From Neoechinorhynchus agilis (taxonomy: Eukaryota; Animalia; Acanthocephala), in contig CM121343.1 of the NCBI GenBank assembly GCA_051530055.1, positions 4,682,389 through 4,746,388 of the forward strand: DNA of 64,000 nucleotides, given 5' to 3'. Under the pieces are notes generated by a model. The model saw only the letters and a list, made by a program, of their open reading frames with translations, did no database searches and had not been told where the DNA came from. Below are positions 1 through 64,000 of this stretch, piece after piece (the first letter of the stretch is position 1; every line of letters begins with the position of its first letter). Position numbers and translations under genes: made by a program.

Positions 1-251
1 TTGAATTTTTAATATTCCCGATTTGCACTTAATGCGAAGGTTTTTCTCAGAGCTGAAGAAATGACCATCTTTAAAGAATTTTTATTACATTTGCTCGCGT
101 GTTCTTAGGAATTTTATAGATATATCATTATTGTTTAGGTCTACACCCTTTAAATGATTATTTTTTAAAGACGTTTCGAACCTCGTCGGGTAAAACAATA
201 ATATCTATTTGAAGATTGGATGGTTTATATGGGTTGTTTTCCGACGACAAG

Positions 252-408
252 ATTAAAATGATTTTATTTTAAAATCCGATATTTCGGCACAATCTTGTAC
301 GCCTTTATCAAGGTTGTTTTTTACTCGTATTTTTCTCGGAAAACAACCTTGATAAAGACGTACAAGATTGTGCCGAAATATCGGATTTTAAAATAAAATC
401 ATTTCAAT
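252..408. repeat. Near-perfect inverted repeat (fold-back, MITE-like)
   Basis: The 65-bp arm at 256-320 (AAATGATTTTATTTTAAAATCCGATATTTCGGCACAATCTTGTACGCCTTTATCAAGGTTGTTTT) is the reverse complement of 340-404 with one mismatch; the loop is 19 bp. Confidence 0.9.
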
Positions 409-1465
409 TTCTCCACCATAAAACGACGAACAATAATTTCGTCATAGTAGTTCAATTTTTTATTGCCCAAACGTTATATTTGTTATGCTTACAGCGGCTT
501 TCGATTTTCATATTTAAGTGTAAAACTTAAATTGCTCAACAAATATTAACATGCTTTGTTTCAATAATCGAGAGGTGATGAAAAACAATGATGAAGCCTT
601 TATTGTTTCGCCATTAGCGATCAAAATAAATTCGATTAATCGTACTGTTGTATTATCATAAATCTTTAAAGACAATGAAGATGTTTTTTCAAGGTTGTCA
701 TTAATAATCTATTCGTTCTGTCTTATTTAATGTTGCACAATGCCAATATATTTTTTATAAAAGCGCAATTTAACTAATATGCGTTCCTACAATTTTGCTG
801 ATAGTCTCAGATATCATTTTTCGGGCCGTACAAAATTACTCTTCGCGGGTATTAAGGTCTTCTTTAAATCGGCGTTAAGGCTCTAACAACACATTATTGT
901 CATTTTATAGTATCCAATGAAGCTTACCTTAACAGATATAATACCACCTAATTTGGTTGCATTGAAACTTTTCAAGAAGAAATGAGCAGTTCAATAATAA
1001 CAATAGATAAAAATAATGTTTTATTGTGATTCGCAGTGAGTTAGTTCTTAAGACCAAATTAAAAATGTTATTGAGGCATAAATGAAATTAAATAAAGATC
1101 GAATGTGATTTAAAGTCGTCGCGATGACAATTAAATTTTCACTTTTATTAAAGATACCCAGCTTTGCATATAGAATGAACCTTAAAACTCGAGAAATTTC
1201 GTCTGCAAAACAATATAGAAATATTTACATCCATTCAGATAGAGACCATGCAATTCCAATCTAGGTGGAACTTTCACAACCGCCCATTGGTTAAAATTTT
1301 ATTTTAAAGTCTCGCGACTCATGTGGCATTTCTTGAAACGCTTTCGAATCCCAGCGCACAAGTAACAAGTTTTACAAAATACAAGAAACGCACTCACAGT
1401 TATGAACATCTTAGGCATATGCACGATAATTAAATAGCGCAACCATGCATTTGTTTCTAAAACGC

Positions 1466-1655
1466 TCATGTTACTGGTGCGAAGGTCACTACGGGAAAGC
1501 CGTATTGACCCACAAACGAGCAGTTGTCACCAAATGCTTCCTGATTATTATCTCTTTGATCCATAACAAAACTGTCCTCATCAGTTTCCTCTACATGTCT
1601 AAAATGTACGATCCTAGATCCAAGACTATGTGCCTTCAGCATTGAGCCAGCAGAT
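1466..1655 (-). CDS. L1CAM: Terminal cytoplasmic exon with ankyrin-binding FIGQY-type motif (FVGQY)
   Basis: Encodes SAGSMLKAHSLGSRIVHFRHVEETDEDSFVMDQRDNNQEAFGDNCSFVGQYGFPVVTFAPVT*; FVGQY at 1502-1516. Confidence 0.9.
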
Positions 1656-4600
1656 CTACACGAATGTAAAGGGTTTAAACCCTGTGAAATATTTACAGTG
1701 CTTCTAACGTTTTGATGTATTCAATAAATCCACTCTCTTCCTCTTGATCTTCCTCTAATTCAAAATCTCGTACTAAATGGAGGAAAAGAATATCATCGCA
1801 AATTTCGAATTGACTCACTTGAATAGTTAATTCCACGTTCCCGGATCAACATGCAAACAACTACCAGAAGTAGAAGCAAGATACTAATTGTTACGACAAC
1901 GCCGATAAACCACGAAGAACGGGAGATCTCAGTGCTCGTAAATTCTAAAGAATTAAATGTACGCAAACATTGTGAGTTTAAACAACATTAAAATGAACAA
2001 TATTGTAACATTACTGTTTTTGTATATTCCAAAAAAAATCAGGGCTCAAATGCTCAAAATGCGAGAGTAAAAAGTTTGTATATACAATAAGACTTTTGCG
2101 TTTATAGCAAATGAACCATTTTGTGTACACTGTAACGCAGGGAATTTGCTTTTTTATTTTCCGATTGTTCACATTCCTTATCATTAACGGTCTTGTGATC
2201 ATTTTCGAATTAAAGGATCCATTTCTTATCAAGCATTTCTATTTGTATTATTTTATTTTAGATAGCATACTATAATGATGAAATAAGATGTAAAATAAGT
2301 TTATGTAAGTGGTATTAATTGATCAATAACGATTGGGGAATCATAGTTACTATGCTCGCCAATACAATTTAGTGATTTATGTAGGCAACACAAGTCTAAC
2401 TCAATCTTTCGATATTCAAGGGATGTTTTTAGGTGGAAGTGGCTACCTGACATACAACCGAACACCTAAAAGTTAACTTAAAAACTACTAATCAAGAGAC
2501 AATTTAAAGGGCATTAAAGCTCTTTAAATGTTTAACGACAACACTTGAATAATATTTAACAGACGACATACTCGTTCCAGCGGTTCTTATTACGACTGGA
2601 TCGCTGACGGTGCCATTCTGGATTCCGTCGGAAGCAACCAATATAATTTCGTAGTCCGTTTCCACATCCAGATTATAGAGAAGAATAAAATTGCGCATCG
2701 TTTCACCGAGGGTATATTCGTATATGCCCAAATCCCCGGTTTCTAAATCAGAAGGATTTTACATCGAATCATAACTTTAGATACTAGCCCTTTCGTCTAT
2801 ACTTTACAAAATACATTGCGCCCGGTACTGGCATAGTGAACGGATTCCAAGTAACATTGGCCGTGGTTTCAGTGATATCTTTTACTCGCGGACGCGGCTT
2901 TGAGGGTGCTATTCTCAGTTTGTGGGGTATATTACATGTCAAAGTGGGAAAATCAAACCGTTCGATTCGCCAATCGTCAATATGCCAACCGCCGGTACCT
3001 CTGATCGACCTTTTGATGTGAAGGCTCTTATCTCGAATCTGTATAACGATTTCGGAATGAGGCCGCCAGCAATATATGACCGAATGTTTGCATCGGATAT
3101 ATCTTCATGTGGATGAATATCACTCATACTGTGCATACTACGCATATGTATTAAGGATCAATAATTAAATTCTTAAGTAAAATTACCCTTCGACGCATCG
3201 TATCCTAATGAAATATCCTAGAATGTTGCCATGTGGGTCATTAGGAGGCTTCCACATAGCCTTGAGGCCATTAATGCCGAAGGGGACTACCTTAAGGTTT
3301 AGCACGACACCGGGTTTGCCTTCAGGCATTTTGAATTTTATCTATAAAAATCAATTTGGTAGAAGAAACCAATCTGGGCAAGAGTAAAGCACTCACTGGG
3401 TAAGAAGGTTCGCCTATAAATCGGTCATTCATTACCGCTATTCGGGCAGTAATGTCCGACCATGGTGTTAGAGTATCAACGATCGCACTTGATACATTTC
3501 CCAAGATTATCTCATTGAGCGTACATCGTGTGCCACATTGATCCCGGTAATGATAGATCTACATGATGTCGAATACTGCAAGTATATAAATTTGGATTAT
3601 ACCAATTAATATGAATTTTTATGGGACGCTAACGAACTAATCTAAGAAAATAGTAATTTTAAGCTATAGTTTCCTTTATTTTATACTCGATCCTACGAAA
3701 TGTACACCATTTTTACGCGTCTGAAATCGCAAACCGTGGCACAAGTCGTCTGAGTAAAAACAACAGAATAATACAATGACGTTCATAAACTACTCTCAAT
3801 TAAAAAATTAAATGATCTCGTTTTTAAATTTATTCTTTATATACTGATGCAACAAAACACCCCCCCCCATTACATACAACAAAGCCTTTGAGTCGACCAT
3901 AAAGTCGAGCTATCTCAGCTGATTTCGTGATGTAGTTCCAGGAAAATTGGGCCGTGTTTCCGTTAAGTATTGCTACAACTCGGAAACTTGGTAATATATA
4001 ACGAGGACCTGTTAAGATAGCGAATGCTTAAGGATAGACAAACCGCTATCACAATCTTACGCCCTTCGCCTGAGAAACCAATATAAACTTTGGGTTCTTC
4101 GGCTGTACCGTTGTCCCGATCATAATATCCATTTCTCGCAGCAACAGAAAACTCATAAGACTCATAAGGAGTACTTCCATTGATATCAAAATAATGAGTA
4201 TCATGATCAAGCTGCACAAGAGCGAGGATATCACCCTTCCGACGCCATTGAATTTCATACCAGAATGCTGGTGCATTCCAATCAGATTTTTTAAGAGGCT
4301 AAATTATAAATTCACTTGGATTACACAATAATGAAGCTGGCTAATAAAACTTACTGTCCAAGTGATTCTTAATCCTGCGGTTATGTGCCCTGTACTTTTA
4401 ACATTTTCCGGATGTCTCTTGGGGGCACAAGGTGCAGTAGTGCACATCGTCTCCGACGGCGAACTTGGTTCAGATGCACCATGTCGATTATATGCGATCA
4501 CCCTGAAGGTGATATTAGCCCAACATGTCAAATTGACTTTCAAATCAGTCTGGGAAGACGGAATATGGGATGTTTCGTACTCTTAATTTGGGTTTATCAA

Positions 4601-7600
4601 CGTAATCATTTAAATTACTAAGTGAATACCTTCTTGAGATGGAATAATGGTTCGGTGACTACCATGAACAAATATTTCCTCTGTTGATTCCCTTATTTGT
4701 GTAATTCGAAACTCCGTCCAATCATTTGGTTCGAAGCTAGTTTTGTACTGAACTTTGTAAAATAGGACCGGTGCATAGTTGTCAGCTAAGCCAACGATTG
4801 TTAGTGCCCTGAATGTTCTTCCTAACCTGGGCTTCTCCATTGAATATTTGCTCTCCTGTCATTGCCACATACAACACTCAAAATCTGAGGAGCTTCAGGA
4901 ACGTCTTGTACAAGAAGCGTGGCGCCTTCAGTCGCATTGTCCAGTTTTGTTCGAACGCCACATGAATAAAAACCGGTATCTGTATGTCGTGCAGACAATA
5001 TCTTCAAAGAATTCTGGTCGTTTTCATCGATGATCATTCTGCGGTTTGAACTGATCAACCGGTTGTCTTTATACCACTCATAAACGACCCCTAATTTAAG
5101 GTCATGATCCGCCGTACACCTGAAGACCACGAGAGATCCTCGTTTCACATCCTGATTCATCGGTCGTATTTTTATTTTTGTCTTTAGACGAACAATCAAT
5201 GATCGATTTGCACTGACTGATCCCAATTCGTTTGAAAGTAGACATGAGTATATTCCTGCATCAGACAGTTTAACCTTGTCTATCTCTAATGTCCCCTTCA
5301 GCGCATCTAATTTGTGCCTAAAAAATATTTCATTTAACTTTTTGTATCGCACGCGCAAACATTTACCTTTCGTCATTTCGAATTCTTTTCCTTCTGAATT
5401 TCCAATCAAGTCTAGGAGCCGGAACTGCAAAATAATCACATTTGATAACAACATGAGAGCCCTCAACATGCTCATACTCATCATACTCGGAACCCACTTT
5501 AGGCGCCTGCGCTTCAAAAATGAACGAAATATGATAACTTTTGAAGTTTTTAATTACACTTACAAATCACATTCAGATAGGCATTTGCATGGAGGAAACC
5601 CCTTGTTTTACTCGTAACATTGCATTGAATCACACTTGTATCGTTCTGATTCGTTCGTCTTATAGTTAGCGTATTATGTCCAATGGACCAACGTTCATCT
5701 ACAGTTGGATCTATTTTTAAAGGTTTTCCATTTTTGAACCATTGAACGGTATACACCGCCGTTATTTGTGTTGTTAATGCCCAAGGTAGATGTGGCTCGC
5801 AAACAAACGAAACTGTTGTATTAGGAACCGCATTCATATTCGTTGGCTTAGCTCTCCATCTGAGCATCTCGTTCACTCTGATATTCATACTATGTGAGCG
5901 GATCCCATAGTCTATATGTTCATCAGTATATGCAAACTTTATATGCACTCACCGTTAAACCCGTGACACTCATAAACGCCAGAGTCACTAGGTTGAGCAT
6001 TCAGTATCACGAGCTCCTGACCTTCATTGTTGAACATAAATCGAGCCTTAGGCATCATGTTACATCAGAGGTCCCCAATATGTGTTTAAAGATGGTCCAA
6101 TTTACGCAAAAAATAAATCGAAATCTTTGAATAAATTTAATCGAAAATTTAGCAAGGGGTTAACATTTTAAAATGTTCTCTAACTGTTACACAATTGGCA
6201 ACTTTCGCAATGAATAAAATACTAGATTTTAGTTCCGTAAACGCTTCGGAATAAACACTCCGGATATAGAAACGTAAATTGTTTAATACGATTTATTTTC
6301 AGAATTGCTCTCCTATGAGCACCAGTATATTGAAAGGCAAATGGCCGATACGTTTTAAGTATTTAATAATTTCCGATACATTGTTGAAGACTAGCAGGAG
6401 TGTAATTGAGCTGGACAAGCTTATGAATAGAATGAAATATCTATAATCAAAATTTAATTAATTAATTGCGTTAAAACTACAGCTGCCGTCTAAGAGAAAG
6501 CTACAGCGGCGCAGGACCTGGTCAATCAATTGTCCAAGAGATTGAGACGAATCACTGGTGATCCGAGGGCAGGAGCATTTCTCCTGCAAAACATAAGTCT
6601 GGCTGTGCAACACGGGGGCGAAGGCTGCATCCGTCCTTTCGACCATCACAACACAAGGACGGCAGCTGAGTGATCCAGAGCGGCGGTGTGAGTGATATAA
6701 CGCTAATTAAAATTCATCATCTTAAATGAATCTCTTGCATGATAAAATCAGAATTAGAAAGCAAAGAAATGGTATTAAAAAAGGAAATTTTGAATTTTTT
6801 GTTTAAGATTTGTTTACATTTTTGGGGACGTCTGCTTGACCGCCTTGCCTCTTCCATATTGTCAGTGGAATATTTTTTCCTGCAAATATACATTTTAACC
6901 TTACCGTTTGTCCAGAACGATACTCCAAGTTCTTTTCAGATGACCACAGTAGATATGGATGTTTCTGTAGACTTGTAGCTAAATTTCAATAATGAATCAA
7001 TATGTCAAATGAAGTTTAGAATAATTTAAACACTAACAGCCAACTATTTTAAGCTCATTTGTTACACTTTTCCGCACTAATCCTAATTCATGATTATAAG
7101 CATTGCAAATATAAAACCGATTGTCAACGTGATTACGGTTAACACCAATGATATACAAACGACCTATTGCATTTAAATGATTTTCAAAAACTTAGAAAAA
7201 TGTTACCATTGTGATCCCGAGTCACAGACGATGTATGACCAACCATCGATTCGACACCAGAACCATCTTGGCTTGTCGATAAAGTCCAATAAATACTAGC
7301 GTCAGGCACACTGTCAGGTGCATCACAGTCGAGTATGGCGATTCCGCCTAGTTCCACACTCTTCTGTCTCGGATTCATTTCGCGGAAAGCTCCCAACGCT
7401 AAAGAAATTATGTTATTGCATGCTCTTAAATACTTTCCAATGTAGCTTTTCATTTCAAAATTAAAAGTCAAACTCGTGTCACTAACCTGCCAAACGCAGC
7501 TTTGAAATTTGCGAGACGGCGGTACCAAGTTCGTTGCTCGCTTTGCATTGGTAGTATCCTTCATCCACCAATGCAGGTTCAGTGATCAATAAACGGCCAT

Positions 7601-7948
7601 TTGAGCCATGGACTATAATTCGTTCATCGTCGGCAGAACCTGGATTCAAGACTTTACCGTCCTTAAACCACTCGTATCTGTTATGTACTTTGTGATTTAG
7701 TTTTTCCGAATTAGAGTTGCTTACTTATACTTACACTGGTGGTGGATTGGCGTCAGCTTTACATCCTATCTCGAGCATCATTTTAGGAATGGCTATGATT
7801 TGACTCGATGGTTGCAAGGTCAATGTAGGCGGTGTATTTACTAAACACATTAAACTAGGATGAAACAAGGATTTGAACCGACTACTAGTTCGGTACCTTG
7901 TATAGAATTGAATTTGTGTAAGCGTAACAAAAGAAGAACGACAATCAT
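1466..7948 (-). CDS. L1CAM: L1CAM/neuroglian-family cell adhesion molecule (multi-exon; signal peptide, 6 Ig, 5 FN3, TM, cytoplasmic tail)
   Basis: Manually spliced GT-AG exons with consistent phases at the junctions checked. Putative start MIVVLLLL (ATG 7948). Ig1 CKADANPPPVYEWFKDG...DEGYYQCKASNELG; Ig2 LDCDAPDSVPDASIYW; Ig3 LKCIFAGKNIPLTIWKR; Ig4-6 in ORFs 5550-5948 and 4822-5517. FN3 repeats such as WANITFRVIAYNRHGASEPS and PLKKSDWNAPAFWYEIQWRRK. TM SWFIGVVVTISILLLLLVVVCMLIR; tail SFVGQY; stop TGA 1466-1468. Family call only; orthology to a specific paralogue not resolved and the start codon is less certain than the rest. Confidence 0.93.
1819..1944 (-). CDS. L1CAM: Transmembrane exon of the L1-family gene
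   Basis: AG...GT-bounded exon encoding FTSTEISRSSWFIGVVVTISILLLLLVVVCMLIRERGINYS, resembling the L1-family WFIG...YS transmembrane/juxtamembrane pattern; phase 1 matches the last FN3 exon donor at ~2572. Confidence 0.92.
6500..6702 (+). mobile_element. 5'-truncated 3' end of a CRE-clade non-LTR retrotransposon, in an L1CAM intron
   Basis: Translates AAQDLVNQLSKRLRRITGDPRAGAFLLQNISLAVQHG (RLE C-terminal QRISxAVQRGNA-like motif). Aligns at DNA level with the reverse complement of ~31206-31400, including the 3' UTR (TGATCCAGAGCGG...TAACG). Confidence 0.85.
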
Positions 7949-9505
7949 ACTCGTTTCTTAATCATAACAAAGAAGGCGATGATTTTGATGATAAGCGGAT
8001 TATTATTTTGGTAGCAAAGATCGCAAAAAACCCACACCCCACTTCTAAAAAATTAACAAAGTAGACGTAACGAAAGTAGCCCGGGATTATTTCAAACTAT
8101 TTATTAATTCATTTCTATCAGGCTTTTTGACCCTGCCCTCAAGGGGAAAATTTTCCATGCCTTTCGTCGTAAATGTGCACGAAGATACGAGCAACATGGG
8201 TTTAAAAGTTATCGAGGGACCTAAATGCACCTGAACGCAACAGGAATTAATTTTAAATGATACATTAAGTTTTTTCCTTCACAAATTCAAGGAATGCTTA
8301 CATAGGATTAAGAAATATTAAATGAAATTTTTAATGCTACGCGATTGCTGATGGTACTAAGAGTGTCATACTTGCGACTGATAAGTGGATCAAGAGTGGG
8401 CGAAGCGCTTTGTTGGATGAGTTTGGCGTGCGCCATAGGCAATAAAAGAGAGAAAATGCGAAACACTTTAGTGACAAATTAAGGTTCGGGGGTCTCTTAA
8501 TGCATAAGATGGCAAGAACCTGATATATATTATGGTATAGTAAACTTATGGCTCCAACAGGTCATTTCGGAAATTTAGTCCACGATTACCTCGATGGATT
8601 CGGTTGCATGGAACTATACCCTTATGAGTTCAGAACTCCGCGAATTATAATATCCATAGATTCGATAGTATCGGTACCGCGACTATTATGGCTTTCGCTG
8701 CTTTATACAAGAGCCATGTCGAGAATCGATATTTTTTATAGAGGATATAATCGTCAGTGGAGATTTCCCTATTACACCAATATATAAAAGTTGAGAACGC
8801 ATTGTCCACCATCTTCACTTTTGGAAGAAAATTCTTGTAAATCAGGCATTGTCCCACTCAGCAACTGCAATCATGAAATTGAGCATTTGATTGGGAAGTT
8901 GATCCAAATAGGTGACTAGTGACGCTAGGATGGGAAATCTAGGGTTTCTAACGTGATTTATAAGGAGATTTAAATGTTGCGAGCAGGAAACTACATTTAC
9001 AAAGTAGAATTCACAAATTATAGTGCCAAATAGTTTTTAACACTGGAGAAGTCAGACCATGATTTAGGGCATCGATAGTAAAAATGAAGCGTGATAAATA
9101 AACATATATAAGCGCCAACTTTTTTCGCGTTTGGTCACAATATGTTGGCCGTTTTAACTTTATGGCATAAACGTTATACAGGAAAGTCATTTAGAAGAGC
9201 AAAATCGAAAATTCTCTTAGAGAAGAGTTTAAATTAAAGTTATTTAACATGTATTTTCGTTTCTCAAGCATTCGTGAACTATTTATAGACAATTCAGATA
9301 CGGACCTTCTTTTGTCGTCGAACCCTTCGACGAAAACGTCTTGGCAATCGAAAAAGAGAAATGCAATACCCTTAGCTGTGCGCAATAGCACGTTTTCGGG
9401 AGAAATGGCAATCAATGGAGCTTAAGAATGAGTTGTCGTCGTCGTCTTATAGATCACAGAGATAAATAGAACGTTAATTTGTATGAAGGAAGAGGGGATT
9501 TAAGA

Positions 9506-9745
9506 TGGTGGTGGTGGTGGTGGTGGTGGTGGTGGTGGTGGTGGTGGTGGTGGTGGTGGTGGTGGTGGTGGTGGTGGTGGTGGTGGTGGTGGTGGTGGTG
9601 GTGGTGGTGGTGGTGGTGGTGGTGGTGGTGGTGGTGGTGGTGGTGGTGGTGGTGGTGGTGGTGGTGGTGGTGGTGGTGGTGGTGGTGGTGGTGGTGGTGG
9701 TGGTGGTGGTGGTGGTGGTGGTGGTGGTGGTGGTGGTGGTGGTGG
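9506..9745. repeat. Perfect (TGG)80 microsatellite
   Basis: 240 uninterrupted bases; gives the 80-W run in ORF 9479-9760. Confidence 0.98.
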
Positions 9746-10116
9746 AAATCGTTCAACTGAGTGCACATCACGGATGAGTGGAGATTTGACACATTTGATG
9801 TGAAATGCGCGTTACGAGTGTGAATGGATCGATGTGGCTTATTCACACCTATGTTTTTGTGAAAAACAAAAAAGAACGTACCTTCAAATTTAAGTCCGCT
9901 CATCGCGCACATTTGAACAGTAAGAGAGAACGAAGAGGAGGACAACGCCTACTTCACTAAGACATAGTAATTGCTAAATCTTTTGTGACAGAATAATCGG
10001 CACATTTCTCTTTTGCCCTGGCACAGCATTCACAGGCGGCACCGTCACACACACAAAAAAAACACTTAACGAAATTGCTCCGCACATATTCGAGTGTATC
10101 ACGATGTGGTTGTTCG

Positions 10117-10140
10117 CAGCAGCAGCAGCAGCAGCAGCAG
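10117..10140. repeat. (CAG)8 microsatellite
   Basis: Directly visible. Confidence 0.95.
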
Positions 10141-10765
10141 TCGAGGCGGCGGGGTGTATTTTCGCGAGACGGGGGACTCGGCAAAGGAACGCAAATGTGG
10201 ATTAGTTTCAATGGGTTGCACACCATTGAGGGACAACTGTTTTCACAGCAACAGCATAATAGATATACGCGGGCCTTCTCCTACCCCACCCCTATGTGCT
10301 CCTGCGCAATTCGGAAAAAGCGACTGTCAATCCATCAAGGAGAAAGACGTGAGCGTAGAAAAAAATTGTTACAGCTAATTTTAAGTGCATTGTTGCACCC
10401 ATTGCACTTGGCGTATTGTTGCTAATTAAAGGGTTGCCGGAGGGACAGAAATGGCACTATGGAGGTTTCAACACCTCCAACCGTGCGAAGTATCAAAAAT
10501 GGACAACTACTTTAATAAAACAATCCACAATAACAAGTGCCTACTGTTGTTTAGCCGAATCAAAAATTGTGCCGATCTAAAAAATATATCGACTTTTATC
10601 TATTTGCTCATCCAAAATATATTAGCGATCAAGCAGCTTTTCTAATTGACGCATCGAAACATGTCACTTTGATTGTACACATTTTAGCCCTCTGAAAACT
10701 GAACGGCCTTTGCGTCAATATTTGACAGAACACGTCCGCAACGCACTGAGTCCGGTCGCAAAATC

Positions 10766-11300
10766 GTGGCTACATCATGGGCAATGCACCACTCAGAGTG
10801 CTACAGCGACGGAGTAGCTCTCCACGCGAGTTGGTGGAACTATCTACCTTGCCGCAAACAATGTGAGAAGAGTTCTGGACATGAGCTCGACAAAGCCCCA
10901 GAACTGTTCAATAAAGCGGGACGAACTTTCCTCTTTGATGTCGCTATTTTAACACACTTTGCGTCTCCATCCGTCTTTGTAGATTCCTGAGCGTAAGTCA
11001 TACGACGGCGAATCTCTATTTTTATCATTACAACAGCCCTCTTCCAAGTGCCAATTTTCGAAAACACAACTTAATCAACCATGAGACTGGAAAATCACGT
11101 AGTATTTTACAAGATTCCAAATAACGAGAAGAACGGTAATGTTCAAATTGGGGGTTTATAAACGCCAACGAACTAAAGATCTTGAACGATTTAGCAAAAG
11201 CGCGAGTTTCTATGCAGTCGCTACAGATTAGAAAGCTCCGTTTAAAATACCATTGGAAGCATTATTACCATCGGTTTAGTTGACAGTGACCTATCGCTTA
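10766..11300 (+). mobile_element. Highly degenerate RLE-type non-LTR retrotransposon C-terminus
   Basis: Broken frames give HHSECYSDG...APELFNKAGRTFLFDVAILTHFASPS and GFINANELKILNDLAK...WKHYYHRFS, resembling CCHC/PD..D/QRxS motifs of RLE domains; several stops. Confidence 0.35.
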
Positions 11301-11690
11301 GATCAAGTAACCAAACAGAGGATACAAAAATTAAACATTGAGACCTGCAGAAGTGATGAAAAATAAAGATTATACTCATGTTGCCCAATATTGAAAAAGA
11401 TTCGTAGAGTAATACTCAGAATCTCTCGGTGGGCAAGCAGCAATAAAGAACGTTAAGATCTCAAGACTTTCAGGACACATTTCTAAACCAAAATCTTCAC
11501 GCCTCTTTCAATTATATTTCGCATTTCAGAAAAGTAAAAGTGGAAAAGTACAGCGACTTTTAATAGTCATTTGATATTTAGACTATCACATTTCCTCGAA
11601 ACCCTCTACTCATCAGTATAATTAAATAAACCCATTTGTTAACAAGTTTAAATTATGAGATGATCATCTAGCAACACCATTTCAATGAAT

Positions 11691-11696
11691 TTTATT
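11691..11696 (-). promoter_or_regulatory. Candidate polyadenylation signal (AATAAA) for the WDFY3-like gene
   Basis: TTTATT on the + strand, ~310 nt downstream of the TAG at 12006-12008. Confidence 0.4.
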
Positions 11697-12005
11697 AATA
11701 GTTATAAAAATAAACATAGTTTACGATCACTTAACAGGAAACAGAAAACTTCAAGTTTATCGCTAAATTGCAGTTTAAACTTGTTATAAAATGGTCACCA
11801 AAAAGTAATTTTAGTGAGCGGCATTAAAAATTTACTCATGTGCACCGCAAGTAAAATTATATATCTACAAAATGAACAAACAATAATCACTTGATTTAAT
11901 TTTACAAATCGCACACGTCTTCACTAGTCCGGGTGAATAAGATAACAACAACATGAAGAGAGTATTGACAAAACAAGTTTACTGTGACAAACAGTGAAAG
12001 AGAAA

Positions 12006-15000
12006 CTATAACCCAAATTGATAGATGCGTCCACTTTCAGTTCCAACATAGAAAAAACGGTGATGTCTAAATAGAAAACGATAAAATTTAGCTGAATAAA
12101 AAATTAGTGCTAAACTCACCTTGGAATATGAACAGCTGTGATGGATGATCCTTTGTCACAGAACGATTGATTGAGGTTGAACTTTGCAGCCAAAACGAGT
12201 GATCGTTTCCATTTACATCCAGCTTTCAGTGGTTTATCCGATCCATATTCGGTACTCAGATCGATACTTAAGCGATTTACTTCTTCATCGAATCTTCCTC
12301 TCCATAGACGATGAAAATGGTGGTGAGCGTTGCCTTGTCGATTCACTTGATTTTGGTTGACATGAGAACTGGCCTGCTGTAAATCATCTCGGGTAATGAA
12401 TATGAAATCGCCATCGTTGTTATCATCGTCGCAATCAAAGTAATCATGGAATTTTTGTCCACTCGATGAACTATATTCGATTTCATCTTTGGCCTGAACA
12501 AACTTTAAACGCCAGAGCATCACAAGCCCATCCGTAGTGCCACAAACAATCACATTGTCCGAATCCCAATCGTAGATCGTGGTCACATCTAGGTTTGAGA
12601 GCTTAAACATTCTAGCGAGATCACTTCTTCGGATATCAATTTTGGCTAACAAATAGCCATTCACAGTCCACACAAATAGCTCATAATCAGTGCATGATAC
12701 AATATCGGCCGTCTGACGATTAATCCTTACCGCATTCAGAGTCACGCTTTGTCCACCATCCTCGGAGTGAACAAGTTGTCTAACGAAGCTAAACTTGTTT
12801 ATATCCCAAATGATTGCTATTGAATCCGACGATCCGGAAACGATGATTCGATGATGATCACAAACATCGAGTGATGTTACTTTCCCGACCATATGATGAC
12901 CAGTTAATTTCGCGAGCAAATCAAATCTATATTCAGATGAAAGTTTAAACACGTAAACAATCGAATCGCCGCCGCCGATGATAACATAATTAGGAATAGT
13001 GCAAAGGCAACTGATCCCCGAAGGAACAAGACTTTTCTCACTCGTGAAAATTGTCTTGTCCGATTCAATAAGACCAATGCGTATACCGCCATCATCGTAA
13101 TCCCAATCAATATATCGACGTGAAGTGCTAGACGACGAGTTGGTAACTGCCAACGACGTTCGTTTTTGAGGGAATGCAATCACTCGTGAATTATTATGGA
13201 ACGATACGATCTTCCCACATGGAACTCCGATTGGCTTGAAGTCACGCACGACAGTGACCTTGAGTTTATGGATAGCTTTAAAGAATAAATCTTGATTACG
13301 GAGGTAGGTGACTGTGTTATCATCAGCTATTGAATCCAATAGACGACGCGAAAGCTTTTTTTGGACGTGTGGCTTACGAAATATCTGCTTCGGCACTTGA
13401 CCAAAGTTGTTTATAAAACCAATGGTAGCTTCTTTTGTTGTTGGATCATCTATTGTTTCGAAATCAACTGTACCTTCGTAAAATAGAGGATGAAATACAT
13501 TGCCGACTTCGACTGCGGAGCGTCCTCTTTGTCTAAAGCCAAAGATAAGGTCAATCCACTCATTTAGATGAGCTGATACGTAGTCGCTTTCAAGAGCTGC
13601 CCTGTGCAATCTTATAAACTCAAAAACATCGCCTTTAGCCCATGTGGGTAAAATAACATTATCCACTAGATCGCCGCACTGTTTTTGACCAAAATCGAAC
13701 TCGTTCGTATTTAAAAGGAACTCAGTGAGGTAAAAAAATTCAGGAATAAGCTCCTTGACATCTGACATATTGTTACGACTCGCTGAAAGCCAACTCTCCT
13801 TTATGCTGTGAAACGTCCTATCCGGTAGATCGAAGAGACCACCTTGGAGATTGACCACTACTTGTGAGAATGGTTCCAATCTTATCAGATATGTGGATAC
13901 AATCATCGCGCTCGAATAATGAGTATTATAGTGGTAAGGTGTCTGAATTCCATGAGTGTCATAGTTGTTCCAATCGTCAAAACGCTCTTTAAATTTGGCA
14001 AACCGCTCGGCTGACTGAGCGCCCATCGGTTTGCTCAGATCACGAAATGTCTCACAGTTCCTTAAATTCAACCTCGGGGAATCATAATCCGCCAAAATCC
14101 AAGGAAACACCGGATATTGCATCAAGTCATTGTATGAACGACCAGCAATAGTGTTCAAAAACATCAGATATTCGAAATTAGAAATCTCTCCGCGCTCCCA
14201 CTTTTGAGTCACTGATCGCTCTCCCAACAATGATGTCAAAAAAGTGCTTACGATTGAGTACAGATGAGTTTTACCAAAGAATATATTTCAATTTTAAAAC
14301 TTACCCCTGTTCGAGCTCAGTAGCGGCACTGCGTTGTCCAAATATCGATTCCTGATTCCTATTAGCTGAAAGATCTCCGGCAAGTGATAAGAAGCGTCTA
14401 TACATCCGATTTCGCTGTGACTTAAGAAATGCAAGAAGGACTGTTTGCCCTCCAGATGAGAATATTTCGATCGCATTTCTTTGAAGAAGGTAACGACGTT
14501 TGAACACTTCACGAATTTCCGCGTAGTCGAACTTCTCACAAAGTGATTTCCTTTAGATACCATTTAACTTTTAAAACATCTACTTTTCTGACTTACTCTT
14601 TAGGGTTTTCGCTCGACTTAGAAGATGTGACCAATCTAGGCAGTACAAAAACTAAACGAGATTGCCTGGCTATAAGATGAAAAATTGCTTACAACGAACA
14701 AAATACATACTGATCTTCGGAAAGTTGTGATATTCGAACAATTTCGTTATTACGTAGCACTGTATATTCATCGACAAAATAATAAGAATATTGACCAAAC
14801 AATAGGACTCCTTCGATAGCATCCACGGGTGTAATACGTGCACATCGACAGTACTCGCGGATCTATATTGTTAAATTAAAAAAAGATAAAAATTCAAACA
14901 CTGAGATGGTTGATCCACAAGTAAACGAGGGCGCTATGTGATTTATCATTGATATCAAGGTTGTCTCAGAGAAATTCACCACTACATTTTTTGGAATAAA

Positions 15001-18000
15001 AAACAATCAGTAATTCTAAAAGCAGTTTGTAGACAGAATGTGAGTTGCAATGGTTTTGAAGAAATGACTTAAAAAAATTACATTTGCGAAAATTATTTTT
15101 CGGCTTACTTTAGGTAGAGATCTGTGAAAGCTAAATGTATGAAATGAAATGGTAAAATGGGATCGGGTGACCAAAAAAAGAGACAGCTATAATGATTTAT
15201 TCTACGCGACATGAATGCGGCCGGAAAAATGGACTAGAAGAGGATAAACTTGAGGTTAAACATACAGCAAAGTGAAAGAAATGGTTCAATCTATGTAATA
15301 CGTTTATCTGGATAAACATTATGGTAATAGAATTTTAAATCACAAGGCAAAAGCCAACAGAGATGATGCACTCGGCGGATGCATTTCGTCAATTCACTAA
15401 AAAAAATTGTGGGTTGACCATGAAATATGTTAGATGAGTACTGAGACTGAGCTTTCGAGAACAGGGATCATAACCAATCTCAAGTATTACAGATACCTGT
15501 TCGTTTCGTCCTATTAACTTCCTAATGCTTTGATCAACAGATAGGTTTGCATCATCAATTTGAATTAATGAATCATCGGCCTGATGTTTAGCCATAACGG
15601 TATAATTAATGCTCAACACATCAAGTGAAGTTGATTTCCGTTCTTCATCCTCACTGTCGTCTTCCATTGCATCCCCATGCTTGTGACGACTGCTTAAGCT
15701 CTCAGATAATATCGAGACCGAATTAGTTACATCCTCGTTATCGTCCATATTGAATGCATCTAGATTGCGACTTGTGTTTCCACTACACTGAGCCGGCATG
15801 ATAGTAATGTTTTTAACTTCAGACAATCTTGCGCCGCAGAGTACATGAGCAAGTCGATCCACATGTTTGCTTCGAGGCCCTCTCTCTATTTTGAAGAATT
15901 CTTTAAATTGGCCAGAAACATCGTGGGCCATATAAAGTGAATAGAAATCTGAATTTTGCATCAGGCGCCTTCTCATTCGAGCAAAACCTTCGGTTGGATC
16001 GAGCTTCCATCTTTCTAAGATACTTGAACTATTCGAACCGAGTAACCCGCGTTGGCGATAAAATTCCTTTTTGTTACGATTCCAAAGGTTGCAAAAATAT
16101 TTTAGCTCTATGGATTCATCATCTCTGATTCTTTCCATCTCATTCTCGTACGAAACCACTACTAATTGAACAGCTTCCTCTTCCGTAAAGATTTCAGGTT
16201 CCTCAGGTCGCGAGATGTTTATCGTCCATTTTTTACATTCATCATTAATCATGCGGATATTCGATTGAGAATAAACCATCCAAGCTTGTTCAGCTTTAGC
16301 AGCTAACAGTCGTTTAGCTGATTGGAAATCGGTTAGTGAGTCTAATACGTTCGTTTGATTTTCACTTTCTAAAACACCCAGCGTTTCATATACGATCTCT
16401 GCTTTGTGTTGCTGTACCATATCGGACCACATTCGATTAATGGCAAGATCTACGAGACCTTGAACCTCGTTTGCATCAGTGTAGAGTTTGACCTTGTTGG
16501 AATTCTCAGGCGACGTCCAAGAGGTACATTTGCACATACAATAAAAAAGACATGACCAGAATTGTGGATCACTGTTCAATGTTGAATGAATTATATGTCG
16601 GAAATTTGTAAGTTCATGAATTTTATCGATCGTAGAAATACGTTCGGCTATAGTTACAGCTGGCAAAGACATCGAATAAAGTACAAGACGATTGAATTGT
16701 TTGAGCATACGCAATGAAATCACGTTTAGATCATCATACGGCGAGTCTGCAGAGCCACCGAATTCGATGATCAGACGTCCTATTAATTTGATCAAACACT
16801 TTAGATCACAAGTGTATTGGTTAGCACATACACGATTCATAAGAAGTTCCACTATTGCCACGGTTGTCTCCATGTGGGTAGTAGTTCTCTGAAAGGTCAA
16901 TGGCTTTTGATTTTTTTGGAAAATATTTCTCATAGTCACACTTACCGATGTTTCGGAAAATTCACGCAAATAGTGCGAATAGTTGGTCAGAATTGATAAG
17001 AGAAGCTCTGAAGTCACTTCAAGCTCTATTGATTTAGAGGACATATCCTGAATCATACAATCAAGGATTATTAGCGGCGACCGATTAGAATTATTAGCTT
17101 CACTTCGTTTTTTATTCGACTTTGCACATTGTTTGTCGGTATAGAGACATTGAATCAAAACGTCTCGTATTAATTTCATTAGAGTTTTTCGAGTTACGTC
17201 GAATAATTCCTTACATATGTGTCCGTCGTTCATAAACGAATATATAGCTTCTAAGAATTTCACCAGAGATCGCAAAACAAAGGTGACTGTTCTACTATGG
17301 TGCAATGTATCGCTTGTGTAAAGAAAATGTTCATCGTATATAAGGACATTGAGATCGTTCAAGAGGACAATAGCAACCGCAGCATCTGCGGAATTCCCGG
17401 AGGCGTTGTACATTATCGATTGAGCGAATTCAACCAATACACCAATGAACTCTGGAACGGTTACTTTATCTGGATTATTCAATGAGTTCCTAACTTCAAA
17501 TCGGAATTCCTTTTCGATTACAACATTCCTTTTATTAGTTGCACTGAAACTGTGACCAGATTGGCATTTCATGATATCGAATATTTCGCTAATTATTGGA
17601 GAATGGCAATCCGAATCACGGGCATGAAATGACAGCTTGTGAGAAAGTCGCTCAAAGAAAAACATTCGATCGTCTGCAGGCATTTGATTAGATGACTCAA
17701 AAAGCAACCTGGAATATACGTTTGGTGGTCGTTGAATTGAGCGGAAAGCGCACAAGAGTTCCGATATAGTGCAGCATGAATTTATCATTTTCAAACAGGC
17801 CATAACGATCCCATAATTAACGTGGGGTCGTATCAGTGCGGTTATGAAACATGGACCGAGTAATCTGATTATCTTCGCAATCACTGGATCTCCATTGTTT
17901 CTGAATGTGCAATCTTCCATTATGGCCTCGATAACACTTTTGGCAACTTGAGGTTGTCGTTCAATCGCCCACAAAGTGAATTGGCAAAATGTCGTAAGAA

Positions 18001-21000
18001 CGTGATCAGAGGTTGAGCATAGAGCAATCATTAAACGGCACTTTTCTTGAACTAAAAATAAATCGTGATCGATACTCGATGCGATTTCGATTTGTAATCT
18101 TTTGACGAACTTGCATTGATCAATCAGTTTAGCGATTCCATCTTCATTTGAAACAATACGGATAAAATCCATGATTTGTGTTTGAACCGCACAGGAAGCT
18201 ACTTTCCAAACTCCGACATCGCATATCAGTTGCTCAAAAGCGTCTTGAATGATAACACCTCGATCCCAAGTTTTAGCATCACTGAAATCTATAGACGAGT
18301 TCTGACTAATAATACAAAATAGTATTCTGACAACCAATGAATTGACTGTTCTTCGTTTCCTTCGTAACAGGTATCGTAATACACCGTATCCGTTGTTTTG
18401 AACCATTTGAGAAAAGAGTGTGGGACTACTGTTGATAAGATTGGAAATAGTGGTCAGCATATGCAAAATTGAATCCGATTCTCCAGTCGATAATGACAAT
18501 TCGGTCATAGCAAGAATCAAGGTAGTCCCATTTGAGATCCTTTCTAAAAATAATCTTAAGTTGTTAGGTTTAATTAATTCGACTGGGTTCGGTTTTTGGA
18601 ATCTGCAATCGGTTAATGGTGGTTTGAACAAAAGTGCACCAATCGTCCTAGGAGCTCCGGGTAGCTTAAGCGCTAAATTATGCACTAGATCGACTTCGAG
18701 ATCATTTTCTTCGGCGCATCCTCGGTGATTTAAGACTTGCCCAACAATTGGCTCTTGACTTATTATTTTTTTAAGAGATAACTGTCGTGTAGCGTTTCCG
18801 GGTTGAATATAAAAAGAAAGTTTGTCTTCTGATACTGAAAAGTTGTTTTTCAGAATTGAGAATATACCATCACAGTTTGGGCCTATGTGATATAGCATCT
18901 TTACGGTATTTACAGCGACACATTCTTCAAGCAGACAAACAGAGCCTTGTCTCATAATCATTATAGCATTTAGCTGTTGAAGTTGATATTCACTTTCGCT
19001 GCTTCTAATACCGAACCTTGCATTTCCAATTATTGCATATACTATTGGTCTTGGAGAAGCTTCGTGTGGATTTAAATTGTTTGCAGGTGCAGACAAAATG
19101 GAACTAGCGCTTACATAATGAAGTTTTTTTGAACCAATAGATTGAGCATTGATATACAATTGAACTCCACTGCTGCTGAATAGTGCGCGAGAGAAAGTAA
19201 GTGTAAAGTTAATCCAATCACCACTAATGATTCGTTTAAACCAGTCAAGTAAATGAAAATTAGCTTGAGAAGTTTCTAAGGTAGATAAATCTAATGCCTT
19301 CTGTAGATAATAAGTTGATACCGTTAATGTGGCTTTACTTAAGTTCAGGAAAACTTTATAAACAGGCAATTCACCCAATCGATCGTTCACAGTTCGACAT
19401 GCAATCGTCAGTAAATTTATAACGCCTTGAGTTTTGTTGGGTGTCAATGTAAACCATGTCGAAAAAGTGAATCCACTTTGAGGCGGAAAACTTCTTTCAG
19501 TTTGAGGTCTTACGGTAAATGATAACTCAGGACCTGCTATAGTAAGATGCCCAACCGGCGGAGTTCTCCATTCATTGGTGCTAATAACAGCTGGGCAAAT
19601 ATTAGGTATGAGAATATAAGAATACTTTGATGCAGGATTTCGATTACCGCATATTGGATAGCATTCGTTCGAGGTCCACTCGCAATCGCGTAAGCGAATA
19701 AACGGGATACACGATATGTGTTTATCATCCGCAGTGATTGCTGACATAATACGAGCTTTAACGCCAACGTGGTACACCGAACTGGCCATTTCGCTCATTT
19801 GGTATCTTAACAAACATTCGTTAAAATCATCATCAATGCCAAATCTCAGGAATCTTCGAATATCCGTATCTTTTATACATATTCGGCTTAAACGCACGAC
19901 CATAGTGTGTACCATATCGCTCCATGGGTGAAATTCATCACATATCTCTGATTGAAATAAATCGAACAAAATCGTGACATATTCTTCGGGTCGGTCCAAC
20001 TGTTCAGATTCGACGCCAAATAGTACTTTAGACTTCAAATAATTTAAACAGTGTAAACATTGATCAGATGACGGAGTGCAACCATCGAGCTTGGACATAG
20101 ATTTTAAAAAACTCAAACATGAAGCGAAACACGTTCTGCTGATGACTAAATTCTGGAAAAGGCTTCCAAACGTTAGGTCTGTCATAAGTACGAAGACTAA
20201 GGTTGAAGCCAAGATTCCGGTTTGATTTTTGTCAGGATTCGTAATGGAAATCGAGGTTCCCTCAAAGAAGTGATTGAACATTCTTTCAATCTCACGCAAA
20301 TGGTTATTTTCAGATTCAGCTTCATTTTTCAAATGTCTCAAGATCATTCGATCTAGTGTTTGTCGCTTATGTTTGTCACAGTCAAAAAACCCAAGTCTTA
20401 AAATCGCATCACAGAAAGCTGACGAACCTACTTCTTCTTCAAAACACTGATTATTGATTGGATCGTTTGTAAAAATAATTTTCATCACGCTGAATATCGT
20501 CTTTATAACGCCAAAAAACGCATCCAGGTTTATACTTATAATGTTTCTCGGGATTAAAATATCGTCCATTGATAAGAGGGTCGACATAATAAAAATAAAT
20601 CCACCCACCTTTCGGAACAAGCTGCGACACTGTGCGCTAGAAGCCATTAAATGCTCTAAAGTTTCCAGTATGCTCATTCGAACCGCAAGGTCGCTAAGAT
20701 TGCTTAAATTGGCGAGAAGCTGAGCCATATCGTCTTCTTCAATAGAAGTCCTAAAAATCGTCTCCATTAAATACAATGCATTCCTCCTCAGTACCGCCTT
20801 CGATGGAATGAGATATTCTAGTAGGCGAATACCTGATAATTCACGGAAACGGCTACAACTCACAACATTTCCATCTAAACATACACGAAGAACATCAATA
20901 ACTGAAATCGTTCTCTTGATCGATTGGGGCGACAATGTCTGTGCAGCTTCTGTTAAATTCGCATGTGAACGACACAATCGACTGAGGGTGCGCTTTGGTG

Positions 21001-22729
21001 ATGGAGGGTCAAAGATCTTACTGATGTTTCTCAGACTTATTGGTTCACATTTTGCAACTGAAATTTTCTTCATTAGATCCACAAAAGGGTGAAGATAGTC
21101 TTCTGTAAAAATATCAATTATGCCGAACTTTAACAAAAGAGTTTTGCCGCAGATAGTCTTAGAATTTTGTGATGCTATTTGTTTTAAAAACTCAAAGCAG
21201 TTATTCTCCAGACTGTTAGTTTGAAATGTATGAAATGTTAATAACTTCTTAACAGCTTGAATTTCTGACAAAGGAAATATCTTTAGTTTTTGTGTAATTT
21301 TAAGAATGAGTGAAAATAATCGTTGGCTTATTGAATTGGGCGTTTGTGGCAATCTTTCAATTATACCACTTAAGAGAGATACTGATTGCATCGCAAAATA
21401 ATTCTTAACATTATCTTCGATCAACTTTTCTGTGGCACTCAATAAACAATCGTGTAGAGTTTTAGTTTTTGCCTTCGTGAGCAATTCACCCAGAATGTGG
21501 ATAGCATCTGGATTCTTTATAATCTCCTTTTCTGATTTTATCTGATCGTAGATCGATGTTTTCCAATCTGGTACGGTCGCTATGACTGCCTGGTTCTGCA
21601 ACTTCTCACTTAAATCTGATTCAATGTCCTGAGTGTAAGAAGGAATATTGTAAGAAGAAGATTGGTTGGAGTCATAATTGAACTTGCTTAAATCGAGAAC
21701 GAGATTTGTAGCTGTTTTAAGGAGATTACGATGTCGTTCGTTGAGGTCGTCACTATCGAATCTTAGGATAAATTTAGTAAGAGCGGTGTATCCAGCGTAG
21801 ACTTTAAAATCATCCAAGATCAAAGAGGTGTATTCGCATGATTCACAAACAAATCGGACCATAGATTTGCTTAGATGAATCACATGAGCTTCAAAGGCCA
21901 ATGTGAGATCATCTTCTCCAAATCGACTAATCAAAGGTCGCTTAGTTAAAATGTCGCAAGTGGTGTCCATGGTCGAAACGAAATGTTTAATGCATCCTTT
22001 AGATCTCAAATAGTCGATGACAATGGATGTCAACGCACACTTTGCAATCACAATCATAGCCTCTGAACTAACTTCGTGAAACCATTGAGCAGTATCACGT
22101 TGTTCGGGCCACATCCGAGCAACCCAAAATATATACTTTAAATCTCCACTCAGTACTAATTGTTCCACACACGCCTTACGACTTAGGAGTTTTAGAAAAA
22201 CGTCTCTGAACGCATCCACGTTTGCAGGAAGATCGTCGGTTTTGTAGCAGGAATAAGCCTGGATCAATCTTGACAGTGAGCATGATAATGAACATATACC
22301 ACAAATGTCAAGCAGTTTCGTTGGCCCTTTACAGCAAAGAAGTCTAAGAACGGAAAGCAGCTTCGCACCACAACCGTTTTCCGGGCCGAAAAAGTCTTCA
22401 ATTACACTTTCTCTTCCACTATGAAATGCCGCCATTAATTTGTTGACCTCGTGAGTAAATGTATTGCACAGACAACGGGTGAACTCGTCGATTCCACTAA
22501 AAATCGACTCCCATTTGTCAGCAGGCAACCGTGAAAATACGTATTCCATCAAAGGAGCGGACTTATTGAGCAATATAATCCTTGCGGAATCACCATCATC
22601 CGTCAAAGATTGAACACCTTGAATCTCATTAAGCAACCTTCGTAGCTGACTTATTTTTCTGTCCAAGTCGCGTGGATCGTTCGAATTGTTCTTTCGATTC
22701 CGCGTAAAAGGCAGAAATAGTCGATTCAT
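12006..22729 (-). CDS. WDFY3: WDFY3/ALFY-like BEACH protein (ARM/ConA-like N-terminus, PH, BEACH, WD40), ~3295 aa, no FYVE detected
   Basis: Exons 22729-15497, 14862-14711, 14665-14597, 14550-14305, 14246-12120 and 12066-12006 sum to 9888 nt in one open frame. WDFY3-like motifs: FRKVGGFIFI, PH YCRCARITPVDAIEGVLLFG and EVFKRRYLLQ, BEACH SVTQKWERGEISNFEYLMFLNTIAGRSYNDLMQYPVFPWILADYDS and SASRNNMSDVKELIPEFFYL, WD40 IIVSGSSDSIAIIWDIN, final KWKRSLVLAAKF...YVGTESGRIYQFGL*. Confidence 0.95.
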
Positions 22730-23841
22730 CTTTAAATGCGATTTGGGGAAATCAACGGACCATAGCGCAATGATGTCATGCCGCTTTAAGTCGTAATCAA
22801 CATGTCCAAAACAAATTCTTCCAGATGATGCATGCGCCCGTGTTCAAAGTAACGCGTTTAAACGTACCAGTCATTTGGGTTGTCGTGATTGTGACCGTTT
22901 TTTGGAGAAGTCTGTGCATGCATAAATCTACCATTATCGGCACCTCTTAGAATTAATACATAGAATTGAAACGATCAGATGACTCGATCAATCCGAACGT
23001 TTTATGGTCAGAAGCATCAAAGGAATTTACTCAAGCAACTTATGGATTAAGAAAGTGAACCGTACGAGCCTCGCCTCCTCGAAAGGAATGGTACAAACTC
23101 ATAACCGCGTCGTATGGTTCAGCAGCAGGGTATAAAATATGTGATCTTATGCGCTATTTCCTGACCCGGATCAGTGGGCTAAATGCTCAAGGAGGAAAAT
23201 TATTAGCTGTAAGAAAGGCCATACTTAAACACTGGAATTTTATTAGTTCTTCAAAATCAACGGAAAATCATTAATAGTACGAAAATTTCACTCTTTCGAC
23301 TCATATATTTTAACAAAAGTATTCAAGTGATCGAAATTAATTCAATCCAATTGTATTGACAATCTGATCTCAGCATTAAGCTTATGATTTCCCCTCGCAT
23401 GTCGTCCATAATATATCCTATTTCCATATAAAGTCGAACCTTACACCATTTTTCATTTAGATGGCTACATTTTAAAAAATCATCGTCGATGTTTGGTAAT
23501 AAATGCTAATAAAAAGCAATAGCGTCTACGTTGGTTTAGCAATCGAAGTTCCATACCTCTCAGTTATGAAAATGGTAGCTTGAAAATTAGATTGGCACCT
23601 GACGAGGTTGCCGCAGATTTGGATGCTTGAAAGTTCAAACCGACGTGGATCGCCAATCAGTTCAATTCTTTTGCAAGGTACACCGCTTGTGATCGACAAC
23701 AATGAACTGATTTATAAAAGTAAGCAAACGTTTTGGTTCACGCTTGGCGCTCTGCTGCTATGTTCATCCTATTCATAAATTTGAAAACATCCAAGCGAGT
23801 AGAGTAAATAATCTTCGATAGACACAAGCGTAAATTTAGGC

Positions 23842-24460
23842 CTGGGGTCTCAAACACATCGCCCCCTGGGTCGCATTCGGCCCGCGAAGGATTTTCGTAC
23901 GGCCTTGGCGCATTTACATACAATTTATAAAATTGACATTATTTCCAATTGTTCTATTTCCGATTGCGCAGAAAACGGACAAAATTGGTTTATTATCATT
24001 CGCCGTTGACTACATTGTTTAAATTTCATTTGAGTAAGCCATGCCCACTGTTTCGAGAGATCCTTCAGAGTTAAATTACGTTTATGGATGAAACAACTTG
24101 GTGAAGGCAATTTGTCTCAATTCTGAATTCCTGAAGCAAAGTTGAACCCGAATGCTGCAAAGAATATATAGATTAAATGTCTGAGCTACTTCAGCATTTT
24201 AATCTGCGCTTTGCAAATTTTAAGTTACTGCAGCCACAATTTAAAAAAAATTCGATGCCGTTTTCTGTAGAGATTGACACTTACTGAGAAATAGCAAATT
24301 TAGTTGGTGGAACTCCCGTGCGATACTATCTTGAAGGAGAAATATACAGAAGTAGGCATTCCAGAATTCTACACGTTTCTTTCAAGAGAATGATTTCCAA
24401 GGTTACTCTCTACGTATGCACGTGAACAGTTTTTCACGTCCATTAAAGTTAACTATAATG
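23842..24460 (+). mobile_element. Degenerate hAT-Charlie DNA transposon remnant
   Basis: Left end CTGGGGTCTCAAAC...GGGTCGCATTCGGCCCGCG resembles hAT-Charlie termini. Broken frames give LSFAVD, SFRVKLRLWMKQLGEGNLSQF*, HFNLRFANFKLLQPQFKKNSMPFSVEID and STYAREQFFTSIK, resembling the Charlie/GTF2IRD2 C-terminal KLxLW and STYxCEQxFS motifs. No right TIR found. Confidence 0.8.
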
Positions 24461-25082
24461 TACTCAGTTTGCGATAGCAACACTGAGATTGGTTTCTTCT
24501 CATAATATTAACACGTTTATTTGTTTGCAAGATAACAAGAAATTGACAAGTGTACCTTTAGTTCCTCTTTGTGGCATTGTTTTTGATGAAGATAGGATAA
24601 TCGTTATTTGAGCGATAAACCATGTTGATTTGAATCCATGGAGTCCAACATTGATGCCCTTGTTGACGCAAACTACTGAAAAGTGATCGAAACAAAATCA
24701 CTAATACAGATACTCCAAATAGTATATTATAGTACGGTTTTTAAATTAACTGCTACATCAAATTTGTAATAAATGGATTTGAGAAAGTTTGTAAAGCATT
24801 ACGTTCTTATTATGTTGTCTTGTTTGTTATTTTTTATAATTTTAACCCCAAGTTCTGACTATCAGGCTCTCGAGGAACCATCCCGTTCAGTTTGGGTCCT
24901 GACGGATAGTAGGGAACCAGATTCGCCGAGCTCTATTTTCTGAAGATGTAGTGAAACCATCACAGCATATGGAAAATCGATGCGTGGTATATTCGATATC
25001 CTGTAAGGATTGTGATCAGGTCTAAATTGGACGGACAAAACAGGGGATGCGAAAAAAGAGTCAAGCAACATGAGTATGTGCT

Positions 25083-28000
25083 CCCCACCTCAGGCTGCCT
25101 ACTTCCAACTGGTGCCACCCCAGCTTTTCTGATTTCTACTAGTCCCATCCCCACTTAACGCGCCTGCTTCCAACTGGTGCATCCCCTAGAGTTTGTGATT
25201 CCTACTAGCCCCATCCCCTCCCCAGGCTACCTACTTCTAACTGGTGCCACCCCTAGATTTCCTTATCCCTACTGGTCGCATCCCAACCTCAGGCTATCTG
25301 CTTCCAAATGGTGCCACCCCTAGATTTTCTGATTCCTACTGGTCCCATTCCGGCCCCAGGCTGCACGCTTTCAACTGGTGCCACCCCTAGATTTTCTGAT
25401 TCCTACTGGTCCCATCCCCACCTCAGGCTGCCTGCTTTCAACTGGTGCAACCCCAAATTTTCTGATTCTTACTGGTCCCATCCCCACCTAAGGCTGCCTG
25501 CTTCCAGCTGGTGCCACCCCTAGATTTTCTGATTCCTACTGGTCCCATCCCCACCTCAGGCTGCCTGCTTCCAACTGGTGCCACCCCTAGATTTTCTGAT
25601 TCCTACTGGTCCCATCCCCACCTAAGGCTGCCTGCTTCCAGCTGGTGCCACCCCTAGATTTTCTGATTCCTACTGGTCCCATCCCCACCTCAGGCTGCCT
25701 GCTTCCAGCTGGTGCCACCCCTAGATTTTCTGATTCCTACTGGTCCCATCCCCACCTCAGGCTGCCTGCTTCCAGCTGGTGCCACCCCTAGATTTTCTGA
25801 TTCCTACTGGTCCCATCCCCACCTCAGGCTGCCTGCTTCCAGCTGGTGCCACCCCTAGATTTTCTGATTCCTACTGGTCCCATCCCCACCTCAGGCTGCC
25901 TGCTTCCAGCTGGTGCCACCCCTAGATTTTCTGATTCCTACTGGTCCCATCCCCACCTAAGGCTGCCTGCTTCCAGCTGGTGCCACCCCTAGATTTTCTG
26001 ATTCCTACTGGTCCCATTCCCGCCCCAGGCTGCCCGCTTTCAACTGGTGCCACCCCTAGATTTTATGATTCCTACTGTCCCCTCCCCTCTCAGGCTGCCT
26101 GCTTCCAGCTGGTGCCACCCCTAGATTTTCTGATTCCTACTGGTCCCATTCCCGCCCCAGGCTGCCCGCTTTCAACTGGTGCCACCCCTAGATTTTCTGA
26201 TTCCTACTGGTCCCATCCCCACCTAAGGCTGCCTGCTTCCAGCTGGTGCCACCCCTAGATTTTCTGATTCCTACTGGTCCCATCCCCACCTCAGGCTGCC
26301 TGCTTCCAACTGGTGCCACCCCTAGATTTTCTGATTCCTACTGGTCCCATCCCCACCTCAGGCTGCCTGCTTCCAACTGGTGCCACCCCTAGATTTTCTG
26401 ATTCCTACTGGTCCCATCCCCACCTAAGGCTGCCTGCTTCCAGCTGGTGCCACCCCTAGATTTTCTGATTCCTACTGGTCCCATCCCCACCTCAGGCTGC
26501 CTGCTTCCAACTGGTGCCACCCCTAGATTTTCTGATTCCTACTGGTCCCATCCCCACCTCAGGCTGCCTGCTTCCAGCTGGTGCCACCCCTAGATTTTCT
26601 GATTCCTACTGGTCCCATCCCCACCTCAGGCTGCCTGCTTCCAACTGGTGCCACCCCTAGATTTTCTGATTCCTACTGGTCCCATCCCCACCTCAGGCTG
26701 CCTGCTTCCAACTGGTGCCACCCCTAGATTTTCTGATTCCTACTGGTCCCATCCCCACCTAAGGCTGCCTGCTTCCAGCTGGTGCCACCCCTAGATTTTC
26801 TGATTCCTACTGGTCCCATCCCCATATCAGGCTGCCTGCTCATTACTGGTGCCACTCCTACATTTTCTGATTCCTACTGTCCCCTCCCCTCTCAGGCTGC
26901 CTGCTTCCAACTGGTGCCACCCCTAGATTTTCTGATTCCTACTGGTCCCATCCCCACCTAAGGCTGCCTGCTTCCAGCTGGTGCCACCCCTAGATTTTCT
27001 GATTCCTACTGATCCCATCCCCACCTCAGGCTGCCTGCTTCCAGCTGGTGCCACCCCTAGATTTTCTGATTCCTACTGGTCCCATCCCCACCTCCAGGCT
27101 GCCTGCTTCCAACTGGTGCCACCCCTAGATTTTCTGATTCCTACTGGTCCCATCCCCACCTAAGGCTGCCTGCTTCCAGCTGGTGCCACCCCTAGATTTT
27201 CTGATTCCTACTGGTCCCATCCCCACCTCAGGCTGCCTGCTTCCAACTGGTGCCACCCCTAGATTTTCTGATTCCTACTGGTCCCATCCCCACCTAGGCT
27301 GCCTGCTTCCAACTGGTGCCACCCCTAGATTTTCTGATTCCTACTGGTCCCATCCCCACCTCAGGCTGCCTGCTTCCAACTGGTGCCACCCCTAGATTTT
27401 CTGATTCCTACTGGTCCCATCCCCACCTAAGGCTGCCTGCTTCCAGCTGGTGCCACCCCTAGATTTTCTGATTCCTACTGGTCCCATTCCCGCCCCAGGC
27501 TGCCTGCTTCCAACTGGTGCCACCCCTAGATTTTCTGATTCCTACTGGTCCCATCCCCACCTAAGGCTGCCTGCTTCCAGCTGGTGCCACCCCTAGATTT
27601 TCTGATTCCTACTGGTCCCATCCCCACCTCAGGCTGCCTGCTTCCAACTGGTGCCACCCCTAGATTTTCTGATTCCTACTGGTCCCATCCCCACCTCAGG
27701 CTGCCTGCTTCCAACTGGTGCCACCCCTAGATTTTCTGATTCCTACTGGTCCCATCCCCACCTAAGGCTGCCTGCTTCCAGCTGGTGCCACCCCTAGATT
27801 TTCTGATTCCTACTGGTCCCATCCCCACCTCAGGCTGCCTGCTTCCAACTGGTGCCACCCCTAGATTTTCTGATTCCTACTGGTCCCATCCCCACCTCAG
27901 GCTGCCTGCTTCCAACTGGTGCCACCCCTAGATTTTCTGATTCCTACTGGTCCCATCCCCACCTCAGGCTGCCTGCTTCCAACTGGTGCCACCCCTAGAT

Positions 28001-28797
28001 TTTCTGATTCCTACTGGTCCCATCCCCACCTCAGGCTGCCTGCTTCCAGCTGGTGCCACCCCTAGATTTTCTGATTCCTACTGGTCCCATCCCCACCTCA
28101 GGCTGCCTGCTTCCAACTGGTGCCACCCCTAGATTTTCTGATTCCTACTGGTCCCATCCCCACCTAAGGCTGCCTGCTTCCAGCTGGTGCCACCCCTAGA
28201 TTTTCTGATTCCTACTGATCCCATCCCCACCTCAGGCTGCCTGCTTCCAACTGGTGCCACCCCTAGATTTTCTGATTCCTACTGGTCCCATCCCCACCTC
28301 AGGCTGCCTGCTTCCAGCTGGTGCCACCCCTAGATTTTCTGATTCCTACTGGTCCCATCCCCACCTCAGGCTGCCTGCTTCCAACTGGTGCCACCCCTAG
28401 ATTTTCTGATTCCTACTGGTCCCATCCCCACCTCAGGCTGCCTGCTTCCAGCTGGTGCCACCCCTAGATTTTCTGATTCCTACTGGTCCCATCCCCACCT
28501 CAGGCTGCCTGCTTCCAACTGGTGCCACCCCTAGATTTTCTGATTCCTACTGGTCCCATCCCCATATCAGGCTGCCTGCTCATTACTGGTGCCACTCCTA
28601 GATTTTATGATTCCTACTGTCCCCTCCCCTCTCAGGCTGCCTACTTCTAACTCGTGCCACCCTTATATTTTCTTATTCCTTCTGTTCCCATACCCACCGC
28701 GGGCTGCTTGCTTCCAACTGGTGCGAGCCCAGATTTTCTGATTCTTACTGGTCGCATCCCCACCTCAGGCTGCTTGGATCCAACTGGTGGCATCCCC
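25083..28797. repeat. 67-bp tandem satellite, ~55 copies
   Basis: Consensus CTAGATTTTCTGATTCCTACTGGTCCCATCCCCACCTCAGGCTGCCTGCTTCCA(A/G)CTGGTGCCACCC; period checked (CTAG at 25654, 25721, 25788); edge copies are more diverged. Confidence 0.97.
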
Positions 28798-29330
28798 GAA
28801 CAAATTCCGCATTTCGGCTCATTTCTACATTGCGAAAGTGTGTGTCCCCACTGATTGCATTTAGGGTATTGCGTTAAGATATAATCATAAATAGAGTTAT
28901 TTCTTTGAAAAAATTTATCCAATGAGCTAGGAAACCGGCTGAGGTTCTCTTAAATTTCTCAATGACGTTCACTGGACCTTGCACGAATAAAGCATAGGGA
29001 GTTTTTTCAGATTTTGATATAATAATTTTATTGGTTCAACCTGAAATATCCTTTGAAAGACTTAGAGGTCTTCCTTGTTCAAGTTGGGAATATTGTAAAC
29101 CAGAAGAGACGATTTTCGTGAAATATTACTGAAATCCACTTGGTTATCCTTTAACATTTTTGAAAATAAGTATAATCCTTCATAACATAGAAAGGTGATC
29201 ATATGTGCCCATGTTGTGGAGAAGTGTTTCTTAATCTGATATATTTTAGCATTTTCCCGATTTTTCGTAGCTAGATGACAAAATAGTTCTTAATGACATC
29301 ATTTATGGTTGCGTTACTTTCTTTTTTATA
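28798..29330 (-). mobile_element. Degenerate gag-like ORF1 (CCHC zinc knuckles) of a non-LTR retrotransposon (I/Jockey-like)
   Basis: Encodes TQYPKCNQWGHTLSQCRNEPKCGICSG (one knuckle plus the start of a second), with upstream fragments LLVYNIP and KTPYALFVQGP; frameshifted. Confidence 0.7.
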
Positions 29331-30037
29331 CACAAAATATAATCTTCCCTGAGTCGAAGCAGTTTCGGAATGAAACTATTATTTTCACTTTTTGATAACT
29401 AGGAGGCAGGATGCCGATTATATTCCACATTCTCACCCGAGGCAACAAAGCCAACGTTAGAATTTCTGAAATTTTTGTTAGGGAAAGATGATCCTTCATT
29501 ATGAACAACCGTATTTGGAACTTGGGTGCCCGACCCCAATTAATTTGCATAAACGTCGTTCTATTGTATTTTGATAAAACGCTAATAAAAATGCAGCGGT
29601 CAGTATCCTCATATTAACCAATTCGGAAGTCGCTATTGTATAAGGCGCTCCACATGGTCGCTGGATTAATGACGTGCCATCAAGTCAAAAGTGCCCGGCC
29701 TGTAACAAGCAGCTTTTGTTATTAAATCGGCAGAGCAATACTTTGGATTTGTGACTTGAGGAGTCTTAGAGCAAGACGTAGCATTGTGGTCAAATGAACT
29801 AGCTGAACTCCTCCATCTGAATTCTTCGGTTGTTTTCAAAGACCCAACCGTGTCAAACTTTTCAAGGATCGTCATGTGGAATTTTTCATGGAATTTGAAA
29901 TGCCCACTCGGGGACCTCTTACCGTAACTATTAACCGAAAGAAACGCTTTATAGACGGTTATGAATACATTTGCGTTTCGAACTTTTGTGGTACTAATTT
30001 GAGATTCGGGAATGTGACCGTATTTGATTTTTTGAAG

Positions 30038-31010
30038 ATGAGTAAGCATGGTCGTCATCAAGGCGATGATGATTCTTCACTGGACTCACGACAAAGTATT
30101 CGGACACGCCGAAGACGGAGGAAGCACTCAACTGATTGCCATTGTCGCCATCGCTCGTGGCGATGCTCCTCATCCACGTCATCGTCCTTATACTCAAGTG
30201 GAACGGCTAGTAAAAAGGATCAGCGCCGCCGCAGTAAGCGGTACAAACATCGGCGATCGGAGAGATCGTGTGATATCCATCGTGAGCGAAATCGAACTTG
30301 CGCCTCACCTACCGATTTACACCAAAAACGATCTAGGAATTATAGCCGCGTTCAGCTTAAAAGGGCGACGCCAATCGCCATAGATCGAGGATGTGATCAA
30401 CAGGCTGTCAATAACGGCTTCAATATTGATCGACCGGTAGCAGAAGAAGCGTTCGTTTCGCCTAAACACTCATATTCACAAAGGGTTGAAAATACGGCGA
30501 AAACGAGTGCAAAGGATCTACGCTCTTTGAAATCCATTGTTGTCGTTGCTGCTGAAAAGAACAATCAAATAGAACTGACTAATCAAATGATAAAAGAAAT
30601 TAATAGTCAACCGTATATCGTTTACCGTGCTAGATTACCGCTTGCAATGAGGAGATCTCCACTTCCTATTAAATATGATCCGGAGTTCTTAGAACTAATG
30701 ACAATCTCGCTGCAAACTCCAAAAGCCCGTAAGCCGCTCACCTACGGGGAAAAGGTTGAAAAGTTAAGAGAAGCAGAGTCCCGTGTAGCCCCGGCGCTTA
30801 AACTGTTGTTCGATAAACGCCAAATATCGAAAGATGATTACAAAAACATCTTAAAGGATATTGTTGATATTGTAAGCTTTAATTTTTAATTTTTCGATTA
30901 GAATATCTTCTAGTGCATTCGCATAGATCGGCTACGATACAGCCATTTATAGCGACGAAAATATCAAAATGATGGTTAATGTTCATCTGAGAATGTACGC
31001 TTGCGACTGA
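30038..31010 (+). CDS. RS-rich protein with C-terminal SRI (Set2-Rpb1-interacting) domain, PHRF1/SCAF11/SCAF1-like, ~305 aa
   Basis: Exon 30038-30871 (MSKHGRH...RRRSKRYKHRRSERS...EAESRVAPALKLLFDKRQISKDDYKNILKDIVDI) spliced through a 55-bp GTAAGC...CATAG intron to 30927-31010 (IGYDTAIYSDENIKMMVNVHLRMYACD*). Matches the SRI pattern IKPFYxKxxITKxEYKxIxxK. The 5' end is uncertain because the frame is open from ~29806. Confidence 0.75.
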
Positions 31011-31205
31011 ACGGAAATAATTGATTATGTAAATTAAATCACTTTTTATTTGAGTGTATTGGATTAAAGATTGGTAATATTCTGCGAACAATCCTGAACG
31101 ATGAAAATCAAGAAAACAAAGACGAGGTTATCTCGTATATGGCTTTGAAATCTAATTAGACAATCTCAAAATCTTTTATTTTAAACTGAATAGATTTATA
31201 TAACA

Positions 31206-32090
31206 CGTTAGATCATTCATGCCACCGCTCTGGATCATTCAGCTGCGTCCTTGGGTAACGGTCGAAAGACGGATGTAGCGTTCCCTCGTTGCACAGCCAG
31301 GCTTATGTTTTGTAGGAGGAATGCTAGTGATCTCAGATCGCCAACGATTCGTCTCAATCTCTTAGACAATTGCTTGACCAGGTCCTGCTCCACGGTACCA
31401 ACTGATCCGAGCGTCTAGACCCCAAGGCGAACAAAATAATGATTTCGACTCAGGTTTCTGTATTTAATCATTTTGCGTTCTTCAGTGGCGGTTGCTGCTC
31501 CCCCTGGTTTAATAGTGGCGAATTTTATGTTGGAGGCGGCGAGCGTGTGCACGCACGTGGCGTCCCAGAGAAGGCATTTTCCTTTTCACGACGGGAATGC
31601 TGTGACATCGTTTGGTCTACGGCCACCGAGTCTGCAAAGATTACTGGGCTCTAGGATGTTGGACGCATTCACAGTATTCAGGGCACGACTAAGAGAATTG
31701 CGTTTACTTCGGCGTGTCGTGGGAACCTTCCGCGTGATTGCCGACAGACGAGACCATGGCGCCCCGATGGTTCAACGGGAGCGATGGGATGCCGGTACCA
31801 AGTCTCATATACACTGCACTCCATACTGTCTCGTCCGAAAGAAGGGTTCCCACAGAAGCGATTGGGATAGCGTTGAGCAAAGCACCCGATTCTCTTGTAT
31901 AGACTGCCGCCAATCGTGTGCGGTACACCAGGTCACGAGAATCTGAAATTAACGAGTTATGAATTCTCGATACCAGGGGTAAGTCCCAAACTGATTGTTT
32001 ACGACCATTGACGGGTACTTGCTCGCTGCCTGAATATTCACACCAAAGATAAAGAGCCTCCACGAAATTTTCGTCCAAAGTCTCAATGCG
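31206..32090 (-). mobile_element. 5'-truncated CRE-clade non-LTR retrotransposon (post-RT region + RLE endonuclease), degenerate
   Basis: QSVWDLPL...RTRLAAVYTRESGALLNAIP...GTLLSDE...VYMRLG, then ILEPSNLCRLGGRRPNDVTAFPS*KGKCLLWDATC...EERKMIKY...QNISLAVQRGNATSV; in-frame stops and frameshifts. Confidence 0.9.
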
Positions 32091-32497
32091 ATATTTCTTC
32101 TCACTTTGTCGTTTTTCATTTTAGATTTGACTCATTCGAACGCCAACTATTCGACGTGTATATTCTAAACGTACATAAGTGCGACTCTACTTTTTAGAGA
32201 CCGCGGTGCTCTTAAGTTACTTCTTTTTATAGTCTAATAAATGACAGTTTTAAAAGACATTACTGATCGTGGTCTCAGTTATAATAATAACACGTTTTAT
32301 TTGTTGTTGATTCACAAAGAAGAGGACCCATGTACCTTTGAGTCCTCAAAAACACTCGATTTCTGATTGGAAAATGAAACTGGCTATTGATTTTGGAGTT
32401 GATTACGAATCCGGGCGGGTGGCAATATCCGGTCAGGTTAATTGGTTTTTATTGCTTGCAGGAGCGCTTGTAAAGTTGGTCTTTCATCCGCTTCAAT

Positions 32498-32971
32498 TCA
32501 GGTTATGATATCCGAGAAGATTGGACAGCATGGAAAAAGGAGCGTAGGTATAGGGAAGTGCGAGATAAAGGAGGATGAAACGATTCGAACACCGCAATTA
32601 TAAAGGACATCGCAGATCAGAAATAAATAAGCCAGCTTTCTGAACGCAATCGCAGTGGCCGTTTCGGTTGCGTCGCCGCAATCAAGCATATTGCCAATAA
32701 TCATATCAATTACCTGTTCAGCATTATCAGAATAATCTATACATAACATCATACATTCAACAACTGAATCTCGCTCAAGTGTTAGACTCTTCAACCTCCG
32801 GTTTAACGTTGCCCTTCGTCGGTCTGAAATTCGACCACGTTTTTTCTCGAACTCCAAATGTGATTTCGCTGGACGATCTGTGTAGAGTTTAAAGTTGAAC
32901 AGAAGATTTTCGAAATCTCTGTAATATTCAACTTCTTTAAATTGTATCTTTTTCGTGCTTAAGAAGATCAA
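32498..32971 (-). pseudogene. U2SURP/SR140-like fragment (SURP end + CID domain), probably truncated
   Basis: IFLSTKKIQFKEVEYYR...KRGRISDRRRATLNRRLKSLTLERDSVVECMMLCIDYSDNAEQVIDMI...KLAYLFLICDVLYNC resembles the U2SURP CID ([32 protein letters not shown]...RLYLVSDVLYNS). It stops inside the domain and no RRM exon is found upstream. Confidence 0.6.
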
Positions 32972-33356
32972 CCTTAAATATGTTGCCTAGATTAGCTTTT
33001 TTCACTGAGATGAATAGTCAAACGAATTATTCAAATGAGCGAGTGTTTACCATGACGCACTTCCCGTTTTTAAACTAAATCATAATTATTGGAAAATGAG
33101 CAATAGAATTTAAAATAATCCTGTCGCCTTTACGTGATGTTTCAATGCGAAAAGTAAAAAAAACGAAAATAAAGGAGATCGTGAGGAAAGCATGAAAAAT
33201 GAAACTTGAATATCAACAGAAAAATGAACCGAAGAGACGAAAAGAGTTAGAGGAGCTAAAAGTAGGTTGAACAAAAAGTTAGAAAGCAAAATTCGAAGAC
33301 GCGAATGCCCCCTGCAATTAAGAAATGGTGCGAATTTGTGGAGTTTATGAGCTCCA

Positions 33357-33690
33357 TCATACAGTCAGTGAGAGGCCGGAGGGAGCCAGACGCCAGCGAT
33401 GAGCTACGAAATGGACTGCGATGAATTCTAGATCGGGGTTTTCTAGAGAGCCTGTGAGAGATAAAGAGTAAGGTAGCGATTGCCGCACGTAAATTGGGAC
33501 CCACTCCTGGACAGTCCTCGCGGTTTGTATAGAAGGAAGAGTACCCGGGAATGAATGGCTGAATCGCTGTTGAAGGGGGTAAGTCACGTTTCTGTTAAGA
33601 TTACTACGTCGGCTTTTGAGGTAGATGAAATGAGTGAAATTTCATCCAGTTTAGGAAGGACGCTACGAGTATCGAAGTAGAAAATGGCGG
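33357..33690 (-). mobile_element. Degenerate APE endonuclease (ORF2 5' end) of a CR1/L2-type LINE
   Basis: FYFDTRSVLPKLDEISLISSTSKADVVILTET*L (ETWL with W to TGA), frameshift to IPGYSSFYTNRED, then PIYVRQSL...ENPDLEFIAV. Confidence 0.8.
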
Positions 33691-33938
33691 GGAAGTGAAT
33701 GTTTGCAATTCGGCAAACCTGGGGCGGATCTGAGTGACATTTAGGTTGCATTTTTCGTCGCTGGTGATGGATTTAGGAAGGAATCGTTACGGGATACCGA
33801 TAAAGAACGATTGATTATCCCAAAGAGAGAAATCAGGGGGCGACTCGAAAATTTGAGTTGGAATGAGTGAATGGTAGGGATAGAAATGAATTAGGGATTG
33901 GGACTTTGCATGGGTCAGCTACGGTTGGATAGGCCGAT

Positions 33939-34733
33939 TTATTGCGATTTTGAGATTCGGGAAAAAAGAGTATTTAATGTGGAAGGGCTAGGAGATTGCC
34001 CTTTGTGCTTATTCGGGCGCCAGTGGATTTGCACATAATCAAAGAAACTGGGAAGTCGCTTATTCTTCGATTTTTTTGGGATGGGGGAGATGTTCTCGGG
34101 CGTTTCCTGAAAGTGACGGGTTACATTGGGAAGATGTGTTCTGTGTTGAGTTTGTAAGGCCGGTGGAAAGATTTTGTGATAAGTTCTTACGTGGATACTC
34201 CTGTTAAGAAATAGGGCGGCAACGAATGGTGAAATAAAAGTCAGTTTGAGGAGACGCGGTCTCGGGTTAAAGAGATTTTTTTGGGGGGAATGCGCATAAT
34301 TGTTGATGGGGGGAGGAATAGTCGGGTGAATGTCGGGAAAAGGGAGTTGACCGATTTGAAGGATTTGGTGGCGGTTATATGTATCAGCGGCGACAGGATC
34401 TATAACGGGGGCTTCCGGCATACCAGAAAAAGATATGGTGCGATTTCTATCCTGGATGGAGGAGTGCATGATGCAATGGGTCGAATTCAGAGCAACGAGG
34501 GATGATGGCCGGGGTGGAGAAGGCGTATCATTACCGAAATTAATCGAAGGGTTGATTGATTTTAATGGGGTTCCTCTTTTTGCTCTTGTTTCTACTCGTT
34601 CAGGTGTTACTTGGACCTTTTGTTCGGCCGTAGCTTTCATAGTAATTACTTCAGCTGAATCGCTTTCGTTTTCCCTATCATTACCTTTTATCAAAGTCAC
34701 AATAATACTCCTCCACAGTAATATTGGAATCAT
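33939..34733 (-). CDS. Unassigned Pro/Ser/Thr-rich ORF just upstream of the APE remnant (LINE ORF1/5' region or an exon of an orphan gene)
   Basis: 264-codon ORF with no recognisable domain; possible acceptor near 34686 and possible upstream exons at 34842-35114 and ~35150-35290. Confidence 0.25.
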   Translation of the reverse strand: MIPILLWRSIIVTLIKGNDRENESDSAEVITMKATAEQKVQVTPERVETRAKRGTPLKSINPSINFGNDTPSPPRPSSLVALNSTHCIMHSSIQDRNRTISFSGMPEAPVIDPVAADTYNRHQILQIGQLPFPDIHPTIPPPINNYAHSPQKNLFNPRPRLLKLTFISPFVAALFLNRSIHVRTYHKIFPPALQTQHRTHLPNVTRHFQETPENISPIPKKSKNKRLPSFFDYVQIHWRPNKHKGQSPSPSTLNTLFSRISKSQ

Positions 34734-36582
34734 AAAGTACTACAGGCTGAATATCCTCTAATGGTGGTACTAAGTCCCTAGTAAAAGTCGAAATATTGAA
34801 TACAAAGAAAGGTTTAGGAGGACCTATGTGCTTTTGGGTCCTCATCTGTTAATATGGGTATATCCAGTCGAGGGATGCGTGTTAAGGGGGTAATATCTGG
34901 TCGGAGGGATGTCTATTCGATTGGAGACGGTTCGTTCGGGTGAGGATGTGTCCGTTCGATTGAGAATATCCGGTTGGGTTGGAAGGTGCGTTCTGGTGGG
35001 AATTGGTGTCGTACGACTTGCGTGGTCGTCGAATTTCGACCTAACAACCATATCTCTGGCCATTTTGTTTTCGCGCCGACCAGAATTAGGTGTGTGATTG
35101 GCACATTGGTACACCTAAAATTAAAAGAAGAAAATAGCCCCCGCTAATACATTTTTAAGTGTGCTCATCACTTCAATTAATGAGTCCTTTAAAGTTTCAG
35201 TAACTCGTTCAAAGCATTTCTTTAGTGCAGAGACATTAAAATAGCCCAGAATTTCGGTAGCGTTTGAAAGAAGGAAATATCAATATTTTGTGAGCGGATA
35301 TTGATCACAGGATCATTGAAATTTACTCGTTAGTTGAAGATTCATTTTAACTGTATATTCCTGAAAAATGCGAGAAAATCCTAAATGTACTGATGTTGCA
35401 AAGCGAGAAGCTGCATTTTGCAACGAAAATTAAAGTCTGTCTATTTTCGTTTACCGTTCATTGAGTGGAGGACGTTAACAAGAGATAGGACGTTGACTGA
35501 ACTGCGAGAGAGGACGTTGACTCGAGAGGTATCAAGATTTTCTAATGCTTTATTGCCTTTTTCCTCTCGAAGAAATCAATGGCATTCATCAGAATCGTTG
35601 GACCGTTCCTAAGACTTTAATTTTAAGCGGCTTTCTTGATAATTCTGCCTGTTATAGATCCTCGTTTCCCTTTGGTTATCGATTGAACTTGCATGCTGAG
35701 TATTCAATAGATAAAGCTTACACTAAATCTCGTTTTCCTTCCTATAACCAAGGTCAGGTCAATACCTGGTTCAAAATATCAGCATTGCCATGTTGAGAGG
35801 CAACACTGCAAGCATTCGGGCGACAATTGAGGACGAGGACGGCTAGGCATATAACAGTTTGTGAGCGAGCGCTAAAATAAATACTTTGTATTATGCTACT
35901 CCATTATCTTGGGAGTTTTTTTCTAAAAGATTTTTATCGAAAAAGTTTGTAACTCAACAGTCGCATTGAAAGAAACGCTCTATTGCTACATAAAATTTGC
36001 AACACTCCGTCCCTTTTATCAAATCGGTCATTAAACATTCTCGTGTATTACGTATTTTCGCTGTCTAAAGATCAAACTCGACTTCCTTACTATTTATGCT
36101 TTTTCGTTTAACCAATCAAATCATTTTGACGCCCGACATTTACTTCAAAACCACTTTTTAAGCGCCAGGGTTCTTTTGTCCAAATCGAATGTAAAATTGG
36201 TTATGTTTAACTCTTAACTTCGGATTAGTGAGTCCTTAATGACGGTGCTATTCACTAGTTGAACAATCATTACATATTAAAAATCTGTATAATTCGTTGG
36301 GGTCTAGAGTCGCTTTAGGTTTGACTACACGTTAAGCTCGGTTCAAAGTAAATAACACTCCTAAACAAGATGCTCGAAAACACGGAAAGCTGAATGCAGC
36401 AATTGTTCTCAATCATAAAGATCAAAACGCCCATATTCGACGCTGAATTTTCTGAATTTCCTTAAGGAAAACATTTATAAGCTTAAAATGCCTATGAAGT
36501 TTTGCGAGCTGATCTACGTTTTTAGAATATGAATTGAGCACGAAGGGCAAACGCAGAGGCGTGGTACTCGGCCGAAGACAAA

Positions 36583-37478
36583 ATGTGTGTTTCTATGGAA
36601 ACAGGAGACCTAAAGCATAACTATGGTGAGTTAAATTGATTTTATAAAAGCTTATTTAATAAGTTAATTGCAAGTGGATCCAATCATGATTCAAACTAAG
36701 GAGGTGATTGAAACATATGAATCGCGATTGTGCGCGATCTGTCAAGAGGACCGGCCAATTTGCGTGACGTTAGTCAGTTCCAAGTGCAGACACGTTGGTT
36801 GCGGTCCATGTCTAATCAAATGGATTTGCCAAAATAGTTTGGGCATTCTCGCAACAACATGTCCATTGTGTAGAGCGAGGTTATTTGAAGATTGCAATTG
36901 CCTACTTGTCTATTTTGATGGCTCAACGATAGATGGCATGTCCGTTGAAGTTTTTAGATTGATTAGGAAAACAATTAAATCACAAGATAATTCTAGAAAA
37001 GTCCTTCTCGTCAAAAGAGCTCTTTATGTTAGATCTATCTATGTTTCTAGGATCGAAGATCCAAATAATCCATCCAGAGGAAGCCGCCAGAGGTCGCGGT
37101 CACTGACTCCGAATTCCTTTAGTAGGGAACTCTTACATTCTTGAGTATCTCAAGCAAGATTTCCTTGATAGAAACAGTAGGCACCTTTTTGATAAGCTTA
37201 ATCAGTTTCTGGCATTCGAACTGCCAGTATTACGATGTCCACGCAGTGCTGCGTTACCGATCGCACTTCGTGCGCGACGCTGTGGGTTGGAATCCGATGA
37301 GGTAAGAGAATCTATTATTCAAGTCGTGGGAATAGAGTTTGCCGATAAATTTATCCACGAAGCAAGCATGTTCTGCAAAATCTACCCTGGAATCACATAC
37401 GCCCAACGATACTCCTGTTATAACGAATTAACACTTATAGAATTGTGTAAGAAACCTGAAATTGTAGCTTTACTGTAA
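36583..37478 (+). CDS. TOPORS-like RING (C3HC4) E3 ligase, compact; the two halves lie in different frames
   Basis: Exon 36583-36625, 49-bp intron, then CAICQEDRPICVTLVSSKCRHVGCGPCLIKW...CPLC and KRALYVRSIYVSRIED (cf. TOPORS RRTLYRAGARVRNIED). A +1 frame open 37106-37478 encodes DFLDRNSRHLFDKLNQFLAFELPVL...GLESDEV...DKFIHEASMF (cf. EFFRRNPACLHRLVPWLKRELTVL...DLES...EHFIHEF). AATAAA at 37480. Confidence 0.72.
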
Positions 37479-37557
37479 AAATAAACTTTAGCGCTTGTTT
37501 GATAACGTTTTATTTATCCTTGAGTTTATAGTCAGTTTCGAGTGAGAGTGCTACGGT

Positions 37558-37884
37558 GATGACGTCATCAAAAATTTCGATGACGTCATCAAAAATTTCG
37601 ATGACGTCATCAAAAATTTCGATGATGTCATCAAAAATCTCGATGACGTCATCAAAAATCTCGATGACGTCATCAAAAATCACGATGACGTCATCAATAA
37701 TCTCGATGACGTCATCAAAAATCTCGATGACGTCATCAAAAATTTCGATGACGTCATCAAAATTTTCGATGACGTCATCAAAAATTTCGATGACGTCATC
37801 AAACATCTCGATGACGTCATCAAAAATCTCGATGACGTCATCAAAAATTTCGATGACGTCATCAAACATCTCGATGACGTCATC
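37558..37884 (+). repeat. Satellite block 1, A-tract orientation, ~16 units (AAAAATTTC/AAAAATCTC spacers)
   Basis: Units read GATGACGTCATCAAAAATTTC or GATGACGTCATCAAAAATCTC. Confidence 0.95.
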
Positions 37885-40800
37885 ACTAAAATTTTTGATG
37901 AAGACACTTAGATTTTTGATGACGTCACAAAAATTTTTGATAACGTCACTCAAATTTTTCATGACGCTACGAAATTTTTATGACGTCACCGAAATTTTTG
38001 GTGACGTCATCGAGAATTTTGATGACGTCATCGAGATTTTTGATGACTTCATCGAGATTTTTGATGACGTCATCGAGATTTTTGATGACTCATCGAGATT
38101 TTTGATGACGTCATCGAGATTTTTGGTGACGTCATCGAAATTTTTGATGACGTCATCGAGATTTTGGATGACGTCATTGAGATTTTTGATGACGTCATCG
38201 AAATTTTTGATGACGTCATCGAGATTTTGGATGACGTCATCGAAATTTTGCGATGACGACATCGAAATTTTTGATGACGTCATCGCAATGTTTGATGACA
38301 TCATCGAAATTTTTGATGACGTCATCGAGATTTTATATGACGTCATCCAAATTTTTGATGACGTCATCGAAAATTTTGATGACGTCATCGAGATTTATGA
38401 TGACGTCATCGAAAATTTTGATGACGTCATCGAGATTTATGATGACGCCATCGAGATTTTTGATGACGTCATCGAGATTTTGGTAGACGTCATCGAGATT
38501 TTTGTTGACGTCATCGAAATTTTTGATGACGTCATCGAGATTTTTGATGACGTCATCGAAATTTTTGATGACGTCATGGAGATTTTTGATGACTTCATCG
38601 AGATTTTTGATGACGTCATCGATATTTTTGGTGACGTCATCGAAATTTTTGATGACGCCATCGAAATTTTTGATGACGTCATCGAGATTTTTGTTGACGT
38701 CATCGAAATTTTTGATGACGTCATCGAGAATTTTGATGACGCCATCGAGATTTTTGATGGCGTCATCGAGATTTTTGATGACTTCATCGAGATTTTTGAT
38801 GACGTCATCGAGATTTTTGGTGACGTCATCGAGAATTTTGATGACGCCATCGAGATTTTTGATGGCGTCATCGAGATTTTTGATTACTTCATCGAGATTT
38901 TTGATGACGTCATCGAGATTTTTTGTGACGCCATCGAAATTTTTATTACGTCATCGAGATTTTACATGACGTCATCGAGATTTTTGATGACGTCATCGAG
39001 ATTTTTGATGGCTTCATCGAGATTTTTGATGACGTCATCGAGATTTTTGGTGACGCCATCGAAATTTTTTTTACGTCATCGAGATTTTACATGACGTCAT
39101 CGAGATTTTTGATGACGTCATCGAGATTTTTGATGACATAATCGAGATTTTTGATGACGTTATCGAGATTTATGATGACGTCATCGAGATGTTTGATGAC
39201 GTCATCGAAATTTTTGATGACGTCATCGAGATTTTTTATGACGTCATCGAAATTTTTGATGACGTCATCGAAATTTTTGATGACATCATCGAGATTTTTG
39301 ATGACGTCATCGAGAATTTTGATTACGTCATCGAGATGTTTGATGACGTCATCGAGATTTTTTATGACGTCATCGAGAATTTTGATGACGTCATCGAAAT
39401 TTTTGATGACGTCATCGAAATTTTTGATGACGTCATCGAAATTTTTGATGACGTCATCGAGATTTTTGATGACGTCATCGAGATTTTGGATGACGTCATC
39501 GTTATTTTGGATGACGTCATCGAGATTTTTGATGACATCATCGAAATTTTTGATGACGCCATCGAGTTTTTGGATGACGTCATCGAAATTTTTGAAGACG
39601 TCATCGCAATTTTTGATGACGTCATCGAAATTTTTGATGACGTCATCGAGATTTTATATGACGTCATCTAAATTTTTGATGACGTCATCAAAATTTTTTA
39701 TGAAGTCATCGAGATTTTTGGTGACGTCATCGAGATTTTTGATGACGTCATCGCGATTTTATATGACGTCATCGCCATTTTTGATGACGTCATCGCCATT
39801 TTTGATGACGTCATCGCGATTTTTGATGACGTCATCGCCATTTTTGATGACGTCATCGCTATGGCGTCATCGCGATTTTTGATGACGTCATCGCCATTTT
39901 TGATGACGTTATAGCCATTTTTGATGACGTCATCGCGATTTTTGATAACGTCATCGCCATTTTTGATGACGCCATCGCCATGACGTCATCGCGATTTTTG
40001 ATGACGTCATCGCCATTTTTGATGACGTCGTCGCGATTTTTGATGACGTCATCGCCATTTTTGATGACGTCATCGCGATTTTTGATGACGTCATCGCCAT
40101 TTTTGATGACGTCATCGCCATGACGTCATCGCGATTTTTGATGACGTCATCGCCATTTTTGATGACGTCATCGCGATTTTTGATGACGTCATCGCCATTT
40201 TTGATGACGTCATCGCGATTTTTGATGACGTCATCGCCATTTTTGATGACGTCATCGCCATGACGTCATCGCGATTTTTGATGACGTCATCGCCATTTTT
40301 GATGACGTCATCGCCATGACGTCATCGCGATTTTTGATGACGTCATCGCCATTTTTGATGACGTCATCGCCATGACGTCATCGCCATGACGTCATCGCCA
40401 TTTTTGATGACGTCATCGCCATGACGTCATCGCGATTTTTGATGACGTCATCGCCATTTTTGATGACGTCATCGCCATTTTTGATGACGTCATCGCCATT
40501 TTTGATGACGTCATCGCCATTTTTAATGACGTCATCGCCATTTTTGATGACGTCATCGCCATGACGTCATCGCGATTTTTGATGACGTCATCGCCATTTT
40601 TGATGACGTCATCGCGATTTTTGATGACGTCATCGCGATTTTTGATGACGTCATCGCCATTTTTGATGACGTCATCGCCATGACGTCATCGCGATTTTTG
40701 ATGACGTCATCGCCATTTTTGATGACGTCATCGCGATTTTTGATGACGTCATCGCGATTTTTGATGACGTCATCGCCATTTTTGATGACGTCATCGCCAT

Positions 40801-43800
40801 GACGTCATCGCGATTTTTGATGACGTCATCGCCATTTTTGATGATGTCATCGCGATTTTTGATGACGTCATCGCCATTTTGGATGACGTCATCGCCATGA
40901 CGTCATCGCGATTTTTGATGACGTCATCGCGATTTTTGACGTAGTCATCGCCATGACGTCATCGCAGATGACGTCATCGCGATTTTTGATGACGTCATCG
41001 CCATTTTTGATGACGTCATCGCCATTTTTGATGACGTCATCGCAATGACGTCATCGCAATTTTTGATGACGTCATCGCCATTTTTGATGACGTCATCGCC
41101 ATGACGTCATCGCCATTTTCGATGACGTCGTCGCTATGACGTCATCGCGCATTTTGATGACGTCATCGCGATTTTTGATGACGTCATCGCCATGACGTCA
41201 TCGCCATTTTTGATGACGTCATCGCCATGACGTCATCGCGATTTTTTGATGACGTCATCGCAATGACGTATTTGTCTTTTTTGGTGACGTCATCGCCATT
41301 TTGTATGTCGTAATCGTCATGACGTCATCGCGATTTTTGATGACGTCATCGCCATTTTTGATGACGTCATCGCCATGGCGTTATCGCGATTTTTGATGAC
41401 GTCATCGCCATGACGTCATCGCCATTTTTGATGATGTCATCGCCATTTTTGATGACGCCATCGCCATTTTGGATGACGTCATCGCAATGACGTCATCGCC
41501 ATTTTTGATGACGTCATCGCGATTTTTGATGACGTCATCGCGATTTTTGACGTAGTCATCGCCATTTTATATGACGTCATCGCCATTACGTCATCGCGAT
41601 TTTTGATGACGTCATCGCGATTTTTGATGACGTCATCGCCATTTTTGATGACGTCATCGAAACCACAAACCACAAACCCATGACGTCATCATGACGTCAT
41701 CGGATGACGTCATCGCCATTTTTGATGACGTCATCGCCATTTTTGATGACGTCATCGCCATTTTTGATGACGTCATCGCCATGACGTCATCGCCATTTTC
41801 GATGACGTCGTCGCTATGACGTCATCGCGCATTTTGATGACGTCATCGCCATTTTTGATGACGTCATCGCCATGACGTCATCGCCTTTTTGGATGACGTC
41901 ATCGCCATGACGTAATCGCGATTTTTGATGACGTCATCGCCATTTTTGATTACGTCATCGCCATGACGTCATCGCGATTTTTGATGACGTCATCGCCATT
42001 TTTGATGACGTCATCGCCATGACGTCATCGCCATTTTTGATGACGTCATCGCGATTTTTGATGACGTCATCGCGATTTTTGATGACGTCATCGCCATTTT
42101 TGATGACGTCATCGCCATGACGTCATCGCGATTTTTGGTGACGTCATCGCCATTTTTGATGACGTCATCGCCATGACGTCATCGCGATTTTTGATGACGT
42201 CATCGTCATTTTTGATGACGTCATCGCCATGCCGTCATCGCCATTTTTGATAACGTCATCGCCATGACGTCATCGCATTTTTTTGATGACGTCATCGCGA
42301 TTTTTGATGACGTCATCGCCATGTTTGATGACGTCATCGCCATGTCGTCATCGCGATTTTCGATGACGTCATCGCCATTTTTTATAACGTCATCGCCATG
42401 TCGTCATCGCCATTTTTGATGACGCCATCGCCATGACGTCATCGCGATTTTTGATGACGTCATCGCCATTTTTGATGACGTCATCGCCATGACGTCATCG
42501 CGATTTTTGATGACGTCATCGCCATTTTTGATGACGTCATCGCGATTTTTGATGACGTTATCGCCATTTTTGATGACGTCATCGCCATGACGTCATCGCG
42601 ATTTTTTGATGACGTCATCGCCATTTTGTATGACTTCATCGCCATGACGTCATCGCCTTTTTTGGTGACGTCATCGCCTTTTTTGGTGACGTCATCGCCA
42701 TTTTTGATGTCGTAGTCGTCATGACGTCATCGCGATTTTTGATGACGTCATCGCCATTTTTGATGACGTCATCGCAATTTTTGATGACGTCATCGCAATT
42801 TGTGATGACGTCATCGCCATTTTGATGACGTCATCGCCATGAAGTCATCGCGATTTTTGATGACGTCATCGCCATGACGTCATCGCCATTTTTGATGATG
42901 TCATCGCGATTTTTTATGACGTCATCGCCATTTTGGATGACGTCATCGCCATTTTGGATGACGTCATCGCCATGACGTCATCGCCATTTTTGATGACGTC
43001 ATCGCCATTTTTGATGACGTCATCGCGATTTTTGATGACGTCATCGCCATGACGTCATCGCGATTTTTGATGACGTCATCGCCATTTTTGATGACGTCAT
43101 CGCCATGACGTCATCGCCATTTTCGATGACGTCGTCGCTATGACGTCATCGCGCATTTTGATGACGTCATCGTTATTTTTGATGACGTCATCGCCATGAC
43201 GCCATCGCTATTTTTGATGACGTCATCGCCATTTTTGATGACGTCATCGCCATTTTTTATGACGTCATCGCCATTTTTGATTACGTCATCGCCATTTTTG
43301 ATGACGTCATCGCAATGACGTCATCGCGATTTTTGATGACGTCATCGTCATTTTTGATGACGTCATCGCCATGACGTCATCGCATTTTTGATGACGTCAT
43401 CGCCATTATTGATGACGTCATCGCCATTTTTGATGACGTCATCGCCATGTTTGATGACGTCATCGCCATGACGTCATCGCGATTTTTGATGACGTCATCG
43501 CCATTTTTGATTACGTCATCGCCATGACGTCATCGCGATTTTTGATGACGTCATCGCGATTTTTGATGACGTCATCGCGATTTTTGATGACGTCATCGCC
43601 ATGTTTTATGACGTCATCGCAATTTTTGATAACGTCATCGCCATTTTTGATGACGTCATCGCCATGACGTCATCGCCATTTTTGATGACGTCATCGCGAT
43701 TTTTGATGACGTCATCGCGATTTTTGATGACGTCATCGCAATTTTTGATGACGTCATCGCGTATTTTGATGGCGTCATCGCAATTTTTGATGACGTCATC

Positions 43801-46800
43801 GCCATTTTTGATGACGTCATCGCCATGACGTCATCGCCATTTTTGATGACGTCATCGCCATGACGTAATCGCGATTTTTGATGACGTCATCGCCATTTTT
43901 GATGATGTCATCGCCATGTTATATGACGTCATCGCCATGACGTCATCGCCATTTTTGATGACGTCATCGCCGTGACGTCATCGCGATTTTTGATTACGTC
44001 ATCGCCGTGACGTCATCGCCATTACGTCATCGCGATTTTTGATTACGTCATCGTCATTTTTGATGACGTCATCGCCATGACGTCATCGCCATGACGTCAT
44101 CGCCATTTTTGATGACGTCATCGCCATGTTTGATGACGTCATCGACATGACGTCATCGCGATTTTTGATGACGTCATCGCCATTTTTGATGACGTCATCG
44201 CCATTTTTGATGACGTCATCGCCATGTTTGATGACGTCATCGCCATGACGTCATCGCGATTTTTGATGACGTCATCGCCATTTTTGATGACGTCATCGCC
44301 ATGACGTCATCGCCATTTTTGATGACGTTATCGCGATTTTTGGTGACGTCATCGCCATTTTTGATGACGTCATCGCCATGACGTCATCGCGATTTTTAAT
44401 GACGTCATCGCCATTTTTGATGACGTCATCGCCATGACGTCATCGCCTTTTTTGGTGACGTCATTGCCATTTTTGATGTCGTCATCGTCATGACGTCATC
44501 GCGATTTTTGATGACGTCAACGCCATTTTTGATGACGTCATCGCCATTTTATATGACGTCATCGCCATGACGTCATCGCGATTTTTGATCACGTCATCGC
44601 CATGACGTCATCGCCATTTTTGATGATGTCATCGCGATTTTTGATGACGTCATCGCCATGACGTCATCACCATTTTTGATGACGTCATCGCCATGACGTC
44701 ATCGCCATTTTTGATGACGTCATCGCGATTTTTGATGACGTCATCGCCATTTTTGATGACGTCATCGCCATGACGTCATCGCCATTTTTGATGACGTCAT
44801 CGCCATTTTTGATGACGTCATCGCGATTTTTGTGACGTCATCGCCATTTTTGATGACGTCATCGCCATTTTTGATGACGTCATCGCGATTTTTGATGACG
44901 TCATCGCCATTTTTGATGACGTCATCGCCATGACGTCATCGCGATTTTTGATGACGTCATCGCCATTTTTGATGACGTCATCGCATTTTTGATGACGTCA
45001 TCGCCATTTTTGATGACGTCATCGCCATTTTTGATGACGTCATCGCCATGACGTCATCGCATTTTTGATGACGTCATCGCCATTTTTGATGACGTCATCG
45101 CCATGACGTCATCGCGATTTTTGATGATGTCATCGTCATTTTTGATGACGTCATCGCCATGACGTCATCGCCATGACGTCATCGCCATTTTTGATGACGT
45201 CATCGCCATTTTAATCATCGCGATTTTTGATGACGTCATCGCCATTTTTGATGACGTCATCGCCATTTTTGATGACGTCATCGCCATTTTTGATGACGTC
45301 ATCGCATTTTTAATGACGTCATCGCCATTTTGATGACGTCATCGCCATGACGTCATCGCGATTTTTGATGACGTCATCGCCATCTGATGACGTCTCCGCA
45401 TTTTGACGACGTCATCGCGATTTTTGATGACGTCATCGCCATTTTTGATGACGTCATCGCCATGACGTCATCGCGATTTTTGATGACGTCATCGCCATTT
45501 TTGATGACGTCATCGCCATTTTTGATGACGTCATCGCCATTTTTGATGACGTCATCGCCATGACGTCATCGCGATTTTTGATGACGTCATCGCGATTTTT
45601 GACGTAGTCATCGCCATTTTTGATGACGTCATCGCCATGACGTCATCGCGATTTTTGATGACGTCATCGCCATTTTTGATGACGTCATCGCCATTTTTGA
45701 TGACGTCATCGCAATGACCACATCGCAATTTTTGATGACGTCATCGCCATTTTTGATGACGTCATCGCCATGACGTCATCGCCATTTTCGATGACGTCGT
45801 CGCTATGACGTCATCGCGCATTTTGATGACGTCATCGCGATTTTTGATGACGTCATCGCCATGACGTCATCGCCATTTTTGATGACGTCATCGCCATGAC
45901 GTCATCGCGATTTTTTGATGACGTCATCGCAATGACGTATTTGTCTTTTTTGGTGACGTCATCGCCATTTTGTATGTCGTAATCGTCATGACGTCATCGC
46001 GATTTTTGATGACGTCATCGCCATTTTTGATGACGTCATCGCCATGACGTTATCGCGATTTTTGATGACGTCATCGCCATGACGTCATCGCCATTTTTGA
46101 TGATGTCATCGCCATTTTTGATGACGCCATCGCCATTTTGGATGACGTCATCGCAATGACGTCATCGCCATTTTTGATGACGTCATCGCGATTTTTGATG
46201 ACGTCATCGCGATTTTTGACGTAGTCATCGCCATTTTATATGACGTCATCGCCATTACGTCATCGCGATTTTTGATGACGTCATCGCGATTTTTGATGAC
46301 GTCATCGCCATTTTTGATGACGTCATCGCCATTTTTGATGACGTCATCGCCATTTTTGATGACGTCATCGCCATTATGACGTCACTGACGTCATCGCCAT
46401 TTTCGATGACGTCGTCGCTATGACGTCATCGCGCATTTTGATGACGTCATCGCCATTTTTGATGACGTCATCGCCATGACGTCATCGCCTTTTGATGACG
46501 TCATCGCCATGACGTAATCGCGATTTTTGATGACGTCATCGCCATTTTTGATTACGTCATCGCACATGTTTTTCAACGTCATCGCCATTTTTGATGACGT
46601 CATCGCGATTTTTGATGACGTCATCGCGATTTTTGATGACGTCATCGCCATTTTTGATGACGTCATCGCCATGACGTCATCGCGATTTTTGGTGACGTCA
46701 TCGCCATTTTTGATTACGTCATCGCCATGACGTCATCGCGATTTTTGATGACGTCATCGCCATGACGTCATCGCGATTTTTGATGACGTCATCGTCATTT

Positions 46801-49800
46801 TTGATGACGTCATCGCCATGCCGTCATCGCCATTTTTGATAACGTCATCGCCATGACGTCATCGCATTTTTTTGATGACGTCATCGCGATTTTTGATGAC
46901 GTCATCGCCATGTTTGATGACGTCATCGCCATGTCGTCATCGCGATTTTCGATGACGTCATCGCCATTTTTTATAACGTCATCGCCATGTCGTCATCGCC
47001 ATTTTTGATGACGCCATCGCCATGACGTCATCGCGATTTTTGATGACGTCATCGCCATTTTTGATGACGTCATCGCCATGACGTCATCGCGATTTTTGAT
47101 GACGTCATCGCCATTTTTGATGACGTCATCGCGATTTTTGATGACGTTATCGCCATTTTTGATGACGTCATCGCCATGACGTCATCGCGATTTTGATGAC
47201 GTCATCGCCATTTTGTATGACTTCATCGCCATGACGTCATCGCCTTTTTTGGTGACGTCATCGCCTTTTTTGATGACGTCATCGCCATTTTTGATGTCGT
47301 AGTGTCATGACGTCATCGCGATTTTTGATGACGTCATCGCCATTTTTGATGACGTCATCGCAATTTTTGATGACGTCATCGCGATTTTTGATGACGTCAT
47401 CGCCATGACGTCATCGCCATTTTTGATGATGTCATCGCGATTTTTTATGACGTCATCGCCATTTTGGATGACGTCATCGCCATTTTGGATGACGTCATCG
47501 CCATGACGTCATCGCCATTTTTGATGACGTCATCGCGATTTTTGATGACGTCATCGCCATGACGTCATCGCGATTTTTGATGACGTCATCGCCATTTTTG
47601 ATGACGTCATCGCCATGACGTCATCGCCATTTTCGATGACGTCGTCGCTATGACGTCATCGCGCATTTTGATGACGTCATCGTTATTTTTGATGACGTCA
47701 TCGCCATGACGCCATCGCTATTTTTGATGACGTCATCGCCATTTTTGATGACGTCATCGCCATTTTTTATGACGTCATCGCCATTTTTGATTACGTCATC
47801 GCCATGAGGTCATAGCGATTTTTGATGACGTCATCGCATTTACGTCATCGCGATTTTTGATGACGTCATCGTCATTTTTGATGACTTCATCGCCATGACG
47901 TCATCGCCATGACGTCATCGCCATGACGTCATCGCCATTTTTGATGACGTCATCGCCATGTTTGATGACGTCATCGCCATGACGTCATCGCGATTTTTGA
48001 TGACGTCATCGCCATTTTTGATTACGTCATCGCCATGACGTCATCGCGATTTTTGATGACGTCATCGCGATTTTTGATGACGTCATCGCGATTTTTGATG
48101 ACGTCATCGCCATGTTTTATGACGTCATCGCAATTTTTGATAACGTCATCGCCATTTTTGATGACGTCATCGCCATGACGTCATCGCCATTTTTGATGAC
48201 GTCATCGCGATTTTTGATGACGTCATCGCGATTTTTGATGACGTCATCGCAATTTTTGATGACGTCATCGCGTATTTTGATGGCGTCATCGCAATTTTTG
48301 ATGACGTCATCGCCATTTTTGATGACGTCATCGCCATGACGTCATCGCCATTTTTGATGACGTCATCGCCATGACGTAATCGCGATTTTTGATGACGTCA
48401 TCGCCATTTTTGATGATGTCATCGCCATGTTATATGACGTCATCGCCATGACGTCATCGCCATTTTTGATGACGTCATCGCCGTGACGTCATCGCGATTT
48501 TTGATTACGTCATCGCCGTGACGTCATCGCGATTTTTGATGACGTCATCGCCATTACGTCATCGCGATTTTTGATTACGTCATCGTCATTTTTGATGACG
48601 TCATCGCCATGACGTCATCGCCATGACGTCATCGCCATTTTTGATGACGTCATCGCCATGTTTGATGACGTCATCGACATGACGTCATCGCGATTTTTGA
48701 TGACGTCATCGCCATTTTTGATGACGTCATCGCCATTTTTGATGACGTCATCGCCATGTTTGATGACGTCAATTTTTGATGACGTCATCGCCATTTTTGA
48801 TGACGTCATCGCCATGACGTCATCGCCATTTTGATGACGTTATCGCGATTTTTGATGACGTCATCGCCATTTTTGATGACGTCATCGCCATGACGTCATC
48901 GCGATTTTTGATGACGTCATCGCCATTTTTGATGACGTCATCGCCATGACGTCATCGCCATTTTTGATGACGTCATTGCCATTTTTGATGTCGTCATCGT
49001 CATGACGTCATCGTTATTTATGATGACGTCATCATTTTTGATGACGTCATCGCCATTTTATATGACGTCATCGCCATGACGTCATCGCGATTTTTGATCA
49101 CGTCATCGCCATGACGTCATCGCCATTTTTGATGATGTCATCGCGATTTTTGATGACGTCATCGCCATGACGTCATCACCATTTTTGATGACGTCATCGC
49201 CATTTTTGATGACGTCATCGCAGATGACGTCATCGCCATTTTTGATGACGTCATCGCCATGACGTCATCGCCATTTTTGATGACGTCATCGCCGTGACGT
49301 CATCGCGATTTTTGATGACGTCATCGCCATTTTTGATGACGTCATCGCCATGTTTGATGACGTCATCGACATGACGTCATCGCGATTTTTGATGACGTCA
49401 TCGCCATTTTTGATGACGTCATCGCCATTTTTGATGACGTCATCGCCATGTTTGATGACGTCATCGCCATGACGTCATCGCGATTTTTGATGACGTCATC
49501 GCCATTTTTGATGACGTTATCGCGATTTTTGGTGACGTCATCGCCATTTTTGATGACGTCATCGCCATGACGTCATCGCGATTTTTGATGACGTCATCGC
49601 CATTTTTGATGACGTCATCGCCATGACGTCATCGCCTTTTCTGGTGACGTCATTGCCATTTTTGATGTCGTCATCGTCATGACGTCATCGCGATTTTTGA
49701 TGACGTCAACGCCATTTTTGATGACGTCATCGCCATTTTTTATAACGTCATCGCCATGTCGTCATCGCCATTTTTGATGACGCCATCGCCATGACGTCAT

Positions 49801-49837
49801 CGCGATTTTTGATGACGTCATCGCCATTTTTGATGAC
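37885..49837 (-). repeat. Satellite block 2, T-tract orientation
   Basis: GAGATTTTT/GAAATTTTT spacers to ~39740, then GCCATTTTT/GCGATTTTT mixed with 14-bp units. Confidence 0.95.
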
Positions 49838-52800
49838 GATGACGTCATCAAAAATGGCGATGACGTCATCAAAAATCACGATCACGTCATGGCGATGACG
49901 TCATCAAAAATGGCCATGACGTCATCAAAAATCACGATCACGTCATGGCGATGACGTCATCAAAAATGGCGATGACGTCATCAAAAATCACGATCACGTC
50001 ATGGCGATGACGTCATCAAAAATGGCGATGACGTCATCAAAAATCACGATCACGTCATGGCGATGACGTCATCAAAAATGGCCATGACGTCATCAAAAAT
50101 CACGATCACGTCATGGCGATGACGTCATCAAAAATGGCGATGACGTCATCAAAAATCACGATCACGTCATGGCGATGACGTCATCAAAAATGGCGATGAC
50201 GTCATCAAAAATCACGATCACGTCATGGCGATGACGTCATCAAAAATGGCCATGACGTCATCAAAAATCACGATCACGTCATGGCGATGACGTCATCAAA
50301 AATGGCGATGACGTCATCAAAAATCACGATCACGTCATGGCGATGACGTCATCAAAAATGGCGATGACGTCATCAAAAATCACGATGACGTCATGGCGAT
50401 GACGTCATCAAAAATGGCGATGACGTCATCAAAAATCACGATGACGTCATGGCGATGACGTCATCAAAAATGGCGATGACGTCATCAAAAATCACGATGA
50501 CGTCATGGCGATGACGTCATCAAATATGGCGATGACGTCATCAAAAATCACGATGACGTCATGGCGATGACGTCATCAAATATGGCGATGACGTCATCAA
50601 AAATCACGATGACGTCATGGCGATGACGTCATCAAAAATGGCGATGACGTCATCAAAAATCACGATGACGTCATGGCGATGACGTCATCAAATATGGCGA
50701 TGACGTCATCAAAAATCACGATGACGTCATGGCGATGACGTCATCAAATATGGCGATGACGTCATCAAAAATCACGATGACGTCATGGCGATGACGTCAT
50801 CAAAAATGGCGATGACGTCATCAAAAATCACGATGACGTCATGGCGATGACGTCATCAAATATGGCGATGACGTCATCAAAAATCACGATGACGTCATGG
50901 CGATGACGTCATCAAATATGGCGATGACGTCATCAAAAATCACGATGACGTCATGGCGATGACGTCATCAAATATGGCGATGACGTCATCAAAAATCGCG
51001 ATGACGTCATCAAAAATCACGATGACGTCATGGCGATGACGTCATCAAATATGGCGATGACGTCATCAAAAATCACGATGACGTCATGGCGATGACGTCA
51101 TCAAAAATGGCGATGACGTCATCAAAAATCACGATACGTAATCCATGACGTCATGCGATGACGTCATCAAAAATCATGACGTCATAAAAATCGCGATGAC
51201 GTCATCAAAAATGGCGATGACGTCATCAAAAATCGCGATGACGTCATCAAAAATGGCGATGACGTCATCAAAAATGGCGATGACGTCATCAAAAATGGCG
51301 ATGACGTCATAAAAAATCACGATGACGTCATGGCGATGACGTCATCAAAAATCGCGATGACGTCATCAAAAATGGCGATGACGTCATCAAAAATCGCGAT
51401 GACGTCATCAAAAATCGCGATGACGTCATCTAAAATGGCGATGACGTCATCAAAAATGGCGATGACGTCATCAAAAATCGCGATGACGTCATCAAAAATG
51501 GCGATGACGTCATCAAAAATGGCGATGACGTCATCAAAAATGGCGATGACGTCATCAAAAATGGCGATGACGTCATCAAAAATGGCGATGACGTCATCAA
51601 AAATGGCGATGACGTCATTAAAAATGGCGATGACGTCATCAAAAATGGCGATGACGTCATCAAAAATCGCGATGACGTCATCAAAAATGGCGATGACGTC
51701 ATCAAAAATGGCGATGACGTCATCAAAAATAACGATGACGTCATCAAAAATGGCGATGACGTCATCAAAAATGGCGATGACGTCATCAAAAATCGCGATG
51801 ACGTCATCAAAAATGGCGATGACGTCATCAAAAATGGCGATGACGTCATCAAAAATGACGATGACGTCAAAAAATGGCGATGACGTCATCAAAAATCGCG
51901 ATGACGTCATCAAAAATGGCGATGACGTCATCAAAAATGGCGATGACGTCATCAAAAATCGCGATGACGTCATCAAAAATCGCGATGACGTCACAAAAAT
52001 GGCGATGACGTCATCAAAAATGGCGATGACGTCATCAAAAATCACGATGACGTCACAAAAATGGCGATGACGTCATCAAAAATGGCGATGACGTCATCAA
52101 AAATCACGATGACGATCAAATCGCGATGACGTCATCAAAAATGGCGATGACGTCATCAAAAACACGATGACGTCACAAAAATGGCGATGACGTCATCAAA
52201 AATGGCGATGACGTCATCAAAAATCACGATGACGTCATGGCGATGACGTCATCAAAAATCGCGATGACGTCATCAAAAATGGCGATGACGTCACAAAACA
52301 ACTCATGGCGATGACGTCATCAAAAATCACGATGACGTCATGGCGATGACGTCATCAAAAATGGCGATGACGTCATCAAAAATCACGATGACGTCATGGC
52401 GATGACGTCATCAAAAATGGCGATGACGTCATCAAAAATCACGATGACGTCATGGCGATGACGTCATCAAAAATGGCGATGACGTCATCAAAAATCACGA
52501 TGACGTCATGGCGATGACGTCATCAAAAATGGCGATGACGTCATCAAAAATGGCGATGACGTCATCAAATAACGATGACGTCATCAAAAATGGCGATGAC
52601 GTCATCAAAAATGGCGATGACGTCATCAAAAATGGCGATGACGTCATCAAAAATCGCGATGACGTCATCAAAATGGCGATGACGTCATCAAAAATGGCGA
52701 TGACGTCATCAAAAATCGCGATGACGTCATCAAAAATGGCGATGACGTCATCAAAAATGGCGATGACGTCATCAAAAATGGCGATGACGTCATCAAAAAT

Positions 52801-55800
52801 GGCGATGACGTCATCAAAAATGGCGATGACGTCATCAAAAATGGCGATGACGTCATCAAAAATGGCGATGACGTCATCAAAAATGGCGATGACGTCATCA
52901 AAAATGGCGATGACGTCATCAAAAATGGCGATGACGTCATAAAAATCGCGATGACGTCATCAAAAATGGCGATGACGTCATCAAAAATGGCGATGACGTC
53001 ATCAAAAATGGCGATGACGTCATCAAAAATGGCGATGACGTCATGAGAAATGGCGATGAAGTCATCAAAAATGGCGATGACATCATCAAAAATGGCGATG
53101 ACGTCATAAAAAATAGCGATGACGTCATCAAAAATCGCGATGACGTCATCAAAAATCGCGATGACGTCATCAAAAATGGCGATGACGTCATCAAAAATGG
53201 CGATGACGTCATCAAAAATGGCGATGACGTCATCAAAAATGGCGATGACGTCATCAAAAATGGCGATGACGTCATAAAAATGGCGATGACGTCATGAAAA
53301 TGGCGATGACGTCATAAAAATGGCGATGACGTCATCAAAAATCGCGATGACGTCATCAAAAATGGCGATGACGTCATCAAAAATGACGATGACGTCATCA
53401 AAAATGGCGATGACGTCATCAAAAATGGCGATGACGTCATCAAAAATGGCGATGACGTCATCAAAAATGGCGATGACGTCATCAAAAATGGCGATGACGT
53501 CATCAAAAATCGCGATGACGTCATCAAAATCGCGATGACGTCATCAAAAATCGCGATGACGTCATCAAAAATGACGATGACGTCATCAAAAATCGCGATG
53601 ACGTCATCAAAAATCGCGATGACGTCATCAAAAATCACGATGACGTCACAAAAATGGCGATGACGTCATCAAAAATGGCGATGACGTCATCAAAAATCGC
53701 GATGACGTCATCAAAAATGGCGATGACGTCATCAAAAATGGCGATGACGTCATCAAAAATGGCGATGACGTCATCAAAAATGGCGATGATGTAATATAAA
53801 ATCGCAATGACGTCATCAATAATCGCGATGACGTCATCAAAAATGGCGATAACGTCATCAAAAATCGCGATGACGTCATCAAAAATCGCGATGACGTCAT
53901 CAAAAATCGCGATGACGTCATCTAAAATGGCGATGACGTCATCAAAAATCGCGATGACGTCACAAAAATGGCGATGACGTCATAAAAAATTGCGATGACG
54001 TCATCAAAAATCACGATGACGTCATCAAAAATCGCGATGACGTCATCAAAAATGGCGATGACGTCATCAAAAATCGCGATGACGTCATGGCGATGACGTC
54101 ATCAAAAATAGCGATGACGTCATCAAAAATCACGATGACGTCACAATCGCGATGACGTCATCAAAAATGGCGATGACGTCATCAAAAATCACGATGACGT
54201 CATGGCGATGACGTCATCAAAAATGGCGATGACGTCATCAAAAATAGCGATGACGTCATCAAAATGGCGATGACGTCATCAAAAATGGCGATGACGTCAT
54301 CAAAAATCGCGATGACGTCATAAAAATGGCGATGACGTCATCAAAAATGGCGATGACGTCATCAAAAATCGCGATGACGTCATCAAAAATGGCGATGACG
54401 TCATCAAAAATGGCGATGACGTCATCAAAAATCACGATGACGTCATGGCGATGACGTCATCAAAAATGGCGATGACGTCATCAAAAATCACGATGACGTC
54501 ATGGCGATGACGTCATCAAAAATGGCGATGACGTCATCAAAAATCACGATGACGTCATGGCGATGACGTCATCAAAAATCGCGATGACGTCATCAAAAAT
54601 GGCGATGACGTCATCAAAATGGCGATGACGTCATCAAAAATCGCGATGACGTCATCAAAAATCACGATGACGTCACAAAATGGCGATGACGTCATCAAAA
54701 ATCGCGATGACGTCATCAAAAATCGCGATGACGTCATCAAAAATGGCGATGACGTCATCAAAAATGGCGATGACGTCATCAAAAATGGCGATGACGTCAT
54801 CAAAAATGGCGATGACGTCATCAAAAATGGCGATGACGTCATCAAAAATCTCGATGACGTCATCAAAAATGGCGATGACGTCATCAAAAATCGCGATGAC
54901 GTCATCAAAAATGGCGATGACGTCATCAAAAATCGCGATGACGTCACAAAAATGGCGATGACGTCATCAAAAATCGCGATGACGTCATCAAAAATCACGA
55001 TGACGTCAAAAAATGGCGATGACGTCATCAAAAATGGCGATGACGTCATCAAAAATGGCGATGACGTCATGAGAAATGGCGATGACGTCATCAAAAATGG
55101 CGATGACGTCATCAAAAATCGCGATGACGTCATGAAAAATGGCGATGACGTCATCAAAAATGGCGATGACGTCATCAAAAATGGCGATGACGTCATCAAA
55201 AATGGCGATGACGTCATCAAAAATGGCGATGACGTCATCAAAAATGGCGATGACGTCATCAAAAATGGCGATGACATCATCAAAAATGGCGATGACGTCA
55301 TCAAAAATAGCGATGACGTCATCAAAAATGGCGATGACGTCATCAAAAATCTCGATGACGTCATCAAAAATGGCGATGACGTCATCAAAAATGGCGATGA
55401 CGTCATCAAAAATGGCGATGACGTCATCAAAAATGGCGATCACGTCATCAAAAATGGCGATGACGTCATCAAAAATCGCGATGACGTCATCAAAAATCGC
55501 GATGACGTCATCAAAAATGGCGATGACGTCATCAAAAATTGCGATGACGTCATCAGAAATCTCGATGACGTCATCAAAAATGGCGATGACGTCATCAAAA
55601 ATGGCGATCACGTCATCAAAAATGGCGATGACGTCATCAAAAATGGCGATGACGTCATCAAAAACAGCGATGACGTCATCAAAAATGGCGATGACGTCAC
55701 AAAAATCGCGATGACGTCATCAAAAATGGCGATGACGTCATCAAAAATTGCGATGACGTCATCAAAAATTGCGATGACGTCATTAAAAATGGCGATGACG

Positions 55801-58800
55801 TCATCAAAAATCGCGATGACGTCATCAAAAATGGCGATGACGTCATGAGAAATGGCGATGACGTCATCAAAAATGGCGATGACGTCATCAAAAATGGCGA
55901 TGACGTCATCAAAAATGGCGATGACGTCATCAAAAATCGCGATGACGTCATCAAAAATCGCGATGACGTCATAAAAATGGCGATGACGTCATCAAAAATG
56001 GCGATGACGTCATCAAAAATGGCGATGACGTCATCAAAAATGGCGATGACGTCATCAAAAATGGCGATGACGTCATGAAAATGGCGATGACGTCATAAAA
56101 ATGGCGATGACGTCATCAAAAATGGCGATGACGTCATCAAAAATGGCGATGACGTCATCAAAAATGGCGATGACGTCATCAAAAATGGCGATGACGTCAT
56201 CAAAAATGGCGATCACGTCATCAAAAATGGCGATGACGTCATCAAAAATGGCGATTACGTCATCAAAAATGGCGATGACGTCATCAAAAATGGCGATGAC
56301 GTCATCAAAAATCGCGATGACGTCATCAAATATCGCGATGACGTCATCAAAAATCGCGATGACGTCATCAAAAATGGCGATGACGTCATCAAAAATGGCG
56401 ATGACGTCATCAAAAATCGCGATGACGTCATCAAAAATCGCGATGACGTCATCAAAAATGGCGATGACGTCATCAAAAATCGCGATGACGTCATCAAAAA
56501 TGGCGATACCGTCATCAAAAATGGCGATGACGTCATCAAAAATGGCGATGATGTAATATAAAATCGCAATGACGTCATCAATAATCGCGATGACGTCATC
56601 AAAAATGGCGATAACGTCATCAAAAATCGCGATGACGTCATCAAAAATCGCGATGACGTCATCAAAAATCGCGATGACGTCATAAAAAATTGCGATGACG
56701 TCATTAAAAATAGCGATGACGTCATCAAAAATCGCGATGACGTCATCAAAAATGGCTATGACGTCATCAATAATCGCGATGACGTCATCAAAAATGGCGA
56801 TGACGTCATCAAAAATAGCGATGACGTCATCAAAAATCACGATGACGTCATCAAAAATCGCGATGACGTCATCAAAAATGGCGATGACGTCATCAAAAAT
56901 CGCGATGACGTCATCATAGATGGCGATGACGTCATCAAAAATGGCGATCACGTCATCAAAAATGGCGATGACGTCATCAAAATGGCGATGACGTCATCAA
57001 AAATGGCGATGACGTCATCAAAAATTGCGATGACGTCATCAAAAATGGCGATGACGTCATCAAAAATGGCGATGACGTCATCAAAAATCGCGATGACGTC
57101 ATCAAAAATGGCGATGACGTCATCAAAAATGGCGATGACGTCATCAAAAATAGCGATGACGTCATCAAAAATAGCGATGACGTCATCAAAAATCGCGATG
57201 ACGTCATCAAAAATCGCGATCACGTCATCAAAAATGGCGACGACGCCATCAAAAATACGTCATCAAAAATAACGATGACGTCATGAAAAGTGGCGATGAC
57301 GTCATCAAAAATCGCGATGACGTCATCAAAAATGGCGATGACGTCATCAAAAATGGCGATGACGTCATCAAAAATCGCGATGACGTCATCAAAAATAGCG
57401 ATGACGTCATCAAAAATGGCGATGACGTCATCAGAAATCGCGATGACGTAATCAGATATCGCGATGACGTCATCAAAAATTGCGATGACGTCATCAAAAA
57501 TGGCGATGACGTCATCAAAAATGGCGATGACGTCATCAAAAATAGCGATGACGTCATCAAAAATGGCGATGACGTCATCAAAAATCTCGATGACGTCATC
57601 AAAAATGTCGATGACGTCATCAAAAATCTCGATGACGTCATCAAAAATCTCGATGACATCATCGAAAATCTCGATGACGTCATCAAAAATCTCGATGACG
57701 TCATCAAAAATCTCGACGACGTCATCAAAAATCTCGATGACGTCATAAAAATTGCGATGACGTCATGAGTAATGGCGATGACGTCATCAAAAATTGCGAT
57801 GACGTCATGAGAAATGGCGATGACGTCATCAAAAAATGGCGATGACGTCATGATAAATGGCGATGACGTCATCAAAAATGGCGAGGACGTCATCAAAAAT
57901 GGCGATGACGTCATCAAAAATGGCGATGACGTAATCAAAAATGGCGATGACGTCATCAAAAATGGGGATGACGTCATCAAAAATGGCGATGACGTCATCA
58001 AAAATGGCGATGACGTCATCAAAAATGGCGATGACATCATCAAAAATGGCGATGACGTCATCAAAAATAGCGATGACGTCATCAAAAATGGCGATGACGT
58101 CATCAAAAATCTCGATGACGTCATCAAAAATGGCGATGACGTCATCAAAAATGGCGATGACGTCATCAAAAATGGCGATGACGTCATCAAAAATCGCGAT
58201 GACGTCATCAAAAATCGCGATGACGTCATCAAAAATGGCGATGACGTCATCAAAAATTGCGATGACGTCATCAAAAATCTCGATGACGTCATCAAAAATG
58301 GCGATGACGTCATCAAAAATGGCGATCACGTCATCAAAAATGGCGATCACGTCATCAAAAATGGCGATGACGTCATCAAAAACAGCGATGACGTCATCAA
58401 AAATGGCGATGACGTCATCAAAAATCGCGATGACGTCATCAAAAATGGCGATGACGTCATCAAAAATTGCGATGACGTCATCAAAAATTGCGATGACGTC
58501 ATTAAAAATGGCGATGACGTCATCAAAAATCGCGATGACGTCATCAAAAATCGCGATGACGTCATCAAAAATGGCGATGACGTCATCAAAAATGGCGATG
58601 ACGTCATCAAAAATCGCGATGACGTAATCAAAAATGGCGATGACGTCATAAAAATGGCGATGACGTCATCAAAAATCGCGATGATGTCATCAAAAATTGC
58701 GATGACGTCATCAAAAATGGCGATGACGTCATCAAAAATCCCGATGACGTCATAAAAAATCGCGATGATGTCATCAAAAATGGCGATGACGTCATCAAAA

Positions 58801-61800
58801 ATGGCGATGAGGTCATAAAAAATGTCGATGACGTCATCAAAAATGGCGACGACGTCATCAAAAATGGCGATGACGTCATGAGAAATGGCGATGAAGTCAT
58901 CAAAAATGGCGATGACATCATCAAAAATGGCGATGACGTCATAAAAAAAGCGATGACGTCATCAAAAATGGCGATGACGTCATCAAAAATCGCGATGACG
59001 TCATAAAAATTGGCGATGACGTCATAAAAAATGGCGATGACGTCATCAAAAATAGCGATGACGTCATGAAAATGGCGATGACGTCATAAAAATGGCGATG
59101 ACATCATCAAAAATGGCGATGACGTCATCAAAAATGGCGATGACGTCATCAAAAATCTCGATGACGTCATCAAAAATGGCGATGACGTCATCAAAAATGG
59201 CGATCACGTCATCAAAAGTGGCGATGACGTCATCAAAAATGGCGATTACGTCATCAAAAATGGCGGCGACGTCATCAAAAATGGCGATGACGTCATCAAA
59301 AATCGCGATGACGTCATCAAATATCGCGATGACGTCATCATTAATGGCGATGACGTCATCAAAAATGGCGATGACGTCATCAAAAATGGCGATGACGTCA
59401 TCAAAAATGGCGATGATGTAATCAAAAATCGCAATGACGTCATCAATAATCGCGATGACGTCATCAAAAATGGCGATAACGTCATCAAAAATCGCGATGA
59501 CGTCATCAAAAATCGCGATGACGTCATCAAAAATGGCGATGACGTCATCAAAAATGGCGATGACGTCATCAAAAATCGCGATGACGTCATCTAAAATGGC
59601 GGTGACGTCATCAAAAATCGCGATGACGTCATCAAAAATGACGATGACGTCATACAAAATTGCGATGACGTCATCAAAAATTGCGATGACGTCATTAAAA
59701 ATGGCGATGACGTCATCAAAAATCGCGATGACGTCATCAAAAATGGCGATGACGTCATCAAAAATCGCGATGACGTAATCAAAAATGGCGATGACGTCAT
59801 CAAAAATGGCGATGACGTCATCAAAAATCGCGATGATGTCATCAAAAATTGCGATGACGTCATCAAAAATCCCGATGACGTCATAAAAAATCGCGATGAT
59901 GTCATCAAAAATGGCGATAACGTCATCAAAAATGGCGACGACGTCATCAAAAATGGCGATGACGTCATGAGAAATGGCGATGAAGTCATAGAAAATGGCG
60001 ATGACATCATCAAAAATGGCGATGACGTCATAAAAAATAGCGATGACGTCATCAAAAATGGCGATGACGTCATCAAAAATCGCGATTACGTCATCAAAAA
60101 TCGCGATGACGTCATAAAAATTGGCGATGACGTCATAAAAAATGGCGATGACGTCATCAAAAATGGCGATGACGTCATCAAAAATGGCGATGACGTCATG
60201 AAAATGGCGATGACGTCATAAAAATGGCGATGACGTCATCAAACATCGCGATGACGTCATCAAAAATGGCGATGACGTCATCAAAAATGACGATGACGTC
60301 ATCAAAAATGGCGATGACGTCATCAGAAATGGCGATCACGTCATCAAAAATGGCGATGACGTCATCAAAAATGGCGATTACGTCATCAAAAATGGCGGCG
60401 ACGTCATCAAAAATGGCGATGACGTCATCAAAAATGGCGATGACGTCATCAAAAATCGCGATGACGTCATCAAAAATCGCGATGACGTCATCAAAAATGG
60501 CGATGACGTCATCAAAAATCGCGATGACGTCATCAAAAATCGCGATGACGTCATCAAAAATGGCGATGACGTCATAAAAAATTGCGCTGACGTCATTAAA
60601 AATAGCGATGACGTCATCAAAAATCGCGATGACGTCATCAAAAATGGCTATGACGTCATCAAAAATCGCGATGACGTCATCAAAAACGGCGATGACGTCA
60701 TCTAAAATAGCGATGACGTCATCAAAAATGGCGATGACGTCATCAAAAATCGCGATGACGTCATCAAAGATGGCGATTACGTCATCAAAAATGGCGATCA
60801 CGTCATCAAAAATGGCGATGACGTCATCAAAATGGCGATGACGTCATCAAAAATGGCGATGACGTCATCAAAAATTGCGATGACGTCATTAAAAATGGCG
60901 ATGACGTCATCAAAAATGGCGATGACGTCATCAAAAATCGCGATGACGTCATCAAAAATGGCGATGACGTCATCAAAAATGACGATGACGTCATCAAAAA
61001 TGGCGATGACGTCATCAAAAATAGCGATGACGTCATCAAAAATAGCGATGACGTCATCAAAAATCGCGATGACGTCATCAAAAATCGTGATGACGTCATC
61101 AAAAATCGCGATGACGTAATCAAAAATGGCGATGACGTCATCAAAAATAACAATGACGTCATGAAAAGTGGCGATGACGTCATCAAAAATCGCGATGACG
61201 TCATCAAAAATGGCGATGACGTCATCAAAAATGGCGATGACGTCATCAAAAATGGCGATGACGTCATCACAAATGGCGACGACGTCATCAAAAATGGCGA
61301 TGACGTCATCAGAAATCGCGATGACGTCAAAAAAATTGGCGATGACGTCATCAAAAATCGCGATGACGTAATCAAAAATGGCGATGACGTCATCAAAAAT
61401 GACGAGGACGTCATCAAAAATGGCGATGACGTCATCAAAAATGGCGATGACGTCATCAAAAATGGGGATGACGTCATCAAAAATGGCGATGACATCATCA
61501 AAAATGGCGATGACGTCATATAAAATGGCGATGACGTCATCAAAAATGGCGATGACGTCATCAAAAATTGCGACGACGTCATCAAAAATCGCGATGACGT
61601 CATCAAAAATCGCGATGACGTCATCAAAAATCGCGATGACGTCATCAAAAATGGCGATGACGTCATCAAAAATGGCGATGACGTCATCAAAAATCGCGAT
61701 GACGTCATCAAAAATGGCGATGACGTCATCAAAAATGGCGATGACGTCATCAAAAATGGCGATGACGTCATCAAAAATGGCGATGACGTCATCAAAAATG

Positions 61801-63549
61801 GCGATGACGTCATCAAAAATGGCGATGACGTCATCAAAAATCGCGATGACGTCATCAAAAATGGCGATGACGTCATCAAAAATGGCGATGACGTCATCAA
61901 AAATGGCGATGACGTCATCAAAAATGGCGATGACGTCATCAAAAATCGCGATGACGTCATCAAAAATGGCGATGACGTCATCAAAAATGGCGATGACGTC
62001 ATCAAAAATGGCGATGACGTCATCAAAAATGGCGATGACGTCATCAAAAATGGCGATGACGTCATCAAAAATGGCGATGACGTCATCAAAAATCGCGATG
62101 ACGTCATCAAAAATGGCGATGACGTCATCAAAAATGGCGATGACGTCATCAAAAATTGCGATGACGTCATCAAAAATGGCGATGACGTCATCAAAAATCG
62201 CGATGACGTCATCAAAAATGGCGATGACGTCATCAAAAATGGCGATGACGTCATCAAAAATCGCGATGACGTCATCAAAAATCGCGATGACGTCATCAAA
62301 AATGGCGATGACGTCATCAAAAATCGCGATGACGTCATCAAAAATCGCGATGACGTCATCAAAAATCGCGATGACGTCATCAAAAATCGCGATGACGTCA
62401 TCAAAAATGGCGATGACGTCATCAAAAATGACGATTACGTCATCAAAAATGGCGATGACGTCATCAAAAATCGCGATGACGTCATCAAAAATGGCGATGA
62501 CGTCATCAAAAATCGCGATGACGTCATCAAAAATGGCGATGACGTCATCAAAAATCGCGATGACGTCATCAAAAATAGTGATGACGTCATCAAAAATCGC
62601 GATGACGTCATCAAAAATGGCGATGACGTCATCAAAAACGGCGATGACGTCATCAAAAATGGCGATGACATCATCAAAAATGGCGATGACCTCATCAAAA
62701 ATGGCGATGACGTCATCAAAAATGGCGATAACGTCATCAAAAATGGCGATGACGTCATCAAAAATCGCGATGACGTCATCAAAAATGGCGATAACGTCAT
62801 CAAAAATGGCGATGACGTCATCAAAAATGGCGATGACATCATCAAAAATGGCGATGACGTCATCAAAAATGGCGATGACGTCATCAAAAATCTCGATGAC
62901 GTCATCAAAAATGGCGATGACGTCATCAAAAATCGCGATGACGTCATCAAAAATGGCGACGACGTCATCAAAAATGGCGATGACGTCATCAAAAATGGCG
63001 ATGACGTCATCAAAAATGGCGATGACGTCATCAAAAATGGCGATGGCGTCATCAAAAATGGCGATGACGTCATCAAAAATCGCGATGACGTAATCAAAAA
63101 TGGCGATGACGTCATCAAAAATGGCGATGACGTCATCAAAAATCGCGACGATGTCATCAAAAATGGCGATGACGTCATCAAAAATGGCGATGACGTCATC
63201 AAAAATGGCGACGACGTCATCAAAAATGGCGATGACGTCATCAAAAATGGCGATGACGTCATCAAAAATTTCGATGACGTCATCAAAAATCGCGATGACG
63301 TCAACACAAATCTCGATGACGTCATCAAAAATCTCGATGACGTCATGAAAAATCTCGATGACGTCATCAAAAATCTCGATGACGTCATGAAAAATCTCGA
63401 CGACGTCATCAAAAATCTCGATGACGTCATCAAAAAATTTCGATGACGTCGTTAAAAATTTCGATGACGTCATCCAAAATCTCGATGACGTGATCAAAAA
63501 TCTTGATGACGTCATCAAAAATTTCGATGACGTCATCGAAAATCTCGAT
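49838..63549 (+). repeat. Satellite block 3, A-tract orientation
   Basis: Starts with a 56-bp higher-order repeat, continues as mostly AAAAATGGC/AAAAATCGC 21-mers, and ends with AAAAATCTC/AAAAATTTC units from ~63260. Confidence 0.95.
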
Positions 63550-64000
63550 TGGATTCTTCCCCGTATTTTGTGACTTTATAGATTTTTGTTCATAAAAACT
63601 TCTCCAGATTTGGAACGAATTGATCGAAATAGGCTAGACGGACGGCCGAACGGTCAAGTTTAAACAATGTTCAATTAACTCATAAATTGTAACAACAACG
63701 TCGAAATGAAGACCAGATTTTCAATCAGCGGATAGAGAAATTCCAGAGTGACACCACGAGGACCAACGGTGAAGTATCAGCGATATTCAATTTGGCGAAG
63801 TTACTTGAAAAATTTCGATTTTACCCCGTATTTTTTGATGTCATAGGTTTTTGTAACGTTACCAAATTTTTTAAATTTTTCCACGTATTTTTTGGCGTCA
63901 TATGTTTTTGTGACGTCAGCAAATAAATTTTATTCCTCCGCGTATTTCGTCACGTCGAGCATTTTGATCATAAAAACCTAACAGTGATAGCTACGGCGCA

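Follow-up and report, generated by a model that had tools for sequence, protein, structure and literature searches.

A 21-bp satellite built on a CRE palindrome in Neoechinorhynchus agilis, a candidate (peri)centromeric repeat

The CENP-B box of alpha and minor satellites is a conserved element that stands out within variable monomers. Other centromeric satellites are characterised by short dyad symmetries associated with non-B-form DNA (Kasinathan and Henikoff 2018, PMC5889037), and (peri)centromeric satellites of Tribolium form macro-dyads (PMC13081366). In another acanthocephalan, Acanthocephalus lucii, one satellite (ALc1) was located at all centromeres by FISH (PMC11758010). In the mating-type region of fission yeast, ATF/CREB proteins at CRE-like sites nucleate heterochromatin (PMC10863984, PMC9389250).

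Here we describe a 26-kb array of 21-bp units, each built around a CRE palindrome, in the window (the whole 64,000-nt stretch of N. agilis DNA that was analysed). We know of no centromere DNA in eoacanthocephalans. Neither centromeres nor satellites come up in the published N. agilis genome paper (PMC12690905), and the 21-bp family provides a concrete candidate for FISH and ChIP in an animal with three chromosomes and a 46-Mb genome. New in this analysis are the distribution of the family over six places, the equal conservation of core and spacer, the lack of support for a methylation switch and a candidate CREB binder.

The array shares several features with each of these systems. Like ALc1-type (peri)centromeric satellites (PMC11758010), it is a single tandem family with one region per chromosome; it has higher-order repeats and decayed edges, is shared between chromosomes and lies beside other satellites. 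However, its unit is 21 bp, compared to 298 bp for ALc1, with no relation in sequence, and its arrays are 5-26 kb as assembled and adjoin genes. As in the dyad-symmetry satellites (PMC5889037), the units contain a short perfect dyad (12 bp), and the single strands fold much better than shuffled sequences, but the dyad here is also a textbook transcription-factor site and the satellite is only a candidate for centromere DNA. Its two inverted arms (12-14 kb), with their potential to form a large hairpin or cruciform, resemble the Tribolium macro-dyads (PMC13081366), although they are restricted to the scaffold-3 array, have one junction, and extend over tens of kb rather than megabases. As with the CENP-B box, a protein-binding sequence (putative in this case) recurs within a satellite and the genome codes for a DNA-binding protein that would match it, but the CRE box varies as much as the rest of its unit, and the candidate binder is a bZIP rather than a transposase-derived protein. 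Finally, the Atf1/Pcr1 sites of S. pombe also combine ATF/CREB-type sites with silent, repeat-containing chromatin, and offer a mechanism by which a CRE array could seed heterochromatin (PMC10863984, PMC9389250). In contrast to the thousands of sites here, the yeast region has few, and the yeast factor belongs to an ATF2-like subfamily of which no gene was detected in N. agilis.

Organisation of the array and its surroundings

An exact search found 1,096 perfect TGACGTCA sites in the window, all but one of them (1,095) within the array (Table 1), whereas dinucleotide-preserving shuffles contained 2.6 on average and never more than 9. The array sites thus have the perfect full-site palindrome of a cAMP response element. 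The 12-bp palindrome GATGACGTCATC occurs perfectly 824 times and the 10-mer ATGACGTCAT 1,048 times, while 1,274 cores can be recognised with up to two mismatches (~1,270 unit copies). The claim of the sequence-only reading that more than 1,000 perfect CREs are present was therefore correct; its estimate of roughly 1,200 or more holds for the number of units but is too high for perfect sites.

As expected for satellite DNA, the short 21-bp unit is repeated head to tail over a long stretch. TRF placed the array at 37557-63543 with a period of 21 (~622 and 666 copies over 26 kb), and the consensus unit of the family is GATGACGTCATCGCCATTTTT. Neighbouring sites are most often 21 bp (748 cases) or 14 bp (113 cases) apart, and spacings of 42 or 35 bp mark places where a core is mutated. 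As the assembly is an ONT/Illumina hybrid (MaSuRCA/Flye, with ONT reads from 50 pooled worms; PMC12690905), the exact number of units and the 20- and 22-bp spacings may include assembly error. Four of the six reading frames of the array are open by construction, and when a 242-aa ORF from the array was used in a protein word search, nothing matched at E ≤ 0.001, which for so repetitive and low-complexity a query is weak evidence that the array is non-coding. A two-unit pattern, looked for exactly in metagenome contigs, gave 0 matches. No relative was found outside the N. agilis genome, and none of the papers that a literature search on TGACGTCA-containing satellites brought up had a relevant title.

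The orientation of the units changes twice, at ~37,880 and at 49,838, as shown by the spacer on the + strand, which is A-rich at 37558-37880, T-rich at 37881-49838 and A-rich again at 49839-63549. The order of elements at the second switch (Table 1) places the breakpoint inside the palindromic core. The two inverted arms that meet here are 12.0 and 13.7 kb long and 92-95% complementary, in any register. The inner part of the left arm contains a segmental duplication of ~4.5-4.7 kb (60-mer offsets of 4511, 4589 and 4669). The right arm (49833-63543 by TRF, 666 copies, 89% matches) is again of GAG/GAA type at its far edge (63000-63549). In single strands, neighbouring cores pair with each other (-18.7 kcal/mol, z = -3.95 relative to shuffles).

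The gene beside the array, previously described as TOPORS-like, gave only weak, sub-threshold RING matches. An AATAAA at about 37478 lies ~75 bp ahead of the array, and the gene end is ~75 bp from it. On the other side, a complex 119/183/347-bp repeat extends ~2.1 kb beyond the end of the window, and its relatives adjoin the arrays on scaffold 1 and on the unplaced contig C30.

Table 1. Positions of the chromosomal arrays and of features in the window
Feature	Position	Strand	Description	Basis or remark
Array on scaffold 1 (C1)	6.178-6.187 Mb		Relative position 0.32	
Array on scaffold 2 (C2)	5.214-5.219 Mb		Relative position 0.32	
Array on scaffold 3 (C3)	4.720-4.746 Mb		Relative position 0.60 (0.40 from nearer end)	The array in the window
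RING-finger gene, last long ORF	window 36668..37144	+	zf-RING_2 (Pfam E=1.5e-4, below gathering score)	ORF list
21-bp satellite array	window 37558-63549		26 kb	Exact search and TRF
Short left block	window 37558..37880		~15 units, A-rich + strand spacer, GAA/GAG-type	Ends at first orientation switch
Left arm, outer	window 37881..39800		T-rich + strand spacer, degenerate GAG/GAA-subfamily units	14-18 perfect CREs per 500 bp
Left arm, inner	window 39801..49838		GCC/GCG-subfamily units and 14-bp short units (56/77-bp higher-order repeats)	TRF, subfamily map
Orientation-switch junction	window 49826..49850		T-type spacer, half core, full core, A-type spacer	Sequence
Right arm	window 49839..63549		A-rich + strand spacer; 56/168-bp higher-order repeats near junction, then mainly plain GCC/GCG 21-mers	
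Complex 119/183/347-bp repeat, start	window 63550..64000		Carries TGACGTCA sites set in A/T runs	

Distribution and conservation of the family

We searched the whole assembly (46,219,100 bases in 102 contigs), in which three chromosome-scale scaffolds of 19.38, 16.38 and 7.82 Mb together make up 94.26%. The satellite family was found at six places only, one region on each of these scaffolds and three unplaced contigs (C30, C40 and C58); the genome-wide search proposed in the sequence-only reading thus yielded five further places besides the array in the window. The six places together account for every one of the 1,408 genome-wide occurrences of a perfect-dimer pattern. For a relaxed CRE-N13-CRE pattern, 2,206 of the 2,230 occurrences are accounted for, and the other ~43 Mb of the scaffolds lack the family but for at most 24 stray site pairs. 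The genome has 5,128 perfect TGACGTCA sites, two thirds of which (~3,416) are in the 21-bp satellite. The assembled arrays are 5.5-26 kb each and ~86 kb in total (0.19% of the assembly), and the array in the window is the largest assembled block of this lineage-specific family.

Two of the unplaced contigs bear on array edges. C30 matches C1:6054198-6056221 at 100% identity before it enters at least 9 kb of satellite; its anchor point is 122 kb from the scaffold-1 array, which gives two blocks on scaffold 1. The flank of C58 was found nowhere else in the assembly, so at least one array edge is unplaced.

Each chromosomal array sits among other satellites (283-bp, 36-bp, 820-bp and 119-bp families), and those beside the arrays differ from scaffold to scaffold. 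The 21-bp family is the one family common to all three satellite clusters examined; the 119-bp family is shared too, but is dispersed. Between 3 and 14% of exact 63-mers, words the length of three units, are common to the arrays on C1, C2 and C3, and 41% to those on C30 and C40. Such recurrence of one family at several loci, evolving in concert, is as expected for satellite DNA.

The sequence-only reading had described the CRE core as conserved and the spacer as variable, a pattern it considered compatible with selection on the site but also with palindrome-driven homogenisation. In an unbiased test on 567 units, whose own sequence played no part in their selection, the minor-base fraction was 1.92% for the core 8-mer and 1.76-1.81% for seven of the nine spacer positions. 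Only three positions of the unit are variable, and these define subfamilies. The described contrast is thus only partly true, and selection on the site is not supported, as the core is no less variable than the spacer (1.9% compared to 1.8%). A functional cAMP response element would be expected to be conserved above its surroundings, and in these 567 units the site is not. Whole units, and not the CRE alone, are kept uniform.

DNA methylation and candidate binding proteins

In vertebrates, methylation of the central CpG of a CRE blocks CREB. As this CpG is present in the site, the array could in principle be a methylation-switchable sink, in which 5mC at the central CpG turns binding on or off, as the sequence-only reading had proposed. 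The genome argues against this. Neither DNMT1 nor DNMT3 was found in it, its single PF00145 locus being DNMT2-type (best PDB matches DNMT2/TRDMT1), and a published survey also reports no Dnmt1 or Dnmt3 in N. agilis (PMC12256650). CpG observed/expected ratios were 0.99-1.18 in six stretches of flanking unique DNA. Transitions at the core CpG were found in 13 and 10 of 567 units, at most about 2-2.5-fold over the other transitions in the core, and no excess was seen at the unit's second CpG. Thus, the footprint of germline CpG methylation (CpG depletion and an excess of CpG-to-TpG changes) was not seen in the units or the flanking DNA. Since this animal is without DNMT1/3, CpG methylation cannot block the sites, and a methylation switch is extremely improbable.

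A potential binder is encoded. The CREB orthologue at C2:11.149 Mb (577-aa ORF, bZIP_1 65.8 bits; best PDB match the CREB1 bZIP, E=2.9e-18) has the basic region of human CREB1 but for three conservative substitutions, as expected if a CREB/ATF factor able to recognise a cAMP response element is present. This near-identity makes binding of the CREB orthologue to the satellite CREs chemically plausible. A Jun orthologue is also encoded. Only two bZIP_1 genes were detected in the genome, and an ATF2/ATF7-type gene was not found there. In other animals the ATF2/ATF7 subfamily is tied to heterochromatin.

The arrays might therefore be a platform for bZIP proteins, occupied by the CREB orthologue or by Jun-containing dimers, which would either titrate the factor or recruit silencers and nucleate heterochromatin. 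The two orthologues, the concentration of perfect sites in the satellite and the lack of DNMT1/3 to block them all favour this explanation, as does the precedent of Atf1-dependent heterochromatin (PMC10863984, PMC9389250). However, a core conserved no better than its spacer and the failure to detect an ATF2/ATF7-type gene beside the two bZIP_1 genes count against it, and we consider it unlikely. Such occupancy would be compatible with a centromeric location. A more specific version, in which the CREB orthologue has been co-opted as a satellite-binding protein that builds pericentric heterochromatin or helps to specify the centromere, in a role like that of CENP-B, is very doubtful on the sequence evidence. 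In this version, thousands of perfect CREs in a single block per chromosome would recruit the protein, in an animal from which CpG methylation and a large share of the regulatory genes have been lost.

The centromere reading and its alternatives

Given one repeat-rich region on each of three chromosomes, a satellite of the centromere region is the most likely explanation for the array, rather than a methylation-controlled switch. We put at about even the chance that it is (peri)centromeric satellite DNA of three monocentric chromosomes, homogenised as whole units. The earlier suggestion that the array might seed heterochromatin or a centromere thus gains support from a family found in one satellite-rich region per scaffold and otherwise on unplaced contigs only. 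A centromeric satellite is expected in one region on every chromosome, which is what we observed for the three scaffolds (94% of the assembly), with the caveats that three chromosomal arrays would fall one per scaffold by chance with p ~0.18 (from scaffold lengths), that two blocks, separated by 122 kb, lie on scaffold 1, and that the C58 edge is unplaced. The congener N. cylindratus has n = 3, with one metacentric, one submetacentric and one acrocentric X chromosome (PMC10592040, supplement), so that its chromosomes are monocentric. None of the array positions (0.32, 0.32 and 0.40 from the nearer end) would correspond to an acrocentric chromosome such as the X of the congener, although the congener is another species and unassembled repeats are not counted. 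The small size of the arrays as assembled, and a gene end only ~75 bp away, also count against a centromere.

Unequal exchange and replication slippage probably maintain the arrays. The self-complementary cores would favour both processes, because each core is able to pair with any of its neighbours when the DNA is single-stranded, and core-to-core pairing would account for the short 14-bp units, for the higher-order repeats and for the orientation switch, of fold-back type, inside the core. The identity of the palindrome as a CRE may be incidental. Alternatively, it may act as a dyad-symmetry or protein-binding 'box', which the resident CREB orthologue could bind. A centromeric role would make this an unusually clean case in the debate on whether short dyads or bound sequence-specific proteins help to define centromeres, because the dyad is a textbook transcription-factor site in a genome that still encodes the factor, and DNA methylation can be left out of account. 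Otherwise, this is an ordinary satellite, whose likeness to a regulatory site is without demonstrated meaning.

Could the satellite be neutral or selfish, with no chromosomal role? It would then have grown in pre-existing repeat islands and spread by ectopic exchange, with its presence once per scaffold a coincidence and the centromeres elsewhere. No part of the unit shows excess conservation, the chance probability of ~0.18 leaves room for coincidence, the arrays are small and close to a gene, and the neighbouring satellites differ among scaffolds, all of which fit this explanation. Against it, the family is absent from the other ~43 Mb of the scaffolds, stray site pairs apart, and is the sole family, bar the dispersed 119-bp one, common to the three clusters. 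On balance we regard a neutral origin as somewhat unlikely. A different concern is that errors of assembly, for example from fold-back chimeric ONT reads, produced the switch at 49,838 and perhaps some of the array's length, and that the true structure is a simple array of one orientation. The assembly does combine noisy ONT reads from pooled worms in a MaSuRCA/Flye hybrid (PMC12690905), the arrays on C1 and C2, as well as those on C30, C40 and C58, have a single orientation, with inverted arms on scaffold 3 only, and the overlap of C30 with C1 indicates redundancy or collapse at another array edge. However, the arms are not mirror images: the mirror diagonal holds only 2.5% of the 45-mers common to both. 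They also differ in content, with 14-bp units and the 4.5-kb duplication throughout the left arm, and GTG-type units and 168-bp repeats in the right. An artefact is thus distinctly unlikely.

The best local alignment between three satellite units and the flanking 119/183/347-bp repeat scored 30, compared to 19.9 +/- 2.4 (maximum 27) for shuffles, which is no more than suggestive of a derivation of the 21-bp satellite from this repeat.

The array on scaffold 3 and its units

The sequence-only reading had described a 26-kb satellite array holding more than 1000 perfect CREs, and both the array and its coordinates in the window (C3:4682389-4746388) proved to be real. An exact search found 1,096 perfect TGACGTCA sites in the window, 1,095 of them within 37558-63549, compared to a chance expectation for the window of 2.6 on average and 9 at most (dinucleotide-preserving shuffles). 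The array on scaffold 3 (C3) also contained 824 perfect copies of the 12-bp palindrome GATGACGTCATC, 1,048 of the 10-mer ATGACGTCAT, and 1,274 recognisable cores with two mismatches or fewer. TRF reported a period of 21 across 37557-63543 of the window; 748 core-to-core distances were 21 bp and 113 were 14 bp.

The array switches orientation twice (see table), and the main switch falls within a core, reading T-type spacer, half core, full core, A-type spacer. Short units of 14 bp occur in the left arm, as does a segmental duplication (~4.5-4.7 kb), and the right arm shows 56/168-bp higher-order repeats near the junction. The density of perfect sites per 500 bp was ~24-26 mid-array, falling to 14-18 toward the left edge and 16-22 toward the right, the profile expected when unequal exchange homogenises an array. 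The two arms, as laid out in an assembly built from pooled ONT reads, are 92-95% complementary whatever the register, and their inversion is reminiscent of the macro-dyad symmetries described for Tribolium satellites (PMC13081366). Duplication by fold-back reads would appear to be ruled out as the source of this layout, because the mirror diagonal holds only 2.5% of the 45-mers shared by the arms. Folded as single-stranded DNA, four units gave -18.7 kcal/mol (shuffles, -10.2 +/- 2.2), with adjacent cores predicted to pair with one another; such pairing would favour slippage and template switching.

Since anchoring on the core biases a test of conservation, we sampled 567 middle units, each flanked by two perfect cores 42 bp apart. 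The minor-base fraction was 1.92% over the eight CRE positions and 1.76-1.81% at seven of the nine spacer positions, so the proposal that the CRE core is conserved while the spacer varies is only partly borne out. The only variable positions of the unit were 14 and 15 (13-50% minor) and 1 (5-7%), which set the subfamilies GCC, GCG, GAG, GAA and GTG. These occur in blocks, with GAG/GAA at both outer edges of the scaffold 3 array and on the unplaced contigs C30, C40 and C58, and GCC/GCG in its interior and on scaffolds 1 and 2 (C1 and C2). Thus, homogenisation acts on whole units, and the CRE is not singled out.

Genome-wide distribution and neighbouring repeats

The assembly comprises 46,219,100 bases in 102 contigs, with pieces of 19.38, 16.38 and 7.82 Mb among them; the published N. 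agilis assembly is Hi-C-scaffolded (102 contigs, 46.2 Mb, N50 16.4 Mb), its three major contigs making up 94.26% of the total (PMC12690905). We located the satellite by sampling rare-variant patterns and retrieving the matching regions, which revealed five places besides the scaffold 3 array. A pattern of two units, in which nine bases separate two perfect 12-mers, had 1,408 matches genome-wide, and the counts in the six places add up to exactly this number. Relaxing the pattern to pairs of CREs at a 21-bp spacing gave 2,230 matches, of which 2,206 lie in the six places or in five remnants at C1:6,059,270-6,068,918. Therefore, the family is limited to one region per chromosome-scale scaffold, plus unplaced contigs. 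The three scaffold arrays lie at relative positions 0.32, 0.32 and 0.60; the chance probability of one array per scaffold, computed from scaffold lengths for three arrays, is ~0.18.

Arrays of the 21-bp satellite, orientation segments and surrounding repeats
Feature	Position	Length	Perfect CREs or content
Scaffold 1 array	C1:6,178,088-6,186,600	8.5 kb	366
Scaffold 2 array	C2:5,213,685-5,219,229	5.5 kb	279
Scaffold 3 array	window 37558-63549	26 kb	1,095
C30 array (unplaced contig)	last 9 kb	9 kb	307
C40 array (unplaced contig)	whole contig	24.6 kb	981
C58 array (unplaced contig)	first 12 kb	12 kb	353
Scaffold 3 array, outer segment	window 37558-37880		A-rich spacer on + strand
Scaffold 3 array, left arm	window 37881-49838		T-rich spacer on + strand
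Scaffold 3 array, right arm	window 49839-63549		A-rich spacer on + strand
Scaffold 1 surroundings	C1:6186610-6208506 (283-bp satellite)	~22 kb (283-bp satellite)	119/236-bp repeat, array, 283-bp satellite
Scaffold 2, before array	C2:5204534-5213668	9 kb	820-bp repeat
Scaffold 2, after array	C2:5219233-5229274	10 kb	36-bp satellite
Scaffold 3 surroundings		2.5 kb (complex repeat)	RING-finger gene end ~75 bp off, array, 119/183/347-bp complex repeat

Comparison of C30:20000-24980 with C1:6052698-6057678 showed 100% identity with C1:6054198-6056221. Beyond this point C30 enters at least 9 kb of 21-bp satellite, whereas scaffold 1 has only about four degenerate units and then transposon-like DNA. 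At this site, which lies 122 kb from the scaffold 1 array, either an array has been collapsed or the haplotypes differ. Because C30 joins scaffold 1 in this way, and C30 and C40 have 41% of exact 63-mers in common, there is probably a second, mostly unplaced satellite block on scaffold 1, 122 kb from the first.

Every chromosomal array lies within a cluster of further tandem repeats. The complex repeat beside the scaffold 3 array occupies window 63550-64000 and ~2.1 kb beyond, and carries paired TGACGTCA sites in A/T runs; its weak alignment to the 21-mer (score 30, compared to 19.9 +/- 2.4 for shuffles) makes it a candidate ancestor of the satellite. The 119-bp family adjoins the scaffold 1 and C30 arrays and is also dispersed on all three scaffolds. 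The 36-bp satellite has another block at C2:5437427-5439294, and neither it nor the 283-bp family showed comparable sharing among the three clusters. Among the families examined, the 21-bp family is the common element restricted to these clusters.

Other repeats were seen alongside. At C58:12001-17509 a 19-bp satellite (CTCGTACACTCTCCTCGCT-type) directly adjoins the 21-bp satellite; its pattern had 125 matches, and the 100 listed were all on C58. C30:1-18077 is an 18-kb GAA-rich simple repeat in which stray CREs number roughly one per kb. Another tandem repeat also bears the CRE, since TGACGTCA recurs at intervals of ~397 bp at C1:3842-13997, the scaffold start, and in a second place, C1:2692545-2693728.

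Possible roles of the satellite

What maintains this family, and does it have a role? The best-supported reading, which we give about an even chance, is that it is a lineage-specific satellite marking the (peri)centromeric region of all three chromosomes. Its upkeep would depend on recombination and slippage, promoted by the self-complementary cores. The chromosomes of the congener N. cylindratus (2n = 5/6, n = 3) are monocentric, as they comprise one metacentric, one submetacentric and one acrocentric X (PMC10592040 supplement); the N. agilis genome paper mentions neither centromeres, satellites nor karyotype (PMC12690905). The CRE likeness of the core may be incidental; alternatively, the core may serve as a dyad-symmetry or protein-binding box, by analogy with what is proposed for centromeres in general (PMC5889037). 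That the satellite has no role at all is a possibility we regard as somewhat unlikely.

Compatible with the centromere-region reading, though in itself improbable, is that the arrays would serve as a bZIP platform, for which the ATF/CREB-dependent heterochromatin of fission yeast offers a precedent (PMC10863984, PMC9389250). A Pfam bZIP_1 scan found two genes in the genome: a CREB orthologue (577-aa ORF, L033:1369-3102, - strand) aligning to human CREB1 at E=2.9e-18 with just three substitutions, all conservative, in the basic region, and a Jun orthologue. Perfect TGACGTCA sites number 5,128 genome-wide, compared to 628 for the reversed control, and ~3,416 of them (two thirds) are inside the satellite; binding is chemically plausible and would matter quantitatively. 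The further proposal, that 5mC at the CRE switches binding, is very hard to sustain. Dnmt1 and Dnmt3 were not found in N. agilis or other syndermatans in a published survey (PMC12256650), and the single PF00145 locus in the genome best matched DNMT2/TRDMT1 (E=6e-34) and bacterial M.HhaI weakly. Six flanking stretches of unique DNA had a CpG o/e of 0.99-1.18. At the core CpG, transitions (13/567 and 10/567) were at most ~2.5-fold over other core transitions, and the second CpG of the unit showed no transition excess in the 567 units.

Minor observations

Outside the satellite, TGACGTCA was still ~2.7-fold commoner than the reversed control. Visual inspection of the CREB orthologue's 577-aa ORF revealed no RRPSY-type kinase-inducible motif, which may be encoded by a different exon or have been lost. 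Elsewhere in the window, a perfect (TGG)80 run at 9506-9745 reads as ~80 histidines in the minus-strand ORF 9454-9945, and a 67-bp satellite spans 25082-28797 (55.6 copies, 93% matches). Two very long uninterrupted ORFs of 2,446 and 707 aa at 12116-22729 (- strand) look, by eye, like a putative BEACH/WD40 neurobeachin-type gene.
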